Part shown: positions 1-64,000 of the stretch, in pieces | Layout: each line of letters starts with the position of its first letter | Position numbering within the stretch: position 1 is the first letter of the stretch | Assembly: GCF_028868675.1 (NCBI RefSeq) | Contig: NZ_JAGWUA010000002.1 | Coordinates: 600 to 64,599, forward strand | From: Bradyrhizobium sp. | Lineage (GTDB): Bacteria > Pseudomonadota > Alphaproteobacteria > Rhizobiales > Xanthobacteraceae | DNA: 64,000 bases | Direction of reading: 5' to 3' | Made by a program: the position numbers and the translations under genes | Notes under the pieces: generated by a model | What the model was told of the DNA's origin: nothing | What the model saw: only the letters and a program-made list of their open reading frames with translations | The model's database searches: none

Positions 1-653
1 GAGATATCGGGCACCGGATTCGAAGCACGGTGCGGATAGGCGACGTGGCCCTGCACGCCGTCGACATAAAGCGTGCCGGACTGCGAGCCGCGGCGGCCGA
101 TCTTGATGGTGTCGCCGAGGGCCTCGACATTGGAAGGCTCGCCCAGCACGCAATGATCGAATTTTTCGCCGCGGGCGGCGGCCCATTGCAACAGCTTGAT
201 GGTGCCGTTGATGGAGACGTCCTCCTCGTCGCCGGTGATCAGGAAGGAGATCGAGCCCGTGCCGTCGCGGCGCGGCTTGCCGTCGTTCGCGGCGAGATGT
301 TCCAGTACCGCGGCGACGCTGCAGGCGATGCCGCCCTTCATGTCGACCGCGCCGCGGCCATGGAGAAAACCGTCCCTCACCTCGCCCGAGAACGCACCGA
401 CGCTCCAGGCGGCTTCATCGCCCGGCGGCACCACGTCGGTGTGGCCGGCAAAGGTGATGTGCGGGGCCTGGTCGCCGATCCGCGCATAGAGGTTGTCGAC
501 GTCGGCGGTGCCCGGCTCGCTGAAGGTCACGCGGTGGCATGCGAAGCCGGCGGCGGTGAGAAGCTCTTCGAGCACCCCCAGCGCACCGGCGTCGGCCGGG
601 GTCACCGAGGGGCAGCGGATCAGATCGCGGGCGATGGAGAGGGCATCGGTCAT
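1..653 (-). CDS. dapE: Succinyl-diaminopimelate desuccinylase (3' part runs off the window)
   Basis: Manual translation from ATG at 653: [29 protein letters not shown]...DNLYARIG; M20 peptidase motifs ([17 protein letters not shown]); lies downstream of dapD. Confidence 0.93.
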
Positions 654-770
654 GCGCTCGCTTAACATGCATGCCGTCGGGTGGGCTAGCGCCATGCGGG
701 ACGAATTCCCGTGTGCTCTGCCGGTCCGAGCCTCAGCTCATTCGCCATCCGCCACTCCCACCGCCCCACG

Positions 771-1616
<846 letters not shown>

Positions 1617-1713
1617 CGGGACTTCCTCTGCGCGGCGGGAATTTTGGATGAATTGGAGGGCTTTTTCGGGATTTGACGGGGGAGAGTCAAGGCATACTCC
1701 GCCGGGGTACGGT

Positions 1714-2403
1714 CTACCGCTTCAGCCCCGCCAAAAATTCCGTTAGATCGTCGGTGACATGGTCGACATGGAGGGCGTCGCGGCCCTCCAGCTCCCAGTC
1801 CTCGCGCACCACGTCTTTCGTGCCGTCGGGCACCACCAGCACCGTGGTCATGCCGAGTTCGTGCGGGATCGCGAGGTTGCGGGCGAGGTCCTCGAACATC
1901 GCGGAGCGCGCCGGGTCGACCGCATGGTCGGCGAGGAATTTCCGGTAGGTCGCCCGCGCCGGCTTCGGCTCGAAGTTGGCGGCGATGATGTCGAACACGG
2001 CGTCGAAATGCGCGGTCAGGCCGAGCCGGGACAGCACCGCATCGACATGGTCGGTCGAGCCGTTGGTCAGGATCAGCTTGCGCCCGGGAAGCTCTGCGAT
2101 CGCCTCGCCCAGTGCCGGGTTCGGCTCCAGCGGCGAATGGTCGATCTTGTGCACGTAGGCGAGGTAGTCGTCGGCGTGCACGCCGTGCAGGGTCATCATG
2201 CCGCGCATGGTGGTGCCGTAGCGCAGGTAGTAGTCCTTCTGGATCTTCCGCGCCTCCTCCGGCGTCACGTTCAGCCAGTTGCAGACGAACTCCCCGATCC
2301 GCGCATCGACCTGCTGCCACAGGTTGACGTGATGCGGGTAGAGCGTGTTGTCGAGATCGAACACCCAGGTGTCGATGCGATCGAAGGTGCGGGGAGACTT
2401 CAT
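1714..2403 (-). CDS. HAD-family pyrimidine 5'-nucleotidase
   Basis: [10 protein letters not shown] motif [15 protein letters not shown]; start placed at MKSPRTF. Confidence 0.88.
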
Positions 2404-2413
2404 CGCGTCAGTC

Positions 2414-3412
2414 TCACGGTATCGCAAAGCGCAGCGTCTTGCCGCCGCCGCCCATGTCGACCGGGGCAAAGCCCGTCGTGGCGAAGCCGTGGTTGGCGCA
2501 GTCGCCTTGTTCGTTGGTCTCGAACTTGGTTTCCCGCGTGCAGAGTTGCTTGCCGCCGCCCCAGTTGAGCGGCTTGTCCTTCAGCTTGATGGTGCGGTTG
2601 TCGGCGTCGACCGCCTCGGCAAAGCTGTAGACCTGCTTCGGCTGGCCGGTGACGTCGGGGTGGAGGCACTTGCCGGGATCGACGCGGTACCAGCCGCGGC
2701 TGGTCACCGCCTTGCCGTCGTCGGTGGCGACCGCGGCCATGATCTTGTGCGGCGTGTCGTTGCACCAGGTCAGCCCCGACGCGGACGGCGTCTGCGCGGC
2801 GTCGACCATGATCTTGAAGAAATCCTGCGTCTGCACGACGTCGGACGACAGCCCGCGACTCCTGAGGAACGCGGCCAGGGCAGCTTGCGTCTTCGGTCCG
2901 TCGACGCCGTCGATCGGGGCCGCGTCGAAGCCCGCGATCACCAGTAGCCGCTGGATGCCGGCGAGCCGCGCCTGCTCGTCGTCATATTCGCTGTCCTCGG
3001 CGAGATAGGCGACGAGGTTGCCGTCGTCGCCCCGCGTCGGCGTGATCTGGGTGAAGGCGGCCTGCGTCTGCCCGCTGCGGCATTGCCGCGCGGCGGCGAT
3101 GACGAAGTTGTCCTGCGCCACGCACAGCATGTCGCTGCCGTTCTGCGGGATCGGCGAGGCGCCGTAGACGCCGAGCGCGCGGGCATTGAGCAGGATGCGG
3201 TCGGCGCTGAGCGTGCCCTGCACCACCACGCGGCAGGTGGCGGGATCGATCCGGAACCAGCCGCGCGTCGCGGTCGCCGCCTTGTCGTCGATGCCGATCG
3301 CGGCCTCCACGACGTAGCTCATGCGGTTGCAGATCTTCAGGTCGGCAAGCGCAGGTCCGGAGGAGGCGAACAGCGACACGACGATGGCCGGCAAGGACAG
3401 CAGGATCTGCAT
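2414..3412 (-). CDS. Secreted DUF1036-domain protein with a putative peptidoglycan-binding segment
   Basis: Signal peptide; two LKICN/LTWCN...RGW(F/Y)R(I/V)DP repeats; IQRLL..GFD..PIDGVDGPKTQAAL; start approximate. Confidence 0.75.
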   Translation of the reverse strand: MQILLSLPAIVVSLFASSGPALADLKICNRMSYVVEAAIGIDDKAATATRGWFRIDPATCRVVVQGTLSADRILLNARALGVYGASPIPQNGSDMLCVAQDNFVIAAARQCRSGQTQAAFTQITPTRGDDGNLVAYLAEDSEYDDEQARLAGIQRLLVIAGFDAAPIDGVDGPKTQAALAAFLRSRGLSSDVVQTQDFFKIMVDAAQTPSASGLTWCNDTPHKIMAAVATDDGKAVTSRGWYRVDPGKCLHPDVTGQPKQVYSFAEAVDADNRTIKLKDKPLNWGGGKQLCTRETKFETNEQGDCANHGFATTGFAPVDMGGGGKTLRFAIP

Positions 3413-3447
3413 CAGTAAGGATCGACGTCGTTGCCTCAATCTCCGCT

Positions 3448-3560
3448 CGTCATGCCCGGGCTTGACCCGGGCATCCACGCCTTTGCCGCCGAAGGAAACA
3501 TCGTGGATGACCGGGACGTCTTGGCCAGGACGCGCTCCGCGCTCTTGCCCGGCCATGACG
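3448..3560. repeat. REP-like palindromic element (CGTCATGCCCGGGCTTGACCCGGGCATCCAC...CCCGGCCATGACG)
   Basis: Internal hairpin plus terminal CGTCATG/CATGACG inverted repeat, intergenic. Confidence 0.75.
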
Positions 3561-3585
3561 CTTTCCCTTCGTGGCGTTCCGCCCA

Positions 3586-4473
3586 TCACTTGTGGATCAG
3601 CGTGCCGGTGCCCTGGTTGGTGAAGAGTTCGAGCAGCACCGCATGCGGCATCTTGCCGTCGATGATGACGACGCCCTGGACGCCCTGCTCGAGCGCGTAG
3701 ATGCAGGTCTCGACTTTCGGAATCATGCCGCCCGAGATGGTGCCGTCGGCGATCAGTTTTCGCGCGTCCTTCACGGAGAGCTCGGGAATGAGCTTCTTGG
3801 ACTTGTCGAGCACGCCCGGCACGTCGGTGAGAAGCAGCAGGCGCTTGGCCTTCAGCGCGCCGGCAACGGCACCTGCAAAGGTGTCGGCGTTGACGTTGAA
3901 GGTCTCTCCCGTCTTCGAGGTCGCAAGCGGCGCCAGCACCGGGATCAGTTCGTAGCCGATCAGCTGGTTGAGTAGGGTCAGATCCACCTTGTCCGGCTCG
4001 CCGACGAAGCCGAGATCGACGACCTTCTCGATGTTGGAGCCAGGGTCGACCATGCTGCGCGTCGCCTTGGTGGCGGTGACCATGTTGCCGTCCTTGCCGC
4101 AGAGGCCGACGGCCTTGCCGCCGGCCTCGTTGATGTAGCCGACGAGCTGCTTGTTGATCGAGCCGGCGAGCACCATTTCGACGATCTCGATGGTGGCGGC
4201 ATCGGTGATGCGCAGGCCCGCCGCGAATTCCGACTGGATGCCGAGGCGCTTCAGCATGCTCGCGATCTGCGGCCCGCCGCCGTGCACCACCACCGGATTG
4301 ATCGCGGTCTGCTCCAGCAGCACGATGTCGCGCGCAAAATTCTTCGCGGTCGCCTCGTCGCCCATGGCATGTCCGCCATATTTGATGACGATGGTTTCCT
4401 CGTCATATTGCTGCATGTGCGGCAGCGCTTCGGACAGGATGCGGGCCTGATCGAGCGGTGAGATTTCGGTCAT
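3586..4473 (-). CDS. argB: Acetylglutamate kinase
   Basis: [40 protein letters not shown]; ATG at 4473. Confidence 0.97.
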
Positions 4474-4550
4474 GAAGCTGATCTCGCTGGCGGGACGGTT
4501 CGGGCCGCGTTCTATCCGATTGGCGGGCAGGGCGCAAAGTGTGACTGCCA

Positions 4551-4635
4551 CGTAGCCCGGATGGAGCGCAGCGAAATCCGGGGCCGGAGCCGACGGCGTG
4601 ATACCCGGATTGCGCTGCGCTCCATCCGGGCTACG
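4551..4635. repeat. GTAG-type REP inverted pair
   Basis: CGTAGCCCGGATGGAGCGCAGCGAAATCCGGG (4551-4582) and its near-perfect reverse complement (4604-4635). Confidence 0.85.
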
Positions 4636-4637
4636 GA

Positions 4638-5006
4638 TCAGCCTCGCGGCCACACTGCGGCGACGGTCAGCGCCAGCCAGCTTGCGATCATCAGCGTACC
4701 GCCGGTCGGGGCGGCGTAGGGAAACAGCGCGTGGCCGGCATATTGGCGCATGGTCAGGTCGCCGGCGAACAGGGCGGCGCCGGTCACGAAGCCGAAGGCG
4801 GCGGCACGGCCAATTCCGCCGTGCAGAAGGCCGCGCGCGAGCAGCGCCGTGGTTGCCAGGACGGCAGTGGCATGAAACAGCAGCATCGAGCTCGCGGCGG
4901 CGAGCCGGCTCGCGTCCGTGCCGTGGGCGGAGGCTGCCGCCAGCACCACGCCGGCCGCGCCCATCAATCCGGCCAAGGCGATCAGGATGCGGAACGCGCG
5001 CGACAT
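4638..5006 (-). CDS. DUF423-family small membrane protein
   Basis: 122 aa hydrophobic; [26 protein letters not shown]. Confidence 0.8.
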
Positions 5007-5007
5007 C

Positions 5008-5661
5008 TCAGGCCCTGCGCTCGTCCAGCAGCCGCACCATGGCGGCGCGCAGTTCGGCCATGCCGGCGCCGGTGCGCGACGAGGTCGCCAGCACGACCGG
5101 AAAGGCGGCCGGGTGTTTTGCCAGTGCAGTTTCCGTCTCGGCGACGCGGCCCGCGAGTTCGGCCGGCTTGGCCTGGTCGGCCTTGGTCAGCACCACCTGG
5201 TAGCTGACGGCGGCGCGGTCGAGCGTCTTCAGCACGTCGAGATCGACGTCCTTCAGCCCATGGCGGGCGTCGACCAGCACGTAGACGCGCGCGAGCGAAC
5301 TGCGGCCCTGCAGGAATTTGTGGATCAGCGCGGTCCACGACGCCACCTTGGTCTTCGGGGCCGCGGCGTAGCCGTAGCCGGGCATGTCGACCAGGCGCAG
5401 GCCGGCGCTCTCGGGCCCCTCGAAGAAGATCAGCTCCTGGGTGCGACCCGGCGTATGCGAGGTGCGCGCGAGGTTGCTGCGGGAGGTCAGCGCGTTGATC
5501 AGGCTGGACTTGCCGACATTGGAGCGCCCCGCAAAGGCGACCTCGAGCCCCGCCATCGGCGGCAGCGTCTCGATCGAGGGCGAGGCCCACACGAAGCGCC
5601 AGTCGCCGGCGAACAGCTTTCGCCCCGCCTCGATCAGCCTCGCATCGGTGTCGTCGGTCAT
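5008..5661 (-). CDS. engB: Ribosome biogenesis GTPase EngB/YihA/YsxC
   Basis: FAGRSNVGKSSLINAL, TPGRTQ, DMPGYG, TKAD. Confidence 0.96.
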   Translation of the reverse strand: MTDDTDARLIEAGRKLFAGDWRFVWASPSIETLPPMAGLEVAFAGRSNVGKSSLINALTSRSNLARTSHTPGRTQELIFFEGPESAGLRLVDMPGYGYAAAPKTKVASWTALIHKFLQGRSSLARVYVLVDARHGLKDVDLDVLKTLDRAAVSYQVVLTKADQAKPAELAGRVAETETALAKHPAAFPVVLATSSRTGAGMAELRAAMVRLLDERRA

Positions 5662-5684
5662 GCGAAGCTCACAATTGGCTATTC

Positions 5685-5771
5685 CGTCATTGCGAGCGAA
5701 GCGAAGCAATCCATAAATGCCTCGGCGAAGACAGTCTGGATTGCTTCGTCGCTTCGCTCATCGCAATGACG
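5685..5771. repeat. REP/RPE-like palindromic element
   Basis: CGTCATTGCGAGCGAAGCGAAGCAATCC...GGATTGCTTCGTCGCTTCGCTCATCGCAATGACG inverted repeat between engB and yidC. Confidence 0.85.
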
Positions 5772-5784
5772 ACGCTACCGCGGC

Positions 5785-7647
5785 CTACGTCGCCTTCTTC
5801 GCGAACGCGGCCTTGAGATTGTCGAACAGCTCCACCTTCACGCCGTTGCGGCGCATGATGAAGCTCTGCTGGATCACGGAGAGCAGGTTGTTCCAGGCCC
5901 AGTAGATCACGAGGCCCGCCGGGAAGCCCGCCAGCATGAAGGTGAAGATCAGGGGCATCCAGTCGAAGATGATCTTCTGCGTCGGATCGGGCGGCGTCGG
6001 GTTCAGCTTCATCTGGAACCACATCGTGATGCCCATGATGATCGGCCAGACGCCGAGCGCGAGATAGTGCCCGAACACCGGGAGCTGCGTCGGATCGAAG
6101 TGCAGCAGCCCGAACAGGTTGAACAGATTGGTTGGGTCCGGCGCCGAGAGGTCCTTGATCCAGCCGTAGAACGGCGCATGACGCATCTCGATGGTGACGA
6201 ACAGCACCTTGTAGAGCGAGAAGAATACCGGAATCTGCAGCGCCACGGGAAGACAGCCGGCGACCGGATTGATCTTCTCCTTGCGGTAGATTTCCATCAT
6301 CTCCTGCTGCTGCTTCACCTTGTCGTCGGGATAGCGCTCCTTCAGCGCCTGCAGCTGCGGTTGCACCGATTTCATCTTCGCCATCGAGGCGTAGGACTTG
6401 TTCGCCAGCGGGAAGAACAAAAGCTTCACGATCACGGTCACGAGCAGGATCGCGATGCCGAAATTTCCGACGAGGCGGTAGAAGAAATCCAGTCCCAGGA
6501 ACATCGGCTTGGTGATGAAGTAGAACCAGCCCCAGTCGATCAGGAGATCGAAGTGGTTCAGGCCGAGGTCCTTGTTGTAGCCGCCAAGCCCTGCGAACGG
6601 GAAGTTGATGCCGACGACGCTGGCTTCCTTGGCGCCCGCGAACAGCCGCGCATTCGCCGTGCCGGTGCCGCCGATCGCGATCGTCTGCGGGTCGAGCAGG
6701 TAGTCGGTCTGGTAGGAGCGCACGTTGTTGACGAGGTTCGACGAATAGCGCGCCTGCAGCTGCGCCGTGGTGTCGGGCAGCAGCGCCGAGGCCCAGTACT
6801 TGTCGGTGATGCCGAGCCAGCCGTTGGTGACCTTGAAGCTCACCTGCTTGGCCTCGTCGATCTTCTTGTAGCCGTATTCCTGCAGGCCCTGGTCGCCGAG
6901 ATAGCCGATCAGGCCTTCATGCAGGATGTAGTAGCCGGAGACGTGCGGCGTGCCGTGGCGCGAGATGAGTGCGAAGGGATAGAGCGTGACCGGCGCACTG
7001 CCGACATTGGTCACGTCGTCGCGGACGGTGAAGAGATAGCGCTCGTCCACCGAGATGCGGCGGCGGAAGGTGAGGCCCTCGCCGTTGTCGTATTTCAAGA
7101 CCACCGGCGAGGTCGGCGTCAGCGCGCCCGAGCCTTCCTGCTGCCAGATCGTGTTCTGGTCGGGCAGCCGAACCGTCGAGCCGGTCGCCGGCACCCAGCC
7201 GAACTCGGCGTAATAGGGCTCCGCGGTGCCCGAGGGCGAATAGAGGATGATCGCGGGCGAACTCGGATCGACCGTGTCGCGGAACTGCACCAGCGCGAGG
7301 TCGTCGATCCGCGCGCCCTTCAGGGAGATGCTGCCGGTGAGGCGCGGGGTGTCGATCTTGACGCGCGGGGAGGCGGCGATCGCCGTCGCGCGGCTGACCA
7401 CGGGCTGGGCCTGCTGGTTTGCACCGGGCGCGGCCTGCGGCGTGGAGCCCGCCTGCGGGCTTCCGGTGGGCGTCGCCGCCGGCGTCGCGGCGGCGTTCGG
7501 CTGATCCGTGTTCTTCTGCAACTCGGCCTGCGTCTGGCTCTGCGCGCGCTGCCGCTCCATCTGCGGCATGTTGTAGAAGTACTGCCAGGCGATCAGCACC
7601 AGGCCGGACAGAATGATGGCGAGGATGGTATTGCGATTGTCGGTCAT
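5785..7647 (-). CDS. yidC: Membrane protein insertase YidC
   Basis: MTDNRNTILAII, DWGWFYFITKP, GCLP, DLSAPDP, GLVIYWAWNN; follows rnpA. Confidence 0.97.
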   Translation of the reverse strand: MTDNRNTILAIILSGLVLIAWQYFYNMPQMERQRAQSQTQAELQKNTDQPNAAATPAATPTGSPQAGSTPQAAPGANQQAQPVVSRATAIAASPRVKIDTPRLTGSISLKGARIDDLALVQFRDTVDPSSPAIILYSPSGTAEPYYAEFGWVPATGSTVRLPDQNTIWQQEGSGALTPTSPVVLKYDNGEGLTFRRRISVDERYLFTVRDDVTNVGSAPVTLYPFALISRHGTPHVSGYYILHEGLIGYLGDQGLQEYGYKKIDEAKQVSFKVTNGWLGITDKYWASALLPDTTAQLQARYSSNLVNNVRSYQTDYLLDPQTIAIGGTGTANARLFAGAKEASVVGINFPFAGLGGYNKDLGLNHFDLLIDWGWFYFITKPMFLGLDFFYRLVGNFGIAILLVTVIVKLLFFPLANKSYASMAKMKSVQPQLQALKERYPDDKVKQQQEMMEIYRKEKINPVAGCLPVALQIPVFFSLYKVLFVTIEMRHAPFYGWIKDLSAPDPTNLFNLFGLLHFDPTQLPVFGHYLALGVWPIIMGITMWFQMKLNPTPPDPTQKIIFDWMPLIFTFMLAGFPAGLVIYWAWNNLLSVIQQSFIMRRNGVKVELFDNLKAAFAKKAT

Positions 7648-7660
7648 CTCATGAATCTCG

Positions 7661-8074
7661 TCATCGATCCGGTTTGCGGCTTGCGCCGGGATGTGTCCCA
7701 CGGCCCGTCGGCGCCTGCCGCCAAGACTTGGCTCGCGGCTTGGCTGGCGGCTTGGCTGCCGGCTTGGCAATCGCCGCGCGGAGGTCGTCGAGCATGGCCG
7801 CGAAGTCGCGCGTGAGCGCTGCCCGCCGGCCGACTAGCACATAATCATGATGGGGTCGCACCGATACCGGGTCGAGGCGCTTCACCAATTCGCGAAGCCT
7901 GCGCCGGATGCGATTGCGTTCGGTGGCCGTGCCGTTCTTCCTGGTAACGGTGAAGCCGATCCGGCTCGGGCCGTCATCGTCGCGGCGTCGGCTTTGCAGC
8001 ACGAACGCGCTGGCGTTCGCCCGCGCGCCATTGGCAACGGCGAGGAAGTCCGCCCGCTGCCTCAGCCGATCCAT
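7661..8074 (-). CDS. rnpA: Ribonuclease P protein component
   Basis: MDRLRQRADFL, RIGFTVTRK, RNRIRRRLRE; between rpmH and yidC. Confidence 0.93.
   Translation of the reverse strand: MDRLRQRADFLAVANGARANASAFVLQSRRRDDDGPSRIGFTVTRKNGTATERNRIRRRLRELVKRLDPVSVRPHHDYVLVGRRAALTRDFAAMLDDLRAAIAKPAAKPPAKPRAKSWRQAPTGRGTHPGASRKPDR
7727..7768. repeat. 3.5 x 12-bp tandem repeat inside the rnpA 3' end
   Basis: CTTGGCTCGCGG/CTTGGCTGGCGG/CTTGGCTGCCGG/CTTGGC, encoding AKPx repeats. Confidence 0.8.
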
Positions 8075-8106
8075 GATGAAATCCCAAAAGAGCCGGGGCC
8101 TTGGCT

Positions 8107-8241
8107 TTAGGCGCTCAGACGCTTGCGGCCGCGGGCGCGGCGGGCGGCGAGGACCTTGCGGCCGCCCGCGGTGGCGAGACGGGCGCGGAAGCCGTGACGG
8201 CGCTTGCGCACCAGTTTGCTGGGTTGATAAGTCCGCTTCAC
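8107..8241 (-). CDS. rpmH: 50S ribosomal protein L34
   Basis: GTG start; (M)[43 protein letters not shown]. Confidence 0.97.
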
Positions 8242-8594
8242 GGGTTTTTCTCCGCTGACCGGGCAATCTGCCTGTAGAATTGAAGGTTTACGTCCGGAAG
8301 ATGTGGCCCAAAACGGGCCGATTCCGGCCCCAAAAGAGCCGCTCCCGGCGAGAGCCGGGTCAACGCGGACAATTCGGGGCGGCTTATAAGGGAGCGTCCC
8401 GTTTTCGTCAACGTCGCCGGATGCCTCAGCAACGGCGAATATCGCTGTTTCCGCGGGGTTTTTGACCTTTGAGGATGGCGATCCGCCGCGGGCGGGCCTA
8501 CATCCCAAGTCGGGAGATTAGCGATCCGTAATTTGACGGGCTGCGGTCGCGGCCCGCATCTTCGAGGCCAAGAGGCGAGCGGAAGGCGAATTTC

Positions 8595-10088
8595 GTGTCA
8601 GCGACCGACATCCAGCCAACCCAGGACGAGCCGACCCGGCGGGCCGCGCGGCCCCAGGGCCCGCGCCGGCTCGGGCTATCGGGCAAATTGCTGCTGCTGA
8701 CCATCCCCCTGGTGATGATCGCCGGCATGCTGATCTATGTGCCAGCCATCGCCAATTTCTGGATGAACCGGCTCAACGACCGCTTGGCGGCTGCCAACAC
8801 GGCCGCGCTGGTGCTGGACGCCGCCCCCTCCGGCATGGTGCCGGAATCCTTGTCCCGCCAGATCCTGAAGAGCATCGGCGCCCGCGGCGTGGCCATCAAG
8901 CTCGGCCAGCAGCGCCGGCTGCTTGCCAGCGCCGACCTGCCTGCGGCGATCGACCATGATCTCGACATCCGCTCCATGTCGGTCTGGGACGCCATCACCG
9001 GCTCGTTCCAGATGATGCTGGAGACCGGCAACCAGACCATCCGCATCGTCGGGCCGGCGCCGGGCGGGGCGCAGTTCATCGAGGTCGTCACCGACGAACT
9101 GCCGATTCGCCTGGCGATGTACCGCTTCTCGCGCAACGTGCTGATCGTCTCGCTTCTGATCGCGGGCCTGACCGCGGGGCTGGTCTACCTCGCCTTGCAC
9201 TATCTCTTCGTGCGGCCGATGCGCAGGCTGACGGCGAGCCTGGTCGGATTCCACGAGAATCCCGAGAGCTCGGCCGGCATCATCGTGCCGAGCCAGCGCG
9301 GCGACGAGATCGGGGTGGCCGAGCGCGAATTGTCCGACATGCAGCGCGACCTGATGTCGATGCTGAACCAGAAGAGCCGGCTCGCCGCACTTGGGCTCGC
9401 AGTCTCCAAGATCAACCACGATCTGCGCAACCTGCTGGCCTCGGCGCAGCTCTTGTCGGATCAACTCGCCAGCGTGCCTGATCCGCGCGTGCAGCGTTTT
9501 GCGCCAAAGCTCGTGCGCTCGCTGGAGCGCGCCATCGCTTTCTGCCAGTCGACCCTGTCCTACGGCCGCGCCCAGGAGGCCGCGCCCGACCGCCGCATGA
9601 TCCTGATCGAGACGGTCGTGACGGAGGTGCGGGAAACCGCGGGCCTGGCCGCCGACGCCTCGATCGCCTGGGTGTCGGCGATCGAGCGTGGACTGTCGGT
9701 GGACGCCGACCCGGACCAGTTGTTCCGGGTGCTGCTCAATCTCGTGCGCAATGCCGCCCAGGCGCTGGAGACCCAATCGTCCGGCGCGATCGGCCCGCGG
9801 CAGATCCGCATTACCGGACGCCGCGAGGGTGCGGTCGCCATCCTGGAGGTCTCCGACACCGGCCCGGGCGTACCCGAAACGACGCGGGGGCACCTGTTCG
9901 AGGCGTTCCAGAGTTCCGGTCGTCCCGGCGGCAGCGGGCTCGGGCTTGCAATCGCCGCTGAACTCGTCCGCGCCCATGGCGGCGACATCCATTTGGTCGA
10001 AGGCACCATTGGCGCCACCTTCCGGATCGTGATCCCCGACCGTCCCGTGGAACTCCAGATCATCCGCAACGAGCGTGCGCGGGCGTAG
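8595..10088 (+). CDS. HAMP-domain sensor histidine kinase
   Basis: Two TM segments, HAMP (RGDEIG), H-box INHDLRN, N-box NLVRNA, DTGPG, GSGLGL. Confidence 0.93.
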   Translation: MSATDIQPTQDEPTRRAARPQGPRRLGLSGKLLLLTIPLVMIAGMLIYVPAIANFWMNRLNDRLAAANTAALVLDAAPSGMVPESLSRQILKSIGARGVAIKLGQQRRLLASADLPAAIDHDLDIRSMSVWDAITGSFQMMLETGNQTIRIVGPAPGGAQFIEVVTDELPIRLAMYRFSRNVLIVSLLIAGLTAGLVYLALHYLFVRPMRRLTASLVGFHENPESSAGIIVPSQRGDEIGVAERELSDMQRDLMSMLNQKSRLAALGLAVSKINHDLRNLLASAQLLSDQLASVPDPRVQRFAPKLVRSLERAIAFCQSTLSYGRAQEAAPDRRMILIETVVTEVRETAGLAADASIAWVSAIERGLSVDADPDQLFRVLLNLVRNAAQALETQSSGAIGPRQIRITGRREGAVAILEVSDTGPGVPETTRGHLFEAFQSSGRPGGSGLGLAIAAELVRAHGGDIHLVEGTIGATFRIVIPDRPVELQIIRNERARA

Positions 10089-10114
10089 GGGCTCCTCTCC
10101 GCTCAGCCCGCACC

Positions 10115-10211
10115 CGTCATTCCCGGTTGGCGCAACGTGCCGACCTCGCAATCCGGAGGCGTTTGGCGCGAGATTTGCCGCTTCGGTGCTCCGCATCGCC
10201 CCGGAATGACG
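10115..10211. repeat. Degenerate REP-like palindrome
   Basis: CGTCATTCCCGG...CCGGAATGACG termini, just after the kinase stop. Confidence 0.6.
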
Positions 10212-10367
10212 GCGGGGAGGGTCGGCGACGCCCCCGAAATACTGCCGTCCCGGACCTTGCCAATCGGGGCGAGAGCGGCTAGTCAGAGCGCTCTTTCGCA
10301 GCCCTTCCGGCCTCGTTCCGGAAGTTGCGTGTGCGGGCTGACGGCCCGCATCGCCTCTCGCGAAAAC

Positions 10368-10444
10368 GCGCCCGTAGCTCAGCTGGATAGAGCATCAGAC
10401 TACGAATCTGAGGGTCGGACGTTCGAATCGTTCCGGGCGCGCCA
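10368..10444 (+). tRNA. tRNA-Arg(ACG)
   Basis: 77 nt GCGCCCG...CGGGCGC GCCA; anticodon stem TCAGA/TCTGA with loop CTACGAA; T-loop GTTCGAATC. Confidence 0.97.
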
Positions 10445-10456
10445 GTTGTTCCGTCC

Positions 10457-10467
10457 TCATCGGACGC
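10457..10467 (+). repeat. Left copy of 11-bp direct repeat TCATCGGACGC
   Basis: Identical to 57008-57018. Confidence 0.7.
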
Positions 10468-10543
10468 GCAGCGTTTGATCCGCGTCAATGCCGCTTTCTC
10501 CCGGCTCCGCCAGCCTTCTCCATCATTGCGGCGGAGCGAGGCG

Positions 10544-10960
10544 ATGCGCGCGGCTGGCTTGATGGCAGCACCGGTCCTGTGTGCGATGCTTTCTTCGGCG
10601 GAAGCCGAGAGCAGATGGCTGGAAAGCGGACGGCTGCACGTCTCGGAAGTCGGATCCCTCTGCGATCAGGTCCAGGACATTCGGCTGCTGGCGCGCATGC
10701 AGATGATCTCGTCCGGCAACGATCGCTGGCGCCGGCTGTCGCGACAGGAATTCGTCGTAGAGGGCGTTGCGATGGGCGTGCCTCCGCTCGATCCCGGCCG
10801 ATGTTACGTCATTGCGCGCGCCGGTCCCGTCGATCAGAACGAGCGGCGCGCCTTTGAGGTTCGAGATTTCGCCGTCAGCCCGGACAGGACGTCGGTCTTC
10901 GTCGTTGGCAGCGCCCATGACGCCTCCCCCATCCTGGAGCAGCCCTCTAGTCGGCGTTGA
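10544..10960 (+). CDS. Hypothetical, probably secreted, two-Cys protein
   Basis: GGAG RBS before ATG 10544; signal-like MRAAGLMAAPVLCAMLSSAEA; no family recognised. Confidence 0.55.
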   Translation: MRAAGLMAAPVLCAMLSSAEAESRWLESGRLHVSEVGSLCDQVQDIRLLARMQMISSGNDRWRRLSRQEFVVEGVAMGVPPLDPGRCYVIARAGPVDQNERRAFEVRDFAVSPDRTSVFVVGSAHDASPILEQPSSRR

Positions 10961-10981
10961 CCCCGGCCCGGCTGGCCCCAT

Positions 10982-11023
10982 CGTCCCCGCATTCGGATCG
11001 AATCCGCGCCTGGATCGGGGACG
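10982..11023. terminator. Stem-loop between convergent genes
   Basis: CGTCCCCG...CGGGGACG. Confidence 0.35.
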
Positions 11024-11034
11024 CGAAACGCGAT

Positions 11035-11901
11035 TCAGTTGGACAAGGACCGAAGCCACGCAAGTCGCGCGATCGCGCGCTCGGCAAGCGCCTGCAAGGC
11101 TTCCAGACGTGCGGGATCGTGGGATGCCTCCGCGCCCTCGAGATACGCGTCCGCCAGCGCCTCCGCGATGGTCTGGGCATCGCGCCGTTCGAGGTCAGCC
11201 GGAAGCCGGCCCACTCCTCTCGCTTCGAGCGACATCGACCGTGCCTGCTCTGCGAGTTCCTGGATCCTGGCGGCCCGCACAGGGTCGAGCCCAAGTTCCA
11301 ATTGTTGAAGCTGGCCAGCCAATCGGTGCTCCAATTTGGCCGCGTCGATTGGCTCCGCTTTCCCGGTGGCCGGGCGTGAGGCATCGTGTTCCCGATGATA
11401 GGCGCGCCGGCGGGCCTTGCGCAAAGTCGCGACATGGCCGAGTTCCTCGCTGGCCATCGTCTCCGCGGCGGTCTTGATTTCGGTATCCTCGGCGAATGCC
11501 GCGAGGTACGACCAGAATGCAAAGGCGCGCTCCTCGTTGCGGACGGCCATCGCAAGCGCGCGATATGGCGTCATCAACTTCGAGCCCATGATTTCGGTCG
11601 TCGCATCGCTGTCGAAAGTCTTGGGCGCCTCCCAGCGGACCAACGTGGAATCCGGCGTCTTGCCGCGGCGCGACTGCGACCACTTCGTCACGCTATCGAC
11701 ATGTTCGCGCTCGGCGGCCGCAAGGTCGCTGAAGACCTCGACCAGATCGGCGCGATCCTGGTGTCGCATTGCTTCCGCCAGTTCCGCGTACTTGCCGGCT
11801 GCCTCCTGTTCCATGGCATTTGCGAGCGCGAACAGCTCATCCAGGGACCGCAGGGTTCCGGCGGGTTCTGTTCCCAGAAGAGCGGTTCGCAGCAGCGGCA
11901 T
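11035..11901 (-). CDS. Ferritin-like/rubrerythrin-family diiron protein with a C-terminal helical extension
   Basis: AMEQEA...AEREH and RNEERA...EELGH paired E/ExxH motifs. Confidence 0.82.
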   Translation of the reverse strand: MPLLRTALLGTEPAGTLRSLDELFALANAMEQEAAGKYAELAEAMRHQDRADLVEVFSDLAAAEREHVDSVTKWSQSRRGKTPDSTLVRWEAPKTFDSDATTEIMGSKLMTPYRALAMAVRNEERAFAFWSYLAAFAEDTEIKTAAETMASEELGHVATLRKARRRAYHREHDASRPATGKAEPIDAAKLEHRLAGQLQQLELGLDPVRAARIQELAEQARSMSLEARGVGRLPADLERRDAQTIAEALADAYLEGAEASHDPARLEALQALAERAIARLAWLRSLSN

Positions 11902-11970
11902 AGCCGATCCGTCCTTCGCTGTTTGCTGCAACGCGGAGGTATATCGTGGAGCGATACTAACAAGGTCGCC

Positions 11971-11984
11971 TTGACGGAAGTCAA
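11971..11984. promoter_or_regulatory. FNR/FixK2-type box between the divergent rubrerythrin-like gene and nosR
   Basis: TTGAC-GGAA-GTCAA with perfect inverted arms; matches TTGA-N6-TCAA. Confidence 0.8.
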
Positions 11985-12101
11985 TCCGCTTGCTCAATGG
12001 GCCAGCCAACCGGCGTCAGCGGCGATTCCGGACATTAGACATTCAAGATTGGGTGGAATACCTGTCCGTCTTGGGGCGGGCCGTTCCACTTGTGGTGCTC
12101 C

Positions 12102-14423
12102 ATGGCCCGGAGTTTCTTCGTGACGTCCAAACGACGCCAAGGCAGCTTCCTGCTCGCCCTGGTCCTTGTGATCTGCTCAGCGCTGTGGTCCCAGGCCGCA
12201 TGCGCGGCCGGCGACCTCGCCAACTACCTCGCCAAGGCCTCGCCTGCCGACTTTTTCCCCGGCGCCGATCGCTTCGGACCCCTGCAGGGCGATCCGCCCG
12301 TCGTTCCCGTCTATCGCGGCGATCAGCTCCAGGGCTTCGTCTACCTCAATTCCGATTTCGCCAACGCGGTCGGCTACTCCGGCAAGCCGATCCACATCCT
12401 CGTCGGCATCGACCCCAAGGGGATCGTTACCGCCGTGAAGCTGATCGACCACAAGGAGCCGATCGTCCTCGTCGGCATTCCCGAGGCGCGGATCGTCGCG
12501 GCCGTCAATGGCCTGATCGGCAAGGACATGAAGCCGGTGGCGCGCGGCACCGAGCCGCCGCCGCAGGTGGACATCGTCAGCGGCGCGACTGTCACCGTGC
12601 TGGTCATGAGCGACAGCATCGTGCGCTCCGCCTCGAAGCTGATCCGCAGCGGCCGCATCGGCGGCGGAGACGCTGTCGCCGCTGCCTCCGCGCTGCCGCC
12701 GGTGACGAAGACGGTCGATCTCGAGCACAGTGAAGTTCGCGACTGGACGAGCCTCGTCGGCGACGGCTCGGTGCGCCGCCTGCACTTGAGCATCGGCGAC
12801 GTCGACGACGCCTTCGCAAAGTCCGGCAGCGCTGCTGCCGCCCGGAATTCCGAGCCGGGCGAGGCTTCCGACACCTTCATCGACCTCTACGTCGCTCTCG
12901 CCAGCGTGCCGACCATCGGCCGCAGCCTGCTCGGCGACGAAGCCTATGAAAGGCTGAAGGGACGGTTGCAGCCGGGGCAGCAGGCAATTGTGGTGGCGGG
13001 CAACGGCGCCTACTCCTTCAAAGGCTCGGCCTACGTGCGCGGCGGCATCTTCGACCGCATCGAAGTGCTGCAGGAAGGATCCAGCACCCGTTTCCGGGAC
13101 CGCAACCACACCCGTCTCGGCGGGCTCGCCGCGGCCGGCGCGCCGGAGTTCAAGGAGATCGGCCTGTTCGTCACGCCGCCCGAATTCACGCTCGACCCTA
13201 CCGAACCGTGGCAACTGAAGCTGCTGGTCCAGCGAGCCACCGTCGGACGCGACAAGGCGTTCCTCACATTCGACATCAACTACGACCTGCCCGAACGCTA
13301 CGTCCGCCGTGAGCAGCGTGCCGTCACCGTGCCGGCCGGCGCTCCCTCGCCCGCGACGCAGACTGCGGCTACGGCCCAACCGGCGGAACACGCGGCCGAC
13401 GACGAAGAGCCGCTGTGGGTCCGGATGTGGCGTTCGCAAGCCGTCTCGATCGCGATCACGGCGGTCGCGCTGGCGATGCTCACCGTCATCTTCTTCTTTC
13501 AGAACTTCCTGGTCCGGCGACCGGTCTTCTACACCTGGGTTCGCCGCCTCTACCTCGTCTTCGTGCTGGTCTGGCTCGGCTGGTACGCCAATGCGCAGCT
13601 CTCCGTGGTCAACGTGGTGACTTTCGCCAACGCGCTGGTGACCGGTTTCCACTGGGAGTTCTTCCTGGCCGCGCCCCTGATCTTCATTCTGTGGGCGGCG
13701 ACCGCCGGCGGACTCCTGTTCTGGGGCCGCGGACCGTTCTGCGGCTGGCTGTGTCCCTTCGGCGCGTTGCAGGAACTCAGCAACACGGTCGCCAAGTGGC
13801 TCAAGGTGCCTCAGATCACGGTGCCCTGGGGGCTGCACGAGCGGCTGTGGCCCATCAAGTACATCATCTTCCTGGGTCTGTTCGGGTTGTCGCTCTATTC
13901 CGTCGACCTCGCGGAGCGTTTTGCCGAGGTCGAGCCGTTCAAGACCGCGATCATCCTGAAATTCGCGCGAAGCTGGCCGTTTGCGCTCTATGCCGTGGCG
14001 CTGCTCGTCATCGGTCTGTTCATCGAGCGGTTCTTCTGCCGCTACCTTTGTCCGCTCGGTGCGGCGCTCGCCATCCCCGGGCGAATGCGGACCTTCGAGT
14101 GGCTGCGCCGCTGGCAGGAATGTGGGTCGCCCTGTCAGCGCTGCGCCAAGGAATGCCCGGTGCAGTCGATCCATCCCGAGGGTCACATCAACGTGAACGA
14201 GTGCATCTACTGCATGCACTGCCAGGAGCTTTATTACGACGACCATCGCTGCCCGCATATGATCCAGGTGAGGCTCAAGCGCGAGAAGTTCGCGGCGATG
14301 TCGTCACCATCGATGCGCGGCGGCGGAGCAGGCCCGAAGACCATCATCACGCACGCGGGCCAGCCCTTGCCCCTGACTGCCGCGGCGTCCCCGGAACACT
14401 CACCAAGCCGCTCGGAAACCTGA
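12102..14423 (+). CDS. nosR: NosR flavo-iron-sulfur membrane protein
   Basis: FMN-attachment motif DIVSGATVT; [20 protein letters not shown]; C-terminal CxxxCxxCxxxC and CxxCxxC ferredoxin motifs. Confidence 0.97.
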
Positions 14424-14434
14424 AGGAGATGAAC

Positions 14435-16369
14435 ATGGATCGCGAGGAAGACAAGAACACGATCAGCCGCCGCCAGGTGGTTGGGACCGCCGCGGTCGGC
14501 GCGGCGGGCCTGGCGGGTGGGCTCGGTCTCGGCAAGGCCGTTGCGCCCGAGCAGGCGGCCGCGCAGGGAAGTCCCGCGGCCCGCGCCGGGACCCAGAAGA
14601 TCGAGGTCGCGCCGGGCGAGCTGGACGAATACTACGTGTTCTTCTCGAGCGGCCAGACCGGCGAAATCCGCATCATCGGCATGCCGTCGATGCGCGAGCT
14701 GATGCGTATTCCCGTCTTCAACCGCGACAGCGCCACCGGCTGGGGACTGACCAACGAGTCGCTCAAGATCCTGACCGAAGGCCTCACCCAGGAGACGCGC
14801 GACCGGCTCAAGGGTCGGATGAACGGGGTCTGGCAGAACGGCGACTGCCATCATCCGCACATGTCGTTCACCGACGGCACCTATGACGGGCGCTACATCT
14901 TCATCAACGACAAGGCCAACACGCGTCTCGCCCGCATCCGCACCGACGTCATGAAGTGCGACAAGATCATCGAGTTGCCGAACCAGTACACCATTCACGG
15001 CATGCGCCCGCAGAAATATCCACGCACGGGCTACGTCTTCTGCAACGGCGAATACGAGGTGCCGCTTCCGAACGACGGCAAGGTGCTGGACGACAAGACC
15101 AAGTATTGGTCGATGTTCTCGGCCGTCGACGGCGACACCATGAAGATTGCCTGGCAGGTGATCGTCGACGGCAATCTCGACAACACCGACGCCGACTACC
15201 AGGGCAAGTATGCATTCTCGACCTGTTATAATTCCGAGAAGGGCGTCACTCTCGCGGAGATGACCGCGAGCGAAACCGACTGGATCGTGATCTTCAACCT
15301 CAAGCGCATCGAGGACGCCGTCAAGAAGGGCGATTTCAAGGAGATGAACGGCGTGCCGGTGATCGACGGGCGCAAGGGGTCTGCCTACACTCGCTACGTT
15401 CCGATCCCCAACAGTCCGCACGGGATCAACACCGCGCCGGATGGCATCCATGTCGTGGCCAACGGCAAGCTGTCGCCGACGGTCTCCGTCTTCGACGTCC
15501 GCAAGTTCGACGATCTGTTCGATGACAAGATCAAGCCGCGCGATACGGTCGTCGCAGAGCCGGAGCTGGGATTGGGTCCGCTGCACACCGCCTTCGACGG
15601 TAAAGGCAACGCCTACACCACGCTGTTTCTCGACAGTCAGGTCTGCAAGTGGAACATCGAACAAGCCAAGCGCGCATTCAAGGGTGAGAAGGTCAACCCG
15701 ATCATCCAGAAGCTCGACGTCCACTACCAGCCGGGCCACAACCACTCCTCGATGGGCGAGACCAGGGAGGCCGACGGGAAATGGCTGATCTCGCTCAACA
15801 AGTTCTCCAAGGACCGCTTCATCAACGTCGGTCCGCTCAAGCCGGAGAACGACCAGCTGATCGACATCTCGGGCGATCAGATGAAGCTGGTACACGATGG
15901 CCCGAGCTTCGCCGAGCCGCATGACGCGGTCATCGTGCACCGCTCCAAGCTGGAGGGAAAGGTCATCAGCATCTGGAAGCGCGACGACCCATACTTCGCG
16001 GATGCGGTCAAGCAGGCCAAGGCCGACGGGGTCACGCTCGAGAGCGACGCCAAGGTGATCCGGGACGGCAACAAGGTGCGCGTCTACATGTACTCGGCCG
16101 CGCCCGCCTACGCGCTCGACAAGTTCGATGTCAAGCAGGGCGACGAGGTGACGGTCTACGTCACCAACATCGACGACGTCGAGGACCTGACCCACGGCTT
16201 CTGCATCGTCAACTACGGCATCAACATGGAGATCGGTCCGCAGCAGACCTCGTCGGTCACCTTCGTCGCCGACAAGCCCGGCGTCTACTGGTACTTCTGC
16301 ACATGGTTCTGCCACGCCATGCACATGGAAATGCGCGGGCGCATGCTGGTGTCGCCGCGGAACGCGTGA
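14435..16369 (+). CDS. nosZ: Nitrous oxide reductase, clade I (Tat)
   Basis: AAGGAG RBS; Tat SRRQVVG; CuZ His motifs GDCHHPH, IHG, PHG, PLH, GHNH, EPHD; CuA THGF and [12 protein letters not shown]. Confidence 0.98.
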
Positions 16370-16371
16370 CG

Positions 16372-17757
16372 ATGCGGTGCGCGCGTCACCTGGCGCTCTG
16401 GACGCTGGCGGCTCTCGCAGCCGCGGGTCTCGGTGCGCGCGCAGCCTCGGCGGAAAAGCATTTCGTCACGCCGGAGGCCGGCGACGTCCAACGAATTCTG
16501 GACGCCGCCGCCGACGGCGACGAAATTTGGCTGGCCGCGGGGACCTACCGAGGCCCGCTCCACATTGCGCATCGGCTTGTCCTCTCCGGAGCCGCCGGCG
16601 CGGTCGTCGCCGGTTCGGGGAAAGGCAGCGTCATCACGATTTCGGCGCCGGGTGCGGTCGTGCGCGGGCTGGAGGTGCGCGGCTCGGGGCGGTCGCTTGA
16701 AACCATGGACTCGGGAATTTTCGTCGAGCAGTCGGCGCGTGGCGCCGTCGTGGAGGACAACCGTCTCGAGGACAACCTCTTCGGGATGTACTTTCACGGA
16801 GCGCCTGACGCGGTGGCGCGCCACAACGTCGTCGTCGGACTGCGCCAGGCGCGCAACAGCGAGACCGGCAACGGAATCACGGTCTGGAACGCCCCGGGTG
16901 CCAAGGTGCTGGATAACGATTTCAGGTACGGGCGGGACGGCATCTTCGCGATCACCAGCCGCAACAACGTGGTGAAAGGCAATCGCTTCAGCGACCTGCG
17001 ATTCGCGGTCCACTACATGTACACCAACGACAGCGAGATCGTCGGGAACGTCTCGAAGAGCAATCTCATCGGCTACGCGCTGATGTTCTCCAGGAAGCTC
17101 GTGGTACGGGACAATGTCTCCGACCACGACCGCGATCGTGGCATTCTCTTCAACGCGTCCAATTACGATGAAATTTCCGGCAACACCGTGATTGGCGGAT
17201 TGCAGTCCGCCGAGCGTTGGGCGACGTCGGACAACCGCGCCGCGGACGAAGGCGTGCCCCAGGCGGAAACGACTTCGTCGGCGCCCATTCGAGACCAGCG
17301 GATCGGTCCCGAGAAGTGTGCCTTCATTTACAACACCAACAAGAATCGGATCGAACGCAACTGGTTCGAGGGCTGCGAGATCGGCGTACACTTCACCGCC
17401 GGCTCCGAGGGGAACGACATCACCGGCAACGCTTTCGTCAACAACGCCGCCCAGGTGAAATACGTCGGCACCCGCCATCTCGACTGGTCGAAGAACGGCC
17501 GCGGCAACTACTGGAGCGACAATCCGGCGTTCGACCTCAACGGCGATGGTGTCGCCGACACGGCCTACCGGCCGAACGGCCTCATCGACCGCGTGCTGTG
17601 GACGGCGCCTGCCGCGAAGCTCCTGATCAACAGCCCCGCCGTCCAGGTGATCCGCTGGGCCCAGGCCCAGTTTCCGGCGCTGCTTCCCGGCGGCGTGGTT
17701 GACAGCCATCCGCTGATGTCGCCGCCGAAGCGCCAGGCGGCCGAGGTAGTGCGATGA
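16372..17757 (+). CDS. nosD: NosD (clade I operon)
   Basis: CASH/beta-helix repeats, RDGIF, VHYMY, GNYWSDN, DGVADTAYRPN. Confidence 0.95.
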   Translation: MRCARHLALWTLAALAAAGLGARAASAEKHFVTPEAGDVQRILDAAADGDEIWLAAGTYRGPLHIAHRLVLSGAAGAVVAGSGKGSVITISAPGAVVRGLEVRGSGRSLETMDSGIFVEQSARGAVVEDNRLEDNLFGMYFHGAPDAVARHNVVVGLRQARNSETGNGITVWNAPGAKVLDNDFRYGRDGIFAITSRNNVVKGNRFSDLRFAVHYMYTNDSEIVGNVSKSNLIGYALMFSRKLVVRDNVSDHDRDRGILFNASNYDEISGNTVIGGLQSAERWATSDNRAADEGVPQAETTSSAPIRDQRIGPEKCAFIYNTNKNRIERNWFEGCEIGVHFTAGSEGNDITGNAFVNNAAQVKYVGTRHLDWSKNGRGNYWSDNPAFDLNGDGVADTAYRPNGLIDRVLWTAPAAKLLINSPAVQVIRWAQAQFPALLPGGVVDSHPLMSPPKRQAAEVVR

Positions 17758-18674
17758 CCGGCACGGTGCGTGTCACCGACGTCACCAAGGAGTACGGCCA
17801 GGTCAAGGCCGTCCGCGGCGCCTCGTTCGAGTTGGGGCAGGGCGAACTGGTGGCCTTGATCGGCCACAACGGCGCCGGCAAGACGACATTGATGAAGCTG
17901 ATGCTCGGGCTCATCCGTCCGACCGGCGGATCGATCGAGGTGCTCGGCGACAATCCGGCCGCCGGAGAGTTTTCGGGGAGACGGCGGCTCGGCTATCTGC
18001 CGGAGAACGTCTCGTTCGACGCAGCCCTGACCGGCCGCGAAACACAGGCGTTCTACGCCAGGCTGAAGCGGGAGCCGATCGCGAAAGCGCTGGAACTGCT
18101 CGACACGGTCGGGCTCGGCGTCGCCGCCGGGCGCCGCGTCGGCACCTATTCGAAGGGCATGCGACAGCGGCTTGGCCTCGCCCAGGCGCTGATCGGGCAT
18201 CCCAAGGTGCTGCTGCTGGACGAGCCGACCACGGGCCTCGACCCGGAGCTGCGGCAAACCTTCTACGAGATCATCGCGCGGCTCGCGGCCCAGGGCGCGA
18301 CGGTGCTGCTCTCCTCGCATTCCCTCACCGAGCTCGAGGAGCGCGCGGGGCGCGTGATCATCATGAACCGCGGCGTCAAGGTCGCCGACGGCTCGATCGA
18401 ACGGCTGCGCAACATCGCGCAGCTGCCGACCAGGATTCGGCTGAAGGTCGCCGGGCTCTCGCCCGCCGAATTGCCGCCGTGGCTGCCGAGCGGTGCGACC
18501 TGCAGACGGCTCAATGGCCACATCGTCGAGATCGATGCTGCGCCGGACCGGAAGATCGAGCTTCTGCACTGCGCAACGGCCGCGGGCAATTCCGTGGAAG
18601 ACGTCGATGTGGTCCAGCCGACTCTCGATGAGCTCTACGTCCACTTCCTCGGGCAGGCCGAGGTGACGTCATGA
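17754..18674 (+). CDS. nosF: NosF ABC ATPase
   Basis: GHNGAGKTT, YSKGMRQR, DEPTTGLD. Confidence 0.95.
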   Translation: MTGTVRVTDVTKEYGQVKAVRGASFELGQGELVALIGHNGAGKTTLMKLMLGLIRPTGGSIEVLGDNPAAGEFSGRRRLGYLPENVSFDAALTGRETQAFYARLKREPIAKALELLDTVGLGVAAGRRVGTYSKGMRQRLGLAQALIGHPKVLLLDEPTTGLDPELRQTFYEIIARLAAQGATVLLSSHSLTELEERAGRVIIMNRGVKVADGSIERLRNIAQLPTRIRLKVAGLSPAELPPWLPSGATCRRLNGHIVEIDAAPDRKIELLHCATAAGNSVEDVDVVQPTLDELYVHFLGQAEVTS

Positions 18675-19498
18675 ACGTGCCGATCATTGCGGCCAAGGAA
18701 ATCCATCAGGCGATCCGCAATCGCTGGGTGCTGGCCGCGACTCTCCTGCTCGCCGGGCTTGCCCTGTCGTTGACCTTTCTCGGCAGCGCGCCGACCGGCA
18801 GCGTCGGCGTCCGTGCCCTCGACGTCGTCATCGTCAGCCTTTCGAGCCTGACGATCTTTCTCGTTCCGCTGATTGCGCTTCTGATCTCGCATGACGCCAT
18901 CGTCGGCGACATGGAGCGCGGCACGATGCTGTTGCTGCTCAGCTATCCCGTCGCGCGATGGCAGGTGCTGATTGGCAAGTTCCTGGGGCACCTCGCGGTA
19001 TTGGGGTTCGCGACATGCTTCGGCTACGGGGTCGCCGTCGGCGCGTTGGCGGCGACCGGAAGCCGCATCGACCTCGACAGCCTTCTGGCCTTTGCAGCGA
19101 TGATCGGTTCATCCGTTCTGCTCGGCGCCGTGTTCGTCGCAATCGGCTATCTGGTGAGTGCCCTGGTGCGCGACCGCGGGACGGCGGCCGGTGTCTCCAT
19201 CGGACTTTGGCTGCTTCTCGTCCTGATCTACGACATGGCCTTGCTCGGCCTGCTCGCGCTCGACCAGGGCCGTCACATCTCCGCAGTGGCGTTGAATGCG
19301 ATGCTTCTTCTCAACCCGACGGACGTCTACCGGCTATTCAACCTGACCGGATTTGCCAATGTCAGCACCTTCGCGGGCATGGCCGGACTTGCCCAAAGCT
19401 CGTCCTTGTCCGTCCAGGCGCTGTTGTCAGCGTTGACGTTGTGGACGTTGGTCCCGCTGGGCCTCGCCGCAATTGCCTTCGCCCGGAGAGAGCTATGA
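18671..19498 (+). CDS. nosY: NosY ABC permease
   Basis: AKEI..IRNRW, ERGTMLLLLSYP, LLLNPTDVYRLFNL. Confidence 0.95.
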   Translation: MNVPIIAAKEIHQAIRNRWVLAATLLLAGLALSLTFLGSAPTGSVGVRALDVVIVSLSSLTIFLVPLIALLISHDAIVGDMERGTMLLLLSYPVARWQVLIGKFLGHLAVLGFATCFGYGVAVGALAATGSRIDLDSLLAFAAMIGSSVLLGAVFVAIGYLVSALVRDRGTAAGVSIGLWLLLVLIYDMALLGLLALDQGRHISAVALNAMLLLNPTDVYRLFNLTGFANVSTFAGMAGLAQSSSLSVQALLSALTLWTLVPLGLAAIAFARREL

Positions 19499-20028
19499 GG
19501 CGCCTCGCCATCGCCTTCGCGCTGCTGGCTTCGGTTACGCTGGCCGCCTGCCAGAAGGAGGCGGCGCAGCTTCCCGTCCCGCAGAAAATGACCGCCGAGG
19601 CCATCGGCCACTACTGCGGCATGAACGTGCTCGAGCATCCCGGGCCGAAGGGGCAGATCTTTGCCGCGAGCCTGATCGAGCCGGTGTGGTTCTCGTCCGT
19701 GCGGGACACCATCGCCTTCACCCTGCTGCCGGACGAGCCGAAAGACATCCAGGCGATCTATGTCTCCGACATGGCCAAGGCGCCGAGCTGGGACAAGCCG
19801 GGCGTCGACAACTGGATCGAGGCGCGCAGCGCGCTGTTCGTGATCGGCAGCCACGTCAAGGGTGGGATGGGCGGCGACGAACCCGTTCCGTTCTCGGACC
19901 GCGCGGCGGCGGAAAGATTTGCCGCCGAGAATGGCGGGCGCGTGGTGCCGTTCTCCGAAATCCCGCGCGACTACGTGCTGGCGTCGGGCGAGCCGCCGGA
20001 CCCGTCCGCGTCTGGGCAGTCGAACTAG
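19495..20028 (+). CDS. nosL: NosL copper chaperone lipoprotein
   Basis: Lipobox LAAC; GHYCGMNVLEHPGPKGQ; GGMGG. Confidence 0.95.
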   Translation: MRRLAIAFALLASVTLAACQKEAAQLPVPQKMTAEAIGHYCGMNVLEHPGPKGQIFAASLIEPVWFSSVRDTIAFTLLPDEPKDIQAIYVSDMAKAPSWDKPGVDNWIEARSALFVIGSHVKGGMGGDEPVPFSDRAAAERFAAENGGRVVPFSEIPRDYVLASGEPPDPSASGQSN

Positions 20029-20037
20029 GAGAAGGCC

Positions 20038-21033
20038 ATGCAGACACCGCTCTCACGTCGACGGTTCATCCGGATCTGCGCGGCAGCCGCGGGGCTGCCG
20101 GCCTTGTCGCTGGCAAGCAAATCGGAAGCCGCCACCGACCCCGTCACCTGGCGCGGAACCATGCTCGGCGCCATCGCGACGATGGAGATCCATCACCCGG
20201 ATCGAAGCGAAGCCCGGCGGTTGATCGGGGCCTCGCTTGCCGAAGCGCGTCGTCTGGAGCGCCTCTTCAGCCTGTATCTGAAGGATTCCGTACTGGTCGA
20301 ACTGAACCGGACCGGCATTCTGGTCGACCCGCCGGCCGAGATGGTCGATCTGCTGACGATCTCGAAGCGCTATGCCCAGTTAACCGGGGGCATGTTCGAT
20401 CCGACCGTGCAGCCGCTCTGGTCGCTTTATGCGGCGCACTTTTCGAAGCCGAATGCCGACCCAAACGGACCGCCGCGCGCCGAACTGGATGTCGCCCTTG
20501 CTCATGTCGACTGCAAGAATCTCGAAATCAGCCGCGACCGCATCGCGATGCCGCGCGGCTTCGCCGTCACCCTGAATGGCATCGCCCAGGGCTACGTCAC
20601 GGACAGGGTGGTCGACCTGCTGCGCGCCGAGGGCGTCGCTCACAGCCTCGTCGACATGGGCGAACCGCGCGCGATTGGGGCCCGTGCCGATGGAGCGCCC
20701 TGGGAAGTCGGCGTTGCGGACCCCGAGGTCGTCGGGCGGGCCGCAGCCGTCTTCCCCATCGTCGACCGCGCGGTGTCGACATCCGGCGCCTACGGGTTCC
20801 AATTCGACCCGCAAGGCCGCTTCAATCATCTGTTCGATCCGGCAACCGGCGGCTGCGCCAATCGTTATCGCAGCGTCACCACGGTCGCGTTCGACGCCAC
20901 CGCGGCGGACGCGATGTCGACCGCGTTCAGCTTCATGCCGCCTGCCGAGATCCGGGCCTTGATGACCGACGCCAGTATCGAGCGGGTTCATCTGATCGAC
21001 GCCCAGGGCGCCGCCCTGGATCTTGTTGCGTAG
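20038..21033 (+). CDS. nosX: NosX (ApbE-family FMN transferase)
   Basis: Tat SRRRFI; FDPTVQPL, NGIAQGY, VSTSG. Confidence 0.93.
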   Translation: MQTPLSRRRFIRICAAAAGLPALSLASKSEAATDPVTWRGTMLGAIATMEIHHPDRSEARRLIGASLAEARRLERLFSLYLKDSVLVELNRTGILVDPPAEMVDLLTISKRYAQLTGGMFDPTVQPLWSLYAAHFSKPNADPNGPPRAELDVALAHVDCKNLEISRDRIAMPRGFAVTLNGIAQGYVTDRVVDLLRAEGVAHSLVDMGEPRAIGARADGAPWEVGVADPEVVGRAAAVFPIVDRAVSTSGAYGFQFDPQGRFNHLFDPATGGCANRYRSVTTVAFDATAADAMSTAFSFMPPAEIRALMTDASIERVHLIDAQGAALDLVA

Positions 21034-21067
21034 CGCTTCCCAGCATTCAACCGAGAAGGAGAACCAC

Positions 21068-21460
21068 ATGAAACGATTGGTCTTCGCCGCGATCTTCATG
21101 GCCGCGGGCTTCGGGCAAGCCTGCGCCCAGGATGCCGCCGCCGGCGAAAAGGCGTTCGCGGTCTGCAAGGCGTGCCATCAGGTGGGAGACAACGCGAAGA
21201 ACGCCGTGGGACCCGTCCTCAATGGACTCTTCGGACGCAAGGCGGGCTCGGTCGAAGGCTACAACTATTCCGATGCCAACAAGAAGTCGGGCCTCACCTG
21301 GGACGAAGCGACCTTCTCGGAATACATCAAGGATCCGAAGGCAAAGGTCCCCGGCACCAAGATGGCCTTCGCCGGCATCAAGGACGAGCAGAAGATCAAG
21401 GACCTGATCGCCTACCTGCACACGTTCGACAAGGCGCCAGTCAAGCTGAGCCAGCAATAG
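21068..21460 (+). CDS. Cytochrome c2/c550-type class I cytochrome c
   Basis: Signal peptide, CKACH, VGPVLNG, PGTKM; AAGGAG RBS. Confidence 0.95.
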   Translation: MKRLVFAAIFMAAGFGQACAQDAAAGEKAFAVCKACHQVGDNAKNAVGPVLNGLFGRKAGSVEGYNYSDANKKSGLTWDEATFSEYIKDPKAKVPGTKMAFAGIKDEQKIKDLIAYLHTFDKAPVKLSQQ

Positions 21461-21480
21461 GCCGCACCAGCGTTGCGAGC

Positions 21481-22461
21481 CTATGCGAGCGTGGCGCCTG
21501 CATGGGCGGCAAGGCGGCCGGCTGCCTCGGTCGCCATTTTCTCGATGATGTCGGAGGCCGGCTCGATCGCGCCGATGAGTCCCGCGGCCTCGCCGAACCA
21601 GACGGCGGCATTGTCCGGATCGCCCTCCGCGAAGGCTTGCCGGTAGCGGGGGCCCTCGACGGCCGCGCTCTGCTCCAGCAAGTCCTCGCGACCGTGCCAG
21701 CGCGCGGTGAAGGCGTTGCGGCGAACCCTGGCCGTGAAACCGCGCGGCCAGGGAATCTGGCGCGCAATGTCGACGATGGTCGTTCGGATGGTCTCGTCGC
21801 CGCTCGCTTCGACGATCGCCTCGTGATGCCGGCGATGCACCAGCGCCTCCGCGGACGCCCACAGGCGCGTCCCGACCAGCACGCCCTCGGCTCCGAGCAT
21901 CAGCGCGGCGGCAAGCCCCCTGCCATCGGCGATGCCGCCTGCCGCGACCAGCAGGGCGTCGGGCGCATGGGCGGCGAGCAGATCGGCCGCTTCCGGCACG
22001 AATGAGAGTGCCCCTCGCAGGGCCCCGTGCCCGCCTGCCTCTGCATTCTGCGCGACGATGATGTCCGCGCCGACGTCGATCGCATCCCACACATGGTCGA
22101 TGGTCTGGCACTGGCATATCACCAGCGCGCCGGCGTTTCTGATCTCGGCGACGAAGGGCCGGGGATCGCCAAAGGACAGCATCACCGCCACCGGCTTGCG
22201 CCTGAGGACGTCGGTGAGCAGCGACGGAGATTTTCGCAGGGACCACGTGATGAAGCCGACGCCGACGCGTTGGCCGGCGGCGACGTCGAACTGCTCGTCC
22301 AGCCACGTCGAATCGCCGTAACCGCCTCCGATGAGGCCGAGGCCGCCGGCCGCACTGACGGCGGCCGCCAGGGCGCCGCCGGCGGCGAAGGCCATGGGCG
22401 CGGAAATGATGGGATGGCGAATGTTCAGCGTGCGGGTCAGTCGGTTCGTGATGACAGCCAT
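21481..22461 (-). CDS. Nitronate monooxygenase/FabK-like FMN protein
   Basis: PIISAPMA, EAGGHG, VAAGGIADGRG, GVLVGTR. Confidence 0.85.
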   Translation of the reverse strand: MAVITNRLTRTLNIRHPIISAPMAFAAGGALAAAVSAAGGLGLIGGGYGDSTWLDEQFDVAAGQRVGVGFITWSLRKSPSLLTDVLRRKPVAVMLSFGDPRPFVAEIRNAGALVICQCQTIDHVWDAIDVGADIIVAQNAEAGGHGALRGALSFVPEAADLLAAHAPDALLVAAGGIADGRGLAAALMLGAEGVLVGTRLWASAEALVHRRHHEAIVEASGDETIRTTIVDIARQIPWPRGFTARVRRNAFTARWHGREDLLEQSAAVEGPRYRQAFAEGDPDNAAVWFGEAAGLIGAIEPASDIIEKMATEAAGRLAAHAGATLA

Positions 22462-22663
22462 GGTCGGGGCCTCCAGACGCGGCGATCAGGCCACCGATCC
22501 TGCATCCGCACAAATGAATTGTCCTGATGGACCATTCTCAATGAGAGAACGTGCGACCTTCCCGTTCCTTGGCAATTTCAGTGTGAGAGGGGGCAATCCC
22601 CGGGCTGGGGCCGACGAGGCCCATTCTTGCCTTTACCTCTGGGCCGGAGCCCTTTATTAGAAC

Positions 22664-22679
22664 AATCAAATATTTGAAT
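22664..22679. promoter_or_regulatory. Putative SqrR-like operator (autoregulatory)
   Basis: AATC-AAATATTT-GAAT, 16 nt upstream of the ArsR gene start; 1 mismatch to ATTC-N8-GAAT. Confidence 0.6.
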
Positions 22680-22695
22680 TTGAAAGGCAAACCGG

Positions 22696-23043
22696 ATGGC
22701 CCTGCCGAAGATCAAGATTGTCGACTCGTCCCTCGACGTCGACAAGATGGCCGGCAACGCCCACCTGGCGAGCGAGTTCCTCAAGGCGCTCGCTCACGAA
22801 TCCCGCCTTCTCATCCTCTGCCTGCTGACCGAAGGGGAGAAGACGGTGGGCGAGCTCGAGGAGCTGGTCTCGCGGCGGCAATCCACCGTCTCGCAGCAAC
22901 TGGCGCGGCTGCGGCTCGACGGCCTGGTCTCCGCGCGCCGCGAGGGAACGACGATCTATTACCGTCTCGCCGACGGGAAGGTTCAGGTCGTGCTGGAGGC
23001 GCTCTACAAGGTCTTTTGCGGCAGCCGGGCCGGCCGACGTTAG
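22696..23043 (+). CDS. ArsR/SmtB repressor of SqrR/BigR type (persulfide sensor)
   Basis: FLKALAHESRLLILCLL, SQQLARLR, IYYRL, LYKVFC; one Cys in the helix-2 region and one near the C-terminus. Confidence 0.85.
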   Translation: MALPKIKIVDSSLDVDKMAGNAHLASEFLKALAHESRLLILCLLTEGEKTVGELEELVSRRQSTVSQQLARLRLDGLVSARREGTTIYYRLADGKVQVVLEALYKVFCGSRAGRR

Positions 23044-23098
23044 TCCGGCGCGCGAATTCGCGATCCGCCGCGGACCGGGAGCGGCATGACCCGCCGGA

Positions 23099-23326
23099 TC
23101 AGCCGGTGTGCCGGATCAGGAAGCGATAGACGCCGCCGTCGGCCGCCGATTCTACGAGCTCGTTGCCTGTCGTCTTGCAGAAGGCGGCGAAATCCGCGAC
23201 CGAGCCGGGGTCGGTCGACAGCACCTCGAGCGTGCCGCCCGCCGGAACGTCCTTCAACGTCTTCTTCGCGCGCAAGATCGGGAGCGGGCAGTTGAGACCC
23301 TTTGCGTCGAGTGTCTTGTCGGCCAT
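23099..23326 (-). CDS. tusA: TusA-family sulfur carrier
   Basis: LDAKGLNCPLPIL, TDPGSVADF. Confidence 0.93.
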   Translation of the reverse strand: MADKTLDAKGLNCPLPILRAKKTLKDVPAGGTLEVLSTDPGSVADFAAFCKTTGNELVESAADGGVYRFLIRHTG

Positions 23327-23383
23327 TGGCGGTTCCTGCTGTCGGATCGTCGGATGGTTGAAGGTTGGGCTGGTCGTCGAGCG

Positions 23384-23890
23384 TCAGATGAAGAGGTTGA
23401 TGTCCGATTTCAGCGCTTTCTCCATGTAGGTCGCGGCACCGCCGAGCGAAAGATTGTCGATCATGTCCTCGGTCTTGAACTCGAACAGGTCCATCGTCAT
23501 CTGACAGGCGATCAGCTTGATCTCGGATTCGATCGCGGCCTCCCGCAGCTCCTCGATCGAGGCGACGCCCTTCTTCTTGATCATGTTCTTCATCATCAGC
23601 GAGGCGCCGGCATCGACGCCGGGCAGCATGGCGACGATGTTGGGCATGCCCATGTGCATGCCCATCATCGGCATCTTCATCGCGGGATTGCCGAGCGCCG
23701 AGACCTGCAGATCGAGCTTCTTCTTCAGCAGCGACAGCCCGTAGAACGTGAAGAACATGGTCACATCGACGCCCATGGCGGCGGCCGTCGTGCCGAGGAT
23801 GAAGGGCGGATAGGCCCAGTCGAGCGTGCCCTTGGTGACGATGATCGTCATCGTCTTGGCGTTGGCGCTGCCCATTGCTGCGTCAGACAT
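23384..23890 (-). CDS. dsrE2: DsrE2-family sulfur carrier
   Basis: IIVTKGTLDWAYPPFIL, FFTFYGL, IACQMTMDLF. Confidence 0.9.
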   Translation of the reverse strand: MSDAAMGSANAKTMTIIVTKGTLDWAYPPFILGTTAAAMGVDVTMFFTFYGLSLLKKKLDLQVSALGNPAMKMPMMGMHMGMPNIVAMLPGVDAGASLMMKNMIKKKGVASIEELREAAIESEIKLIACQMTMDLFEFKTEDMIDNLSLGGAATYMEKALKSDINLFI

Positions 23891-23931
23891 TCTATTCTCC
23901 GGATCGTTCGATGGCGGACGTCAAGGGGCGT

Positions 23932-25215
23932 TCAGCCGGTGGAGACCTTCTTCAGCTTGGCGATGCCGAGCATGCCAAGCGCGGCCGTTTCGTAGAACGG
24001 CTCGCTGGAGCCCTTGCGCATCTTGCGCAGGAAGTACTTCTCGAAGCCGATCTTGGCGGCATGGACCCATTTTCCGGACGACGACCAGTTGATGTTGCGC
24101 GGCGGAATCTGGGGCTGGGCGACGAAGGCGATGCCCGAATCGCCGAAGTCGGCGAGACAGACCGCGTTCCATGTGCCCTGGTGGGTCGGTTCCTTGCCGC
24201 GCAGCAACTGGCCGATGTTCATCGCCGTCGCGGTCACCATGGACTCGATCATGAAGCCGGTCTTCGGCACGCCGCACGGCACCGGCGTGGGGCCGACCGG
24301 GGGAATGGCGACGCAGACGCCGACCGAGAAGACGTTCTTGAACTTCGGATTGCGCTGATGCTTGTCGACCAGAACGAACCCGCGCGGGTTGACCAGGCCG
24401 TCGATGCCGCGCAGCGGGGCGATGCCGCGGAACGCCGGCAGCATCATCGAGAAACCGAACGGAATCTCGCTGGTACCCTTGACGGAGCCGTCCTCGGCGA
24501 TCTCCTCGATCGTCATCTTGCCGTCATCGACGCGTTTCACGCGCGAGTTGGTCATCCATTTGATGTGATGCTCGCGCATCTCGCTCTCGAGGATGCCCTT
24601 GGTGTCGCCGACGCCGTCGAGGCCGAGATGGCCCACATACGGCTCCGCCGTCACGAACGTCATCGGGACGCGATCCCTGATCTTGCGGCGACGCAGCTCG
24701 GTGTCGAGGATGAACGTGAATTCGTAGGCGGGCCCGAAGCATGACGCGCCCTGGACCGCGCCGACCACGATGGGTTTCGGGTTGGCGCAGAACGCCTCGA
24801 AATTCGCGGCCGCCTTCTCCGCGTGGTCGATGTGGCAGATGGAATTGGTGAATCCGTTCGGACCCAGGCCCTCGATCTCGTCGAAGGCGAGCTCGGGCCC
24901 GGTTGCGATGACCAGATAGTCGTAGCGCAGCGTCGAGCCGTCCTCGAGCTGGAGCCGGTTCTCGTCCGGCATGACCTTGCTGACCGGAACCGCCTTGAAC
25001 GCGATGCCGCGCCTCGCGAAGGTCGGCGCCAGATCGACCTCGATCGACTCGCGCGTGCGCCAGTTGACCGCGACCCAGGGGTTGGAAGGAACGAAATGAT
25101 AGACGGGATCCTTCGTGACGACCGTGAGCTTGTCCTCCGGTCGCATCTGATCCTTCATCTCGTAAGCCATGATGACGCCGCCAAGCCCCGCGCCCATGAT
25201 GACGATTTCCGCCAC
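23932..25215 (-). CDS. sqr: Sulfide:quinone oxidoreductase (type I/SqrA-like)
   Basis: GAGLGG, FVPSNPW, NSICHIDHA, GASCFGPAYE, GVPKTGFMIESM, VCLADFGD; GTG start with GGAGG RBS. Confidence 0.93.
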   Translation of the reverse strand: MAEIVIMGAGLGGVIMAYEMKDQMRPEDKLTVVTKDPVYHFVPSNPWVAVNWRTRESIEVDLAPTFARRGIAFKAVPVSKVMPDENRLQLEDGSTLRYDYLVIATGPELAFDEIEGLGPNGFTNSICHIDHAEKAAANFEAFCANPKPIVVGAVQGASCFGPAYEFTFILDTELRRRKIRDRVPMTFVTAEPYVGHLGLDGVGDTKGILESEMREHHIKWMTNSRVKRVDDGKMTIEEIAEDGSVKGTSEIPFGFSMMLPAFRGIAPLRGIDGLVNPRGFVLVDKHQRNPKFKNVFSVGVCVAIPPVGPTPVPCGVPKTGFMIESMVTATAMNIGQLLRGKEPTHQGTWNAVCLADFGDSGIAFVAQPQIPPRNINWSSSGKWVHAAKIGFEKYFLRKMRKGSSEPFYETAALGMLGIAKLKKVSTG

Positions 25216-25271
25216 GGCCGTCCCTCCATGTTTGGCAGGCGGGTATGACAACCTCGCCCGTTCTTTATATT

Positions 25272-25287
25272 ATCAGTATATTCGACT
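25272..25287. promoter_or_regulatory. Degenerate SqrR-like operator between sqr and the DsrC paralog
   Basis: ATCAGTATATTCGACT, 11/16 identical to the site upstream of dsrA, within an AT-rich patch. Confidence 0.4.
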
Positions 25288-25349
25288 ATTCAGATTTGTC
25301 TAATCATCTCTGATTGGATTGTCGCGCGCGCAAATGGGAACGATGTGCA

Positions 25350-25658
25350 ATGGCTGGCGAAGTCGATGCGGACGGATATCTCGTTGATCCCGCTGATTGG
25401 ACGGAAGAGTGGGCGATCGCCACTGCGCGCGCCGCGCAGCTCGAGCTGACGCCCGAGCACTGGGCCGCGATCCGCTTCATGCGCGCGTTCCTGGAGCTTC
25501 ATCAGGTCGCTCCCGACGCGCGGTTCGTCATGCGCCATCTGAGCGAGACGAGCGGAGCGCCGCGCAATCGTCTGTTCGAGCTGTTTCCCTACGGCTATCC
25601 CGGCCAGGCCTGCAAGATTGCGGGCATGCGGCGGCCACGCGCCTGGAGCACCGGCTGA
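25350..25658 (+). CDS. DsrC/TusE-family paralog lacking the C-terminal Cys
   Basis: DADGYLVDP..W, LTPEHW, LFPYG..QACKIAGMRRPRAWSTG. Confidence 0.85.
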   Translation: MAGEVDADGYLVDPADWTEEWAIATARAAQLELTPEHWAAIRFMRAFLELHQVAPDARFVMRHLSETSGAPRNRLFELFPYGYPGQACKIAGMRRPRAWSTG

Positions 25659-25683
25659 TCCGGCGCGGCGTGCGCGCAGGCGT

Positions 25684-25896
25684 TCAGGTCTTGGTCTGCG
25701 CAGCCGCCCAGTCGCCCATCGATCGCGCCCAGCGTGCGGCCGTTGGCGCGTCGAGTTCGAGAATGGTGTAGCGGCTGCCTTCGCGGATGGTGACGCGCAG
25801 GAGCCGCATGCCGCTCTCGAAGTCGACCTCCGCGAGCCAGATCTCACGGCCGTAGGGTGCCGCAATGGTGTCGATCCGCGTGTTCGCCGTCGTCAT
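25684..25896 (-). CDS. Small hypothetical protein (70 aa)
   Basis: PYGREIWL.EVDFESGMRLLRVTIREGSRYTILELD; 4-bp overlap with the upstream ORF. Confidence 0.7.
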   Translation of the reverse strand: MTTANTRIDTIAAPYGREIWLAEVDFESGMRLLRVTIREGSRYTILELDAPTAARWARSMGDWAAAQTKT

Positions 25897-26093
25897 TTTG
25901 CGGTCCGCTCTCCGCGATAGAAGGCAAGCTCGAGGATAGCCTCCCATTTGCGCGGTGTGTCCGGAAACTCTGGCTTGATATCGAAGTAGAGATGGATCTC
26001 GCCGCGGCGCGCGGCCTGCACCACGAGATCCTCGAGCTGGTCGAACGTCGTAATGTCCGGGTGGGCGATGAGGAGATCGCTGATCTGGGCCAT
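25893..26093 (-). CDS. Small hypothetical protein (66 aa)
   Basis: ISDLLIAHPDITTFDQL...DIKPEFPDTPRKWE; operonic behind the TauD-like gene. Confidence 0.7.
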   Translation of the reverse strand: MAQISDLLIAHPDITTFDQLEDLVVQAARRGEIHLYFDIKPEFPDTPRKWEAILELAFYRGERTAK

Positions 26094-26100
26094 TGCTGTC

Positions 26101-27033
26101 TCAATCCTCCGATCGGCCGATGCGGCCATGGTAGCGAATTCTGTAGAGCAGGCGGCCGCCGGTCGCGGCGGAGCGGAAGGCGCTCCGGTCGTGCAGGACG
26201 TTGTTGCAGATCAATCCCTGGCCCGGCGACATCCTGGTGCGCAGCACGAGGGGATCGGTGCCCAGGATCCGCTCGAGCGCGGCGACGGCCCTTCTGGTCG
26301 GCTCGTCGTTGCGCCACACGATGTTGCGCTTGCGGGCCGTGTAGCGCATGCCGAGCGTGCCGCCGGGCTGCACGAAGAACACCGGCCCAACATTGACCGG
26401 CCGGATGGTACCGTTTGCCTCGGCATTCTCCGGAATGCTCATGGCGGACGAATGCATCAGCGCGACGATATGCGCCGGGTCCTCGTCGCGCAGCCTGATA
26501 TAGGCGATCTCGGGGTCGAGCAGCCGGTTTTCTCCGCCGTGCTCGGCGCCTTGCGCGCAATGCAGCAGCATCGCCTGCACCGAACGGCCGGCACCGTGAA
26601 AGTTGTAATAGCCGTCGGTGTGCCAGGCGATGGCCCGATCTGTGTAGGGAATATAGCCGTAGCGTTCGCCGCCCTGGACCGCCTCGATGCGCACGACGCC
26701 GTCGGCCTCGGCCGATCGATGATCCTCGATCGCGCGCAGGCCGAAGGTCGCGCCGAACGAAAGCAGGCTCGCTCGCACCGACGCTTCGTCGTCGTCGATG
26801 TGGCCGAATGCATAGACGGCCATGTTGGCCCGATCGCAAGAAGCTGCGATTGCGTCGCGTTCTCTCGTGCTCACGCGCCGCGGGTCACGGATCTCGACGG
26901 CGATGTCTTCGACCCGCGCGGGATACCGGAGGAGCTTGATGTCGCGCCATCGCCGGTAACTGCTGTCGTCCGCGAGATTCAACGGGCCCGCATGCGTCTG
27001 GAATTCTTCTTCCGATTCTGCGGCCGCAGCCAT
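26101..27033 (-). CDS. TauD/TfdA-like Fe(II)/2-oxoglutarate oxygenase
   Basis: WHTDGYYN (HxD), LLHC, NNVLHDR, RLLYRIRY. Confidence 0.85.
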   Translation of the reverse strand: MAAAAESEEEFQTHAGPLNLADDSSYRRWRDIKLLRYPARVEDIAVEIRDPRRVSTRERDAIAASCDRANMAVYAFGHIDDDEASVRASLLSFGATFGLRAIEDHRSAEADGVVRIEAVQGGERYGYIPYTDRAIAWHTDGYYNFHGAGRSVQAMLLHCAQGAEHGGENRLLDPEIAYIRLRDEDPAHIVALMHSSAMSIPENAEANGTIRPVNVGPVFFVQPGGTLGMRYTARKRNIVWRNDEPTRRAVAALERILGTDPLVLRTRMSPGQGLICNNVLHDRSAFRSAATGGRLLYRIRYHGRIGRSED

Positions 27034-27070
27034 GCCTTGTGTCCTCGCTCGCGCCGAAGTCAGTTGATTG

Positions 27071-27110
27071 CTTGACCGCGGTTGCGAGTCATGTATTCTA
27101 ATATTCGAAT
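27071..27110 (+). promoter_or_regulatory. Putative dsrA sigma70 promoter with overlapping SqrR-type operator
   Basis: CTTGAC(27071)-N17-TATTCT; ATTC-TAATATTC-GAAT at 27095-27110. Confidence 0.7.
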
Positions 27111-27229
27111 TTAGTGGTATTCTGACTCAGCCACGCGAAAAAGCAAACGGCCGAGTGCGCGAGAGCGAAAGTCTCCGCGGGTCGGCAGGGAATGGAAACG
27201 GTCGCCGCGCAACAGCGGGAGGGCAGTCT

Positions 27230-28540
27230 ATGTCCGACGAAGACAAACACGGCCAGGCATCTTCCGGCGAACCGCCGGCAGCGCGTCATTCGACGCCGAT
27301 GCTGGATCAGCTCGAAGCGGGGCCGTGGCCGAGTTTCGTCACCGGGCTGAAGCGGCTGCGCGACGCCGGCGACAAGGCGTATGCGCCGATGATGAACGAC
27401 CTGCTCGGCCAGCTCGAACATTCCTACGAGAACCGGACCGGCTACTGGAAGGGCGGCACCGTCTCGGTGTTCGGCTATGGAGGCGGCGTCATTCCCCGCT
27501 TCTCGGAAGTCGCCGACAAATTCCCGCAATCGAAGGAGTTCCATACGCTGCGTGTGCAGCCGCCCGCCGGCTATCACTACACGACCGACCTGCTGCGTCA
27601 GCTCTGCGACATCTGGGAGAAGTACGGCTCGGGGCTGATCGCCCTGCACGGCCAGAGCGGCGACATCATGTTCCAGGGCTGCTCGACGGAGAACGTCCAG
27701 AAGGCGTTCGACGAGTTCAACGAGATCGGCTTCGATCTCGGCGGCGCCGGTCCGGCGTTGCGGACCTCGACGAGCTGCGTCGGCCACGCGCGATGCGAGA
27801 AGTCCTGCTACGACGAGGTGAGGGCGCACCGTTCCGTCATCAACGAATTCCTCGACGAGATGCATCGGCCGGCGCTGCCGTATAAATTCAAATTCAAGTT
27901 CTCCGGCTGCGGCAACGACTGCGTCAACGCCATCCATCGCGCCGACTTCGCCGTGATCGGCACCTGGCGCGACGACATGAAGGTCGACCAGGAAGAAGTG
28001 AAGAAATACGTCGCCAAGGCAGGCCGCAAATACACCATCGACCACGTCATCGCGATGTGTCCGACGCGCGCCCTGAGCCTGAACGACGACGACACGCTGG
28101 ATGTCGACAACAAGTCGTGTGTGCGCTGCATGCACTGCCTGAACGTCATGAACAAGGCGCTTTCGCCCGGCGACGACCGCGGCGCGTCGATCCTGATCGG
28201 CGGCAAGCGCTCGCTCAAGATCGGCGATCTCATGGGCACGATGATCGTGCCGTTCATCAAGCTCGAGACCGACGAGGACTATCAGAGGCTGATCGAGTTC
28301 GGGCGCCGGCTGATCGACTTCTTCGCCGAGAACGCGCTCGAGCACGAACGCATCGGCGAGACCATGGATCGCATCGGGCTGCCTGCGTTCCTCGAAGCGA
28401 TCGGCGTCGACCCCGATCCCAACATGGTGAACCATCCGCGGACCTCGTCGTTCGTCCGCACCGACGACTTCACCGTCGAGGCCGAGAAGTATTTCGAACG
28501 CAAGGCCCGCGAGGCGGGCCTCAACGTCGCCGCGGACTGA
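27230..28540 (+). CDS. dsrA: Dissimilatory sulfite reductase alpha subunit (oxidative type)
   Basis: GPWPSFVTGLK, YWKGG, CVGHARCE, FKFKFSGCGNDC, CVRCMHC. Confidence 0.98.
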   Translation: MSDEDKHGQASSGEPPAARHSTPMLDQLEAGPWPSFVTGLKRLRDAGDKAYAPMMNDLLGQLEHSYENRTGYWKGGTVSVFGYGGGVIPRFSEVADKFPQSKEFHTLRVQPPAGYHYTTDLLRQLCDIWEKYGSGLIALHGQSGDIMFQGCSTENVQKAFDEFNEIGFDLGGAGPALRTSTSCVGHARCEKSCYDEVRAHRSVINEFLDEMHRPALPYKFKFKFSGCGNDCVNAIHRADFAVIGTWRDDMKVDQEEVKKYVAKAGRKYTIDHVIAMCPTRALSLNDDDTLDVDNKSCVRCMHCLNVMNKALSPGDDRGASILIGGKRSLKIGDLMGTMIVPFIKLETDEDYQRLIEFGRRLIDFFAENALEHERIGETMDRIGLPAFLEAIGVDPDPNMVNHPRTSSFVRTDDFTVEAEKYFERKAREAGLNVAAD

Positions 28541-28628
28541 TCGCGCCGGGTATTGGCTCCGCGGCCGGACCGGACCGGCCGCGGACGCCACCCGACAACG
28601 GGAAGGGATCGTGAGGAGTGTCGCCAAC

Positions 28629-29708
28629 ATGAACAGCACCGTTCAGCCGCGCCGTCCCGTCGAGACGGGGGTGCCGGATCCGTTCCCCTACATGCATCCG
28701 CTCATGCGCAAGAACTACGGCGCCTGGGCTTGGCACGATCGCCTGCGCCCCGGCGTGCTCCACCACGTCGCCAAGAGCGGCGACCAGATCTGGACGGTGC
28801 GTGCCGGCACCCAGCGCCAGATGGACGTGTTTACGATCCGCAAGCTCTGCGACATCGGCGACAAATATGCGGAAGGCCACGTCCGCTTCACGACGCGCAG
28901 CAACATCGAGTTCATGGTGAGTTCGGTCGACAAGGTGCAGCCCCTGATCGATGCGCTGAACGCGGCCGGCTTTCCGGTGGGCGGTACGGGCAACTCCGTC
29001 TCGATGATCTCGCATACGCAGGGCTGGCTGCACTGCGACATTCCGGGCACCGACGCCTCCGGCGTCGTCAAGAGCCTGATGGACATGATGCATCACGAGT
29101 TCACGCACGAGGAGATGCCGAACCGGGTGCGCATCACCACGTCGTGCTGCCAGATCAACTGCGGCGGCCAGGGCGACATCTCGATCAACGTCCAGTACAC
29201 CAAGCCGCCGAAGATCAATCACGATCTCGTCTCGAAGGTCTGCGAGCGCCCCGCGGTGGTGGCGCGATGCCCGGTGGCGGCGATTCGTCCGGCGCTGGTC
29301 GACGGCAAGCCGTCGCTCGAAGTCGACGAGAAGAAATGCGTCTGCTGCGGTGCCTGCTATCCGCCGTGCCCGCCGATGCAGATCAACGGCGCCGACTCCA
29401 CCAAGATCGCGGTGTGGGTGGGCGGCAAGCATTCCAACGCCCGCTCCAAGCCGACGTTCCACAAGCTCGTCGTCGCCAACCTGCCGAACAATCCGCCCCG
29501 CTGGCCGGAGGTCACGGAAGTCGTTCGCAAGATTCTCTATGCCTACAAGGAGAATGGCCGCGATTTCGAGCGCCTCGGCGAGTGGATCGAGAGGATCGGC
29601 TGGCCGCGGTTCTTCGAGCTGACGGGCTTTGCCTTCACCAAGCACCACCTCGATACGTGGACTGGTGCTCGAAAAACCATGAACATGTCGGCACACGTGC
29701 ACTTCTGA
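28629..29708 (+). CDS. dsrB: Dissimilatory sulfite reductase beta subunit
   Basis: HTQGWLHCD, TSCCQINCGG, CVCCGAC, NNPPRWPE, ERLGEWIERIGW. Confidence 0.98.
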   Translation: MNSTVQPRRPVETGVPDPFPYMHPLMRKNYGAWAWHDRLRPGVLHHVAKSGDQIWTVRAGTQRQMDVFTIRKLCDIGDKYAEGHVRFTTRSNIEFMVSSVDKVQPLIDALNAAGFPVGGTGNSVSMISHTQGWLHCDIPGTDASGVVKSLMDMMHHEFTHEEMPNRVRITTSCCQINCGGQGDISINVQYTKPPKINHDLVSKVCERPAVVARCPVAAIRPALVDGKPSLEVDEKKCVCCGACYPPCPPMQINGADSTKIAVWVGGKHSNARSKPTFHKLVVANLPNNPPRWPEVTEVVRKILYAYKENGRDFERLGEWIERIGWPRFFELTGFAFTKHHLDTWTGARKTMNMSAHVHF

Positions 29709-29774
29709 GCCGCTCATGGCGCCTTTGACGCCGTCGAAGGCCACTCCCGCCACAGGCCAAGAGGAGATCGCGAC

Positions 29775-30167
29775 TTGCGCTTCGGAATCGTCGTCAACGA
29801 GGGGCCTTATACCCGCCAGGCGTCGGACTCGGCCTATCTGTTCGCCAAGGCGGCGTTGGCGAAGGGGCACGAGATCTTCCGCGTCTTCTTCTATCACGAC
29901 GGCGTCAACAACGGGACGCGGTTCACGGTGCCGCCGCAGGACGACCGCAACCTGCAGCGGTTGTGGAGCGAGCTCGCGGAGACGCACAAGCTCGATCTCG
30001 TGGTGTGCATCGCGGCGGCGCAGCGCCGCGGCATACTCGACGCCAATGAGGCGAAACGGCAGGGCAAGGACGGCGACAACATCGCGCCCGGCTTTCGCAT
30101 CTCGGGTCTTGGACAACTGATCGAGGCGGGCATCCAGGCCGATCGCCTGGTCGTTTTCGGCGATTGA
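29775..30167 (+). CDS. dsrE: DsrE sulfurtransferase subunit
   Basis: TTG start after GAGGAG; FFYHDGV, VCIAAAQRRG, GFRISGLGQL. Confidence 0.95.
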   Translation: MRFGIVVNEGPYTRQASDSAYLFAKAALAKGHEIFRVFFYHDGVNNGTRFTVPPQDDRNLQRLWSELAETHKLDLVVCIAAAQRRGILDANEAKRQGKDGDNIAPGFRISGLGQLIEAGIQADRLVVFGD

Positions 30168-30177
30168 GGAATGCGCG

Positions 30178-30594
30178 ATGTCTGAGCAGGCCAACAGGAA
30201 GAAGTTCCTCTACGTCAACCGCAGGGCGCCGTACGGGACGATCTATGCGCTCGAATCGCTCGAGGTCGTGCTGATCGGCGCGGCCTTCGAGCAGGACGTC
30301 AGCCTCGCCTTCATCGATGACGGCGTCTACCAGCTGGTCGCCGGGCAGGACACCGCCGGCGTCGGCATGAAGAATTTCTCGAAGACCTATCGCGCGCTCG
30401 GCGACTACGAGGTGCGCAAGCTCTATGTCGAGCGCGAATCGCTCGCTGAGCGCGGCCTCACGGTCGAGGACCTGATGCCGATCACCTATGAGGACGAGGA
30501 CGACGACTACGCCGAGAAGCCGTCGATCCATCTCACCGACCGTTCGGAGATGGCGAGACTCATCGCCGAACAGGACGTGATCCTGAGCTTCTGA
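30178..30594 (+). CDS. dsrF: DsrF
   Basis: RAPYGTIYALESLE, FIDDGVYQL, ESLAERGL. Confidence 0.95.
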   Translation: MSEQANRKKFLYVNRRAPYGTIYALESLEVVLIGAAFEQDVSLAFIDDGVYQLVAGQDTAGVGMKNFSKTYRALGDYEVRKLYVERESLAERGLTVEDLMPITYEDEDDDYAEKPSIHLTDRSEMARLIAEQDVILSF

Positions 30595-30596
30595 GG

Positions 30597-30911
30597 ATGC
30601 GCATGCCGACCCTGCACACCGTCAACAAGTCGCCCTACGAGCGCTCGTCGCTGGAATCCTGCCTCGATCACGTCGCCGAGGGCGACAGCGTCCTGATGTT
30701 CGAGGATGCGGTCGTCGGCGCCCGCCGCGGCGGAAAATTCATCGCGACGCTGAAGGCCGAGCGGCCGTCATGCGCGCTCTACGTGCTCGGACCGGATCTC
30801 GCGGCGCGCGGCATCAAGCCGGCGGATATCGCGGAGGGAATTTCAGTGGTGGACTATGGCGGCTTTGTCGACCTTGCCGTCGCCAACGCACGGGTCTGCG
30901 CCTGGCTCTGA
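30597..30911 (+). CDS. dsrH: DsrH
   Basis: LHTVNKSPY, FEDAV, DLAARG, VDYGGFVDL. Confidence 0.93.
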   Translation: MRMPTLHTVNKSPYERSSLESCLDHVAEGDSVLMFEDAVVGARRGGKFIATLKAERPSCALYVLGPDLAARGIKPADIAEGISVVDYGGFVDLAVANARVCAWL

Positions 30912-30940
30912 CATAAGGTCGATCATTCGGGAGTGAGACA

Positions 30941-31276
30941 ATGAGCGGATATCAAATCAACGGCACGGTCGCCGAGCACGACGAGGAAGGCTATCTCAAG
31001 GACATCGGCGAATGGAATACCGACCTCGCCGGTCTGATCGCCAAGAGCGAGAACATCGAGATGACGCCGGATCACTGGGAGGTCGTGAATTTCCTCCGTG
31101 ATTACTACGAGGAATATCAGATCGCGCCGGCCGTCCGCATCCTCGTGAAGGAGATGACCAAGAAGTTCGGCAAGGAGAAGGGCGATCAGAAGGCGCTCTA
31201 CGCCCTGTTCCCGTACGGCCCGGCGAAGCAGGCTTGCAAGATCGCCGGCCTGCCGAAGCCGACCGGTTGCGTCTGA
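30941..31276 (+). CDS. dsrC: DsrC
   Basis: C-terminus QACKIAGLPKPTGCV with both conserved Cys. Confidence 0.97.
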   Translation: MSGYQINGTVAEHDEEGYLKDIGEWNTDLAGLIAKSENIEMTPDHWEVVNFLRDYYEEYQIAPAVRILVKEMTKKFGKEKGDQKALYALFPYGPAKQACKIAGLPKPTGCV

Positions 31277-31312
31277 CGGGGCAGCGCAGCAGTCCGCGCG
31301 GGAGAGAGGGCG

Positions 31313-32038
31313 ATGCTGACGTCGGTCTTTGCGGTGATGCTCTATATGGCCACGCTCGTGATGGCGGCGGGCCTCGGTCATCGCATCTGGCTTTACGCGA
31401 CGACGCCCGCGCCGCTGAAGATTCCGACCATGCCGGCGCCGACGACGCGCGGCGGCGTCGTGCTGCGAATGCTGTCCGAGGTCGTGGTCTTCCGCAGCCT
31501 GTTCAAGGCGAACAAATGGATCTGGCTGTTCGGCTGGGTCTTCCATGCGGCGCTGGCTCTGGTCGTGATGCGCCACCTGCGATACTTCCTGCAGCCCGTG
31601 CCGGAAGCCATCGTTCTGATCCAGCCGTTCGGCGTGCTTGCGGGCATCGCGATGGTCGCTGCGCTCGTCGCGCTCTGGGCGCGTCGCCTCCTCGTGCCCC
31701 GTATCCGCTACATCAGCAGCCCGTCGGACCACCTGATGCTGGTCCTCCTGCTTGCGATCGGCGCAAGCGGGCTCGCGATGAAGTTCTGGGCCCACACCGA
31801 CATCGTGGCCGCGAAGGCCTTCTGCCTGGGCCTCGTCTATCTCGATTGGCAGCCGCTGCCGGCCGATCCGGCGCTGCTGGTCCATCTGACCCTGGTCGCG
31901 GTCCTGATGCTGATCTTCCCGTTCTCGAAACTGCTGCATGCGCCCGGCGTGTTCTTCAGTCCCTCGCGCAATCAGGCGGACGACAGCCGGGAGCGGCGGC
32001 ACGTTCCGCCCGTTCGGCTCGAAGCCGTGCCTCGCTAG
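31313..32038 (+). CDS. dsrM: DsrM membrane cytochrome b (NarI-like)
   Basis: PAPLKIPT, FHAAL, RHLRYF, SDHLML, HLTL, FPFSKLLH. Confidence 0.95.
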   Translation: MLTSVFAVMLYMATLVMAAGLGHRIWLYATTPAPLKIPTMPAPTTRGGVVLRMLSEVVVFRSLFKANKWIWLFGWVFHAALALVVMRHLRYFLQPVPEAIVLIQPFGVLAGIAMVAALVALWARRLLVPRIRYISSPSDHLMLVLLLAIGASGLAMKFWAHTDIVAAKAFCLGLVYLDWQPLPADPALLVHLTLVAVLMLIFPFSKLLHAPGVFFSPSRNQADDSRERRHVPPVRLEAVPR

Positions 32039-32057
32039 GCCCCAGGAGAACAGCGCC

Positions 32058-33614
32058 ATGGCGGCAGAACAGAGCAAGTTTGATCCGGTCGCCGACGGAC
32101 GGGGCGATCCGCTCGAGATGCCCCGGCTTGCCTGCGGAGCCATGGCGGCATCGAAGCCTTACGTCGCGACTCCGGCACATCAGCAGGCGCTCGGCTTTCC
32201 CGGTGAACTGGTCGAGGACTGGCAGGACAAGGCGATTGCCCGTCTCGGCGAACTGCTCGAGGAGTCGCGGTCGCTGCGCGTCTATCTGGACGCCTGCGTT
32301 CGCTGCGGCGCCTGCACCGACAAGTGCCACTACTTTCTGGGTACCGGCGATCCCAACAACATGCCGGTCGCCCGCCAGAACCTGCTGCGCAAGATCTACC
32401 GGCGCTACTTCACCCTGAGCGGCAAGCTCTTTCCCTGGCTCGTCGGCGCGGAGGATCTCACCAAGGACGTGCTCGAGGAGTGGTACAGCTACTTTCACCA
32501 GTGCTCGCAGTGCCGCCGATGCTCGGTGTTCTGCCCGTATGGCGTCGATACCGCCGAAATCTCCATGGCCGCGCGCGACATCATGGATAGCATCGGCCTC
32601 GGCCAGAAATATTCCAACGAGATCATCGGCAAGGTCTTCAACATCGGCAACAACCTCGGCCTGCAGCCCAAGGCGCTCAAGGCCACGCTTGCGGGGCTGG
32701 AAGAGGACATCGAGGAGGAGACCGGCGTCCCGGTCCGCCTGCCGCTCGACGAGAAGGGCGCCACCATCCTGCTGGTGACGCCGAGCGCCGACTTCTTTGC
32801 CTCGCCGCACATGGAGGGCCTGATCGGCTACGCCAAGGTCCTGCACGAGTCCGGCGTGAGCTGGACGCTGAGCACCCAGGCCTCGGAGGCCGCCAATTTC
32901 GGCATGTTCGTCGGGTCGCAGGATGCGATGCAGAAGATCGCGCTGCGCATCCGCAAGGCGGCGCAGGATCTCGGCGTCAAGCGCATCGTCTTCGGCGAAT
33001 GCGGGCACGCCTGGCGGGTGGCCTACAGCTTCCTCGACACCCTCGCCGGGCCCTTCGATTTTCTCGACCGCAACTATCCGGTTCCGCAGCACATCTGCGA
33101 GTTCACCCACGACCTCATCCAGCAGGGCAAGCTGCGGTTCGACAAGTCGAAGAACGACGAGTTTCGCCTGACGTTTCACGATTCCTGCAACGTGGCGCGC
33201 GCCTCGCGCATGGGGCGAGAGCCGGGCGGTCAGTTCGAGATTCCCCGCGCCGTTCTTCGCGCGGTCTGCAACCACTTCTTCGACATGGCGCCGGACACGA
33301 TCCGCGAGAGCACGCTGTGCTGTGGCGGCGGCGGCGGCCTGCTCACCGACGAGTTGATGGACCTCCGCCTCAAGGGGGCGATGCCGCGCATGCGCGCGCT
33401 GCGGGAGGTCGCCGAGGAGCATGGCGTGACGCACATGGCCGCGATCTGCGCCATCTGCAAGGCGCAGTTCTCGAAGGTTCTGCCGCAATACGGTTTCGAG
33501 ATGGACGCAATCGTCAGCGTTCACCAGATGGTCTCGAACGCGCTGGTCCTGACCGGATCGCGCCAGGAGGCCGAGCTGGATGGTAAGGCCGAAGTCGCCT
33601 TGCAGGAGGCGTGA
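32058..33614 (+). CDS. dsrK: DsrK (HdrD-like Fe-S subunit)
   Basis: CVRCGACTDKC, CSQCRRCSVFC, GECGH, HDSC, CCGGGGG, CAIC. Confidence 0.96.
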   Translation: MAAEQSKFDPVADGRGDPLEMPRLACGAMAASKPYVATPAHQQALGFPGELVEDWQDKAIARLGELLEESRSLRVYLDACVRCGACTDKCHYFLGTGDPNNMPVARQNLLRKIYRRYFTLSGKLFPWLVGAEDLTKDVLEEWYSYFHQCSQCRRCSVFCPYGVDTAEISMAARDIMDSIGLGQKYSNEIIGKVFNIGNNLGLQPKALKATLAGLEEDIEEETGVPVRLPLDEKGATILLVTPSADFFASPHMEGLIGYAKVLHESGVSWTLSTQASEAANFGMFVGSQDAMQKIALRIRKAAQDLGVKRIVFGECGHAWRVAYSFLDTLAGPFDFLDRNYPVPQHICEFTHDLIQQGKLRFDKSKNDEFRLTFHDSCNVARASRMGREPGGQFEIPRAVLRAVCNHFFDMAPDTIRESTLCCGGGGGLLTDELMDLRLKGAMPRMRALREVAEEHGVTHMAAICAICKAQFSKVLPQYGFEMDAIVSVHQMVSNALVLTGSRQEAELDGKAEVALQEA

Positions 33615-33625
33615 GGGAGCGGGTC

Positions 33626-35575
33626 ATGAGCGAGACGGTCTCAACCACGAAGCGGAGTTTCCGCCGCTTCAAGAGCGGCGACACGATGTGGAACGATCTG
33701 ACCCGGAAGATCTTCCAGGCCGATCACTCCCACAAATGTCCGACCTATGTCCACCGCACGGCGCCGTGCCAGGGTAGCTGCCCGTCAGGCCACGACATAC
33801 GCGGCTGGCTGGCGATTGCGCGCGGCATGGACAAGCCGCCGGTCGCCGGCATGGCATGGCAGGAATACGCCTTTCAGCGCATGGTCGAGGCCAACCCGTT
33901 TCCCGCCACGATGGGCCGCGTCTGTCCCGCGCCGTGCGAGGACGGCTGCAGCCGCAACGAGGTCGACGATTTCGTCGGCATCAATGCCGTGGAGCAGTAT
34001 GTCGGCGACTGGGCCATCGAGCACAAGCTGTCGCTGCCCGCGGCGCCCGCGCCGGACGGCAAGCGCGTCGCGGTCGTCGGGGGCGGTCCGGCCGGTCTCG
34101 CCGCGGCCTATTTTCTCAGGCGCAAGGGCCATGCGATCGTGCTGTTCGATGCGCATGACAAGCTCGGCGGCATGATGCGCTTCGGCATTCCCGGCTACCG
34201 CACGCCGCGCCAGATGGTCGACGCGGAGATCGATCGGATTCTCGCGCTCGGGGGCATCGAGACGCGGCTCGGCGTCACCGTCGGCAAGGACGTTGCGCTC
34301 GACGAACTGGATCGGGAGTTCGATGCGGTCTACTGGGCCTGCGGCGCCCAGAAGGGCCGGCCGCTGCCGGTACCCGGCGCGGACGCCGAGAATTGCATCA
34401 CCGGCGTCGAATTCCTCGATGCCTTCAACCAGGGCTGGGTGTTCTCGACGGCCAAGCGCATCGTCGTGGTCGGCGGCGGCGACACCTCGATCGACGTCGC
34501 CTCGGTGGCGCGTCGTCTCGGCCACATCGGAGTGACGAACCCGCACGACACTGCCGACCACGCGGCCTTCGGCTTTACCGCGCAGGACGTCGCGGGAACT
34601 CTGCGGCGAGAGGGTGTGGAGGTTGTACTCACATCGCTCTTCCCGGTCGAGCAGATGACCGCGGCCGAGCACGAGCGTGAAGACGCCAAGCGGGAGGGCG
34701 TGGAGATCAAGGGCGGCGTCATGCCGCTTGCGATCGTCAAGGACGCGCAGAACCGCGCCACCGCCGTGCGCATGTGCCGATGCACCATGAAGGGCATGAC
34801 GCCGGTCCCGGTCGACGGCACGGAGTTCGAGATCCCCTGCGACATGATCATTTCCGCGATCGGACAGATGGCGGATTTTGCCGACGGGCTCGAGAAGCTG
34901 GACGGCGGACGCGGCGCCATCGCCATCGACGGCTCCTACAAGGTCCGCAACACCGCCAAATATTTCGCCGGCGGCGACGTCGTGCGGCCGCATCTGCTGA
35001 CGACCGCGATCGGTCATGGCCGCATCGCCGCCGAAACCATCGACCGCTTCCTCGCCGGTCTTCCCGAAGACAGGCGGCCGAAGGTCGACGTGCACCAGTT
35101 CAATCTGCTGCAGGAGTTGCACGCCCGCGGCCTCGATCCCGACCCCTACGACCACACCCAGAGGCGCGGGACGTCGGGCGGCAGCTTCGCAGTCCACAAC
35201 TACGAGGATCGCTCGGCGACGCAGGTGATCTCGCACGAGGAGCTGTTCAAGGGGCATTTCGGCTTCGTCCCGCGCGGGCGGCGCGCCACGCGCGAGGTCG
35301 GCGCCGAGAGCGTGCTGGGCGATTTCGAAGAGCGCATGCATGGACTGACCGAGGAGCAGGCCCGCAAGGAGGGCGAACGCTGCATGAGCTGCGGCCTGTG
35401 CTTCGAGTGCGACAATTGCGTGATCTTCTGTCCGCAGACCGCGGTGCAGCGCGTGCCGAAGAAGGAGCGCGCCGTCGGCCGCTACGTCACCACCGACTAC
35501 ACCAAGTGCATCGGCTGCCACATCTGCATGGATGTCTGCCCGACCGGCTACATCCAGATGGGGCTGGGAGAGTAG
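33626..35575 (+). CDS. dsrL: DsrL iron-sulfur flavoprotein (DsrL-1-like)
   Basis: CQGSCPSGHDIRG, MGRVCPAPCE, GGGPAG, GGGDT, TSLFP (no YRR), C-terminal ferredoxin motifs. Confidence 0.95.
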   Translation: MSETVSTTKRSFRRFKSGDTMWNDLTRKIFQADHSHKCPTYVHRTAPCQGSCPSGHDIRGWLAIARGMDKPPVAGMAWQEYAFQRMVEANPFPATMGRVCPAPCEDGCSRNEVDDFVGINAVEQYVGDWAIEHKLSLPAAPAPDGKRVAVVGGGPAGLAAAYFLRRKGHAIVLFDAHDKLGGMMRFGIPGYRTPRQMVDAEIDRILALGGIETRLGVTVGKDVALDELDREFDAVYWACGAQKGRPLPVPGADAENCITGVEFLDAFNQGWVFSTAKRIVVVGGGDTSIDVASVARRLGHIGVTNPHDTADHAAFGFTAQDVAGTLRREGVEVVLTSLFPVEQMTAAEHEREDAKREGVEIKGGVMPLAIVKDAQNRATAVRMCRCTMKGMTPVPVDGTEFEIPCDMIISAIGQMADFADGLEKLDGGRGAIAIDGSYKVRNTAKYFAGGDVVRPHLLTTAIGHGRIAAETIDRFLAGLPEDRRPKVDVHQFNLLQELHARGLDPDPYDHTQRRGTSGGSFAVHNYEDRSATQVISHEELFKGHFGFVPRGRRATREVGAESVLGDFEERMHGLTEEQARKEGERCMSCGLCFECDNCVIFCPQTAVQRVPKKERAVGRYVTTDYTKCIGCHICMDVCPTGYIQMGLGE

Positions 35576-35579
35576 AGGG

Positions 35580-36041
35580 ATGCGGCGACCCCGGACCATG
35601 GCGCCGATCGTGGCCTCGATGGTCATCGTCGCCGCTGTCTCCGGCATGAGCGCGTTTGCCGGGGACGGCACGCCCGTTCCGCATCCGCCCAGGGGCAAGG
35701 GCGAGCGCTGCGTCGCCGACACCGGCTTCATGCGCAAGAACCACATGAAGATGCTGCTGCATCACCGCACCGAGGCCGTGCACCTCGGCGTGCGTACGCC
35801 GCAATACGACCTCAACGGCTGCGTGAGCTGCCATGCGGTCGAGGGTTCCGACGGCAAGCCGGTGAGTTTTGCGAGCGATCGGCACTTTTGCAAATCTTGC
35901 CACAGCTACGCGGCGGTCTCGATCGACTGCTTCGAGTGTCATGCCTCGCGGCCCGAGGTGCAGGGCAAGACCGCATTCGTCGCGCCGGCCGACAGAGAGG
36001 TTGCAGCGATCGATCGATACCTGCGGGACATCAGGCCATGA
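35580..36041 (+). CDS. dsrJ: DsrJ triheme cytochrome c
   Basis: CVSCH, CKSCH, CFECH; MRKNHM; start could be 35598. Confidence 0.93.
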   Translation: MRRPRTMAPIVASMVIVAAVSGMSAFAGDGTPVPHPPRGKGERCVADTGFMRKNHMKMLLHHRTEAVHLGVRTPQYDLNGCVSCHAVEGSDGKPVSFASDRHFCKSCHSYAAVSIDCFECHASRPEVQGKTAFVAPADREVAAIDRYLRDIRP

Positions 36042-36781
36042 GCACCGAACCGCAGCAAGCTCTCCCTGACCGCAGGACCATGCTGCGCGGCCTCGGCGGC
36101 GCCTTCGCGACGCTGCTCGCGCCGGGCGTAACTCTCTACGCCTTCGGCGCCAACGACGCGCAGGCGCAGGCGTCGCCAAAAGTGCGCTGGGCGCTCCTGA
36201 TCGATCTCGGCAAATGTCCCGCCGGCTGCGACCTCTGTGTGACCGCTTGTCGCGAGGAGAACGGCTGGCAGGGAAACGGGCGGGCGGAAACCGACGCGCA
36301 GTGGATCCGCAAGGTGCGGCTGCGCGACGCGCGCACCGGTCAGGATCGCGAGGTCCCGGTGATGTGTCAGCATTGCGACAAGCCGGCCTGCGTCGACGTT
36401 TGCCCGACCGGCGCCTCGTTCAAGCGGCCGGACGGCATCGTGCTCGTCGACAAGCACATCTGCATCGGCTGCCGCTTCTGCATGATGGCGTGCCCCTACA
36501 AGGCGCGCTCCTTCGTGCATGAGCCGGTGACGGACCAGAAGCCCTGGGCGCCGCGCGGCAAGGGAACGGTGGAAGGCTGCACTCTCTGCGTCCATCGCTT
36601 GGACGCCGGGCGGCCTCCCGCCTGCGTCGAAACCTGTGCCGCCAAGGGCGGCGGCGCGATGCTGTTCGGCGATCTCAACGATCCCGGCAGCGAGATCGCG
36701 AAGGCTGTCGCAAGGCACGCGCCGGCGCAGATCCGCTCCGACCTCGGGCTGGAGCCCGCGGTCCGGTATCGAAACCTCTGA
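36038..36781 (+). CDS. dsrO: DsrO periplasmic Fe-S protein
   Basis: Tat DRRTML; CQHCDKPACVDVCP, CIGCRFCMMACP, CTLC. Confidence 0.93.
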   Translation: MSTEPQQALPDRRTMLRGLGGAFATLLAPGVTLYAFGANDAQAQASPKVRWALLIDLGKCPAGCDLCVTACREENGWQGNGRAETDAQWIRKVRLRDARTGQDREVPVMCQHCDKPACVDVCPTGASFKRPDGIVLVDKHICIGCRFCMMACPYKARSFVHEPVTDQKPWAPRGKGTVEGCTLCVHRLDAGRPPACVETCAAKGGGAMLFGDLNDPGSEIAKAVARHAPAQIRSDLGLEPAVRYRNL

Positions 36782-36798
36782 GGGACGGCGGAGCGCGA

Positions 36799-38016
36799 AT
36801 GGCGAAGCTCAGGTTCCAGCGGCTCGAACGGTCCAGCCCGGCATCATGGGCCATGATCGGATTGCAGGTGCTGCTGCTCGCTCTCGGTCTGGCCGCGGCG
36901 CTCTATATGGAGGAGCACGGTCACGCCGTCAGCGGAATGAGCAACCAGATCGTCTGGGGTCTGCCGCATGTCTTCGCGGTCTTCCTGATCGTCGCGGCGT
37001 CCGGCGCGCTCAACGTCGCCTCGATCTCGTCGGTGTTCGATCGTCCCGCCTACAAGCCTTATGCGAGGCTGTCCGGCCTGCTCGCGATCGCGCTGCTCGT
37101 GGGCGGGCTCGCGGTCCTCGTCCTCGATCTCGGCCGGCCGGAGCGGCTCCTGGTGGCGATGACCACCTACAATTTCAAATCGATCTTCGCCTGGAACATC
37201 TATCTCTATTCGGGCTTCGTGCTGATCGTCGGTGCCTACCTGTTCGCCATGATGGACCGGCGAGCCTCGCAGTCCACTCGGCTCGGCAAGACGATGGGAT
37301 GGATCGCCTTCGGCTGGCGTCTCGTGCTGACCACGGGCACCGGCTCCATCTTCGGCTTCCTTGCGGCACGCGAGGCCTACGACGCCGCGATCATGGCGCC
37401 GCTCTTCATCGCGGCGTCGTTCCTCTACGGGCTCGCCTTCATGGTGCTCGTGCTGGCGGCCGCAAACCGCGACGCGGGGCACGAGCTTCTGACCGCCGAC
37501 ATCGGCAAGAGCTTCCGCTTCCTGTTGAGCATTTTCGCGCTGTCACTCCTGTACTTCACGGTCGTTCACCATCTGACAAAGCTCTATGCGGGCGGCCATC
37601 GAGGCGTGGAGATTTTTCTGCTCCGCGATGGCGGCATCTATACGCTCCTGTTCTGGCTCGGCCAGATCGCATGCGGGACGCTGCTGCCGCTCGGACTGCT
37701 CGCCGCGGCGCGCGATCCGGCGGCGGTTCGCCGTGCGCTTCCGCGGGCCTCCCTTCTCTTCCTGATCGGCGGTCTTGCGCAGATGTATGTCGTCATCGTC
37801 GGAGGCCAGGCCTATCCGTTGAAATTGTTTCCCGGCTTCGAGGCGTCGAGCTCGTTCTTCGACGGCGTCGTCGCGAGCTATCATCCGTCGCTGCCGGAGT
37901 GGCTGCTCGGCATCGGCGGCATGGCGCTGGCGCTGCTGCAGGTCAGTCTTGCGCTGCGGTTGATGCCGTTCCTGCCCGAAGCCCGGACGGCTGATCGATC
38001 ACCGGTGGCGGCGTGA
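36799..38016 (+). CDS. dsrP: DsrP (NrfD-family membrane protein)
   Basis: IVWGLPHV, VAASGALN, DLGRPERL. Confidence 0.95.
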   Translation: MAKLRFQRLERSSPASWAMIGLQVLLLALGLAAALYMEEHGHAVSGMSNQIVWGLPHVFAVFLIVAASGALNVASISSVFDRPAYKPYARLSGLLAIALLVGGLAVLVLDLGRPERLLVAMTTYNFKSIFAWNIYLYSGFVLIVGAYLFAMMDRRASQSTRLGKTMGWIAFGWRLVLTTGTGSIFGFLAAREAYDAAIMAPLFIAASFLYGLAFMVLVLAAANRDAGHELLTADIGKSFRFLLSIFALSLLYFTVVHHLTKLYAGGHRGVEIFLLRDGGIYTLLFWLGQIACGTLLPLGLLAAARDPAAVRRALPRASLLFLIGGLAQMYVVIVGGQAYPLKLFPGFEASSSFFDGVVASYHPSLPEWLLGIGGMALALLQVSLALRLMPFLPEARTADRSPVAA

Positions 38017-39428
38017 CCATGGGCAGGCTGTTCATTTCTGCGACCCACAAGTCCTCGGGCAAGACCACGATCTCGGTCGGGCTTGCCGGCGCGCTCGCCG
38101 CGCGCGGCCTGGCGGTCCAGACCTTCAAGAAGGGTCCGGACTACATCGATCCGATGTGGCTTGCGTGGGCGAGCGGCCGCGCCTGCTACAATCTCGACTT
38201 CAATACCCAGAGCGAGCCCGAGATAATGGCGAGCTTTCGCAGCCGCTCGCGCGGCGCCGACATCGTGCTGGTCGAGGGCAACAAGGGACTTCACGACGGC
38301 GTCGATCCCGCGGGAAGCGACAGCAGCGCGGCGCTGGCGCGCCTGCTCCGCACGCCCGCGATCCTGGTGGTGGATGCCATGGGCATGGCGCGGGGCATCG
38401 CGCCGCTCGTGCTCGGCTACACGGCGTTCGACCCGAAGGTCGACGTCGCCGGGATCATCCTCAACAGGGTCGGCGGGGCGCGGCAGGAGTCCAAGCTCCG
38501 TCAGGCGCTCGAACGTTACACCAGCGTGCCGGTGCTGGGCGCAATCGGACGCGACGACGCGCTCGCGGTCGCGGAACGGCATCTCGGCCTGACGACGCCA
38601 GCCGAAGATGCCGGCCGCGACGAGAAGCTCGCGCATATGGGTGAGGTGGTCGCGCGCAATGTCGACCTGGATCGGCTGACCGCGATCGCAGCGGCGGCGG
38701 GACGTCCAGCGGGACCTGCCGTGATCGAGATGCCCGCGCCGCGCGACATCCGGGTCGCCGTGGCGCGCGACGCTGCCTTCGGCTTTTACTATGCCGACGA
38801 CCTCGAGGCGCTGGAGCGGGCCGGCGCGAAGCTCGTCTTCGTCGATCTCCTGCGCGACGAGCGGCTTCCGCCGGTCGACGCGTTGTTCATCGGCGGCGGC
38901 TTTCCCGAGACGCAGGCGGCTGCGCTCGCCGCCAACGGCGCAATGCGCGCTCATCTGCGCGCTGCGATTCGTGGCGGCTTGCCGACTTATGCCGAATGCG
39001 GCGGTCTGATGTATCTGACGCGTTCCATCGCATTCCGCGGCGAGGTCCACGACATGGTCGGGGTCGTCCCGGCCGACACGGTCGTAGGCCAACGCCCGCA
39101 GGGGCGGGGCCTCGTCGTTCTCGAGGAGACGGCTGATGCGCCCTGGCCGTTCCGGCCAGAGCGTTCGTCGATTCCGGCGCACGAATTCCACCACGGCGCG
39201 CTGCGGGACATCGATCCAGGCTGCCGCTTCGCCTATCGCGTGCGGCGGGGCCATGGCGTGGACGGCGCGCGTGACGGCATCGTCATTCATAATCTTCTCG
39301 CCGGCTTCAGTCACTTGCGCGACACCTCGCGTCATCGCTGGGCGCGGCGCTTCATCTCGTTCGCGCGCATGGTGCGCAACAGCGGCGGCTGCGCCGCTGC
39401 GGATCGGAGGCAGCTTGCCGAGCATTAG
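38013..39428 (+). CDS. dsrN: DsrN siroheme amidase (CbiA/CobB-like)
   Basis: KSSGKTT, FKKGPDYIDP, EGNKGLHDG, AECGGLMYL, HEFH; directly follows dsrP. Confidence 0.92.
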   Translation: MTMGRLFISATHKSSGKTTISVGLAGALAARGLAVQTFKKGPDYIDPMWLAWASGRACYNLDFNTQSEPEIMASFRSRSRGADIVLVEGNKGLHDGVDPAGSDSSAALARLLRTPAILVVDAMGMARGIAPLVLGYTAFDPKVDVAGIILNRVGGARQESKLRQALERYTSVPVLGAIGRDDALAVAERHLGLTTPAEDAGRDEKLAHMGEVVARNVDLDRLTAIAAAAGRPAGPAVIEMPAPRDIRVAVARDAAFGFYYADDLEALERAGAKLVFVDLLRDERLPPVDALFIGGGFPETQAAALAANGAMRAHLRAAIRGGLPTYAECGGLMYLTRSIAFRGEVHDMVGVVPADTVVGQRPQGRGLVVLEETADAPWPFRPERSSIPAHEFHHGALRDIDPGCRFAYRVRRGHGVDGARDGIVIHNLLAGFSHLRDTSRHRWARRFISFARMVRNSGGCAAADRRQLAEH

Positions 39429-39496
39429 GGCGTGCGGGAACGGCCGGCGCGGGAGCGTCGACGGTCAATGGGGCAACAAGCAGCGAGTGAGGGATC

Positions 39497-40618
39497 ATGC
39501 CGACCAATGACGATGTCCTGAAAGCGCTGGCGGGCGTGGCGGGGCCCGACGGCCGCACGCCGCTGACCGAGACCGGCCTGGTCACAGGCATCAGCATTCG
39601 CGACGACAAGATTTGCGTGGCCATCAACGCCGCACCGGAACTCGCGCAGGCGCTGGAGCCGATGCGCGTCGCCGCCGAGGCTGCGCTGAAGGCGTTGCCC
39701 GGCGCCGGCTCCGCACTGGTCGTGCTCACCTCCGAGGCGAAGGCCGAGGACGCGCGTCCAAGACCTTCTGCAGCCCCGGCGCGCTCCGGCGGCGGCGTCG
39801 ATCGGATAAGGCAGATCATTGCGGTCGCCTCGGGCAAGGGTGGCGTCGGCAAGTCCACCACGGCCTGCAATCTGGCGCTGGCGCTGTCCCGGCTGGGGAT
39901 GAAGGTCGGCGTGCTCGATGCCGACGTCTACGGTCCTTCCATGCCGAAACTGTTGGGCCTGCACACGAAGCCGATCATCGGGCCTGATGGCCATTCGCTG
40001 CTGCCGCTGGAGAAATTCGGCGTCAAGGTGATGTCGATCGGTTTTCTGGTCGAGGACGATGCGCCGATCATCTGGCGCGGCCCGATGGTGATGTCGGCGC
40101 TGACGCAGCTCTTGCGCGACGTCGACTGGGGCGAGCTCGACGTGCTGGTGGTCGACATGCCGCCGGGTACCGGCGACGCCCAGCTCACCATCGCGCAGAA
40201 CGTGCCGCTGGCCGGCGCCGTCCTGGTCTCGACGCCGCAGGATCTCGCCTTGCTCGACACGCGCCGCGGCGCGGCCATGTTCCGGCAAGTCGACGTTCCG
40301 CTGCTCGGCGTGATCGAAAACATGAGCTACTTCCTGTGCCCGCATTGCGGCGGGCGATCGGACGTCTTCGCCCATGGCGGCGCGAGCTGCGAGGCGGAAA
40401 AGCTCGGCGTGCCCTTCCTCGGCGAGATTCCGCTCGACATCGTCATTCGCGAAACCTCGGACGGAGGAATCCCGGTCGTCGCCGGTTCTCCGGAAGGGCC
40501 TCACGCAGCCGCCTATCTGGCGATCGCGGAGCGCGTGAGCGCGGCGCTCCGGTCTCCCGCCAGGGCGGAGGCGGACGCCGGCAGGCTCGGGCGGTCCGGC
40601 AAGGCCGGTCGGGCCTAG
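39497..40618 (+). CDS. mrp: Mrp/ApbC Fe-S cluster carrier ATPase
   Basis: SGKGGVGKST, DADVYGPS, WRGPM, DMPPGTGD, ENMSYFLCPHC. Confidence 0.95.
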   Translation: MPTNDDVLKALAGVAGPDGRTPLTETGLVTGISIRDDKICVAINAAPELAQALEPMRVAAEAALKALPGAGSALVVLTSEAKAEDARPRPSAAPARSGGGVDRIRQIIAVASGKGGVGKSTTACNLALALSRLGMKVGVLDADVYGPSMPKLLGLHTKPIIGPDGHSLLPLEKFGVKVMSIGFLVEDDAPIIWRGPMVMSALTQLLRDVDWGELDVLVVDMPPGTGDAQLTIAQNVPLAGAVLVSTPQDLALLDTRRGAAMFRQVDVPLLGVIENMSYFLCPHCGGRSDVFAHGGASCEAEKLGVPFLGEIPLDIVIRETSDGGIPVVAGSPEGPHAAAYLAIAERVSAALRSPARAEADAGRLGRSGKAGRA

Positions 40619-41499
40619 AATTCCGCGCCTGCGCCGGAGATCTTGAGCAGCGCGCGGGCGGCCAGCGACAGATATCGCTGCCTGTGCCGGATCGAATAGA
40701 AGCGGCGCTTGGCGACGTGCAGAGGCAAGGCGACCAGCGTGCCTGACTTGATGGAGCCGTCGACCACGAGTCGCGACATGACGGCGAGCCCGGCTCCGGC
40801 TTCGACGGCTGCACGTACCGACTCGTTGGAAGGAAGCTCCAGGGCGATGCGGCGCTCGCCGATCTTGACACCGAACTTCTTCAGCGCGGCCTCGAAGGCT
40901 TCGCGGGTGCCCGAGCCTGCTTCGCGCGCCACCCAGGGGGCGGCCGTGAGCCAGGCCGAATCGGGCTTGCGCGGGATCCTGATGGTGGGTGCCGCGACGA
41001 TGACCAGCTGGTCTTCATCCATCGCGCGCGCGACCAGCGCGACATCGCGGACCTCGCCCTCGACGAAGCCGAGATCGACCTCGCCGGCGGCGGCGAGCGC
41101 GGCGACTTCCTGCGTGTTGCCGATGGCGAGGCGGACGGAGACTCCCGGGTAGCTCTGTTCGAAGCGATGCAGCCGCGGCGGCAGCCAGTAATTGCCGACC
41201 GTCTGGCTTGCCGCAACCGACAGCGAGCCGATCTTCAGCTCCGCCAGGTCGGCCAGCACCTGCTCGGTTGCCCGGCTTCTGGCGATCAGCTCCTTGGCCT
41301 CGTCGAGAAACGTCCTGCCGGCCGCCGTCAGTGCGATGCGCCGTCCCAGCCGGTCGAACAACGTCACGCCATGCCGCTTCTCGAGCGCGGAGATCGCGGC
41401 ACTCACCGCCGACTGCGTCCGGTTCAGCGCGGCCGCGGCATGGGTGATGTGCTGTCGTTCGGCGACCGCAATGAAGATTCGTAACTGCTCGAGGGTCAA
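40615..41499 (-). CDS. LysR regulator, YeiE/CysL-like
   Basis: TTG start; LEQLRIF HTH; SQTVGNYWLP, GFVEG, REAGSGTR, SNESV. Confidence 0.9.
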   Translation of the reverse strand: MTLEQLRIFIAVAERQHITHAAAALNRTQSAVSAAISALEKRHGVTLFDRLGRRIALTAAGRTFLDEAKELIARSRATEQVLADLAELKIGSLSVAASQTVGNYWLPPRLHRFEQSYPGVSVRLAIGNTQEVAALAAAGEVDLGFVEGEVRDVALVARAMDEDQLVIVAAPTIRIPRKPDSAWLTAAPWVAREAGSGTREAFEAALKKFGVKIGERRIALELPSNESVRAAVEAGAGLAVMSRLVVDGSIKSGTLVALPLHVAKRRFYSIRHRQRYLSLAARALLKISGAGAEF

Positions 41500-41612
41500 T
41501 GCGGATGTCCTGGCGGTCCGCGCTCGGCGGATGAAGAAGGCGCGGGTACGGCCCGGCCGCCCGTCTTCATATCACCGCGCCGGGCGGAAGTCTCCGCGAT
41601 CCGCTCGCCCGT

Positions 41613-42683
41613 TCAGGCGAGCCACCGGATCATCGCAAGCGTCGTCAGGCTGATGAAGAGGGTGGAGAACAGCCCGAGCAACAGCGGGCGCACGCCCTTC
41701 GATCTGATGTGGCGGATGTTCGTGTGCATGCCCATCGCCGCCATGGCCATGGAGAGCAGGAAGGCGGTCGCCGCCGAGATGCCGCTCATCTGCTCGCGCA
41801 CGAAGAGAGCCGCCAAGTCTACGGGTGTGCCGTCCGTGTGCGGCATGGCGACGAAGCTCGCGACGCCGACCATCGCGAGAAAGCCGAGGAGGAACCAGGG
41901 AAACGGCGGCCGCACCTTGACGTCCGCGCGGCCGAACCCGAAGCGGACGCTCATCTCGCCCAGGGCAATGATGACCGGCGCCATCATCGCCACGCGCGTG
42001 AGCTTGGCGATCGCGCCGACCCGCAGCGCTTCGGGGCCGCCGTCGAAGGCCGTCGCCATCACCTGGGCCACCTCGTGGATCGAGGCGCCGGCCCACAGGC
42101 CGAAGTCTCGCGGAGTGAGATGCAGGAAGCCGTTCGCGATCGGATAAAGCAGGATAGCGGCGGTGCCGAACAGGGTGATGCTGGCGATGGCGTAGGCCGC
42201 GTCTTCGTCATCGCCCTGCACGGCAGCCTTGGCGGAGATGATCGCCGAGGCTCCGCAGATCGACGTCCCGACCCCGACGAGCAGTGCCAGGCCGCGCGGC
42301 ACGCCGAGCACCCGGCCCAGCGGCACCGTGACGAACAGCGTCGACAGGAGACCGGCAGCGATCAGGGCGATGCCGGCGCCGCCGACCTCGATGGCCTGTT
42401 GCGCCGTAATCTGCAGTCCCAGGAGAATGATCGAGAAGCGCAGGATGCGACGGAGCGAAAACGCCACCCCCTCGCTCGCAGCCGCCGGCAGCCCGACGGC
42501 ATTGTGCACCAATGCGCCGAGAATGATCGCCATGATCATCTGGTAGTTCTTCAGGAAGCCGATGTTGTGCGAAGCGAGATGCGCGATCAGGGCAATGCCG
42601 GCCGTGACCGCCAGGCCCGGCGCGAGCGCAAGAATGATATTTCTGCGTCCGCTCGCGCGGACATCGACTGCGACGCTCGACAT
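41613..42683 (-). CDS. yeiH: YeiH/PSE-family putative sulfite/sulfate exporter
   Basis: LRFSIILLG, GTSICGASA, GASIHEVAQV, KLTRV, AMAAMG. Confidence 0.9.
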   Translation of the reverse strand: MSSVAVDVRASGRRNIILALAPGLAVTAGIALIAHLASHNIGFLKNYQMIMAIILGALVHNAVGLPAAASEGVAFSLRRILRFSIILLGLQITAQQAIEVGGAGIALIAAGLLSTLFVTVPLGRVLGVPRGLALLVGVGTSICGASAIISAKAAVQGDDEDAAYAIASITLFGTAAILLYPIANGFLHLTPRDFGLWAGASIHEVAQVMATAFDGGPEALRVGAIAKLTRVAMMAPVIIALGEMSVRFGFGRADVKVRPPFPWFLLGFLAMVGVASFVAMPHTDGTPVDLAALFVREQMSGISAATAFLLSMAMAAMGMHTNIRHIRSKGVRPLLLGLFSTLFISLTTLAMIRWLA

Positions 42684-42754
42684 GAGACGACTCCTCCGTC
42701 ACCTCATGCGCTCCCCGGCTAAACAAATCCAACTCATTGTATGGATGAAATTGA

Positions 42755-42767
42755 TCGATTTTATCGA
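42755..42767. promoter_or_regulatory. LysR-type T-N11-A box upstream of yeiH
   Basis: TCGATTTTATCGA dyad in an AT-rich patch. Confidence 0.6.
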
Positions 42768-43057
42768 ATAACGTTCATGACTGACGATGGTGCGGACGCG
42801 GTGCCGGTAGCATGGTCCGCCGTCCGCAACCCGAATCGCGCATCGTCATCGTCGCATACGCGATTCGAGTCGTGTCGCGACGACTCAGTGTGCCATCCCG
42901 ACAGCGCAATGCTTGATGCGCGTCGGCAGCGCTATGGCGCCTGGCAACGCGATTCGCGCGGCGCTCGCGCGCGATGATCCTGCTCGCTTCGTCGCGCGCG
43001 ACATCCGCGGCGTCACGATCGTCGTGATCGAACGAGTTCGCGAAACGCACCTCGGTT

Positions 43058-43071
43058 TTGATACAGCGCAA
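43058..43071. promoter_or_regulatory. FixK2/FNR-type box upstream of clade II nosZ
   Basis: TTGATACAGCGCAA fits TTG(A/C)-N6-(T/G)CAA; 490 nt upstream of the ATG. Confidence 0.6.
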
Positions 43072-43561
43072 CGCCGAGCAATCGTCATTGGCGTATGCGA
43101 TTTCAAAATTGACGTTGCTGGTCACATGCACAGAGAGCCAAAGAAGACTCCTGACGGCCCCAACCTCGGTGGATCGACCACTGGGGCTTTCGCGGCGCTG
43201 ATCGCAGATTCCCTGCATTTCGTGCTTTACGAGCCGCACGCGCGTACCGTCAGAGGTATTTACGCCCCGATGAGCTCGCATCGTTGTCGCGTGTCGCGCG
43301 CTCTGCATTCGGCGCCGTCAATGCGAGGCGCGATATGTCGCCTCATTCTTACCGCGCCGTCAGCGGCATCGAAAAAATTCCGTCGCAGCGACCTAACCTC
43401 GGTCAAGCCGCGCGAAGCGGCGGCCTCCATCGAGGTGCCGTCGGCAGTTGCCCGTCATTCCCGATCTGGAAATCCCATCCATGCCGAGCAGTGCGCCCGT
43501 ACGTCACTCTCGCCATGCGCGGGTATTCGAACACTACCGGTTAGACCCACAGGAGCGTGAA

Positions 43562-45853
43562 ATGAAATCACTATTGAAGATGTCTGTGGCCGCGGGGGCT
43601 TTGCTTTGTTTTGGCGGAACCGCAGCGTTCGCGGCTGAAAGCCTCGAAGACGTGATGAAGCGGCGCAACCTCAGCCAGAAGGACGTACTCGCGGCGGCCA
43701 AGACCTACGTGCCGACCGGAGGGCGCGACGAATTCCTCGTGTTCTCCTCGGGCGGCCAGTCCGGGCAGATCATCGTCTACGGCGTGCCGTCCATGCGCAT
43801 CCTCAAATACGTCGCCGTGTTCACGCCGGAGCCGTGGCAGGGCTACGGCTACGATGACGAATCGAAGAAGGTGCTGGCGCAGGGCGCCATCGACGGCCGC
43901 AATCCCAACTGGGGCGACACCCATCATCCGGCTCTGTCCGAGACAGGCGGCAAACCCGACGGCGAGTTCCTGTTCATCAACGACAAGGCGAATCCGCGTA
44001 TCGCCGTCGTGTCGCTGAAGGACTTCGAAACGCGACAGATCGTGACGAACCCGATCATGCAATCGGAGCACGGCGGTACCTTCGTGACGCCGAACTCCGA
44101 CTACGTGATCGAAGCGGCGCAGTATCCGGGCGTTCTTGGCCGCGGTTACGCGCCCCTCTCGGAGTTCAACGACAAGTTCCGCGGCGCGATCACCTACTGG
44201 AAGTTCGATCGTTCCAAGGGGCAGATCGACACGGCGAAGTCGTTCTCGATCGAGCTGCCGCCCTACACGCAGGATCTGTCGGACGCCGGCAAGGGCCCGT
44301 CGGACGGCTGGTCGTTCACGAATTCGTTCTGCGCCGAGCGCTATGTCGGCGGCATCGAGCAGGGCAAGCCGCCCTTCGAAGCGGGTTGCTCGGCCAACGA
44401 CGCCGATTTCCTCCACGTCATCAACTGGAAGAAGGCGGCAGAAGTTGCCGCAGCCGGCAAGACGACGAAGATCAACGGTCACGACGTGATCTCGATGCAG
44501 ACCGCCATTGCGGAAGGTCTCGTCTACCTGATCGCTGAGCCCAAGTCGCCGCATGGAGCGGACGTCACGCCGGACGGAAAGTACATCATCGTCGGCGGCA
44601 AGCTCGACACCAACGTATCGGTCTATTCGTGGGAGAAGATCAAGGCGGCGGTCGACGCCAAGCAGTTCGCTTCCAAGGACGCCTATGGGATTCCGATCCT
44701 CGACATGAAGCAGGTTCTGCACAAGCAGGTTCAGCTTGGCCTCGGACCGCTGCACACCCAGTTCGATTCCAAGCCGTGCATCGCCTACACCTCGCTGTAT
44801 GTCGACAGCCAGGTCGCGAAATACGACTATTGCGAGGGCAAGGTGCTCGACAAGCTGTCGGTGCACTACAACATCGGCCACTTGACCGCGATGGAAGGCG
44901 AGAGCGCCGCGCCTGCCGGCAAGTACCTCATCGCGCTCAACAAGCTGGCGATCGACCGCTTCAACCCCGTCGGTCCGCTGCACCCGCAGAACCATCAGTT
45001 GATCGACATTTCCGGCGACAAGATGGAGCTCTTGTACGACATGCCGCTGCCGCTCGGCGAACCGCACTATGCCGCGGCGATCGCCGCGGACAAGCTGAAG
45101 CCGCTGGTGCGCTACAAGTACGGAACCGACAGCCGCACGGAGCAGGACAGCGCGTTCGCGGTCCGGCCGGGATCCGAGAAGATCGTGCGTGAGCCCGGCA
45201 AGGTCACGGTCTTCGGCACGGCGATCCGCTCGCACTTCACGCCCGAGATCGTCGAGGTGAGCGAAGGGGACGAAGTCACCTTCCATTGGACCAATGCCGA
45301 GCGCGCCGAAGACGAGACGCATGGCTTCGCCGTGTCGACCTACGTCGGCAACCTCAGTCTCGAGCCGGGCAAGACGGCCTCGGTGACCTTCAAGGCCGAC
45401 CGTCCCGGTGCCTTCTCCTACTACTGCACCGAATTCTGTTCGGCGCTGCATCTGGAGATGGAAGGCTACCTGATGGTCAAGCCGAAAGGACTTGTCGAGC
45501 AGGTTGCGGCGAAGGCGACGCAAGGCGCGGTCTACGCCAAGGCCGACTATGACAAGCAGTACAAGACCAACCTCGATACGCAAGGCGTCATCGACACCGT
45601 GGTCAAGTACATCCTGTCGACGAACTACAAGGACTTCCCGACCGTCGTGGCGCTGGTCGACGATGCGACCGATCAGCTCAACTTCGTGAAGGACGCGCGC
45701 ACCAAGGCCGAAGACGCCGCCAAGAAGGAAGACTGGCAGCAGGCCACCCTCTGGGCCAACCAGTGGTGGCAGTACCAGGTCAAGGCCGCCGACATCGGCC
45801 TGCGCGTCAAGACCTATCTCGAGGAGCACGGCGCGAAGACCGTCGCGAAGTGA
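43562..45853 (+). CDS. nosZ: Nitrous oxide reductase, clade II (Sec), with a heme-less C-terminal extension
   Basis: Sec-type leader without RR; VMKRRNLSQKDVLAAAKTY; GDTHHP, SEHG, PHG, PLH, IGH, EPHY; CuA THGF and YCTEFCSALHLEM; ~125 aa tail. Confidence 0.97.
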   Translation: MKSLLKMSVAAGALLCFGGTAAFAAESLEDVMKRRNLSQKDVLAAAKTYVPTGGRDEFLVFSSGGQSGQIIVYGVPSMRILKYVAVFTPEPWQGYGYDDESKKVLAQGAIDGRNPNWGDTHHPALSETGGKPDGEFLFINDKANPRIAVVSLKDFETRQIVTNPIMQSEHGGTFVTPNSDYVIEAAQYPGVLGRGYAPLSEFNDKFRGAITYWKFDRSKGQIDTAKSFSIELPPYTQDLSDAGKGPSDGWSFTNSFCAERYVGGIEQGKPPFEAGCSANDADFLHVINWKKAAEVAAAGKTTKINGHDVISMQTAIAEGLVYLIAEPKSPHGADVTPDGKYIIVGGKLDTNVSVYSWEKIKAAVDAKQFASKDAYGIPILDMKQVLHKQVQLGLGPLHTQFDSKPCIAYTSLYVDSQVAKYDYCEGKVLDKLSVHYNIGHLTAMEGESAAPAGKYLIALNKLAIDRFNPVGPLHPQNHQLIDISGDKMELLYDMPLPLGEPHYAAAIAADKLKPLVRYKYGTDSRTEQDSAFAVRPGSEKIVREPGKVTVFGTAIRSHFTPEIVEVSEGDEVTFHWTNAERAEDETHGFAVSTYVGNLSLEPGKTASVTFKADRPGAFSYYCTEFCSALHLEMEGYLMVKPKGLVEQVAAKATQGAVYAKADYDKQYKTNLDTQGVIDTVVKYILSTNYKDFPTVVALVDDATDQLNFVKDARTKAEDAAKKEDWQQATLWANQWWQYQVKAADIGLRVKTYLEEHGAKTVAK

Positions 45854-45874
45854 GCTGACGCGAAGCAAGCAACG

Positions 45875-45905
45875 GCCTCGCCGCCATCGTCTTTGGCGGC
45901 GGGGC
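45875..45905 (+). terminator. Stem-loop after clade II nosZ
   Basis: GCCTCGCCGCCA-TCGTCTT-TGGCGGCGGGGC; no U-tract, so possibly an mRNA-stabilising hairpin. Confidence 0.5.
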
Positions 45906-45977
45906 GCAAGAAGCCAGAAGATCAATCTCGAAGCCGGGCGCATTGGTTGCGCCCGGCCCGATCCCGGGTACACGATC

Positions 45978-46634
45978 ATGAAGCCAATCCGTTTCTTCGC
46001 AGTCATCGCGGTCCTCGTCACGGCGTCGCCGGCGCTCGCGCAGACCGCGGCCTCACCTGCTGCGCTCGATGGCAAATCGCTGTTCCGGATCAAGACCTGC
46101 GTCGCCTGCCACGGGCGGGACGGCGCGAAGGCAATCCAGAACTATCCCGACCTCGCCGGGCAGGATTCGAAATACATGCAGGCGCAGATGGCCGCGATCG
46201 CCGACGGAAGTCGCGTCTCCGGTCCGGATGCGCGCGGCTATCCGCGCACGCAGGGCATGAAGGACGTGATGCATCTGACGAGCCCCGAGGAACGTGCCGC
46301 GATCGCGGAATTCCTGGCGAGCCAGCCCGCGCCGAAGCCGCGTCCGCTCGATCCGGCTCCGGACGCCGCGCGGCTCACCGCCGGAAAGGACGCCTATCTG
46401 AAGGGCGGTTGCGCGACCTGCCATGGCGCGGACGGTTTGAAGCCACTGGCGACATATCCGCTGATCGCGGGACAGAAGCGCGACTACATCGCGCTGCAGA
46501 TGACGGAAATTCGCGATGGAATCCGCAAGGGCGGCAAGGTCGCCACCATGGTTCCGTTCGCCAAGAAGCTCGACGATGCGAAGATCGGCCTGATCGCCGA
46601 TTACCTGTCGCAGGTCGAGCGGGCGCCGAAATAG
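45978..46634 (+). CDS. Diheme c4-like cytochrome c (NosC-type)
   Basis: Signal peptide; CVACH, CATCH; P.LAGQ/IAGQ motifs. Confidence 0.92.
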   Translation: MKPIRFFAVIAVLVTASPALAQTAASPAALDGKSLFRIKTCVACHGRDGAKAIQNYPDLAGQDSKYMQAQMAAIADGSRVSGPDARGYPRTQGMKDVMHLTSPEERAAIAEFLASQPAPKPRPLDPAPDAARLTAGKDAYLKGGCATCHGADGLKPLATYPLIAGQKRDYIALQMTEIRDGIRKGGKVATMVPFAKKLDDAKIGLIADYLSQVERAPK

Positions 46635-46668
46635 GCGCAGGACCCGAGAGACACGGAGAACGACGACG

Positions 46669-47415
46669 ATGAACAAGACTTTATTGGTGGGCATTCTCGC
46701 TGCTGCCCTGGCTGGAACCAGCCTGGTGAACGCAGCCGGACCTGCAGTCGACCAGCAGAAGTTCGAGGAGAACAAGCAGAAGAAGGAGTGGATGAGCCAG
46801 GGTGGCGAGCGCGAAGAGGCGCTCACGCTGAAGCCCAACAAGGACAATGGCCGCGAGGTCTACGAGGTCTGCTCGGCCTGTCACCTGCCGGAAGGATGGG
46901 GCCTGGTCGACGGGACGTTCCCGCAGCTTGCCGGCCAGCATCGGTCCGTCGTCATCAAGCAGCTCGCCGACATCCGCGACGGCCACCGCGACAATCCGAC
47001 GATGTATCCGTTCGCACTGCCGTCGGAGATCGGCGGCACGCAGGCGATCGCCGACGTCTCCGAATACATCGCGACCCTGAAGATGAACCCGGAGAACGGG
47101 GTCGGCAAGGGCGACGATCTGCAGCTCGGCGCGAAGCTCTACGCCGACAATTGCGTCCGCTGCCACGGTCCAGACGGCGCTGGCAACGCCGACAAATACT
47201 ATCCGCGCATTCAGGGCCAGCACTACGAGTACCTGGTGCGGCAGTATCGCTGGATCAGGGAAGGCAAGCGGCGCAACTCGAATCCCGAGATGGTCGAGCA
47301 GATCAAGAACTTCACGGACAAGGACACGCTCGCCGTGCTCGATTACGTCTCGCGCCTGAAGCCGCCGGCCGATCTGGTCGCGCCGAAGGGATGGAAGAAC
47401 CCGGACTTCAAGTAG
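46669..47415 (+). CDS. Diheme c4-like cytochrome c (NosC-type)
   Basis: Signal peptide; CSACH, CVRCH; PQLAGQH, PRIQGQH. Confidence 0.92.
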   Translation: MNKTLLVGILAAALAGTSLVNAAGPAVDQQKFEENKQKKEWMSQGGEREEALTLKPNKDNGREVYEVCSACHLPEGWGLVDGTFPQLAGQHRSVVIKQLADIRDGHRDNPTMYPFALPSEIGGTQAIADVSEYIATLKMNPENGVGKGDDLQLGAKLYADNCVRCHGPDGAGNADKYYPRIQGQHYEYLVRQYRWIREGKRRNSNPEMVEQIKNFTDKDTLAVLDYVSRLKPPADLVAPKGWKNPDFK

Positions 47416-47521
47416 GTCCCGGCGTTTCGGCCCAGGAATAGGATTGCGGAATTGGATTGCGGTCCGTCCCGTCGGCAGCACGGCCGACGGGCGGGGCTAT
47501 CGCAATGCGGGAGATCTGTTC

Positions 47522-48742
47522 ATGACGACGTCCATCAGCCCGTCCGGAAGGAGATCCACGAGTTCGCCTGCGAGCTCAGCATTCCGGCGAAAATGGGCGA
47601 TGCCGCTGATGCGCGTCGCCTCGCTCGTTGCCCTGCTGGCGCTCGGGGCGTCGTTCTTCGTGCCGGTCTGGTGGGTGTCGCTGAAGGCTCCGAATTATCC
47701 GGCGCAGACCTTCCCCCAGGGTGTCCGCATCAACTTCCACGTCAACCGCATCTCCAACGGCTGCGCGATGCGGGAGTCGAAGGAGGTCCTGGAGAAGGAG
47801 GCGCTCGACTGCGTGCACGAGATGGACACGATCAACCATTTCGTCGGCATGTATCCGATCGCGTCCGGAGGTCCGGTCGAGAAGCTGCTGTCGCCGTTCC
47901 TGTTTTCCTTCCTCGGCGTCCTGATCGTCGGCTTCGCGATGCCCGGCGTGCGGCTGCGAACGGCGGCGATGGCGCTCGGCTTCGGCGGGATCGCGGTGTG
48001 GATGTCGGTGGCGCTGTTTGCGCCGAACGGCGTCCGCTATCTCGATCGCGGCTGGGTGGTGGGCCTCGTCGACAGCCTCGGGCGCGCGGAGGACGAGGCC
48101 ACCAACGAGCAGCTCCATCCGGTGGTGAAGCAGCTCAAGGAATCGCTTGCCAGGAGCCATCTCGGCGAGGCGCCGGCGCCCAAGGCCGAGAGCAACGCCA
48201 GCAAGGACCAGCTGATCCAAGTCCTCAAGGCCGTCTACGAGCAGAAGGCGCCCGTCAGCCTGACCGAACCGGCGCCGGTGTGGACCGGTCGCGGCATCGA
48301 CGTGATGGCGTGGCACTATGAGGAGAGTCTTGGGCGCTGGTTCAACGAGCCCGCCAAGAACGAGCGGCTCGTCGCGATCATGAAGACGTCGCTCTACGTC
48401 GTGTATGGCGTCGTCCTGGCGGCGATGCTGGTCTTCCTGTGGGTCGCCCGCAAGCCGCGCTCGCTGCTGTTCTATGCGCTCGGCGCCATCCCGATGATCC
48501 TGCCCGTGGCCTTCGTCATGGAATACGCGGCCTGGCTCTGGTGGTACGGTCACAGCCTCAACGCGATGGGCGCGTTCACGCTCAAGCCGTTCATGCCGAC
48601 GGTGTTCGGCGACGGCAAGGTCGCGCAGTTCTCCACGCACTCCTATCCGTACACCGGCTTCGCGCTGATGTGCGTGGTCGGGGCGGCGATGGCGGTTGCC
48701 CTGCTGTTGCGCCGCGCCGCGCCGAACGCGGTGAAGGACTAG
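47522..48742 (+). CDS. nosB: NosB membrane protein (long form)
   Basis: WWVSLKAPNYP..FPQG, INHFVGM, WWYGHSL, FSTHSYP; position in a clade II cluster. Confidence 0.85.
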   Translation: MTTSISPSGRRSTSSPASSAFRRKWAMPLMRVASLVALLALGASFFVPVWWVSLKAPNYPAQTFPQGVRINFHVNRISNGCAMRESKEVLEKEALDCVHEMDTINHFVGMYPIASGGPVEKLLSPFLFSFLGVLIVGFAMPGVRLRTAAMALGFGGIAVWMSVALFAPNGVRYLDRGWVVGLVDSLGRAEDEATNEQLHPVVKQLKESLARSHLGEAPAPKAESNASKDQLIQVLKAVYEQKAPVSLTEPAPVWTGRGIDVMAWHYEESLGRWFNEPAKNERLVAIMKTSLYVVYGVVLAAMLVFLWVARKPRSLLFYALGAIPMILPVAFVMEYAAWLWWYGHSLNAMGAFTLKPFMPTVFGDGKVAQFSTHSYPYTGFALMCVVGAAMAVALLLRRAAPNAVKD

Positions 48743-48746
48743 GGCA

Positions 48747-50168
48747 ATGCCGGCGCTGCCGCGACTGCCGGGCTGGGCGAAGGGCGGCGCCCTCGTCCTC
48801 TCGGGGCTCGCGGTCGCCGCGCTCGTGGCCGTCGGCTTCGGCAAGATCGCCGTCACCTTCGGCGTCTATGACCTCACGCGCGACGCCGGCTTCGCCGACC
48901 ATCATCCGCCGCCGCCGGATCCGCGCTCGGAAGCCGAGTTGGAGAGCCTGCGCCGCTTCCCGCGAGGTGCGACGGCGCTTCAGCCGCTGATCGACGCCAC
49001 CCCGACGGGTGGCGTGCTGCACCTTGCGCCCGGCATCTACGCGGCTCCCGGCATCGTCGGCCGGCCGCTGCGCATCGAGGGTGAGCCGGGCGCCGTCATC
49101 GACGGCGGCGGGGTCGGCTCGATCATGACCGTGGCCGCGGACGACGTGCAGGTCATCGGGCTGACCTTCCGCAATTCCGGCGAGCGGCATGAATCGACCG
49201 ACTCCGCCCTGCGCCTGCGGGGCAAGCACGGGATCTTCCGCGACAACGTCATCGAGGACTGCCTATTCGGCTTCGAGCTGAAGCAGTCGGACATGAACAT
49301 CATCCGGCGCAACCGCATTTCGTCGAAGGATCTGCCCGAGGCGTTGCGCGGCGACGCCGTCCGCGTCTGGTACTCCAACGGCAACCGGATCGAGGACAAC
49401 GACATCGTCCGCACGCGCGACACGGTCGTCTGGTATTCGAAGGAGAACACCATCGACGGCAACCGGATCCGCGACAGCCGGTACGGCGTGCACCTGATGT
49501 ATGCGCATCAGAACAACCTGCGACGCAACGTTCTCGTGGCGAACACCGTGGGCGTATTCCTGATGTACGCCAACGACAACGTGCTGGCCGACAACGTCAT
49601 CCATTACAGCCAGGGGCCGTCGGGCATCGGAATCGGCTTCAAGGAATCCTCCGGCGCCCGCATCGAGCACAACGACGTGTTCGCCAATGCGCGCGGCCTG
49701 TTCATGGATGCCTCTCCCTACGACCCCGACTCGCCCAATCTCTTCGCCGCCAACCGTTTTGCCTACAACGGCGTCGCCATCGCCTTCCACTCCGGCTGGG
49801 AGGGCAATACCTTCAAGGACAACGCCTTCCTCGGCAATCACGCCCAGGCCATGGTCGCCGGCGGCGGCTCGGCGCAGCGCAACGTCTGGGCCGGGAACTT
49901 CTGGGATTCCTACGACGGATTTGATCGAAATCACGATGGCGTCGGCGATACGCCCTACCGTATCTGGACCTGGGCCGACCGACTGTGGATGGACGTGCCC
50001 GATGCGCAGTTCTTCCGTGCCGCGCCGTCGCTCGAGATGATCGATCTCGTCGAGCGCCTCGGTTCGCTCATGGAGCCGCGCCTCGTGCTGTCGGATCCCC
50101 TGCCGCGCGTCGGCGCGGTCGCCGCGGCGGGGCCACGTGGCGTGGCCGTGAGAGAGGTCTTGCAATGA
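48747..50168 (+). CDS. nosD: NosD (clade II cluster)
   Basis: RGDAVRVWYS, RYGVHLMY, GNFWDSYDGFDRNHDGVGDTPY. Confidence 0.93.
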   Translation: MPALPRLPGWAKGGALVLSGLAVAALVAVGFGKIAVTFGVYDLTRDAGFADHHPPPPDPRSEAELESLRRFPRGATALQPLIDATPTGGVLHLAPGIYAAPGIVGRPLRIEGEPGAVIDGGGVGSIMTVAADDVQVIGLTFRNSGERHESTDSALRLRGKHGIFRDNVIEDCLFGFELKQSDMNIIRRNRISSKDLPEALRGDAVRVWYSNGNRIEDNDIVRTRDTVVWYSKENTIDGNRIRDSRYGVHLMYAHQNNLRRNVLVANTVGVFLMYANDNVLADNVIHYSQGPSGIGIGFKESSGARIEHNDVFANARGLFMDASPYDPDSPNLFAANRFAYNGVAIAFHSGWEGNTFKDNAFLGNHAQAMVAGGGSAQRNVWAGNFWDSYDGFDRNHDGVGDTPYRIWTWADRLWMDVPDAQFFRAAPSLEMIDLVERLGSLMEPRLVLSDPLPRVGAVAAAGPRGVAVREVLQ

Positions 50169-50953
50169 AGGACGGTGAATTCGACGCTCCCGCTCCGCCG
50201 GCGAAGGCTGCGTCGCGGGTCGACGAGGAGCGTCGGCGCATGTTGCGCTCGGCCGCGGTCGGCGGCGCCGTGGCCTGCGCGGCCCTGCTGGGCCTGCTCG
50301 ACCATCGCGTGGCGCGGGCCGCGCCGCGGCTTCGGCCGCCCGGAGCGCTCGACGAGGAGGATTTTCTCGCCGCCTGCATCAAGTGCGGACAATGCGTGCA
50401 GGTCTGCCCGGTCGACGCAATCCGGCTCGGCGACCTGAACGAGGGGCTGGCCAACGGCGTTCCGCACATCGTGGCCCGGCACCAGGCCTGCGACTTCTCC
50501 TGCGACGCCACGCAATGCGTCCTGGCGTGCCCGACCGGTGCGCTGAGCCACCTGATCGACCGCAAGGAGCAGACGCGAATGGGCGTGGCGCGCCTCGCCG
50601 CGCCGGACGCCTGCCTCGCGCGCAAGGGCGCGGGCTTCAAGGGCGCCACGCGCGGCGCTGATTTCAAGGGACGTCTGCGTTATGCCGAGATCGACCGGTG
50701 GAAGCCGCAGCCGGTCGCCGATCATCCCTATGATCTCGAGCTTTGCGATCTCTGTGTCCGGCAGTGTCCGATCGAGAACGCAATCGCGCTGGCGCCCATG
50801 TCGGACGATCCGAAGGACCATCGCCGCACCCCGGTGGTGAAGGACGCCTGCGTCGGTTGCGGCGTCTGTGAGATGGTCTGCCCCGTCGAGCCGGCGGCGA
50901 TCCGCATCGAGGTCCGCATCACCGGTCGCGATCCCGGAGGACCCAGCGCATGA
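50165..50953 (+). CDS. nosG: NosG (NapG/MauM-like Fe-S protein)
   Basis: Tat-like RRRML; LRPPGA, CIKCGQCVQVCP, CDLCVRQCP, CVGCGVCEMVCP. Confidence 0.9.
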   Translation: MKDGEFDAPAPPAKAASRVDEERRRMLRSAAVGGAVACAALLGLLDHRVARAAPRLRPPGALDEEDFLAACIKCGQCVQVCPVDAIRLGDLNEGLANGVPHIVARHQACDFSCDATQCVLACPTGALSHLIDRKEQTRMGVARLAAPDACLARKGAGFKGATRGADFKGRLRYAEIDRWKPQPVADHPYDLELCDLCVRQCPIENAIALAPMSDDPKDHRRTPVVKDACVGCGVCEMVCPVEPAAIRIEVRITGRDPGGPSA

Positions 50954-51972
50954 GCAACAGACTGATCGCGCGCAAGCTGCGGGATCTGGCGCTGATGTTC
51001 GGCGCCGCCCCGAAGAAGCCCACTCCGGAGGACATGACCGAAGACGCGCGCGACATGCTCGCCTTCAAGAAGAGCCCCGAGCAGCGCAAGTGGCGCAAGG
51101 CCGCGATCGCGAGCGAGCGCGCCGAGGCGGCGGTGTCGCACAAGTGGCGCTGGATTCGCTGGGCGACGATCTTCGGCTTCAACGGCCTGTTCGTGGCCTC
51201 GTACTGGCTGGACCTGCAGCTCTTCGAAGGAGCGCTGACGGCCTCCCGCGTGCTGGGCTTCCACCTCGCCGACCTCAATTCGTCGCTGCAGCTCATGCTC
51301 GCGCACAAGCACGTCGTGGTCAATCTCGTGATCGGCGTGACGACGGTCTGGCTGATCTACGCGGTGATCGGCGGCCGGAATTTCTGCTCATGGGTCTGCC
51401 CGTACCACTTCCTGGCCGAGCTCGCGGAGATGGTGCATCTGAAGCTCGCGGCGAAGAAGCTGGTGCGCGACCACGAGCTCGATCGGCGGCTGCGTGTCGT
51501 CATGTTCTTCGTGTTCGCCGTGCTCGCCTTCGTCTCCGGCTATCCGCTGTTCGAGGCGATCTCGCCCGTCGGCATCCTGTCACGCGCGCTCACCTACGGC
51601 ACCGTGATCAGCCTGATCTGGGTGGCGCTGCTGCTGCTTGCCGAAATCGTCTGGTCGCGGCGGCTGTGGTGCCGCTACATCTGCCCCGTCGGGCTCGGCT
51701 ATGGCCTCGCCGGCGTCGCGGCGCCGGTACGGATCATGTACGACGCGGACAAGTGCCTGCACGAGGGCAAATGCCGGCAGGTCTGTCTCGTTCCCCACGT
51801 CCTCGACATGACCAAGCTCGGTTTTGCGCGCGATGTCGAGACCCCGGTCGGTGCCGATTGCACGCGTTGCGCGATGTGCATCGACGTCTGTCCGACCGGT
51901 GCGCTCACCTTCGACATTCTCGGCCTGGCGCGCTCCGGCGTCGAGGACACGCCCGAGGACGTCGGGTCATGA
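50950..51972 (+). CDS. nosH: NosH (NapH-like membrane Fe-S quinol dehydrogenase subunit)
   Basis: FCSWVCP, WCRYICP, CLHEGKCRQVC, CTRCAMCIDVCP. Confidence 0.9.
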   Translation: MSNRLIARKLRDLALMFGAAPKKPTPEDMTEDARDMLAFKKSPEQRKWRKAAIASERAEAAVSHKWRWIRWATIFGFNGLFVASYWLDLQLFEGALTASRVLGFHLADLNSSLQLMLAHKHVVVNLVIGVTTVWLIYAVIGGRNFCSWVCPYHFLAELAEMVHLKLAAKKLVRDHELDRRLRVVMFFVFAVLAFVSGYPLFEAISPVGILSRALTYGTVISLIWVALLLLAEIVWSRRLWCRYICPVGLGYGLAGVAAPVRIMYDADKCLHEGKCRQVCLVPHVLDMTKLGFARDVETPVGADCTRCAMCIDVCPTGALTFDILGLARSGVEDTPEDVGS

Positions 51973-52853
51973 TTCTCGTCGACGGGCTGACCAAGAGGTT
52001 CGGCGCCACGCGCGTGCTCGACGGTCTGTCGATCGAGGCGCCTTCGGGTCAGCGCATTGCGCTGGTCGGCTCGAACGGCGCCGGCAAGACCAGCCTGTTC
52101 CGCTGTCTGCTCGGGGAATACGCCTGTCAGGGATCGATTTCCGTCGATGGACTGGATCCGCGCCGCGACCGCGCGCGGCTGCTGCGAACCATCGGATTCG
52201 TGCCGCAGATCGCGCCGCGGCTGGAAACGCCCGTCGGGGCCTTCATCCGCTATGTGGCCGAAGTGTCGGGCGCCTCGGTCGACGAGATCGAAGCGGTCGC
52301 GACCAGCCTCGGTCTCGACGTCGCCGCCGTGCGCAAGCGCGCCTTCGTGCGGTTGTCCGGCGGCATGAAGCAGAAGCTGATGATCGCGCTGGCGCTCGGC
52401 CGGCCGACCAGGCTCCTGATCCTCGACGAGCCGACCGCGAACCTCGATCCGGCAGCGCGCGCGGGCCTGTACGATCTGCTGGCGGCGCGCGGCCGGCACA
52501 CGGCCATGATCATCTCGAGCCACCGCATCGACGAGATCGCGCCTCTGGTGGACCGGGTCGTGGAACTCGACCGCGGACGCATCGTGCTCGACGATACCGT
52601 GAGCGACGCCGGTGCATTGGGATCGACTTTCTTCGCGCAGATCGAAACCGGCCGCCCCGAGGAAAGCTTTGCGCGCGCGGCGCGCGAATGGGGTCTGGCG
52701 CAGGTCGAGGAGCGGCGCTGGCGCGGCACGATCGCCGGGCCCGACAGGCTGCGGTTCCTCGGCTTCGTGGCGCGCCATGCCGGGCGGCTTGCCGGCGTCG
52801 AGTTGCGCGAGGCTCATCGGGAGAACGGCAATGCCGATACGCATTCCGCCTGA
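51969..52853 (+). CDS. nosF: NosF ABC ATPase (clade II)
   Basis: GSNGAGKTS, LSGGMKQK, DEPTANLD. Confidence 0.9.
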   Translation: MILVDGLTKRFGATRVLDGLSIEAPSGQRIALVGSNGAGKTSLFRCLLGEYACQGSISVDGLDPRRDRARLLRTIGFVPQIAPRLETPVGAFIRYVAEVSGASVDEIEAVATSLGLDVAAVRKRAFVRLSGGMKQKLMIALALGRPTRLLILDEPTANLDPAARAGLYDLLAARGRHTAMIISSHRIDEIAPLVDRVVELDRGRIVLDDTVSDAGALGSTFFAQIETGRPEESFARAAREWGLAQVEERRWRGTIAGPDRLRFLGFVARHAGRLAGVELREAHRENGNADTHSA

Positions 52854-53316
52854 GACGCGCCCTGGTGCGACGCGCCGCCGCTTCGTCTGCATGGGGCTCG
52901 GCCTCGCCGTTGCCGGCGGCCTTGCCGGCTGCTCGGAGGCCCGGCCGGCGCCGCGGGCCGTGCGGCTGAAGCGCGAGAGCTGCGACCATTGCGGCATGCC
53001 GATCGGCGATACTCGCTTTGCCAGCGAGATCTGGAATGCCGAATACGGACGGGTGCGGGTCTACGACGATTTCGGCTGCGCGGTGCTCGCCGCGTCCGCG
53101 CGCAAGGAGCTCGACCGGGCCGAAATCGCCTTCTGGGTCGCCGACGAGAGCGACCCTTCGCGCTGGCTCGACGCGCGCACGGCGCATTACCGCAGCGGCG
53201 TCGCCACGCCGATGGGGCACGGCTATGCGGCCGGACCCGAGCGCGATCATCCCGTCGACTACGTGACCGCCTACACCGCCATCTGCGCCAAGGCGCTCTG
53301 CGCCGGTGCGACCTGA
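52831..53316 (+). CDS. nosL: NosL copper chaperone (clade II type)
   Basis: RRRF leader with lipobox LAGC; CDHCGM, DDFGCA, TPMGHG. Confidence 0.88.
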   Translation: MPIRIPPETRPGATRRRFVCMGLGLAVAGGLAGCSEARPAPRAVRLKRESCDHCGMPIGDTRFASEIWNAEYGRVRVYDDFGCAVLAASARKELDRAEIAFWVADESDPSRWLDARTAHYRSGVATPMGHGYAAGPERDHPVDYVTAYTAICAKALCAGAT

Positions 53317-53323
53317 GGTGACC

Positions 53324-54202
53324 ATGCTGCTCGCTTCGCCCGACATCGCGCGCGATCTGCAAGACTCCGGCCTCGGATCCGGATTGGCGGCGACGTTCCG
53401 CCTCGAGGTTTCGCAGGCGCTGCGCGCCCGCTGGTTCTGGGCTTATGCCGCGGTGTTCTTCGGTCTTGTCGGCCTGCTCTTGGTGTTCGGCCTGACGGAG
53501 TCGCGCGTGCTCGGCTTCACCGGCCTGTCGCGCACGCTGGTGGCCTATATCCAGCTCTCGATGGCGATCCTGCCGATCTTCGTGCTCATCACCACGGTGC
53601 GGTCGCTGGCCGGGGACCGGGAAGCCGGCGTGTACGAATACGTGCTCGGACTGCCGGTCGGGATCGGCGGCTGGTACGCCGGCCGCTTCTTCGCGCGCTA
53701 CGCGCTCGCGGTCGCGCCGGTGCTCGGCGCGCTCGTCTCGGCGGTCGCCTACGGCGCGGCGCGCGGCGTCGCCATTCCCTGGGTGGAACTCGGCTTCGAC
53801 ATCGGACTTCTGCTCGCCATGATCCTCGCCTTCGTCGGACTGGGCTTCTTCATCGCGTCGGTGGCGAGTTCGGTGGATCTGGCCCAGACGGCGGCCTTCC
53901 TGTTGTGGCTCGTGCTGATCCTCGGGCTCGATCTCGTTCTGCTCGGCGTCCTGATCCGCGATCGCATGCCGGTCGAGGGCGTCGTCGCCATTGCACTGCT
54001 CAATCCGTTGCAAGTGTTCCGGATCGGGTCCATGGTCCTATTCGATCCGCAGCTCGTCCTCCTGGGCTCGACGGCCTATGCCGTCTTCGACGTCTTCGGC
54101 CGGGTCGGCTTCATGGTCTGGTCGCTCGCTTACCCCCTCGCGCTCGGAATCGGCGCAGCCTATGCGGGTTTCCTGGTATTCCGACGTGGAGATCTCCTGT
54201 GA
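53324..54202 (+). CDS. nosY: NosY ABC permease (clade II)
   Basis: DREAGVYEY, LLNPLQVFR; multi-TM; follows nosF-nosL. Confidence 0.88.
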   Translation: MLLASPDIARDLQDSGLGSGLAATFRLEVSQALRARWFWAYAAVFFGLVGLLLVFGLTESRVLGFTGLSRTLVAYIQLSMAILPIFVLITTVRSLAGDREAGVYEYVLGLPVGIGGWYAGRFFARYALAVAPVLGALVSAVAYGAARGVAIPWVELGFDIGLLLAMILAFVGLGFFIASVASSVDLAQTAAFLLWLVLILGLDLVLLGVLIRDRMPVEGVVAIALLNPLQVFRIGSMVLFDPQLVLLGSTAYAVFDVFGRVGFMVWSLAYPLALGIGAAYAGFLVFRRGDLL

Positions 54203-55104
54203 CGACCTTGGCATCGACCGGTTCGATCGGAACGTGGGTCTTGGGCGCGCGGCCGCGAACGCTCGCGCTGTCCGTCACTCCGGTGGCGGTGGGACTGGCC
54301 TATGCCGCCGCCATGTATGGAGCAATCGACCCGATACCGATCATCGCTGCGCTGGCATCCGCGATCTTCATCCAGATCACGACCAATCTCGCCAACGATT
54401 CGGCGGATGGCGGCCGCGGCGCCGACAAGTCGGAGCGGCTGGGACCGGTGCGGCTCGTCGGCGCCGGGATCATGTCGGCCCCGCAGGTCCGGCGCGGCGC
54501 CATCGTGACCAGTCTCGTCGCGGTGGCCTTCGGCGCCGTGGCGGTCGCCTACGGCGGCGCACCGATCCTGGCGATCGGCCTGGCGTCGCTGCTGGCGGCC
54601 TGGGGCTATTCCTACGGGCCCTGGCCGATCAGTGCCAGCCGCTTCGGTGAGGTGTTCGTCATCCTGTTCTTCGGCGTCGTGGCCACGACCGGCATCGTCT
54701 GGCTCGGCGTGCATCGCGTCGATGCGACCTCGGCGCTGCTCGGCATCGCGACCGGTCTGCCGGCCGCCGCCGTTCTGACCGTCAACAACCACCGCGACCG
54801 CGTTCAGGACGCCGCCTCGGGCCGCCGGACGCTGGCGATGTATCTCGGACCGCGCGGTACGCCGTTCCTCTACGCCGTCGAGCTCGCGGCGGCGGCCGCG
54901 ATCGCAGGCGTCGCGCTCTGGCCGATCAATCGCGCCGGTGCCGTCATTGCCGTGGCGGCGTTCGGATTTGCGCTCTATCTCGGCCATCAGCTCGCCCGCG
55001 CGCCGATCTCGCGCGCGCTGAACGCGATGCTGTCCGCGACGGTGCATTTCCAGGTCGGGCTCGCGGCCGCCATCGTCGCCGTCCTCGTGATGAGCGCCCG
55101 ATGA
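54199..55104 (+). CDS. menA: 1,4-dihydroxy-2-naphthoate polyprenyltransferase (UbiA family)
   Basis: W..GARPRTL, NLANDSAD, G.D...RLGPVR, NNHRDRVQD..GRRTL; GTG overlaps the nosY stop. Confidence 0.88.
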   Translation: MTTLASTGSIGTWVLGARPRTLALSVTPVAVGLAYAAAMYGAIDPIPIIAALASAIFIQITTNLANDSADGGRGADKSERLGPVRLVGAGIMSAPQVRRGAIVTSLVAVAFGAVAVAYGGAPILAIGLASLLAAWGYSYGPWPISASRFGEVFVILFFGVVATTGIVWLGVHRVDATSALLGIATGLPAAAVLTVNNHRDRVQDAASGRRTLAMYLGPRGTPFLYAVELAAAAAIAGVALWPINRAGAVIAVAAFGFALYLGHQLARAPISRALNAMLSATVHFQVGLAAAIVAVLVMSAR

Positions 55105-55604
55105 TCCGCTTCGCCGCAGCGCTCATCGCCGCGGCGGCGTGGACGTCCGCGCTTGCGGCCGACTTCGTGCCGTCGGCGCCGAGGCCGATCGAATTCGTCG
55201 TGCGCGACCGCAACGGCGATGCGCGTACGGCACCGCAGTTGCGCGCGCGCCTGACGGTGCTGCATTTCTGGGCGAGCTGGTGCCTGCCGTGCCGCGACGA
55301 GCTGCCGGCCCTGCAGTCGCTGCAATCCGACCTCGCGGGAGACGGCGTGCGCGTGGTCGCGGTGTCGGTCGACCGGTTGGGCTGGGACGCGATCGACCGC
55401 ACGACGGTAAAGCTGGATGTGCGCGGGCTCGAACTCTATCACGACCGCGACCGCGAGGCGACCGCTGCCCTCGGCGTCGAGGCGCTGCCGACGACGATCC
55501 TCGTCGATGCAGAGGGCCGCGAGGTCGCGCGCATGCGCGGGCAGGGCGAGTGGGGCAATCCCGACGTCCGGCGCGATCTCCTGCGCTTTCGCGATGCGCC
55601 CTGA
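55101..55604 (+). CDS. TlpA/ResA-like thioredoxin
   Basis: Signal peptide, HFWASWCLPCRDELP, LPTTILVD. Confidence 0.9.
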   Translation: MIRFAAALIAAAAWTSALAADFVPSAPRPIEFVVRDRNGDARTAPQLRARLTVLHFWASWCLPCRDELPALQSLQSDLAGDGVRVVAVSVDRLGWDAIDRTTVKLDVRGLELYHDRDREATAALGVEALPTTILVDAEGREVARMRGQGEWGNPDVRRDLLRFRDAP

Positions 55605-55607
55605 GGC

Positions 55608-56345
55608 TCAGGCGGCCGGCTTTCGCGCCGAGTGAACGGCGGCGATGCCGAACGAATAGTCCCGCCATTCTACGTCCACCAGCCCGCTCGATGCGATCAT
55701 GGATGCGAACTCCGCCTGATCGGGAAAGCGCCGGATCGACTCGACGAGATAGCGATAGGCGTCGCGGCGCCTGGAGACGATGGCGCCGAGCAATGGGATC
55801 GCGGTGCGCGACCACAGGCCGTAGAACGGTCGCAGCCAGGCCTGCGGCGTCGAGAATTCCAGGCAGAACAGACGCCCGCCGGGCTTCAAGACCCGTGCGA
55901 TCTCGGCGAGCGCGTCGTCGACGCGCGTCGCATTGCGGATGCCGAACGAGATGGTGATGAGGTCGATGGACGCATCGGGGAAGGGGAGGCGCTCCGCCTC
56001 CGCGGCGATCCACCGAAGGCCGTCGGCGCCGGGCCGTCCTCGCCCGGCGCGCATCATCTCCGGCGAGGGATCGACGACCAGCGTGCGGGCGCCGGCGGAC
56101 GCGAGTGCCAGCGCGATGTCGCCGGTGCCGCCGGCGAGATCCACCGCGATCTCGCCCGGCCGCGCCGCCGCGAGGGCGACAAAGGCGGACTTCCAGAGCC
56201 GGTGAATCCCCATGCTCATGAGGTCGTTCATCACATCGTAGCGCGGCGCCACCTGCGCGAAGGTGCGCCGGATGAGCTGCTGGCGCTGGTCGACCGAGAC
56301 CGTGGCCGCGCCAAAGCTGCGCGCAAGCTTGTCGCCGGCGCTCAT
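55608..56345 (-). CDS. ubiE: UbiE/MenG quinone C-methyltransferase paralog
   Basis: VAPRYDVMNDLMSMGIHRLWK, DLAGGTGD, SFGIRN, VLKPGG..CLEFS, YLVESIRRFPDQ. Confidence 0.9.
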   Translation of the reverse strand: MSAGDKLARSFGAATVSVDQRQQLIRRTFAQVAPRYDVMNDLMSMGIHRLWKSAFVALAAARPGEIAVDLAGGTGDIALALASAGARTLVVDPSPEMMRAGRGRPGADGLRWIAAEAERLPFPDASIDLITISFGIRNATRVDDALAEIARVLKPGGRLFCLEFSTPQAWLRPFYGLWSRTAIPLLGAIVSRRRDAYRYLVESIRRFPDQAEFASMIASSGLVDVEWRDYSFGIAAVHSARKPAA

Positions 56346-56346
56346 G

Positions 56347-56901
56347 TCATCTCGCCAGCATGGAGGCGCGGATGCGTTCCGCGAGCGCGCCGCCGTCGAG
56401 GTCGTGCGGATAGCGTCCGACGATCGCGCCGGAGGGATCGGCAAGAAATATCGCCGCGGTGTGGTCGACCGAATAGGAATTCTTGTCCTTGAGCTCGACC
56501 CGGGCGTATTTGACCCGCCACTGGGCCGCCAGAGTCGCAAGCTGATCCGGGTGAGGCGACAGGCCGACCATGCGCGGGTGGAAGTAGCCGACGTATTCGG
56601 CGACGACGCCGGGCGTGTCGCGTTCGGGATCGACGGTCACGAACACCGGCGTGATGCGCTCGCCGACAGGGCCGAGCACATCGAGCGCCTGGCCCATGCT
56701 CTGCAGCGAGATCGGGCAGATGTCGGGGCAGTTCGTGTAGCCGAAATAGACGAGCTTCCAGCCGGCAATGTCGCCGGCTGCGATCTCGCGCCCATCCTGC
56801 CGCACGCCGAACAGCTCGGCGGCCTGCGCGGGACACGACGGCGCGGCCAGCAGGCAAAGCACCGCGGCCAGGACGGCGAACAGCCGGCGAGACACGCGCA
56901 C
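56347..56901 (-). CDS. Sco/SenC copper chaperone
   Basis: YFGYTNCPDICP, TVDPERDT, VDHTA; GTG start with GGAGG RBS. Confidence 0.92.
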   Translation of the reverse strand: MRVSRRLFAVLAAVLCLLAAPSCPAQAAELFGVRQDGREIAAGDIAGWKLVYFGYTNCPDICPISLQSMGQALDVLGPVGERITPVFVTVDPERDTPGVVAEYVGYFHPRMVGLSPHPDQLATLAAQWRVKYARVELKDKNSYSVDHTAAIFLADPSGAIVGRYPHDLDGGALAERIRASMLAR

Positions 56902-56986
56902 ACGATCTGCCTCCGGTGCCAGGGCAGGGGAGCAATGCGGAACCATGATCATGGCGGCATAGGAGCCCACAAGCGCCATTGCCGCC

Positions 56987-57000
56987 TTGATGCGAGTCAA
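56987..57000. promoter_or_regulatory. FNR/FixK2-type box upstream of sco-ubiE
   Basis: TTGAT-GCGA-GTCAA, about 86 nt upstream of the sco start. Confidence 0.8.
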
Positions 57001-57007
57001 TGGACCG

Positions 57008-57018
57008 TCATCGGACGC
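57008..57018 (+). repeat. Right copy of 11-bp direct repeat TCATCGGACGC
   Basis: Identical to 10457-10467; 18 nt from the boxR stop. Confidence 0.7.
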
Positions 57019-57036
57019 CGATGTGGAGTGCCTTCC

Positions 57037-57945
57037 CTACAGCGCGACGCTGCGCAGGCCGAAGCTGCGGGCCTCGTTCTGCAGCACCGGGCGGACTGCG
57101 TCGACCAGGCGGGCTGCAGCCGCATCGACGGACAGTCCGGCGGTGTCCACCACCGCCGCCGCGCGCGAATACAGCGGCTCGCGGCTGAGCAGGATGTTGC
57201 GCAGCTCCGTCATCGCCGAGCGGTCGTCCGCCATCGGGCGGAGGTCGCCCTGCCGGCGCACGCGCGCCATGTGCTCCTCCGGCTCGGCCTTCAGCCAGAT
57301 CGTGTAGAACGACGACAGGATCTGGTCGAAGGTCAGGGGCTCGGAGACGATGCCGCCGCCGGTCGCCAGCACCATCAATTCGCTACGCGCAAGCAACTGC
57401 TGCAGCGCCGCCTGCTCCATGCGGCGAAATCCTTCCTGGCCGTACAGCGCGATGATCTCGGCGACCGACAAGCCGTTCTGCTGCTCGATCTCCTTGTTGA
57501 GTTCGACGAAGCCCCAGCCGATCTTCTTCGCCAAGATCCTGCCGAGCGTGGATTTGCCGGCGCCGCGCAGGCCGATCAGCGCGATGCCGCAGAACGGTGC
57601 GCGCCGCGGTGTGTGCGCGCCGCCGCCGGCGAGCAGGTCCTTGGCCTGCGCGACCTGGCCGGGCGTCGCTTTCCGCAGGAGATCGCGGAACATCGGCCAG
57701 TCCGGCGTCGGATCGACGGTGGGAAGCAGATCCTCCAGATGCGCGCCCATCGCGTCCGACACGCGCCGCAGCAGCACGATCGAGACGTTGCCCTTGCCGC
57801 TTTCCAGTTGTGCAATGTAGCGCTCGGAGATGCCGGATACTTTCGCGAGCACCTTGCGCGACATGCCGCGCAGCGCGCGCATGGTGCGGACGCGCTGGCC
57901 GAGCTGTTCGAGAAATTGGGCTTCGGCGTCGGGACTTTCGGTCAT
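57037..57945 (-). CDS. boxR: BoxR/BzdR regulator (XRE HTH + shikimate-kinase-like domain)
   Basis: SERYIAQLESGKGNVSI, IGLRGAGKST, ATGGG; divergent from the benzoate-CoA ligase gene. Confidence 0.93.
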   Translation of the reverse strand: MTESPDAEAQFLEQLGQRVRTMRALRGMSRKVLAKVSGISERYIAQLESGKGNVSIVLLRRVSDAMGAHLEDLLPTVDPTPDWPMFRDLLRKATPGQVAQAKDLLAGGGAHTPRRAPFCGIALIGLRGAGKSTLGRILAKKIGWGFVELNKEIEQQNGLSVAEIIALYGQEGFRRMEQAALQQLLARSELMVLATGGGIVSEPLTFDQILSSFYTIWLKAEPEEHMARVRRQGDLRPMADDRSAMTELRNILLSREPLYSRAAAVVDTAGLSVDAAAARLVDAVRPVLQNEARSFGLRSVAL

Positions 57946-58067
57946 AGGCTTTCTTTAGCGGATGTCCGGCGGCGCAATTGTCGGAAACATAATGCCTGAT
58001 GGCATTGACAGCAAGCGCCGACGGTGTCTTTCTATGAATTATAATTCAAATTTCGAGGGAGAAGTCC

Positions 58068-59609
58068 GTGAGCGAGGCATCCTACAACGCGGTGACCTGG
58101 CTGCTCGATCGCAATGTCGGGGAGGGCCGGGGCAACAAGCTGGCGTTCGACGACACCGTTTCCAGGCTCACCTATGGCGAGCTGCGCGAGCAGACCTGTC
58201 GCGCCGCCAACATGCTGCGCCGTCTCGGCGTCCGCCGCGAGGAGCGCGTCGCGATGATCATGCTGGATACGGTCGATTTCCCGACCGTGTTCCTGGGCGC
58301 GATGCGCGCCGGCATCGTGCCGGTGCCGCTCAACACGCTGTTGACGTCGGACCAATATGCCTATGTGCTCGCCGACTGCCGCGCGCGCGTGCTGTTCGTC
58401 TCCGACGCGCTCTATCCCGTGGTCAAGGACATGGTCGGTCGCTTGCCCGATCTCGAGCATGTCGTGATCGCCGGAAGCAAGATGAACGGCCACAGGCAAC
58501 TCGCCGAGGAGCTTGCGCCGGAGAGCGCCGCGTTCGCCACCGCCGCGACGCATCCGGACGAGCCGGCCTTCTGGCTCTATTCCTCCGGCTCGACCGGCAT
58601 GCCCAAGGGCGTGCGGCACCTGCATTCCAGCCTGCAGGCCACCGCCGACACCTACGCCAAACAGGTGCTCGGCATCCGCGAGGACGACGTCGGTCTCTCC
58701 GCGGCAAAGCTGTTCTTCGCCTACGGGCTCGGCAATGCGTTGACCTTCCCGATGTCGGTCGGCGCCACCACGATTCTGAACATCGAGCGGCCGACGCCGG
58801 CGCGGATGTTCGAACTCCTGAACAAGTACAACCCGACGATCTTCTACGGCGTGCCGACGCTGTTCGCCGCGATGCTGAACGACGAGAGCGTGAAGGACGC
58901 GCGTGCGGGCAATCGGCTGCGCATCTGCACCTCGGCGGGCGAGGCGCTGCCGGAATCGGTCGGCCATGCCTGGAAGGCGCGCTTCGGCGTCGACATCCTC
59001 GACGGCGTCGGCTCGACGGAATTGCTGCACATCTTCCTGTCGAACGCGCCCGGCGACATCAAGTACGGCTCCTCGGGGCGGCCGGTGCCGGGCTACAAGG
59101 TGCGGCTGGTCAACGAGGCCGGCGAGGACGTGCCGGACGGCGAGGTTGGCGAGATGGTGGTGGACGCGCCCTCGGCCGGTGAGGGCTACTGGAACCAGCG
59201 CAGCAAGAGCCGCCGCACCTTCGAGGGCCACTGGACCCGTACCGGTGACAAATATGTCCGCGATGCCGATGGCCGCTACAATTTCTGCGGCCGTTCCGAC
59301 GACATGTTCAAGGTTTCCGGCATCTGGGTCTCGCCGTTCGAGGTGGAGAGCGCGCTGATTACGCACCCGGCCGTGCTGGAAGCCGCCGTGGTGCCGGAAG
59401 CCGATGCCGAGGGCCTGCTGAAGCCGAAAGCCTTTGTCGTGCTGCGGCCCGGCAGCAAGGCGAGCGAGTTGCAGGAGGCGCTGAAGGAGCACGTCAAGCA
59501 GAAGATCGGCGTCTGGAAATATCCGCGCTGGATCGAAACGGTGGACTCGCTGCCGAAGACCGCCACGGGAAAGATCCAGCGCTTCAAGCTCCGCGAAGGC
59601 GCGCATTGA
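58068..59609 (+). CDS. Benzoate-CoA ligase
   Basis: WLYSSGSTGMPKG, KLFFAYGLGN, SAGEALP, DGVGSTE, RTGD, KTATGKIQRF. Confidence 0.93.
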   Translation: MSEASYNAVTWLLDRNVGEGRGNKLAFDDTVSRLTYGELREQTCRAANMLRRLGVRREERVAMIMLDTVDFPTVFLGAMRAGIVPVPLNTLLTSDQYAYVLADCRARVLFVSDALYPVVKDMVGRLPDLEHVVIAGSKMNGHRQLAEELAPESAAFATAATHPDEPAFWLYSSGSTGMPKGVRHLHSSLQATADTYAKQVLGIREDDVGLSAAKLFFAYGLGNALTFPMSVGATTILNIERPTPARMFELLNKYNPTIFYGVPTLFAAMLNDESVKDARAGNRLRICTSAGEALPESVGHAWKARFGVDILDGVGSTELLHIFLSNAPGDIKYGSSGRPVPGYKVRLVNEAGEDVPDGEVGEMVVDAPSAGEGYWNQRSKSRRTFEGHWTRTGDKYVRDADGRYNFCGRSDDMFKVSGIWVSPFEVESALITHPAVLEAAVVPEADAEGLLKPKAFVVLRPGSKASELQEALKEHVKQKIGVWKYPRWIETVDSLPKTATGKIQRFKLREGAH

Positions 59610-60478
59610 TGATGCGCGGCCGAGACGAATCCTTCGTTGGAGCCGCTCGCTCCGCTCTGCTCCCGCCCCTCACGCCGACCGGCTTCCTCGCCATCGACGG
59701 CGCGAGCCTCGAATACAGATGGCTGGCGCCGCAGGCTGCGGATGCGCCTGCCATCGTCATGCTGCATGAAGGGCTCGGCTGCGTCGGCCTGTGGGGCGAC
59801 TTTCCGGACCGGCTGCAACAGGCGACCGGTGCCGGCGTGTTTCTCTATTCGCGCGCGGGCTACGGCCAGTCGAGCCCGGTAACCTTGCCGCGGCCGCTCG
59901 ACTATATGCATCGTGAGGCGACGGAGGTGCTGCCGAAGATCCTCGACACGATCGGCTTCCGTCGCGGGCTCCTGCTCGGCCATTCCGACGGCGCCTCGAT
60001 CGCCGCGATCTATGCCGGCGCGCATCAGGATCATCGCCTGCAGGGCGTGGCGATGATCGCGCCCCATTTCGTCGTCGAGGACATCTCCGTGAAGTCGATC
60101 GCAGCGATCAGGACAACCTACGAGACCACGGAGCTGAAGGCGAAGCTCGCGCGCTGGCACAAGCATGTCGACAACGCCTTCTACGGCTGGAACGGCGCCT
60201 GGCTCGATCCAAAATTCCGCGAATGGGATATTTCCGACTATCTCGCCTACATCCGCGTCCCCGTTCTGGTCGTGCAGGGCATGGACGACCAGTATGGCAC
60301 GATGAGGCAGGTCGAGATTGCGCGGGAAGAGTGCTATTGTCCGGTAGATTTGAAAGTCATTTCAGGCGCGGGACATTCCCCGCATCGTGAGGCGCCGGGG
60401 GCGACGCTTGACGCGATCGTACGATTTGCAGAGGCGGCCTTGCGCGACGATCGGGGTCCGGCAGGGCGTGTCGCATGA
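59606..60478 (+). CDS. Alpha/beta hydrolase
   Basis: LHEGLG, GHSDGASIA, QGMDDQYG, GHSPH. Confidence 0.9.
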   Translation: MMMRGRDESFVGAARSALLPPLTPTGFLAIDGASLEYRWLAPQAADAPAIVMLHEGLGCVGLWGDFPDRLQQATGAGVFLYSRAGYGQSSPVTLPRPLDYMHREATEVLPKILDTIGFRRGLLLGHSDGASIAAIYAGAHQDHRLQGVAMIAPHFVVEDISVKSIAAIRTTYETTELKAKLARWHKHVDNAFYGWNGAWLDPKFREWDISDYLAYIRVPVLVVQGMDDQYGTMRQVEIAREECYCPVDLKVISGAGHSPHREAPGATLDAIVRFAEAALRDDRGPAGRVA

Positions 60479-60499
60479 ACCATCGGGGCTCTTCCGCCG

Positions 60500-60705
60500 A
60501 TGAGCCTGCAATCCGCGCGCGATCCATTGCCGTGCGCGCCGCAGGCACTGCGCGCCCTCAGCGCTCGCAAGGCGACCGCGTCCGGCGAGGCTTTGCCGAC
60601 GGCTTTCCGACCGAGGCGTTGTCGGCGCTGTTGCAGGCCAAGCTCGGCCATCCCCAACTCTGCAAGGCCGATTGGATCGCGCTGGCCTCGGTGACTCGCG
60701 TATGA
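60500..60705 (+). pseudogene. Probable deleted and frameshifted remnant of a DUF309-type gene
   Basis: MSLQSARDPLP...ALRALSARKATASG then, in another frame, GFADGFPTEALSALLQAKLG..KADW; resemblance to the gene usually upstream of boxC is from memory only. Confidence 0.4.
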
Positions 60706-60753
60706 AGCAAAATGCATATATCGTAAATTCTTGACTGGACGCGCGTCAAAAGA

Positions 60754-60767
60754 TGCATTATTGTGCA
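60754..60767. promoter_or_regulatory. BzdR/BoxR-type operator upstream of boxC
   Basis: TGCA-TTATTG-TGCA, another TGCA at 60713, TTGACT at 60731. Confidence 0.6.
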
Positions 60768-60813
60768 TATAACGGTAAAACCGAAGCTCATCACTAATCT
60801 TCAAGGGTAGCTC

Positions 60814-62502
60814 ATGGCCGGGGAAGACCGTCGCCTCGCTGGCGGGGCGACATTCATCGACTTTCAGACCGAGCCGTCGCGCTATCGGCACTGGAAGCTC
60901 GCCGTCGATGGCGAGGTCGCGACGCTGACCATGGACGTCGACGAGAATGGCGGCCTTCACGAAGGCTACCTGCTCAAGCTCAATTCCTACGATCTCGGCG
61001 TCGACATCGAGCTTGCGGATGCCGTGCAGCGTCTGCGCTTCGAGCATCCGCAGGTGAAGGTCGTGGTGCTGCGCTCGGCCAAGAACCGCGTGTTCTGCGC
61101 CGGCGCCAACATCCGCATGCTCGCCGGCTCGACCCACGCCCACAAGGTCAACTTCTGCAAGTTCACCAACGAGACGCGCAACGGCATGGAGGATTCGTCC
61201 GAGAATTCCGGCCAGCGCTTCATCACGGTGGTGAACGGTTCGGCCGCCGGCGGCGGCTACGAGCTCGCGCTCGCGACCGACCACATCATCCTCGCCGATG
61301 ACGGCTCGTCCGCGGTCGCGTTGCCCGAAGTGCCGCTGCTCGCGGTGCTGCCGGGCACCGGCGGGCTCACCCGCGTCGTCGACAAGCGCAAGGTGCGCCG
61401 CGACCACGCCGATTTCTTCTGCACCATCGAGGAAGGCGTCAAGGGCAAGCGCGCTGTCGCATGGCGCCTGGTCGACGAGATCGCGCCGAACTCGAAGCTC
61501 GAGGGCAAGATCGCCGAGCGCGCGAAGGAATTCGCGGCCGGCTCGAAGCGCAACGGCGACGGCAAGGGCGTCGCGCTGACCCCGATCGAGCGCATCATCG
61601 GCGGGGCCGGCCTGCGCTACGGTTTCGTCAGCGTCGACATCGACCGCACGGCGCGCATCGCCACCGTCTCGATCAAGGCGCCGGAGGCGGCTCCGCCCGC
61701 CGCCATCGACGCCGTGCTGGCGCAGGGCGCCGCGTTCTGGCCGCTGCAGGTCGCGCGCGAGCTCGACGATGCGATCCTGCATTTGCGCGCCAACGAGCCC
61801 GAGACCGCCATGCTGGTGTTCAAGAGCCATGGCGATGCCGCCCATGTGCTCGCCTGCGACGCCGTGCTGGAGGCCAACAAGTCGCACTGGCTGGTCAACG
61901 AGATCAGGCATTACTGGAAGCGCGTGCTCAAGCGCATCGACGTTACTTCGCGCACGCTGGTGACGCTGGTCGAGCCGGGCTCGTGCTTTGCCGGCACGCT
62001 CGCCGAACTGGTCTTCGCCGCCGACCGCTCCTACATGCTGATCGGCACGCGCCAGGGCGACAACCGTCCGCCGCCCGCGATCGAGCTATCGACGATGAAT
62101 TTCGGTCCCTATCCGATGAGCCACGGCCTGACGCGACTGCAGGCGCGCTTCCAGGCCGATCCCGCCGACCTCGAGCGCGCCAGGGCGCGCATCGGCGACG
62201 CGCTGGACGCGGAAGCGGCCGAGGCGCTCGGCCTCGTCACCTTCGCGCTCGACGACATCGACTGGGACGACGAGATCCGCGTCTTCTTCGAGGAGCGCGC
62301 GAGCTTCTCGCCCGACAGCCTCACCGGCATGGAAGCGAATTTGCGCTTCGTCGGGCCGGAAACCATGGAATCGAAAATCTTCGCGCGCCTGACGGCGTGG
62401 CAGAACTGGATCTTCCAGCGGCCGAACGCGGTCGGCGAGGAAGGTGCGCTGCGCCGCTACGGCAGCGGGCAGAAGCCGAAATTCGACATGACGAGGGTAT
62501 AG
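60814..62502 (+). CDS. boxC: 2,3-epoxybenzoyl-CoA dihydrolase
   Basis: KLNSYDLGVDIELADA, GANIRML, GGGYELALA, LPGTGG, WQNWIFQRPNA. Confidence 0.96.
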   Translation: MAGEDRRLAGGATFIDFQTEPSRYRHWKLAVDGEVATLTMDVDENGGLHEGYLLKLNSYDLGVDIELADAVQRLRFEHPQVKVVVLRSAKNRVFCAGANIRMLAGSTHAHKVNFCKFTNETRNGMEDSSENSGQRFITVVNGSAAGGGYELALATDHIILADDGSSAVALPEVPLLAVLPGTGGLTRVVDKRKVRRDHADFFCTIEEGVKGKRAVAWRLVDEIAPNSKLEGKIAERAKEFAAGSKRNGDGKGVALTPIERIIGGAGLRYGFVSVDIDRTARIATVSIKAPEAAPPAAIDAVLAQGAAFWPLQVARELDDAILHLRANEPETAMLVFKSHGDAAHVLACDAVLEANKSHWLVNEIRHYWKRVLKRIDVTSRTLVTLVEPGSCFAGTLAELVFAADRSYMLIGTRQGDNRPPPAIELSTMNFGPYPMSHGLTRLQARFQADPADLERARARIGDALDAEAAEALGLVTFALDDIDWDDEIRVFFEERASFSPDSLTGMEANLRFVGPETMESKIFARLTAWQNWIFQRPNAVGEEGALRRYGSGQKPKFDMTRV

Positions 62503-62559
62503 CGAGTGGGAAGTGGCGAATAGCGAATTGGGAATGCCATTCGCTACCCGCCATTCGCC
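62500..62559. repeat. Imperfect 7-bp periodic repeat forming an intergenic hairpin
   Basis: TAGCGAG TGGGAAG TGGCGAA TAGCGAA...CCATTCGCTA..CCATTCGCC. Confidence 0.5.
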
Positions 62560-62616
62560 GATCAGAGATCCGCAGCCAACTTCTGAAACGAACAAGTCCC
62601 CACTGGGAGATGCGCC

Positions 62617-64000
62617 ATGAACATGAACATCATGAACGTCGACTACTCGACCAAGATTCCGAACAACGTGAATCTCGCCGAGGACCGCCAGGTGCTGAAG
62701 GCGCTGGAAGGCTGGCATCCCGGCTACATCGACTGGTGGCAGGACATGGGGCCTGAAGGCTTCCAGCAGTCGCTGGTGTACCTGCGCACGGCCTATTCGG
62801 TCGATCCGCGCGGCTGGGCCAAGTTCGACTATGTCAGGATGCCCGACTATCGCTGGGGCATCCTGCTTGCTCCGCAGGAGGAAAATCGCGTCGTGCCGTT
62901 CGGCCGGCACTACGGCGAGCCGGCCTGGCAGGAGGTGCCCGGCGAATATCGCGCCATGCTGCGCCGCCTGATCGTAATCCAGGGCGACACCGAGCCGGCC
63001 TCCGTCGAGCAGCAGCGCCATCTCGGCAAGACCGCGCCCTCGCTCTACGACATGCGCAACCTGTTCCAGGTCAACGTCGAGGAGGGCCGCCACCTCTGGG
63101 CCATGGTCTATCTGCTGCAGAAATATTTTGGCCGCGACGGCCGCGAGGAGGCGGACGAGTTGCTGCGCCGCCGCTCCGGCGACGCGGACGCGCCGCGCAT
63201 GCTCGGCGCCTTCAACGAGGCGACTCCGGACTGGCTGTCCTTCTTCATGTTCACCTATTTCACCGACCGCGACGGCAAGATGCAGCTCCACAGCCTCGCG
63301 CAGTCGGGCTTCGATCCCCTGTCGCGCACCTGCCGCTTCATGCTCACCGAAGAGGCGCATCACATGTTCGTCGGCGAGACCGGCATCACCCGCGTCGTGC
63401 AGCGGACCTGCGATGCGATGCGGGCGGCCGGAATCACCGATCCGACCGACATCGCCAGGGTACGGGCGCTCGGCGTGATCGACCTGCCGACCATCCAGAA
63501 GAAGCTGAACCTGCACTACACGCTGTCGCTCGACCTGTTCGGCTCGGAGGTCTCGACCAACGCGGCCAACGCCTTCAACGCCGGCCTCAAGGGCCGCTAT
63601 CACGAGACGCAGATCGAGGACGACCACCGCCTCGAGAGCAGCACCTATCCGGTGCTCAAGCTCGTCAACGGCGAGATCAAGCGCGTCGACGAGCCGGCGC
63701 TGACCGCGCTCAACATGCGCCTGCGCGACGACTACAGCCAGGACTGCGTCAAGGGCCTGTTGCGCTGGAACAAGGTGATCTCGACGGCCGGCTACGAATT
63801 CCAGCTCAAGCTGCCGCACGTCGCCTTCCATCGCCACATTGGCGAGTTCAAGGACGCGCACGCCACCCCCGACGGCATCCTGATCGACGACGCCACCTGG
63901 ACGAAGCGCAAGGACGAATGGCTGCCCTCGGCCAGCGACGGCGACTTCATCGCCTCGCTGATGAAGCCGGTCAGCGGGATAGGCGAATACGCCCCATGGA
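62617..64000 (+). CDS. boxB: Benzoyl-CoA 2,3-epoxidase subunit B (runs off the window)
   Basis: Manual translation: DYSTKIPNNVNL, QGDTEPASVEQQ, VNVEEGRHLWAMVYLL, EEAHHM. Confidence 0.96.
   Translation, partial: MNMNIMNVDYSTKIPNNVNLAEDRQVLKALEGWHPGYIDWWQDMGPEGFQQSLVYLRTAYSVDPRGWAKFDYVRMPDYRWGILLAPQEENRVVPFGRHYGEPAWQEVPGEYRAMLRRLIVIQGDTEPASVEQQRHLGKTAPSLYDMRNLFQVNVEEGRHLWAMVYLLQKYFGRDGREEADELLRRRSGDADAPRMLGAFNEATPDWLSFFMFTYFTDRDGKMQLHSLAQSGFDPLSRTCRFMLTEEAHHMFVGETGITRVVQRTCDAMRAAGITDPTDIARVRALGVIDLPTIQKKLNLHYTLSLDLFGSEVSTNAANAFNAGLKGRYHETQIEDDHRLESSTYPVLKLVNGEIKRVDEPALTALNMRLRDDYSQDCVKGLLRWNKVISTAGYEFQLKLPHVAFHRHIGEFKDAHATPDGILIDDATWTKRKDEWLPSASDGDFIASLMKPVSGIGEYAPW

Follow-up and report, generated by a model that had tools for sequence, protein, structure and literature searches.

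A 46-kb block in a Bradyrhizobium-like genome carries three respiratory modules side by side: a complete clade I nos cluster, then a sulfur module, then a complete clade II nos cluster (11.0-57.0 kb of the window, i.e. the whole 64-kb stretch of DNA that was analysed). Probably, three self-contained modules that evolve separately have come to lie next to each other, in this lineage only, in a variable chromosomal region that starts at the 3' end of a tRNA-Arg gene. The modules would be linked only via the quinone and cytochrome c pools and would not form a conserved dedicated system. What is unusual is that rDsr and both nosZ clades occur together in one widespread Bradyrhizobium lineage of soil, sediment and wastewater.

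Gene content of the block

All the gene classes listed in an earlier note on this DNA (SQR, TusA/DsrE2, a Dsr operon and both nos clusters) were found, roughly at the positions given there. Its statement that nap/nar/nir/nor, sox, sat/apr and soe genes are absent was borne out by profile searches over the 64 kb, a result that covers the window only. No sulfite-oxidizing enzyme was found in the block.

Clade I nos module

The module starts with a rubrerythrin/ferritin-like gene (11035..11901, minus strand; Pfam Rubrerythrin) divergent from nosR, which it adjoins in most of 80 related loci. The spacer between the two genes contains a FixK/FNR-type box identified by motif match (TTGACGGAAGTCAA, 11971..11984), and a similar box was present at most 300 bp upstream of nosR in 38/51 related loci. 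The nosR gene (12090..14423, plus strand; FMN_bind and Fer4_5 domains) is followed by a clade I nosZ of the TAT-dependent type (14429..16369, plus strand; TIGR04244, 1140 bits against a cut-off of 625). The encoded protein has the RR motif SRRQVVG and an intact CuA motif, and is 85-90% identical to Bradyrhizobium proteins (90% to NosZ of Bradyrhizobium sp.). Next come nosD, nosF, nosY, nosL and nosX, the last of the ApbE family (16303..21033, plus strand; Pfam NosD, ABC_tran, ABC2_membrane_2, NosL and ApbE). The module is closed by a monohaem cytochrome c gene (21068..21460, plus strand; Pfam Cytochrom_C, one CXXCH motif), which also follows nosX in many related loci. Gene order, the TAT-type NosZ and the FixK-type box upstream of nosR are as in the FixK2-controlled clade I nosRZDFYLX cluster of B. 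diazoefficiens/japonicum; unlike that cluster, the present one lies directly after tRNA-Arg and has the sulfur module behind it. The closest NosZ-I (Bradyrhizobium sp., 90%) is encoded between hemN/fixG-like genes and an amino-acid ABC transporter. At the junction with the sulfur module lies an NMO/FabK-like oxidoreductase gene (21481..22461, minus strand; Pfam NMO), which was found at this position in none of the related nos or dsr loci.

Sulfur module

Homology to the relative loci L048, L001 and L006 begins at about 22650, near the gene of an ArsR-family regulator of the BigR/SqrR type that forms the left end of the module (22696..23043, plus strand; Pfam HTH_5). Cys42 and Cys108 were read in its sequence. 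Three genes on the minus strand follow: tusA (23099..23326; Pfam TusA, CPxP motif), dsrE2 (23384..23890; Pfam DrsE_2) and sqr (23932..25197), encoding a type I sulfide:quinone oxidoreductase that matches the solved Acidithiobacillus ferrooxidans SQR (PDB 3SZ0) over its full length with 474 bits. A DsrC/TusE-like paralogue (25350..25658, plus strand; Pfam DsrC) lacks the last cysteine, as read from its sequence. A TauD/TfdA-family dioxygenase gene (26101..27033, minus strand; Pfam TauD) is divergent from dsrA and adjoins it in about 60 of 80 related loci. Their promoter region contains the palindrome ATTC-N8-GAAT (27095..27110, motif match), a predicted SqrR-type operator. Within the block it was found at dsrA only; in the same spacer of relatives it was present in 8/60 cases, for about 0.4 expected.

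The dsr operon is of the oxidative type and comprises dsrA, B, E, F, H, C, M, K, L, J, O, P and N (27230..39428, plus strand; Pfam and NCBIfam). The dsrA gene covers 27230-28540, and dsrA and dsrB match TIGR02064 and TIGR02066, both above cut-off. Gene order is identical in 80 alphaproteobacterial loci. The DsrC of the operon keeps both C-terminal cysteines; with dsrEFH and dsrL also present, the pathway would run in the oxidative direction. The operon is followed by an ApbC/Mrp Fe-S cluster carrier gene (39497..40618, plus strand), whose match to NF008669 (330 bits) is just under the curated cut-off of 348 and whose match to Pfam ParA/NUBPL (332 bits) is far over the cut-off of 27.1. A LysR regulator and a YeiH-family putative sulfate/anion exporter (40615..42683, minus strand; Pfam LysR and Cons_hypoth698; TIGR00698 at 153.8 bits, under its cut-off of 232.6) end the module. 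The pair lies beside dsr in one relative locus (L010), and YeiH alone in two others (L014 and L024).

The module shares the dsrABEFHCMKLJOPN order, a two-cysteine DsrC and the nearby TusA/DsrE2 with the oxidative Dsr systems of Allochromatium vinosum (dsrABEFHCMKLJOPNRS) and Ruegeria (rDsr, bioRxiv 10.1101/2024.06.14.599071). It differs in that neither dsrR or dsrS nor soeABC or aprBA-sat was recognized in the window, in that a TauD-like dioxygenase, an SqrR-like regulator and SQR lie within the module, and in that dsr is flanked by nos clusters, an arrangement absent in 80 relatives.

Clade II nos module

A non-coding spacer of 880 bp (42684..43561; GC3 of ORFs here 0.61-0.65) with a FixK-like box (43058-43071, motif match) precedes the clade II nosZ (43562..45853, plus strand; TIGR04246, 868 bits against a cut-off of 625). 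This NosZ is Sec-dependent: its signal peptide has no RR motif. The CuA motif is intact, and a C-terminal extension of some 110 residues carries no haem motif. Downstream, and all on the plus strand, were found genes of two dihaem c-type cytochromes resembling NosC1/NosC2 (45978..47415; Pfam, two CXXCH motifs each), then a NosB-like membrane protein with about six hydrophobic segments (47600..48742), which has no Pfam or NCBIfam match and whose gene keeps its position in all relatives compared, and then nosD, nosG, nosH, nosF, nosL and nosY (48747..54202; Pfam/NCBIfam NosD, NapG/NapH family, ABC_tran, ABC2_membrane_2). A CDHCGM motif was read in the NosL-like lipoprotein. A MenA-like prenyltransferase gene and a TlpA-like thioredoxin gene follow (54199..55604, plus strand; TIGR00751 at 139.8 bits for a cut-off of 102, and the TlpA model at 92 bits, under cut-off). 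Both come after nosY in seven related loci (L092-L102 and L185). On the minus strand (55608..57000) lie genes for a UbiE/MenG-family methyltransferase (TIGR01934, 246 bits), kept in the related loci L092, L099 and L102, and for an SCO1/SenC copper chaperone (Pfam SCO1-SenC).

As in the clade II nos cluster of Wolinella succinogenes (nosZ-B-D-G-C1-C2-H-F-Y-L type), a Sec-type NosZ, a NosB-like protein, NapGH-like NosGH, two cytochromes c and NosDFYL are encoded, and NosR and NosX are absent. The differences are the order, here Z-C-C-B-D-G-H-F-L-Y, the C-terminal extension of NosZ, and the additional MenA-like, TlpA-like and UbiE-like genes, which relatives also have and behind which the window carries SCO1.

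Comparison with related loci

Each of the three modules is kept as a unit of its own in relatives, with varying neighbours. No nos gene was found within 10 kb upstream of dsrA in the 80 closest loci (species representatives, DsrA 71-92% identical), and NMO, ArsR, TusA, DsrE2 or SQR lay downstream of nosZ-I in 0/80 of the closest loci (75-92% identity). The junction between dsr and nosZ-II was compared from the nosZ-II side only, the dsrA loci being covered up to dsrP; dsr was upstream of nosZ-II in none of the six distinct genomic contexts of close relatives (83-92% identity). Even at 90-92% identity, the upstream neighbours of nosZ-II were opp/multihaem cytochrome genes, kdp, nap, an aldose epimerase gene or an unrelated lysR. 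In the closest Bradyrhizobium MAG with the sulfur module (L048, DsrA 92%), the left neighbours are soxB/C/D-like genes and YeeE, not nos. Linkage of the three modules was absent from all of the approximately 170 related loci compared. In these data, the adjacency is confined to the present lineage. Relatives keep the modules apart; the block therefore has the look of modules brought together in one lineage, not of a dedicated new respiratory system. The earlier note had held that independent acquisition of the modules and a lack of co-location in other genomes would speak against its proposal, and this is largely what the two sets of 80 loci and the six contexts show.

Host and left boundary

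The Bradyrhizobium-like host proposed earlier was confirmed. YidC is 88% identical to that of B. manausense, B. liaoningense and B. guangdongense, NosZ-I points to the same genus, and the left flank is syntenic with B. manausense at 84% nucleotide identity. Synteny with B. manausense CP077970 breaks at the 3' end of tRNA-Arg(ACG) (10368..10444, plus strand; ARAGORN), the alignment stopping at position 10447 of the window. On this alignment, the tRNA gene is the left boundary of a lineage-specific region. A synteny break exactly at a tRNA 3' end and accessory metabolism in the inserted DNA are also features of tRNA-linked genomic islands. Unlike these, the block lacks, within the window, an integrase gene and a direct repeat of the tRNA-Arg end; its composition does not shift clearly, and its right end is not defined. 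No transposase was found in the window by profile matches, and no close plasmid relatives were found. Metagenomes of soil, wastewater, sediment, wetland and sludge, from nine or more studies, contain the lineage in near-identical form.

Proposed functioning

The first module (rbr, nosRZDFYLX, cytochrome c) is the ordinary Bradyrhizobium clade I N2O reductase; it would be fed by the bc1/cytochrome c chain and turned on by a FixK/FNR-type low-oxygen regulator. The second (sqrR-like, tusA, dsrE2, sqr, dsrC-like, tauD-like, dsrABEFHCMKLJOPN, apbC, lysR and yeiH) would convert sulfide to sulfite. SQR would oxidize sulfide to polysulfide or persulfide and reduce quinone; sulfane sulfur would be relayed by TusA, DsrE2 and DsrEFH to DsrC, and DsrAB would oxidize the DsrC-borne sulfur to sulfite. 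The electrons would enter the quinone or NAD pool by way of DsrMKJOP and DsrL. Persulfide would derepress this module through the SqrR-like repressor. The third (nosZ-II, two cytochromes c, nosB-like, nosDGHFLY, menA-like, tlpA-like, ubiE-like and sco1) is an alphaproteobacterial clade II N2O reductase that has a NapGH-like quinol dehydrogenase and helpers for copper and thiol maturation of its own. The regulatory sites, which are motif matches only, suggest separate control of nos (FixK/FNR type, low oxygen) and dsr (SqrR type, persulfide).

The only coupling between the three modules would be the quinone and cytochrome c pools that they share, so that reduced sulfur can very probably serve as one of the electron donors for N2O reduction. 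Transfer of electrons from SQR/rDsr to either NosZ via the quinone pool makes biochemical sense, and sulfur-driven N2O reduction in the host is plausible. Such a reduction is already known in other bacteria. Thiobacillus denitrificans, Sulfurimonas and facultative sulfide-oxidizing heterotrophic denitrifiers (PMC11782648) also have SQR, Dsr or Sox plus NosZ in one cell and use sulfide as a donor, its removal shielding NosZ. Their genes are not reported as a single block, whereas here the host is Bradyrhizobium-like, both nosZ clades are present and the window shows no reductase for nitrate, nitrite or NO.

Alternative explanations

The adjacency itself probably came about by accidental accretion; at most, it reflects young co-selection. 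Chance accretion is not the sole reading, because the block with all three modules is absent from the B. manausense site and a typical Bradyrhizobium nos cluster has been relocated here; selection for linkage, or co-transfer of the modules, is possible. A further reading, in line with the earlier note, is a co-selected and possibly transferable island that lets its host respire N2O lithotrophically with sulfide or S0, and in which SQR/rDsr would feed two N2O reductases of different affinity; it is unlikely. All the parts for sulfide to sulfite and for N2O to N2 do lie within 46 kb, uninterrupted by other respiratory genes, in a block that begins exactly at a tRNA gene, and the near-identical lineage was recovered from habitats where sulfide meets N2O. 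Rhodoblastus, Pinisolibacter, Methylobacteriaceae and Azospirillum are among the holders of both the closest NosZ-II and the closest DsrA, which hints at an ecological association of the two traits. Against such an island stand the missing linkage in the related loci, the lack of an integrase, a transposase, a repeat of the tRNA end and close plasmid relatives, the different regulatory motifs of the nos and dsr promoters, and the lack of a sulfite-oxidizing enzyme in the block. The sole RNA run found consisted of short fragments, too short to show dsr/nos co-expression. Of the 'sulfide-to-N2O' system put forward earlier, gene content and physical linkage stand, but its status as a new system is weakly supported, with no co-location in relatives and separate regulatory sites.

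It is still less probable that the sulfur module is mainly protective, SQR/Dsr clearing the sulfide that poisons the NosZ copper centres or supplying persulfide for CuZ, with energy gain secondary. The SQR, TusA and DsrE2 families handle persulfide sulfur, and a persulfide-sensor-like regulator stands over the module. SQR alone would suffice for detoxification, however, and the 13 genes of a complete rDsr operon, those for DsrMKJOP and DsrL included, make up a pathway that conserves energy. Moreover, the same sulfur module has no nos gene near it in dozens of relatives, both nos modules function in relatives that lack the sulfur module, and the block contains no candidate for a dedicated sulfur donor to NosZ. 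Sulfide does inhibit NosZ, an effect relieved by sulfide-oxidizing denitrifiers, and sulfide oxidation as both NosZ protection and electron supply is an idea already published (PMC11782648).

Integrity of the contig

A chimeric or misassembled contig fusing DNA of different organisms, an error that the earlier note had named as one that would overturn its proposal, was conceivable for a 66.5-kb contig of probably metagenomic origin whose nos clusters share conserved stretches (e.g. a 143-nt region at 73% identity), and is refuted for practical purposes by contigs of unrelated metagenomes that cross every junction and by flat read depth. Contigs from four metagenomes of four studies span 10418-13960, 17505-24271, 40150-44319 and 45431-57370, and depth is flat within each of the four runs across flank and block. 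Further Logan contigs from other samples cross both inner junctions and encode proteins 99-100% identical. One (L088) bridges nosL, nosX, the cytochrome c gene, NMO, ArsR, TusA and DsrE2; another (L086) bridges an upstream partial ORF, LysR, YeiH and nosZ-II.

Gene content of the window

Genes were chosen by third-position G+C and named with Pfam and NCBIfam throughout the window, the G+C of which was 61–70%. The first 10 kb form a housekeeping flank (dapE, dapD, argB, engB, yidC and a histidine kinase gene), followed by a tRNA-Arg(ACG) gene (10368–10444). The first module, a clade I nos cluster (11.0–21.5 kb), contains a rubrerythrin-like gene, nosR, a TAT-type nosZ, nosD, F, Y, L and X and a monohaem cytochrome c gene. 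An NMO/FabK-like gene (21481–22461, minus strand) lies at its junction with the sulfur module, which starts at 22.65 kb with an ArsR-type regulator, tusA, dsrE2 and sqr. In the middle of the sulfur module, a DsrC-like gene whose product does not have the last cysteine is followed by two small ORFs and the gene of a dioxygenase of the TauD family; the right part of the module, up to 42.7 kb, consists of dsrABEFHCMKLJOPN, apbC/mrp, and lysR and yeiH, both on the minus strand. After a non-coding spacer of 880 bp, the third module, a clade II nos cluster, starts at 43.56 kb with a Sec-type nosZ, the genes of two dihaem cytochromes c and that of a NosB-like membrane protein. These are followed by nosD, nosG/nosH (NapG/NapH-like), nosF, nosL and nosY. 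The tail, up to 57.0 kb, encodes a prenyltransferase (MenA-like) and a thioredoxin (TlpA-like); a UbiE/MenG-like methyltransferase and SCO1/SenC are encoded on the opposite strand.

Each gene that the earlier note had listed for this block was found, on the basis of Pfam and NCBIfam matches, the SQR structure match, the DsrC cysteines and the NosZ copper motifs. Its statement that no nap/nar/nir/nor, sox, sat/apr or soe genes were recognised in the window was also borne out: a nitrate, nitrite or NO reductase gene was not found within the 64 kb, nor was any of sox, apr, sat or soe. In a composition scan of the window, neither GC content nor skew changed in a clear step where the modules meet.

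A 208-aa ORF (42934–43560, plus strand) placed by gene callers in front of the clade II nosZ was rejected; it is probably not a gene because its GC3 is 0.61 (0.8–0.9 in real genes) and it has neither a family match nor relatives. The 880-bp spacer may hold a regulatory RNA or promoter elements.

The two nos modules

NosZ-I matched TIGR04244 with 1140 bits and NosZ-II matched TIGR04246 with 868 bits (cut-off 625 for each), and the copper motifs of both proteins are intact. In NosZ-I, the motifs SRRQVVG, DCHHPH and C-X3-C-X3-H-X2-M are all present, which indicates a TAT-exported enzyme with its CuA and CuZ ligands. It is accompanied by NosR (Pfam FMN_bind and Fer4_5), NosX/ApbE, NosD, ABC_tran, ABC2_membrane_2 and NosL (Pfam). 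The textbook description of nosRZDFYLX does not include a rubrerythrin/ferritin-like gene. Such a gene (11035–11901, minus strand), divergent from nosR, was kept in most related clade I loci (L103–L182).

The N-terminus of NosZ-II (MKSLLKMSVAAGALLCFGGTAAFA) is devoid of the RR motif, as in Sec-exported proteins. NosG and NosH are found in place of NosR and NosX, with 137 bits for TIGR00397 (below the cut-off of 178.85) and 234 bits for TIGR02163 (above the cut-off of 213). Each of the two cytochromes contains two CXXCH motifs. The NosB-like protein, named provisionally from gene position only, matches no family model, has about six hydrophobic segments and keeps its position in relatives. The MenA-like protein (TIGR00751, above cut-off) and the TlpA-like protein end the module in every relative examined (loci L092, L094, L097, L098, L099, L102 and L185). 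The UbiE/MenG-like methyltransferase comes next in the loci that are long enough (L092, L099 and L102); in the window, SCO1/SenC then follows.

Two features of this module were observed in passing. NosZ-II extends about 110 residues past the cupredoxin domain (residues ~650–763; 45500–45853); this extension is without a CXXCH motif, whereas that of Wolinella NosZ is a cytochrome c. A naphthoquinone branch, as the MenA/MenG-like tail (54199–57000) might represent, would be unexpected in a ubiquinone-using class.

The sulfur module

DsrAB matched TIGR02064 (580 bits) and TIGR02066 (514 bits), with alphaproteobacterial MAGs and isolates as nearest neighbours (71–92% identity). The oxidative-type gene set is complete, with dsrAB, DsrE/F/H, DsrC and a DsrL-like NAD(P)-binding Fe-S flavoprotein. 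DsrC ends in CKIAGLPKPTGCV, with two C-terminal cysteines. SQR is of type I and was matched over its full length (residues 1–420, E = 4.5e-141) to the A. ferrooxidans SQR structure (PDB 3SZ0). The LysR-YeiH pair also adjoins dsr in one related locus (L010), and YeiH alone does so in two others (L014 and L024); lysR-yeiH was therefore assigned to the sulfur module. The YeiH-family putative sulfate exporter is the single hint in the window as to the fate of sulfite.

A second DsrC/TusE-like protein (25350–25658, plus strand) has kept the first conserved cysteine and is missing the penultimate one; its gene adjoins sqr in the window and in the nearest relatives (L001, L048 and L006–L011). The TauD/TfdA-family Fe(II)/2-oxoglutarate dioxygenase gene (26101–27033, minus strand) adjoins dsrA in divergent orientation, as it does in about 60 of the 80 alphaproteobacterial dsr loci compared (L006–L085, 39–81% identity); it is a puzzling partner for an anaerobic-type sulfur enzyme.

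Conservation of the linkage between dsr and nos

Each module was compared with its relatives. For dsrA, the best 80 GTDB species representatives (DsrA 71–92% identical) were retained and the 10 kb upstream inspected. Nearly all are Alphaproteobacteria, many of them Hyphomicrobiales. They have the dsr operon order in common, most have the divergent TauD-like gene, and the nearest have ArsR-TusA-DsrE2-SQR. A nos gene was found in the 10 kb upstream of dsrA in none of the 80 loci. The top match (92%) is a Bradyrhizobium MAG, L048, in which the homology to the window has its left end at 22,648, close to the regulator gene. This locus is purely a sulfur island. Left of its sulfur module (L048 positions 1–5370) lie genes resembling soxB, soxC and soxD, together with those of a DsrE-like protein and of a sulfur transporter (YeeE/YedE).

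For nosZ-I, 80 metagenomic loci (75–92% identity) were compared. The rbr/nosRZDFYLX set was kept, often with the cytochrome c gene, and neither the NMO gene nor any sulfur gene was found downstream of clade I nos (0/80). In the closest named NosZ-I relative, the cluster has hemN/fixG-like genes on one side and an amino-acid ABC transporter on the other.

The nearest NosZ-II proteins (83–95% identity) come from Rhodoblastus, Methylobacteriaceae, Pinisolibacter, Azospirillum, Rhodobacterales and MAGs. In six distinct contexts, at 83–92% identity, the 13-kb module was kept in full with its MenA-like and TlpA-like genes, whereas the upstream neighbours varied (opp with a multihaem cytochrome, kdp, napFDAGHBC, aldose epimerase, an unrelated LysR). 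None of the six has dsr upstream of nosZ-II; this junction was compared from the nosZ-II side only, the dsrA loci stopping near dsrP. YeiH adjoins nosZ-II solely in contigs with an identical NosZ-II, i.e. in the same population. LysR was considered as a kept partner of nosZ-II and rejected, the LysR beside nosZ-II in locus L185 being unrelated to that of the window.

Genera holding the closest NosZ-II are also found among the closest DsrA holders, at separate loci: Rhodoblastus, Methylobacteriaceae, Pinisolibacter aquiterrae and Azospirillum (L009, L011, L019 and L075 for DsrA; P0008, P0022, P0025 and P0044 for NosZ-II). One possible reason for this overlap is that rDsr and this type of clade II nos go together ecologically.

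The earlier note had read the block as a candidate new sulfide-to-N2O respiratory system. Its gene content stands and its interpretation is supported in part; recurrence of the linkage in other lineages was not observed from any of the three sides. The block is probably a lineage-specific juxtaposition of three autonomous modules.

Regulatory motifs and expression

The ArsR-type regulator (22696–23043) has an HTH_5 domain and cysteines at positions 42 and 108, which makes it a candidate persulfide sensor of the BigR/SqrR type. The operator of such repressors has the form ATTC-N8-GAAT. Two exact matches were found in the window, one in the tauD–dsrA promoter region (27095–27110) and one inside dsrN. 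Eight of 60 related loci carry the motif in their tauD–dsrA spacer, against an expectation of about 0.4. The exact-match scan of the window gave no such operator at the nos promoters.

The FixK2-type motif TTGM-N6-KCAA was matched five times in the window (2.5 expected). Only their placement is suggestive, four of the five boxes being in non-coding DNA, which makes up 7.6% of the window (a comparison made post hoc): at 10475 (after the tRNA), 11971 (rbr–nosR spacer), 43058 (500 bp upstream of nosZ-II) and 56987 (upstream of sco1). The nosR box was found in 38 of 51 related loci; that of nosZ-II has weak backing from two distinct relatives. The strict form TTGAT-N4-ATCAA gave four matches (0.8 expected) and is not above chance, four being reached in 4 of 100 shuffles. 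Joint FNR/FixK control of all three modules was rejected, with no box at the dsr or sqr promoters. No motif type is common to the sulfur and nos promoters. The motifs fit a separate control of the modules, in which nos would answer low oxygen and dsr would answer sulfide or persulfide.

In a soil metatranscriptome, short fragments of sqr, dsrAB, dsrC and nosZ-I were present at 95–99% identity, possibly from relatives. Contig depth in this run (X25, window 23340–31340) was 74–440 for sqr, dsrAB and dsrC vs. 13–14 for nosZ-I, which suggests that rDsr of this kind is transcribed in soil. Public RNA was rejected as a test of co-expression, with a single soil run and short fragments that are possibly from relatives.

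Possible coupling of sulfur oxidation to N2O reduction

A most likely pathway can be proposed from the gene content. SQR would deliver two electrons per sulfide to the quinone pool. TusA, DsrE2 and DsrEFH would bring sulfane sulfur to DsrC, DsrAB would oxidize it to sulfite, and DsrMKJOP and DsrL would hand on the electrons. NosZ-I would be supplied via bc1 and cytochrome c, and NosZ-II via its own NapGH-like quinol dehydrogenase and its own cytochromes c. The TlpA-like protein and SCO1 would probably take part in CuA assembly, as TlpA and ScoI do in B. diazoefficiens. Since the pools would be shared, coupling of sulfur oxidation to N2O reduction is predicted if both sets are expressed together. 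No sign of a direct or exclusive link between Dsr and Nos was found in the window sequence. A co-selected island for sulfur-driven N2O respiration would account for this gene content; given the lack of recurrence from the dsrA, nosZ-I and nosZ-II sides, we consider it unlikely.

A further reading, somewhat less likely still, sees the block as an island of recent date that was co-selected, may be transferable and would make a common soil and wastewater lineage of Bradyrhizobium a sulfur-fuelled N2O sink with two enzymes. The MenA-like and MenG-like genes would then provide the clade II module with its own naphthoquinone branch, and low-potential electrons from DsrMKJOP could reach NosGH, bypassing ubiquinone and bc1. 

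As to the chromosomal site, alignment with B. manausense stops at 10447, three bases past the end of the tRNA-Arg(ACG) gene (10444), and B. manausense carries unrelated genes beyond it. With the three modules missing from B. manausense at this tRNA and the Bradyrhizobium nos oddly placed, the region has the character of a variable island. Neither an integrase nor a transposase domain was detected in any ORF scanned in the window, and no second copy of the tRNA-Arg 3′ end was found there; the far border may fall outside. A classical integrative island was rejected on these grounds. A plasmid origin was also rejected: in a tblastn search against 72 556 plasmids, the best NosZ-II match was 53% identical and DsrA had no match. 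In view of the absence of integrase, transposase, repeat, compositional step and close plasmid relatives, we describe the block as a tRNA-adjacent variable region and not as a demonstrated mobile element.

That a protective or maturation role explains the linkage is improbable. In heterotrophic denitrifiers, sulfide oxidation benefits NosZ doubly, by protection and by electrons (PMC11782648). We retain the juxtaposition of autonomous modules.

Validity of the arrangement and host affinity

A chimeric or misassembled contig is practically excluded. Exact look-up of window proteins in public assemblies retrieved contigs from other samples that bridge both inner junctions: L088 (nosL-nosX-cytochrome c-NMO-ArsR-TusA-DsrE2) and L086 (a partial ORF, LysR, YeiH and nosZ-II). 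At least nine studies, together covering soil, wastewater, sediment, wetland and sludge, have runs that contain the junction segment at 20.0–27.2 kb almost unaltered. Contigs of four of these runs, from four different studies, were mapped onto 8–28 kb and 39–59 kb; they cover 10418–13960, 17505–24271, 40150–44319 and 45431–57370, with a flat depth within each run (about 90, 40, 6 and 9).

The assignment to a Bradyrhizobium-like genome made in the earlier note was confirmed. YidC is 88% identical to that of B. manausense, B. liaoningense and B. guangdongense, NosZ-I is 85–90% identical to named Bradyrhizobium proteins, and the left flank has 84% nucleotide identity to B. manausense CP077970 (L183).

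Novelty and significance

Thiobacillus and Sulfurimonas are among the bacteria in which N2O reduction driven by sulfur is established. Bradyrhizobium strains with nosZ are under study as inoculants against soil N2O emission. Non-phototrophic Alphaproteobacteria with rDsr have been documented (bioRxiv 10.1101/2024.06.14.599071). Few genomes seem to have both nosZ clades. In a survey of 1,083 wastewater MAGs, those with two nosZ genes had both in clade II, and the two were never as close as 45 genes (PMC11409646). In an incomplete coverage of the literature, no paper was found describing this arrangement (Bradyrhizobium with rDsr, or dsrAB with clade II nosZ), which is weak evidence for novelty. 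What is new is how known parts are arranged in a genus of agricultural relevance, not the kind of system.

The finding merits a physiological test. The lineage could go on reducing N2O where sulfide normally poisons NosZ, and might not need organic donors for it. Should the adjacency be accidental, the organism is still a good test case for whether the two NosZ types differ in role within one cell and for the function of the kept MenA/MenG/TlpA tail in alphaproteobacterial clade II clusters.

The right flank (57037–64000) resembles a benzoyl-CoA oxidation (box) cluster. It encodes a regulator with HTH and shikimate-kinase domains (BoxR/BzdR type), an AMP-forming ligase, an alpha/beta hydrolase, a 562-aa protein of the enoyl-CoA-hydratase family and a PaaA-like oxygenase.

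Follow-up and report, generated by a model that had tools for sequence, protein, structure and literature searches.

Clade I and clade II nitrous oxide reductase gene sets on one Bradyrhizobium-like chromosomal segment

Introduction

N2O reductase destroys the greenhouse gas nitrous oxide, and both main types of the enzyme are encoded in a single stretch of 64,000 nt (the window). We asked whether this window represents one organism with two working systems, an assembly chimera, a working set beside a relic, or two sets doing the same job. Our analysis indicates that the window is probably a single stretch of chromosome, from a Bradyrhizobium-like alphaproteobacterium, that carries two independent, intact and selectively maintained N2O-reductase systems, with the electron and maturation routes proposed below.

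Both NosZ clades are encoded in the window

A sequence-only reading had proposed both NosZ clades, each with its own accessory set, and NCBI equivalog models and gene content bore this out. Cluster I consisted of nosRZDFYLX (12102-21033) followed by a c550-like cytochrome gene, and cluster II (43562-54202) contained nosZ, two dihaem cytochrome c genes, a NosB-like gene and nosD-G-H-F-L-Y; the nosR ATG at 12102 and the nosY-II stop at 54202 agreed with the coordinates of that reading. Its distance of 27 kb applied to the two nosZ genes, but the gap between the clusters was 22.5 kb.

NosZ-I (14429-16369, + strand) matched the TAT-dependent model TIGR04244 at 1140.6 bits and NosZ-II (43562-45853, + strand) matched the Sec-dependent model TIGR04246 at 868.5 bits over residues 45-641 (cut-off 625 for both), and each scored under the cut-off of the opposite clade's model. 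NosZ-I also aligned at approximately 900 bits with every solved clade I NosZ structure. The N-terminus of NosZ-I carried ISRRQVVG and a hydrophobic region, whereas the NosZ-II signal, MKSLLKMSVAAGALLCFGGTAAFA, had no twin arginine. As previously claimed, the seven CuZ His residues and the CuA ligands His, Cys, Cys, His and Met aligned in both proteins. The CuA loop was CTWFC in clade I versus CTEFC in NosZ-II, i.e., Trp was replaced by Glu at a position where the ligand is the backbone carbonyl. No nos gene was truncated relative to its orthologues and no stop codons were found.

The clade I set is native to the lineage

The nosR gene (12102-14423, +) encodes an FMN-binding polyferredoxin membrane protein. 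Its FMN_bind and Fer4_5 domains supported the NosR assignment of the earlier reading, but the NF046105 score of 817.6 bits was under the NCBIfam equivalog cut-off of 1000; it showed 80% amino acid identity and synteny with a Bradyrhizobium sp. metagenome-assembled genome (MAG), L082. The nosD (16372-17757, +; NosD), nosF (17754-18674, +; ABC_tran) and nosY (18671-19498, +; ABC2_membrane_2) genes were full length against L082, with dN/dS of 0.11-0.17. They were followed by nosL for a copper lipoprotein (19495-20028, +; Pfam NosL, 165.7 bits), nosX for an ApbE-family flavin transferase with the Tat signal SRRRFIR (20038-21033, +; ApbE, 200 bits), and a CycA/c550-like monohaem cytochrome c gene (21068-21460, +; Cytochrom_C, one CxxCH). 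This cytochrome scored 179 bits against the Bradyrhizobium c550 model NF043008, under its cut-off of 240, and is a candidate electron donor to NosZ-I.

The order rubrerythrin(-)-nosRZDFYLX is that of Bradyrhizobium clade I systems of the B. diazoefficiens USDA 110 type, which also share the Tat signal, NosR, NosX/ApbE and an FNR/FixK-type box before nosR. The nearest of these, L082, has genes for an ABC transporter and an amidase behind nosX; in the window, that place is taken by the c550-like cytochrome gene, with genes for sulfur oxidation and a further nos system beyond it. The synteny with L082 at 80% nucleotide identity indicates that the clade I set is native to the lineage. A Bradyrhizobium-like host was supported by the best named matches of YidC (Bradyrhizobium species, 88%) and NosZ-I (Bradyrhizobium, 85-90%).

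In the proposed mechanism, NosZ-I would be exported folded via Tat, with its copper centres built and supplied by NosDFYL. NosR, flavinylated by NosX/ApbE, would hold NosZ-I reduced, and electrons would most likely come from the bc1 complex by way of the c550-like cytochrome, whose gene immediately follows nosX.

The clade II set belongs to a known proteobacterial type

Two dihaem cytochromes c of NosC1/NosC2-like type, both with Sec signals, are encoded after nosZ-II (45978-46634, +, CxxCH at 41 and 145; 46669-47415, +, CxxCH at 68 and 162), and they were found in 75/79 and 76/79 related clade II loci, respectively. The following gene (47522-48742, +; start 47522 or 47600) encodes a membrane protein with six predicted hydrophobic helices and dN/dS of 0.17, which matched none of the family models searched. 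Orthologues sat at the equivalent place in 24 of the 64 related clusters that were complete, and from its position and topology we regard the protein as a putative NosB. Next came nosD (48747-50168, +; NosD, 146.9 bits), nosG for a Tat-exported polyferredoxin with the motif ERRRML (50165-50953, +; NapG family, 137.9 bits, below 178.9) and nosH for a NapH-like membrane protein with 4-5 helices (50950-51972, +; TIGR02163 NapH/MauN, 233.6 bits versus 213); NosGH is a putative quinol dehydrogenase. The cluster ended with nosF (51969-52853, +; ABC_tran, 88 bits), a nosL-like gene (52831-53316, +) and nosY (53306-54202, +; ABC2_membrane_2). NosL-II reached 16.9 bits against Pfam NosL (cut-off 24); it shared 26% identity with NosL-I, and the CGM motif and lipobox Cys of the two proteins aligned. 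The reported duplication held for nosD, nosF and nosY, but for nosL only as a very divergent copy under the Pfam cut-off.

The closest known relative was the cluster of Bradyrhizobium sp. Y36, in which the genes from nosZ through to that for the redoxin are arranged identically, with 83% nucleotide identity over 12.3 kb and 96% amino acid identity in NosZ (WP_097659381.1), but an unrelated upstream flank. The Y36 clade II nosZ was published in 2022 by Kim et al. (PMC9381517), so the earlier statement, which restricted characterised Bradyrhizobium nos operons to clade I, is outdated; that paper presents Y36 as an isolated clade II example within the Rhizobiales and mentions no clade I copy. In the same study, the MAG MS_R2_11, whose nosZ is 83% identical to NosZ-II, had one of the most transcribed nosZ genes in micro-oxic chemostats consuming trace N2O (PMC9381517).

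The Azospira, Dechloromonas, Accumulibacter and Sulfuricella loci (L031-L079) encoded NosZ proteins approximately 70% identical to NosZ-II from end to end, C-terminal extension included, and had the order nosZ-cyt c-cyt c-nosD-G-H-F-Y, often with MenA-like, UbiE-like, redoxin and SCO1 genes nearby. However, their hosts are betaproteobacterial, and NosB-like and NosL-like genes were undetected at the same threshold. Wolinella succinogenes reportedly has the clade II order nosZ-B-D-G-C1-C2-H-F-Y-L (Hein et al. 2017). Its cluster shares with cluster II a Sec-type NosZ, NosGH, two c-type cytochromes, a NosB-type protein and nosDFYL, and it is not known to include nosR or nosX, which cluster II also lacks. 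Unlike in Wolinella, the cytochromes and NosB-like gene of cluster II directly follow nosZ; NosZ-II has no C-terminal haem domain but an extension of approximately 120 aa without known domain, and the host is presumably a ubiquinone organism in which menA/menG-like genes adjoin the cluster.

The second system is of the proteobacterial Azospira/Dechloromonas/Y36 type, in which NosZ-II is predicted to be exported unfolded via Sec and matured by its own NosDFY(L) set. Electrons may flow from quinol through NosGH and the two dihaem cytochromes c to NosZ-II, possibly with the NosB-like membrane protein.

The two sets are physically linked

A chimeric contig, in which assembly or binning fused DNA of two organisms with one NosZ clade each, had been named as a refutation of the earlier reading. 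The 66.5-kb contig is apparently metagenome-derived, and such a join would fit the presence of a tRNA-Arg gene and of spikes in k-mer depth at conserved genes. However, overlapping contigs in 4 independent metagenomes tiled 10-48 kb at flat depths of approximately 10x, 40x, 33x and 6x, 2 of these tiled the whole window at flat depth, and those of run X3 crossed 10-57 kb. Depth was single-copy, with an equal baseline for the core genes (yidC, argB), both nos clusters and the dsr genes in the 4 metagenomes for 10-48 kb and in 2 for the remainder. Both nosZ genes were contained in 17 runs from 9 studies, across which their word shares rose and fell jointly, and Logan contigs from two runs independently connected lysR-yeiH to nosZ-II. 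Within the limits of short-read metagenome contigs, which are not single molecules, these results indicate that the contig is non-chimeric, and we consider a chimera extremely improbable.

The pairing also recurred in two related MAGs, namely Rhodoblastus sp. STL-PRO24 (GCA_046349085.1; clade I nosRZD with NosZ at 83%, clade II cluster with NosZ at 90%) and Rhodoplanes sp. Cfx2-03 (GCA_013377085.1; 80% and 87%, respectively). The two clusters lay on different contigs of these binned genomes, so their two-clade state may reflect mis-binning; in the window, they lie on one contig with dsr genes in the gap. The two-clade genotype is real and uncommon, and is built of systems each already known. 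A full-text literature search gave no confirmation of the few betaproteobacterial denitrifiers that were said to have both clades.

Selection and regulation of the two sets

Against the nearest orthologues, dN/dS was 0.05-0.23 for all nos genes except nosL-II, whose ORF is over-long (0.41). Because the ligands are intact and dN/dS is 0.05-0.41, long-term inactivity of either set is unlikely. The GC3 of cluster II was 0.86, like that of host genes, indicating that transfer was not recent; the clade II set probably entered the lineage through an old lateral transfer from other members of the Hyphomicrobiales.

An FNR/FixK-type palindrome, TTGACGGAAGTCAA (11971-11984, +), is a candidate regulatory site approximately 120 nt ahead of nosR, between this gene and the divergently oriented rubrerythrin gene; exact TTGA-N6-TCAA occurred 3 times in the window versus 0.43 expected. 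NosZ-II is preceded by an 880-nt non-coding leader (42684-43561, +) containing a FixK-like site, TTGATACAGCGCAA (43058-43071), 504 nt upstream of nosZ-II. This is a relaxed match, and the window showed no enrichment of the relaxed pattern (5 sites versus 2.5 expected); clade II relatives have TTGAC-N4-GTCAA-type boxes 130-390 nt before nosZ-II. A candidate gene in the leader, orf208, was rejected, as its GC3 was 0.61 versus 0.86-0.92 in real genes and it had no homologue in 79 relatives.

The degenerate and distant site before nosZ-II, together with the very divergent NosL-II, would fit a system that is silent or catalytically dead as an undecayed relic, and metatranscriptomes sharing words with the nos genes yielded only chance fragments of 20-60 nt. 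However, every metal ligand and export signal is preserved, neither stops nor truncations were found, dN/dS is as low as 0.05 for NosZ-II and 0.09 for NosZ-I, and sequences were near-identical across the 17 runs. We therefore consider a dead or silent system quite unlikely. We give somewhat more room, though still with doubt, to redundancy, in which a clade II cluster (perhaps with dsr) was added to a clade I genome and both enzymes work but serve one purpose under a shared regulator, with no specialised split of roles, kept by gene-dosage benefit or drift. FNR/FixK-type boxes before both clusters suggest the same low-oxygen signal, and insertion would fit both the upstream flank that differs from Y36 and the lack of clade I nos genes within 10 kb of any related clade II locus. 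On the other hand, some 17 nos genes are together under strong purifying selection in both sets, the clade I and II pair recurs in two other lineages, the composition is fully ameliorated, and duplicate maturation and electron-transfer modules would be costly unless functions differ. Under the preferred reading of two independently maintained systems, both enzymes would be produced and active, and one may speculate on a kinetic or condition-specific division of labour between NosZ-I and NosZ-II, e.g., high flux versus trace N2O.

Sulfur-oxidation genes and habitat

Overlooked in the earlier reading, a complete reverse-DSR sulfur-oxidation cluster, dsrABEFHCMKLJOPN (27230-39428, +; Pfam matches), lies between the two nos sets. 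DsrA (TIGR02064, 580 bits versus 392) was 88% identical to that of Blastochloris sulfoviridis, DsrL scored 698 against 516 (NF009410), DsrJ is trihaem, and DsrH was also identified. On the - strand, tusA, dsrE2 and an SQR-like flavoprotein gene (23099-25251; TusA, DrsE_2, Pyr_redox_2) are assigned to sulfur relay and sulfide oxidation; DsrE2 reached 218.5 bits (NF047629, cut-off 210) and the flavoprotein matched the type III SQR model weakly. The reverse-DSR cluster alters the likely physiology of the host: with it, the cell can probably respire N2O with reduced-sulfur electrons besides organic donors. Among 79 related clade II loci, none had dsr genes within 10 kb; therefore, the sulfur link may be a positional coincidence.

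The population was detected in metagenomes of wastewater, wetland, sediment, sludge and soil but not in nodules, so the suggested relevance to N2O-sink inoculants is weak.

Genes beside the clade II set

Downstream of nosY-II (54199-57036; Pfam) are genes for a menA-like prenyltransferase (+; TIGR00751, 139.8 bits versus 102), a TlpA/ResA-like thiol oxidoreductase (+), a UbiE/MenG methyltransferase (-; TIGR01934, 244.8 bits versus 158) and SCO1/SenC (-). A MenA-like or UbiE-like gene lay within 10 kb of 43 of the 64 complete related clusters, and the menA/ResA/menG/SCO1 group is a conserved neighbourhood for clade II clusters of this kind. The earlier reading had also overlooked the menA/menG-like genes next to this nos cluster.

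Two nitrous-oxide reductase systems in one Bradyrhizobium stretch

Taken singly, the two nos systems in the window are ordinary members of their clades; the uncommon point is that both clades occur in one Bradyrhizobium, linked on a 42-kb stretch with an oxidative (reverse) DSR sulfur-oxidation cluster (rDSR) between them. Reading frames were chosen by third-position G+C (GC3), and gene names were taken from Pfam and NCBIfam. G+C was 62–70% along the window, with no step in composition. The left flank (1–10 kb) holds core genes (dapD, HAD hydrolase, argB, engB, yidC and histidine kinase), and tRNA-Arg(ACG) at 10368–10444 stands directly before the cluster I region. Cluster I comprises nosR (12102–14423) and nosZ-I (14429–16369), followed by nosD, nosF, nosY, nosL and nosX/ApbE, to 21033; a monohaem c550-like cytochrome is encoded at 21068–21460. 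The gap between the nos clusters is 22.5 kb. Cluster II begins with nosZ-II (43562–45853) and continues to 54202 with genes for two dihaem cytochromes c, a six-helix membrane protein, nosD, nosG, nosH, nosF, a NosL-like lipoprotein and nosY.

NosZ-I scored 1140.6 bits on TIGR04244, the TAT-dependent equivalog (cut-off 625), and 497.7 bits on the Sec model, below its cut-off. Its signal peptide (...AAAQG) carries a twin arginine (ISRRQVVG) and a hydrophobic region. The protein matched the solved NosZ structures, all of clade I, at approximately 900 bits each; alignment to these structures placed the seven CuZ histidines (DCHHP, TIHGM, NSPHG, GPLHT, QPGHNH, AEPHD and LTHGF) and all CuA ligands, i.e., His, Cys, Trp (backbone), Cys, His and Met. 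The remaining cluster I genes gave the Pfam matches FMN_bind and Fer4_5 (nosR), ApbE (nosX), NosD, ABC_tran, ABC2_membrane_2 and NosL. NosR reached 817.6 bits, under the NCBIfam equivalog cut-off of 1000, and NosX has a twin-arginine N-terminus. Judged by sequence, cluster I is predicted to encode a clade I (TAT-dependent) nitrous-oxide reductase system.

NosZ-II scored 868.5 bits on the Sec-dependent model TIGR04246 (cut-off 625) and 384 bits on the TAT model, below cut-off. Its signal peptide, MKSLLKMSVAAGALLCFGGTAAFA followed by AE, is lysine-rich and Sec-type, without a twin arginine. The match to the solved clade I structures was approximately 300 bits; the seven CuZ histidines (DTHHP, SEHGG, KSPHG, GPLHT, NIGHLT, GEPHY and ETHGF) are in place, and the CuA His, Cys, Cys, His and Met aligned within the stretch CTEFCSALHLEM. 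The sole difference at a ligand position is the CuA-loop Trp, replaced by Glu (CTEFC), where the ligand is a backbone carbonyl. NosH scored 233.6 bits as NapH/MauN (cut-off 213), and NosG scored 137.9 bits on the NapG family, below the cut-off of 178.9, with a Tat signal and four Fe-S motifs. Two CxxCH motifs were found in each cytochrome, nosD, nosF and nosY gave clear family matches, and a Pfam scan found neither nosR nor nosX near cluster II. These features place NosZ-II in the Sec-dependent clade, with a NosGH-type module and c-type cytochromes replacing nosR and nosX.

The sequence-only reading had claimed both clades, each with a full maturation set. With minor corrections, its two-clade claim holds: each NosZ passes its own equivalog model, the Tat and Sec signals differ accordingly and nosD, nosF and nosY occur twice. 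The CuZ histidines and the CuA side-chain ligands were confirmed in both proteins by alignment to the structures and to each other, and all nos genes are full length compared with their orthologues. The maturation sets stand for cluster I and for nosD, nosF and nosY of cluster II. Two further cluster II members are assigned less firmly. The NosL-like protein reached 16.9 bits against the Pfam NosL cut-off of 24; its identity to NosL-I is 26%, its lipobox cysteine and CGM motif align, and it shares with NosG a twin-arginine N-terminus. The NosB-like six-helix protein (47522–48742) has no Pfam or NCBIfam match; of the 64 complete related clusters, 24 encode a counterpart in the corresponding place.

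Contig integrity and origin of the clusters

The exact NosZ-II protein was found on two independent Logan contigs, each joining lysR-yeiH to nosZ-II. When public runs were searched with each nosZ separately, the lists were near-identical, and both genes were present in 17 runs from nine studies of soil, wastewater, sediment, wetland and sludge. The word shares of the two nosZ covaried between runs (for example, 1.00/0.93, 0.95/0.98, 0.84/0.84, 0.55/0.64 and 0.36/0.34). Overlapping contigs of four of these runs tiled 10–48 kb; from cluster I through the intervening genes to cluster II, their depth was flat (approximately 10x, 40x, 33x and 6x). In two of the four, the core genes and the right flank of the remaining window lay at equal baseline depth; depth rose only at conserved genes, where k-mers of other bradyrhizobia collect. 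In X3, one of the public metagenome runs matched to the window, a single 11.9 kb contig covers 45.4–57.4 kb. A chimeric contig, named earlier as a refuting case, is therefore excluded as far as short-read data allow. Recent duplication was rejected, as nosZ-I and nosZ-II share only one 143-nt stretch (73%) and their proteins are 36% identical.

The host is placed in Bradyrhizobium by YidC, which is encoded on a contig of 66,475 nt and shares 88% identity with its counterparts in B. manausense, B. liaoningense and B. guangdongense; the named matches among the best 120 were all Bradyrhizobium. The best named relatives of NosZ-I are likewise Bradyrhizobium species (85–90%), including a cluster with B. 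oligotrophicum S58 and ORS 375. In a Bradyrhizobium sp. MAG (locus L082), rubrerythrin-nosRZDFYLX is collinear with cluster I at 80% nucleotide identity, and synteny stops right after nosX. These relatives and this collinearity identify cluster I as the native set. In a search of 185,579 species representatives, the closest NosZ-II was that of Bradyrhizobium sp. Y36 (96% amino acid identity), followed by Rhodoblastus MAGs (89–91%), Rhodoplanes (87%), Pinisolibacter (86%) and other Hyphomicrobiales; more distant relatives are in other Alphaproteobacteria (71–78%) and in Beta- and Gammaproteobacteria (approximately 70%). This distribution shows that clade II nos clusters occur across several Hyphomicrobiales. 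From nosZ-II to the redoxin gene, the Y36 locus is collinear with cluster II (83% nucleotide identity over 12.3 kb), whereas the 10 kb upstream in Y36 are unrelated; Y36 was absent among the named NosZ-I relatives listed. GC3 was 0.86 for nosZ-II, 0.89 for nosZ-I, 0.87 for dsrA and 0.92 for yidC; as the value for nosZ-II is near those of host genes, a lateral gain of cluster II, if any, was not recent. Arrival on a mobile island was considered in view of the tRNA-Arg before cluster I, but the 3' end of the tRNA is not repeated anywhere in the window, and the window holds no integrase, long direct repeats or composition step; an island is thus not shown. Plasmid origin was also rejected, since the best PLSDB plasmid carries at most 19% of the clade II cluster.

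Two further genomes hold both clades. A Rhodoblastus MAG (GCA_046349085.1) carries a clade I NosZ (83% identical) on JAXMDA010000003 and the clade II locus L003 on contig 5, and Rhodoplanes sp. Cfx2-03 (GCA_013377085.1) carries clade I on contig 1 and the clade II locus L004 on contig 32. Caution is needed with these pairs because both are binned genomes. The two-clade genotype is not unique and recurs in Hyphomicrobiales, which suggests that the pair is maintained in several of them; one-clade-per-organism marker-gene surveys can therefore miscount. Among 79 related clade II loci, none had clade I nos or dsr genes within 10 kb, and close linkage of the two nos clusters may be particular to the lineage of the window.

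Sulfur-oxidation genes between the nos clusters

Between the nos clusters, tusA, dsrE2 and a gene for an SQR-like flavoprotein occupy 23099–25251 on the minus strand (dsrE2 NF047629, 218.5 bits; cut-off 210), and an oxidative-type dsrABEFHCMKLJOPN cluster occupies 27230–39428 on the plus strand. A Mrp/ApbC Fe-S carrier, a LysR regulator and a YeiH-like membrane protein are also encoded in this interval, whose content the sequence-only reading had passed over. DsrA scored 580 bits on TIGR02064 (cut-off 392) and DsrL 698 bits on NF009410 (cut-off 516); the other parts include two DsrE-family genes with a DsrH-like ORF, DsrC, NrfD-type DsrP and trihaem DsrJ. With dsrAB, the oxidative hallmarks dsrEFH and dsrL, and also dsrC and dsrMKJOP, the cluster is a complete set of the oxidative type. 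The best named DsrA relatives are from Blastochloris sulfoviridis (88%), Rhodomicrobium (87%), Roseiarcus, Pinisolibacter and Siculibacillus. The Blastochloris, Rhodomicrobium and Pinisolibacter proteins are 83–88% identical, the best relatives being sulfur-oxidising phototrophs, and no Bradyrhizobium DsrA was among the best 120 matches. With an rDSR set of such relatives, the Bradyrhizobium of the window looks like a sulfur oxidiser. The clade II cluster also occurs in Pinisolibacter and Siculibacillus (loci L006 and L018). Electrons for N2O respiration could plausibly come from reduced sulfur; this functional coupling is our inference.

Regulation and selection

An exact FNR/FixK-type palindrome lies approximately 120 nt before nosR, and the window holds three exact sites against 0.43 expected. 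The nosZ-II leader is an 880-nt non-coding region (42684–43561; G+C 0.60) between yeiH on the minus strand and nosZ-II, with a relaxed FixK-type site at −504 from nosZ-II; most alphaproteobacterial relatives have a clear TTGAC-N4-GTCAA-type box 130–390 nt before nosZ-II. A CRP/FNR regulator that senses low oxygen or NO probably controls both nos systems, so the regulatory level gives no sign of split roles. A 208-aa frame placed in the leader by a public gene caller ('orf208') was rejected, with a GC3 of 0.61, no domain and no homologue in the relatives.

We calculated pairwise dN/dS against the nearest available orthologues, i.e., locus L082 for cluster I and Y36 for cluster II. The ratio was 0.09 for nosZ-I, 0.05 for nosZ-II and 0.09–0.23 for all other nos genes except nosL-II; the value of 0.41 for nosL-II is inflated because the ORF used includes non-coding sequence upstream of the true start. 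Synonymous divergence of the nos genes in these comparisons was 0.5–1.2. These values indicate long-term purifying selection on both sets, which argues against either set being a relic and is silent on present-day regulation. Metatranscriptomes sharing 5–7% of sampled words gave 20–60 nt pieces of unrelated contigs.

Electron supply and significance

In clade I systems, NosZ is a Tat substrate whose copper centres are built and supplied by NosDFY and NosL, and NosR, flavinylated by ApbE-type NosX, sustains activity; electrons arrive through bc1 and then c550 or pseudoazurin. In clade II systems, as described for Wolinella, NosZ is exported by Sec, NosGH with NosC1 and NosC2 link quinol to NosZ, and NosB is required. 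As the window encodes these parts once per system, with the NosB-like and NosL-like proteins of cluster II as candidates for two of them, both predicted enzymes could be matured and fed independently. A division of labour between the two NosZ, as proposed from the sequence, is a reasonable hypothesis.

After cluster II, within 54199–57036, lie genes for a menA-like prenyltransferase, which passes TIGR00751, and a TlpA/ResA-like thiol oxidoreductase, with a UbiE/MenG methyltransferase and SCO1/SenC on the minus strand. Among the 64 complete related clusters, which span Alpha-, Beta- and Gammaproteobacteria, 43 have a MenA-like or UbiE-like gene at most 10 kb from the clade II cluster, and these neighbours may be a dedicated naphthoquinone supply for NosGH. 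A bolder reading, which we regard as improbable, is that the 45-kb stretch is one co-inherited unit for 'sulfur-driven N2O respiration' with two electrically separate branches. Electrons from the rDSR and the SQR-like enzyme would enter a naphthoquinone (menaquinone-type) pool whose synthesis uses the menA/menG-like genes beside cluster II; from this pool they would pass through NosGH, both dihaem cytochromes and NosB to a high-affinity clade II enzyme, and the clade I enzyme would remain on the ubiquinol-bc1-c550 route. If true, clade II Nos in ubiquinone-type Proteobacteria would have a low-potential quinone of its own, which would be new respiratory-chain biology and could explain physiological differences between the clades.

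PMC13585965 cites work in which clade II N2O reducers are reported to have a higher N2O affinity than clade I reducers; enzyme and host are not separable as causes because the comparisons span different organisms. A natural single host with both complete systems would allow an isogenic comparison of the clades, which is the main value of the present finding, and the host genus is a model for N2O-mitigating inoculants. Kim et al. (2022; PMC9381517) reported that Bradyrhizobium sp. Y36 has a clade II nosZ, which they considered atypical among Rhizobiales and possibly laterally transferred; in the same study, an 83%-identical gene of MAG MS_R2_11 (locus L010) was among the most highly transcribed nosZ in micro-oxic chemostats consuming trace N2O. 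Sun et al. (2024; PMC11131594) enriched Rhodoplanes in acidic N2O-fed microcosms in which taxa with clade II nosZ were selected by pH, and MAGs of Rhodoplanes with nosZ were obtained there. Among 1,083 wastewater MAGs in a survey, clade I was carried by 27 and clade II by 401, with two clade II copies in 15; a mixed-clade case is not mentioned. Full-text literature searches turned up no published genome with both nosZ clades, PMC9381517 and PMC11131594 included; the betaproteobacterial carriers of both clades mentioned in the sequence-only reading likewise did not surface there. The population of the window looks free-living, of wastewater, wetlands, sediments and soils, and is probably sulfur-oxidising.

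Other features of the region

A rubrerythrin-like gene (11035–12009, minus strand) is divergent from nosR and shares with it the intergenic region containing the FNR box; the nearest Bradyrhizobium MAG is arranged alike. Within nosR, a contig of X2, another matched metagenome run, differs from the window at approximately 25 positions and by a compensating 1-nt insertion/deletion in an 88-nt patch (12938–13025), near the end of that contig. A single base is missing from runs X2 and X3 at 47492, a short way upstream of where NosB probably starts. Contigs of run X3 matching the tRNA-Arg run into unrelated AT-rich sequence past 10444, which could come from other organisms sharing the tRNA or reflect an alternative junction.

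NosZ-II has a C-terminal extension of approximately 120 aa past the cupredoxin domain (residues 642–763, window 45485–45853). It is rich in Trp and charged residues (…WQQATLWANQWWQYQ…), has no haem motif or domain match, and its whole length is retained by nearly all of the 79 relatives, even at 70% identity. A small palindrome, TCGATTTTATCGA, near 42750 is possibly a LysR site for yeiH. The right flank (57037–63999) contains what looks like a benzoyl-CoA (box) pathway cluster: a BoxR-like HTH regulator fused to a shikimate kinase, which scored 439 bits on NF006015 ('anaerobic benzoate catabolism transcriptional regulator'), is accompanied by an AMP-forming ligase, a gene of the enoyl-CoA hydratase family and a PaaA/BoxB-like oxygenase.

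Follow-up and report, generated by a model that had tools for sequence, protein, structure and literature searches.

The window analysed here, a 64-kb stretch of DNA from Bradyrhizobium sp., carries an rDsr operon preceded by sqr, sulfur carrier genes and a gene for an ArsR-family repressor (Table 1). The operon contains dsrA and dsrB (NCBIfam, 580 and 514 bits) and also encodes TusD/C/B-type DsrEFH, DsrC, DsrM, DsrK, DsrJ, DsrO, DsrP, a CobB-like DsrN and a DsrL-like flavoprotein. The oxidative (reverse) Dsr gene set, namely dsrAB with dsrEFH, dsrC, dsrMKJOP and dsrL, is present; the closest relatives of the window are alphaproteobacterial loci of the sulfur-oxidizer type, and the oxidative assignment rests on gene content. 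In many genomes the group sqrR-tusA-dsrE2-sqr is genetically linked to the dsr cluster, and the tauD-like triad adjoins dsrA in 63 of 80 related loci. The locus is found in metagenomes only. Two metatranscriptome runs contain 6% of its sequence words; the contigs are fragments of related dsrAB genes at 90-95% identity, none of them covering the leader or the intergenic region.

The sqr reading frame begins at a TTG at 25251; its orthologues in the related loci L081-L083 are called as 427 aa, and the true start therefore probably lies close to 25215. The dsrC-like protein is without the penultimate Cys of true DsrC, and its C-terminus, ACKIAGMRRPRAWSTG, is conserved in relatives. The dsr cluster ends with a LysR regulator (40615-41499), which was considered as a dsr regulator and set aside. 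It pairs with the adjoining YeiH-like gene; the geometry of the boxes described below (T-N10/N12-A) was judged unfit for the usual LysR T-N11-A.

Table 1. Features of the sqr-dsr region, in window coordinates
Feature	Coordinates	Strand	Description
Box 1	22664..22679	.	AATCAAATATTTGAAT; putative operator for autoregulation, 17 bp before the sqrR ATG
sqrR	22696..23043	+	115-aa ArsR/SmtB-family winged-HTH repressor, SqrR type; Cys42 and Cys108
tusA	23099..23326	-	Sulfur carrier; Pfam TusA, E 3.5e-23; last in the sqr-dsrE2-tusA unit
dsrE2	23384..23890	-	Sulfur carrier; NCBIfam SulfCarrDsrE2, 218 bits vs cut-off 210
sqr	23932..25251	-	Sulfide:quinone oxidoreductase-like flavoprotein; Pfam Pyr_redox_2; weak match to SQR model
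Box 2 region	25264..25295	.	Orthologous box 25280-25295, ATTCGACTATTCAGAT, and abutting weak box 25264-25279
dsrC-like gene	25350..25658	+	102 aa; Pfam DsrC, E 1.8e-25; divergent from sqr
tauD-like triad	25684..27033	-	Operon divergent from dsrA; Pfam TauD and DUF6967
DUF6967 gene (triad)	25684..25947	-	
Small ORF (triad)	25893..26129	-	
tauD-like gene (triad)	26101..27033	-	
Candidate dsrA promoters	27072..27123	+	Scan call and 12-species conservation
Box 3	27095..27110	.	ATTCTAATATTCGAAT; tauD-like/dsrA intergenic region; putative operator of dsrA and the divergent operon
rDsr operon dsrABEFHCMKLJOPN	27230..39428	+	NCBIfam and family matches

The SqrR-type protein

The product of 22696-23043 matches the Pfam HTH_5 model (E 2.6e-11), as an ArsR/SmtB-type winged helix-turn-helix protein should. 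A phmmer search against the PDB gave SqrR of Rhodobacter capsulatus (6o8l) as the best match (E 7e-31), with 57% identity over 99 aa; BigR (3pqj) was matched at E 1.6e-19. The phmmer scores were 110 bits for SqrR, 75 for HlyU, 73 for BigR, 43 for SmtB and 36 for CzrA, so that by PDB match scores the protein is nearer to SqrR than to the metal-sensing ArsR/SmtB/CzrA proteins. With the NCBIfam BigR equivalog NF040642 it scored 93.3 bits against a curated cut-off of 155, and it is therefore not a BigR orthologue.

The protein was aligned over its full length to the sequences of the SqrR, HlyU and BigR structures. Its only Cys are C42 and C108, and both align with the sensing Cys of R. capsulatus SqrR, which are C41 in alpha2 and C107 close to the C-terminus (PMC5595413; bioRxiv 10.64898/2026.05.15.721447). 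Base and phosphate contacts of the ATTC half-site were taken from the SqrR-DNA crystal structure (bioRxiv 10.64898/2026.05.15.721447). Eight of the nine contact residues are identical here (H33, R36, R60, Q61, S65, Q66, Q67 and R72), and the recognition helix RQxxVSQQLARLR is common to both proteins. The ninth, K84, is a base-contacting wing residue in R. capsulatus (bioRxiv 10.64898/2026.05.15.721447); it corresponds to T85 in the window, and the K is kept in most relatives. Judged by family, the protein is a close SqrR homologue of the SqrR type, which bears out the two-Cys ArsR protein named in the original prediction; it is the sole SqrR-like gene within the window.

Candidate operators in the window and in related loci

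The published SqrR box, ATTC-N8-GAAT, was used as the reference. Sites were scored with a symmetric position weight matrix (PWM) trained solely on dsrA-upstream sites of other genomes, with dinucleotide shuffles of each intergenic region as the null. The bare consensus with at most one mismatch is not enriched in the 64-kb window (16 found, 16 expected), so the simple consensus proves nothing by itself.

The original prediction had placed three related AT-rich sites at 27095-27110 (ATTCTAATATTCGAAT), 22664-22679 (AATCAAATATTTGAAT) and 25272-25287 (ATCAGTATATTCGACT), and all three sequences were confirmed at these coordinates. Box 3, upstream of dsrA, matches the published box perfectly and scores 26.5 bits; box 1 has one mismatch and scores 19.0 bits. 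Neither score was reached in 2000 local shuffles. The pattern proposed for these two best sites, AWTCNAATATTNGAAT, matches only boxes 1 and 3 in the window at up to one mismatch, with 0.02 matches expected for a pattern that was derived post hoc. A further PWM match at 60710 (16.3 bits) lies among TGCATATA-type repeats by a BzdR/BoxR-like regulator and aromatic-CoA genes; its motif differs, and it was therefore not taken as a member of the regulon.

The third site, proposed as a weaker box before sqr, is out of register and, taken alone, does not exceed chance. The proposed register scores 4.9 bits with the same PWM, and the best one lies 8 bp away, at 25280-25295 (ATTCGACTATTCAGAT; 6.0 bits, p=0.09 against shuffles). 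We retained this weak site because the orthologous position is a perfect ATTCGACTATTCGAAT in L081-L083. The box 2 block is conserved across eight species and covers the predicted divergent promoters of sqr (minus strand, TAGACA-16-TATACT, 25302..25275) and of the dsrC-like gene (plus strand, ATGACA-17-TATTAT, 25245..25273). The sqr-side box is degenerate in the window although sqr is the canonical SqrR target, an observation that counts against the regulon preferred below.

In related alphaproteobacterial rDsr loci a box with at most one mismatch lies upstream of dsrA in 42 of 63, against 13±3 in shuffles, and perfect boxes number 8 against 0.8 expected; these loci have common ancestry, and the counts are therefore not independent events. 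This conservation had been put forward as a check on the idea, and its outcome is favourable. The box core CATATTC is the top 7-mer over 64 dsrA-upstream intergenic regions in an unbiased count. An alignment of the dsrA-upstream region from 12 species shows an invariant TATTC..A.ATT...AT, and conserves the box, a TAtTAT element 7 bp downstream, a short leader element, the RBS and nothing else. The dsrA-upstream region of the gammaproteobacterial loci L071, L073 and L074 is without the box.

Over loci of about 20 kb, PWM matches are almost confined to the regions upstream of dsrA, sqr, dsrE2-tusA and sqrR. The exact form ATTC-N4-ATTCGAAT occurs nine times in 87 loci, each time ahead of dsrA or sqr. 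A box is further found before sqrR or its operon in L003, L023, L005 and L035, the last with a perfect one. The closest relatives, L043, L081 and L082, retain box 1, with variation in its left half-site (AATC or AGCC). The motif predicted to be common to the sqr and sqrR promoters thus recurs at both in relatives. Many box-bearing loci have no sqrR within 10 kb; in L009 and L019 it lies just past that distance. Within the motif an A/T core is conserved (NAATATTN or NCATATTN), and the boxes of this clade frequently contain an inner ATTC repeat (ATTC-N4-ATTC-GAAT). The R. capsulatus operator, ATTCACAACTCGGAAT, has neither feature, so some of the conservation could reflect promoter elements such as a -35 TTCACA.

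Box 3 had been predicted to cover the -10 of dsrA. This holds for the scan-predicted promoter TTGACC-16-TATTCT at 27072-27099, whose TTGACC is conserved in the five closest genomes only. Conservation favours the alternative TTCTAA-16-TATTCT at 27096-27123, since the hexamer at 27118-27123 is the invariant -10-like TAtTAT of the 12-species alignment. Its partner in relatives is a TTCACA or TTCTCA that lies within the box (10/12 and 9/12 matches), and box 3 lies at a fixed 7 bp upstream of the hexamer. With the -10 at this position, box 3 would lie over the -35 and spacer of the conserved promoter, which is more probable than an overlap with a -10.

Proposed regulation and alternatives

The reading we prefer, and hold to be probable from the sequence evidence, is that a persulfide-released SqrR represses sqrR, sqr-dsrE2-tusA, the dsrC-like gene, the tauD-like triad and dsrABEFHCMKLJOPN. 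A reduced SqrR dimer would bind 16-bp boxes of the ATTC-N8-GAAT type with an A/T-rich centre. These overlap the predicted core promoters of sqrR, of the divergent sqr-dsrE2-tusA and dsrC-like genes, and of the divergent tauD-like triad and rDsr operon, where the bound protein would block RNA polymerase. In the presence of sulfide, sulfane sulfur would arise from basal SQR activity, bridge Cys42 and Cys108 and take the repressor off the DNA. The whole route, from sulfide to sulfane sulfur and through the TusA/DsrE2/DsrEFH/DsrC relay to rDsr, would be switched on together, and the inducer would therefore be the pathway's own substrate. The persulfide-derepressed regulon over sqr, the TauD-like operon and dsrAB was favoured in the parts open to computation, which are the family of the protein and the sites with their significance, conservation and position. 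We infer that SqrR is the protein that occupies the boxes, and that it acts there as a repressor dislodged by persulfide. Points against this reading are the T in place of K84, the variable left half-site of box 1, the lack of enrichment of the bare consensus and the box-bearing loci with no sqrR within 10 kb.

The boxes could also be real operators of another regulator, SqrR controlling only its own gene and sqr, which we consider unlikely. Candidate binders are an ArsR-family paralogue (SoxR/sHdrR-like) elsewhere in the genome, of which the visible part is 64 kb, the dsrC-like protein, the 66-aa ORF and the DUF6967 protein. A second, SoxR-like ArsR-type gene does adjoin the sox genes in L082/L083, two related repressors have common targets in Hyphomicrobium denitrificans, and the box has clade-specific features absent from the R. 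capsulatus operator. However, the sqrR and sqr promoters bear the same motif as dsrA, and the SoxR-like paralogue, 41% identical to the window SqrR, has S and P in place of the base-contacting R60 and Q61. The sox and nir genes of L081-L083 have no PWM match, and both the dsrC-like gene and the tauD-like triad are absent from some box-bearing loci.

Somewhat less likely still, the AT-rich block upstream of dsrA may be mainly core promoter (a -35 TTCACA/TTCTCA, a spacer and a divergent -10), its fit to ATTC-N8-GAAT being coincidental and dsr being regulated otherwise, or not at all at box 3. In favour of this, the -35-like hexamer of the promoter with the best conservation falls within the box, and the box read on the other strand yields GAGAAT/TAGAAT, which resembles a -10. 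Matches to the bare consensus are also common, and the AT-richness of intergenic regions inflates PWM scores set against a genome background. Yet both half-sites are conserved, including GAAT, which falls in the spacer, a part of the promoter with no sequence requirement; the enrichment persists against dinucleotide shuffles of the same regions, and the sqr and sqrR promoters, which differ in geometry, carry the palindrome too. We give least credence to a box that regulates only the divergent triad, with a dsr promoter independent of it. In the window, box 3 indeed lies 61 bp from the start of the tauD-like gene and 135 bp from that of dsrA, and transcription from a promoter predicted on the minus strand of L006 would run through the box. 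Against this, the box keeps its fixed spacing to the conserved plus-strand -10 and overlaps the -35, it remains at dsrA in L008, which is without the triad, and the -10 that the scan calls for dsrA in the window is overlapped by it as well.

Relation to known systems and significance

SqrR of R. capsulatus and its regulon were reportedly described by Shimizu et al. in 2017. In that organism persulfide or polysulfide converts the Cys pair to a tetrasulfide and operator binding is lost (PMC5595413; bioRxiv 10.64898/2026.05.15.721447). The window protein resembles it as an ArsR-family dimeric repressor with equivalent Cys (C41/C107 there, C42/C108 here), and the operator ATTC-N8-GAAT overlaps promoters, with sqr a target, in both, here as predicted from sequence. 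Unlike the window, R. capsulatus is without dsr genes. In the window, sqrR is physically linked to tusA-dsrE2-sqr and to dsr, the boxes have the A/T core and frequently an inner ATTC, and K84 is replaced by T.

SoxR and sHdrR of H. denitrificans are SqrR-related alphaproteobacterial repressors with two Cys that respond to sulfane sulfur, and they likewise control cytoplasmic sulfane-sulfur oxidation and carriers of the TusA and DsrE type; according to the portions of these papers drawn on here, their targets are the sHdr-LbpA and Sox systems, not rDsr, and no consensus operator is stated there (PMC10451225, PMC12423496). BigR of Xylella and Agrobacterium and YgaV of E. coli share the ArsR subfamily, the two-Cys switch and autoregulated operons, and the E. 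coli ygaVP box is reported to be similar to the SqrR box. The blh/persulfide-dioxygenase operon under BigR control serves detoxification and not respiratory sulfur oxidation.

The rDsr pathway is one of the two main cytoplasmic routes in bacteria by which sulfane sulfur, whether stored or imported, is oxidised to sulfite. Reduced sulfur induces dsr expression in Allochromatium vinosum; we know of no dedicated transcriptional repressor or operator defined for its dsr genes. Our literature search found no paper linking SqrR to dsr or rDsr, and no description of a transcriptional regulator or operator for rDsr. SqrR acting at rDsr would be a new target of a known type of regulator, and SqrR is the first concrete, testable candidate regulator for the pathway. 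Such control would explain how an intermediate of the pathway could induce sulfide oxidation, sulfur trafficking and rDsr together. Dozens of Alphaproteobacteria from soil, freshwater and the sea carry a conserved SqrR-type box at dsrA, which makes for a precise and cheaply testable hypothesis, and the box may serve as a sequence signature to predict sulfide-inducible genes in metagenomes, including the tauD-like triad and the dsrC-like paralogue. We see an even chance that rDsr sulfur oxidation in Hyphomicrobiales, Rhodobacterales and related Alphaproteobacteria has SqrR as its ancestral master switch, acting directly and gating sqr, tusA, dsrE2, rDsr and the tauD-like/DUF6967 triad. If so, it would be the first defined transcription factor, with its operator, for any rDsr operon, and the sulfur-oxidation pathway would gain the CysA-less DsrC paralogue together with the tauD-like triad.

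Gene content of the window and its predicted regulator

Genes were mapped from the sequence at 22400-27400 together with the ORF list, Pfam and NCBIfam. The presence of dsrEFH and dsrL identifies the Dsr system of the window as the oxidative (reverse) type, rDsr.

Gene features of the dsr region, in window coordinates
Feature	Start	End	Strand	Basis
NMO-like gene	21481	22461	-	ORF list, Pfam/NCBIfam
ArsR-family gene (sqrR)	22696	23043	+	ORF list, Pfam/NCBIfam
tusA	23099	23326	-	ORF list, Pfam/NCBIfam
dsrE2	23384	23890	-	ORF list, Pfam/NCBIfam
sqr-like flavoprotein gene	23932	25251	-	ORF list, Pfam/NCBIfam
DsrC-like gene	25350	25658	+	ORF list, Pfam/NCBIfam
DUF6967 gene	25684	25947	-	ORF list, Pfam/NCBIfam
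Small ORF of the triad	25893	26129	-	ORF list
TauD-like gene	26101	27033	-	ORF list, Pfam/NCBIfam
dsrABEFHCMKLJOPN	27230	39428	+	ORF list, Pfam/NCBIfam

The sqrR product (115 aa) contains only two Cys residues, C42 and C108. Among all PDB sequences its top match is Rhodobacter capsulatus SqrR (RcSqrR; 6o8l and related entries, E 7e-31), followed by HlyU (4.5e-20) and BigR (1.6e-19), with metal sensors scoring far lower. An ungapped alignment of 99 residues gives 57% identity between the two proteins and pairs both Cys, confirming the SqrR/BigR-type two-Cys ArsR protein proposed in the original prediction; the curated BigR equivalog cut-off is not reached (93 vs 155 bits). In RcSqrR, persulfide leads to a C41-C107 tetrasulfide and loss of DNA binding (PMC5595413). 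A SqrR-operator crystal structure in a 2026 preprint assigns base contacts to R60, Q61, Q66 and K84 and phosphate contacts to H33, R36, S65, Q67 and R72, with Q66 reading most of the ATTC half-site (bioRxiv 10.64898/2026.05.15.721447). At a +1 offset the window protein matches every one of these residues but K84, which is T85. Besides this gene, no second SqrR-like gene was found in the 64-kb window.

The triad (25684-27033, minus strand; surveyed in related rDsr loci L001-L080) consists of a TauD-like Fe/2OG-oxygenase-family gene, a ~66-aa ORF and a DUF6967 gene. The best PDB match of the TauD-like protein is only TmpA (E 0.002) and a literature search found no mention of DUF6967; these genes are apparently an unstudied set with tight linkage to dsr. 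The DsrC-like paralogue has no penultimate (substrate-carrying) Cys; its conserved C-terminus reads ACKIAGM(R/K)RPR(A/I)WSTG. Its gene shares the sqr promoter region, and of the 11 related loci in which it is present at least 9 have it between sqr and DUF6967.

Elsewhere in the window, ORFs at 18671-21033, 5' of sqrR, resemble nos accessory genes (putative), and a NosZ-like 801-aa protein with nitrous-oxide-reductase propeller and cupredoxin domains is encoded 3' of the dsr cluster (43448-45853, plus strand). Directly after that cluster lie a YeiH-like (PF03601) gene and a LysR regulator (40615-42683), without a box. Repeats of the TGCATATA type (60710-60770) precede an enoyl-CoA-hydratase-like gene, near an AMP-dependent ligase and a regulator with HTH_3 and shikimate-kinase domains (BzdR/BoxR-like architecture). 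This cluster (57037-62502) looks like one for aromatic-CoA catabolism that has an operator of its own and no relation to SqrR.

Operator-like boxes in the window and upstream of dsrA

The published SqrR box is ATTC-N8-GAAT. With at most one mismatch allowed, this bare pattern turned up 16 times in the window, no more than the 16 expected. The three sites of the original prediction, at 22664 (before sqrR), 25272 (before sqr) and 27095 (between the tauD-like gene and dsrA), were read exactly at these positions. The pattern shared by two of them, AWTCNAATATTNGAAT (at most one mismatch), matches only 22664 and 27095 against 0.02 expected, the pattern being post hoc. For an independent test, a symmetric 16-bp PWM was trained on sites upstream of dsrA in other genomes, with the window and its closest relative left out, and each intergenic region was compared with 2000 dinucleotide shuffles of itself. 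The dsrA-side box (27095, 26.5 bits) and the sqrR box (22664, 19.0 bits) were each reached by 0 of 2000 shuffles. On the sqr side the best site was 25280-25295 (6.0 bits, p=0.09), and the originally proposed register at 25272 gave 4.9 bits. Two of the predicted sites are thus well supported, and the third falls short of significance on its own.

Scanning GTDB species representatives with DsrA gave 80 loci (DsrA identity 71-92%), nearly all from Alphaproteobacteria (Hyphomicrobiales, Rhodobacterales, Rhodospirillales), and in 63 of them tblastn placed the triad divergently adjoining dsrA. The box (at most one mismatch) occurred in 42 of these 63 dsrA-upstream regions vs 13.0±3.1 in dinucleotide shuffles (maximum 22 in 300), and eight boxes were perfect where 0.8 were expected, the loci sharing ancestry and not being independent events. 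Conservation of the motif upstream of alphaproteobacterial dsrA, suggested as a check with the prediction, was thereby found. An unbiased 7-mer count across 64 intergenic regions (the 63 and the window) ranked CATATTC first (32/64) and AATATGA second (29/64), which together form the core of the box. Two Rhodomicrobium MAG loci (L010, L013) carry ATTCACAAATATGAAT upstream of dsrA; this genus and Rhodoblastus are candidates for relatives that have the box and can be grown in culture, and OY969917.1 is a complete genome from a species with the box. In locus L008 the box ATTCACAGATATGAAT lies ~150 bp upstream of dsrA although the triad is absent, which supports dsrA itself as a target.

The L008 MAG (7472-10000) has two SqrR-like ORFs, both without the C-terminal sensing Cys, and a truncated sqr remnant. 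In the SqrR of the window (codon 22948-22950), L043 and L081, the wing position that contacts bases in RcSqrR (K84) is occupied by T; position 6 of the dsrA box is A in these three (ATTCTAAT; window 27100) and C in K-bearing relatives (ATTC[A/T]CAT). Protein-DNA co-variation between these positions is possible, within a single clade.

Promoter geometry and boxes at the other promoters

In a 12-species MAFFT alignment of dsrA-upstream regions the flanks have otherwise diverged and the invariant columns are few: those of the box (TATTC..A.ATT...AT), of a TAtTAT hexamer lying 7 bp further downstream, of the RBS GGGAG and of the start-codon region, as well as two isolated bases of the leader and, separately, two bases within a short GAAAAG-like leader element. 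This partly conserved element (window 27140-27150) lies ~20 nt after the -10-like hexamer. The A/T core and inner ATTC of the box are clade-specific and coincide with a -35-like sequence, so some of the conservation may reflect promoter and not operator. The scan predicted a dsrA promoter TTGACC-16-TATTCT (27072-27099) whose -10 is covered by the box, and for this promoter the predicted position over the dsrA -10 holds; its TTGACC, however, is conserved in the five closest genomes only, and it is the hexamer at 27118-27123 that is invariant. In L035 and L006 the scan took a sequence within the box (TTCACA or TTCTCA) as the partner of the conserved hexamer, with a 16-bp spacer (10/12 and 9/12 matches). 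A minus-strand promoter was also predicted in L006, its -10 overlapping this hexamer, and a tauD-like transcript from it would run through the box. Under either reading of the dsrA promoter the box overlaps predicted core promoter elements, which is repressor geometry.

On the sqr side, divergent promoters were predicted at 25302..25275 (minus strand) and 25245..25273 (plus strand), and these predictions place 25280-25295 inside the spacer of the sqr promoter and at +1 of the dsrC-like one. The sqrR promoter was not called by the scan; a conserved -35-like TTTACC (22632) and a -10-like TAGAAC/TAAAAT suggest one, with the box over the expected start.

Across 24 loci of ~20 kb each, PWM hits of at least 18 bits fell almost only upstream of dsrA, sqr or sqrR, or between sqr and dsrE2. 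In L081-L083, the closest long contigs with synteny identical to the window, hits of at least 16 bits occurred within 20 kb only in the three intergenic regions homologous to those of the window, with none at the neighbouring nir or sox genes. All nine exact occurrences of ATTC-N4-ATTCGAAT in the 87 loci are upstream of dsrA or sqr. A block is conserved in the sqr-side alignment, and its box reads as a perfect ATTCGACTATTCGAAT in L081-L083; this fixes the register at 25280-25295 in the window, where the weak counterpart, ATTCGACTATTCAGAT, has decayed in the right half-site. The sqrR-upstream box is kept in the four closest genomes, its left half variable, and boxes also lie 5' of sqrR in L003, L023 and L005. 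In L035 (Beijerinckiaceae MAG; 2565-4251) a perfect ATTCTCTTATTAGAAT stands 5' of a YeiH-like membrane protein gene, with sqrR following in the same orientation.

Probable assignment to SqrR and the proposed circuit

Several lines of sequence evidence point to SqrR as the probable binder of the motif: the identity of its reading residues with RcSqrR, the match to the published operator, and boxes at the canonical target sqr and at its own gene in several lineages. Physical linkage agrees with this: sqrR-tusA-dsrE2-sqr adjoins dsr in the window, L043 and L081-L083, and in L009 and L019 the two lie 10-16 kb apart on one contig. A SoxR-like paralogue beside sox (L082/L083) shares 41% identity, with S and P replacing R60 and Q61; this difference, with no box near sox, likewise favours SqrR.

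Reduced SqrR would repress all three promoter regions. Basal SQR would convert sulfide to sulfane sulfur, which would cross-link C42 and C108 and release the repressor, and sqr, the TusA/DsrE2 carriers, the dsrC-like gene, the tauD-like triad and rDsr would be co-induced. The chemistry and the repression are presumed to follow the R. capsulatus paradigm. The locus is known only from metagenomes, and two metatranscriptome runs gave only dsrAB fragments of relatives. Many short contigs from a soil metatranscriptome (run X25) are 90-95% identical to window dsrA/dsrB (27270-29680), indicating that related rDsr genes are transcribed in soil; none covered the leader/intergenic region.

The nearest precedent is Hyphomicrobium SoxR/sHdrR, which control sHdr and sox there (PMC10451225, PMC12423496). 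Literature searches on SqrR with dsrA, dsr/ArsR regulators and dsr repressor/persulfide returned no report of SqrR-type dsr control, and rDsr would therefore be a new, conserved target for a regulator type that is already known; the system itself would not be of a new kind.
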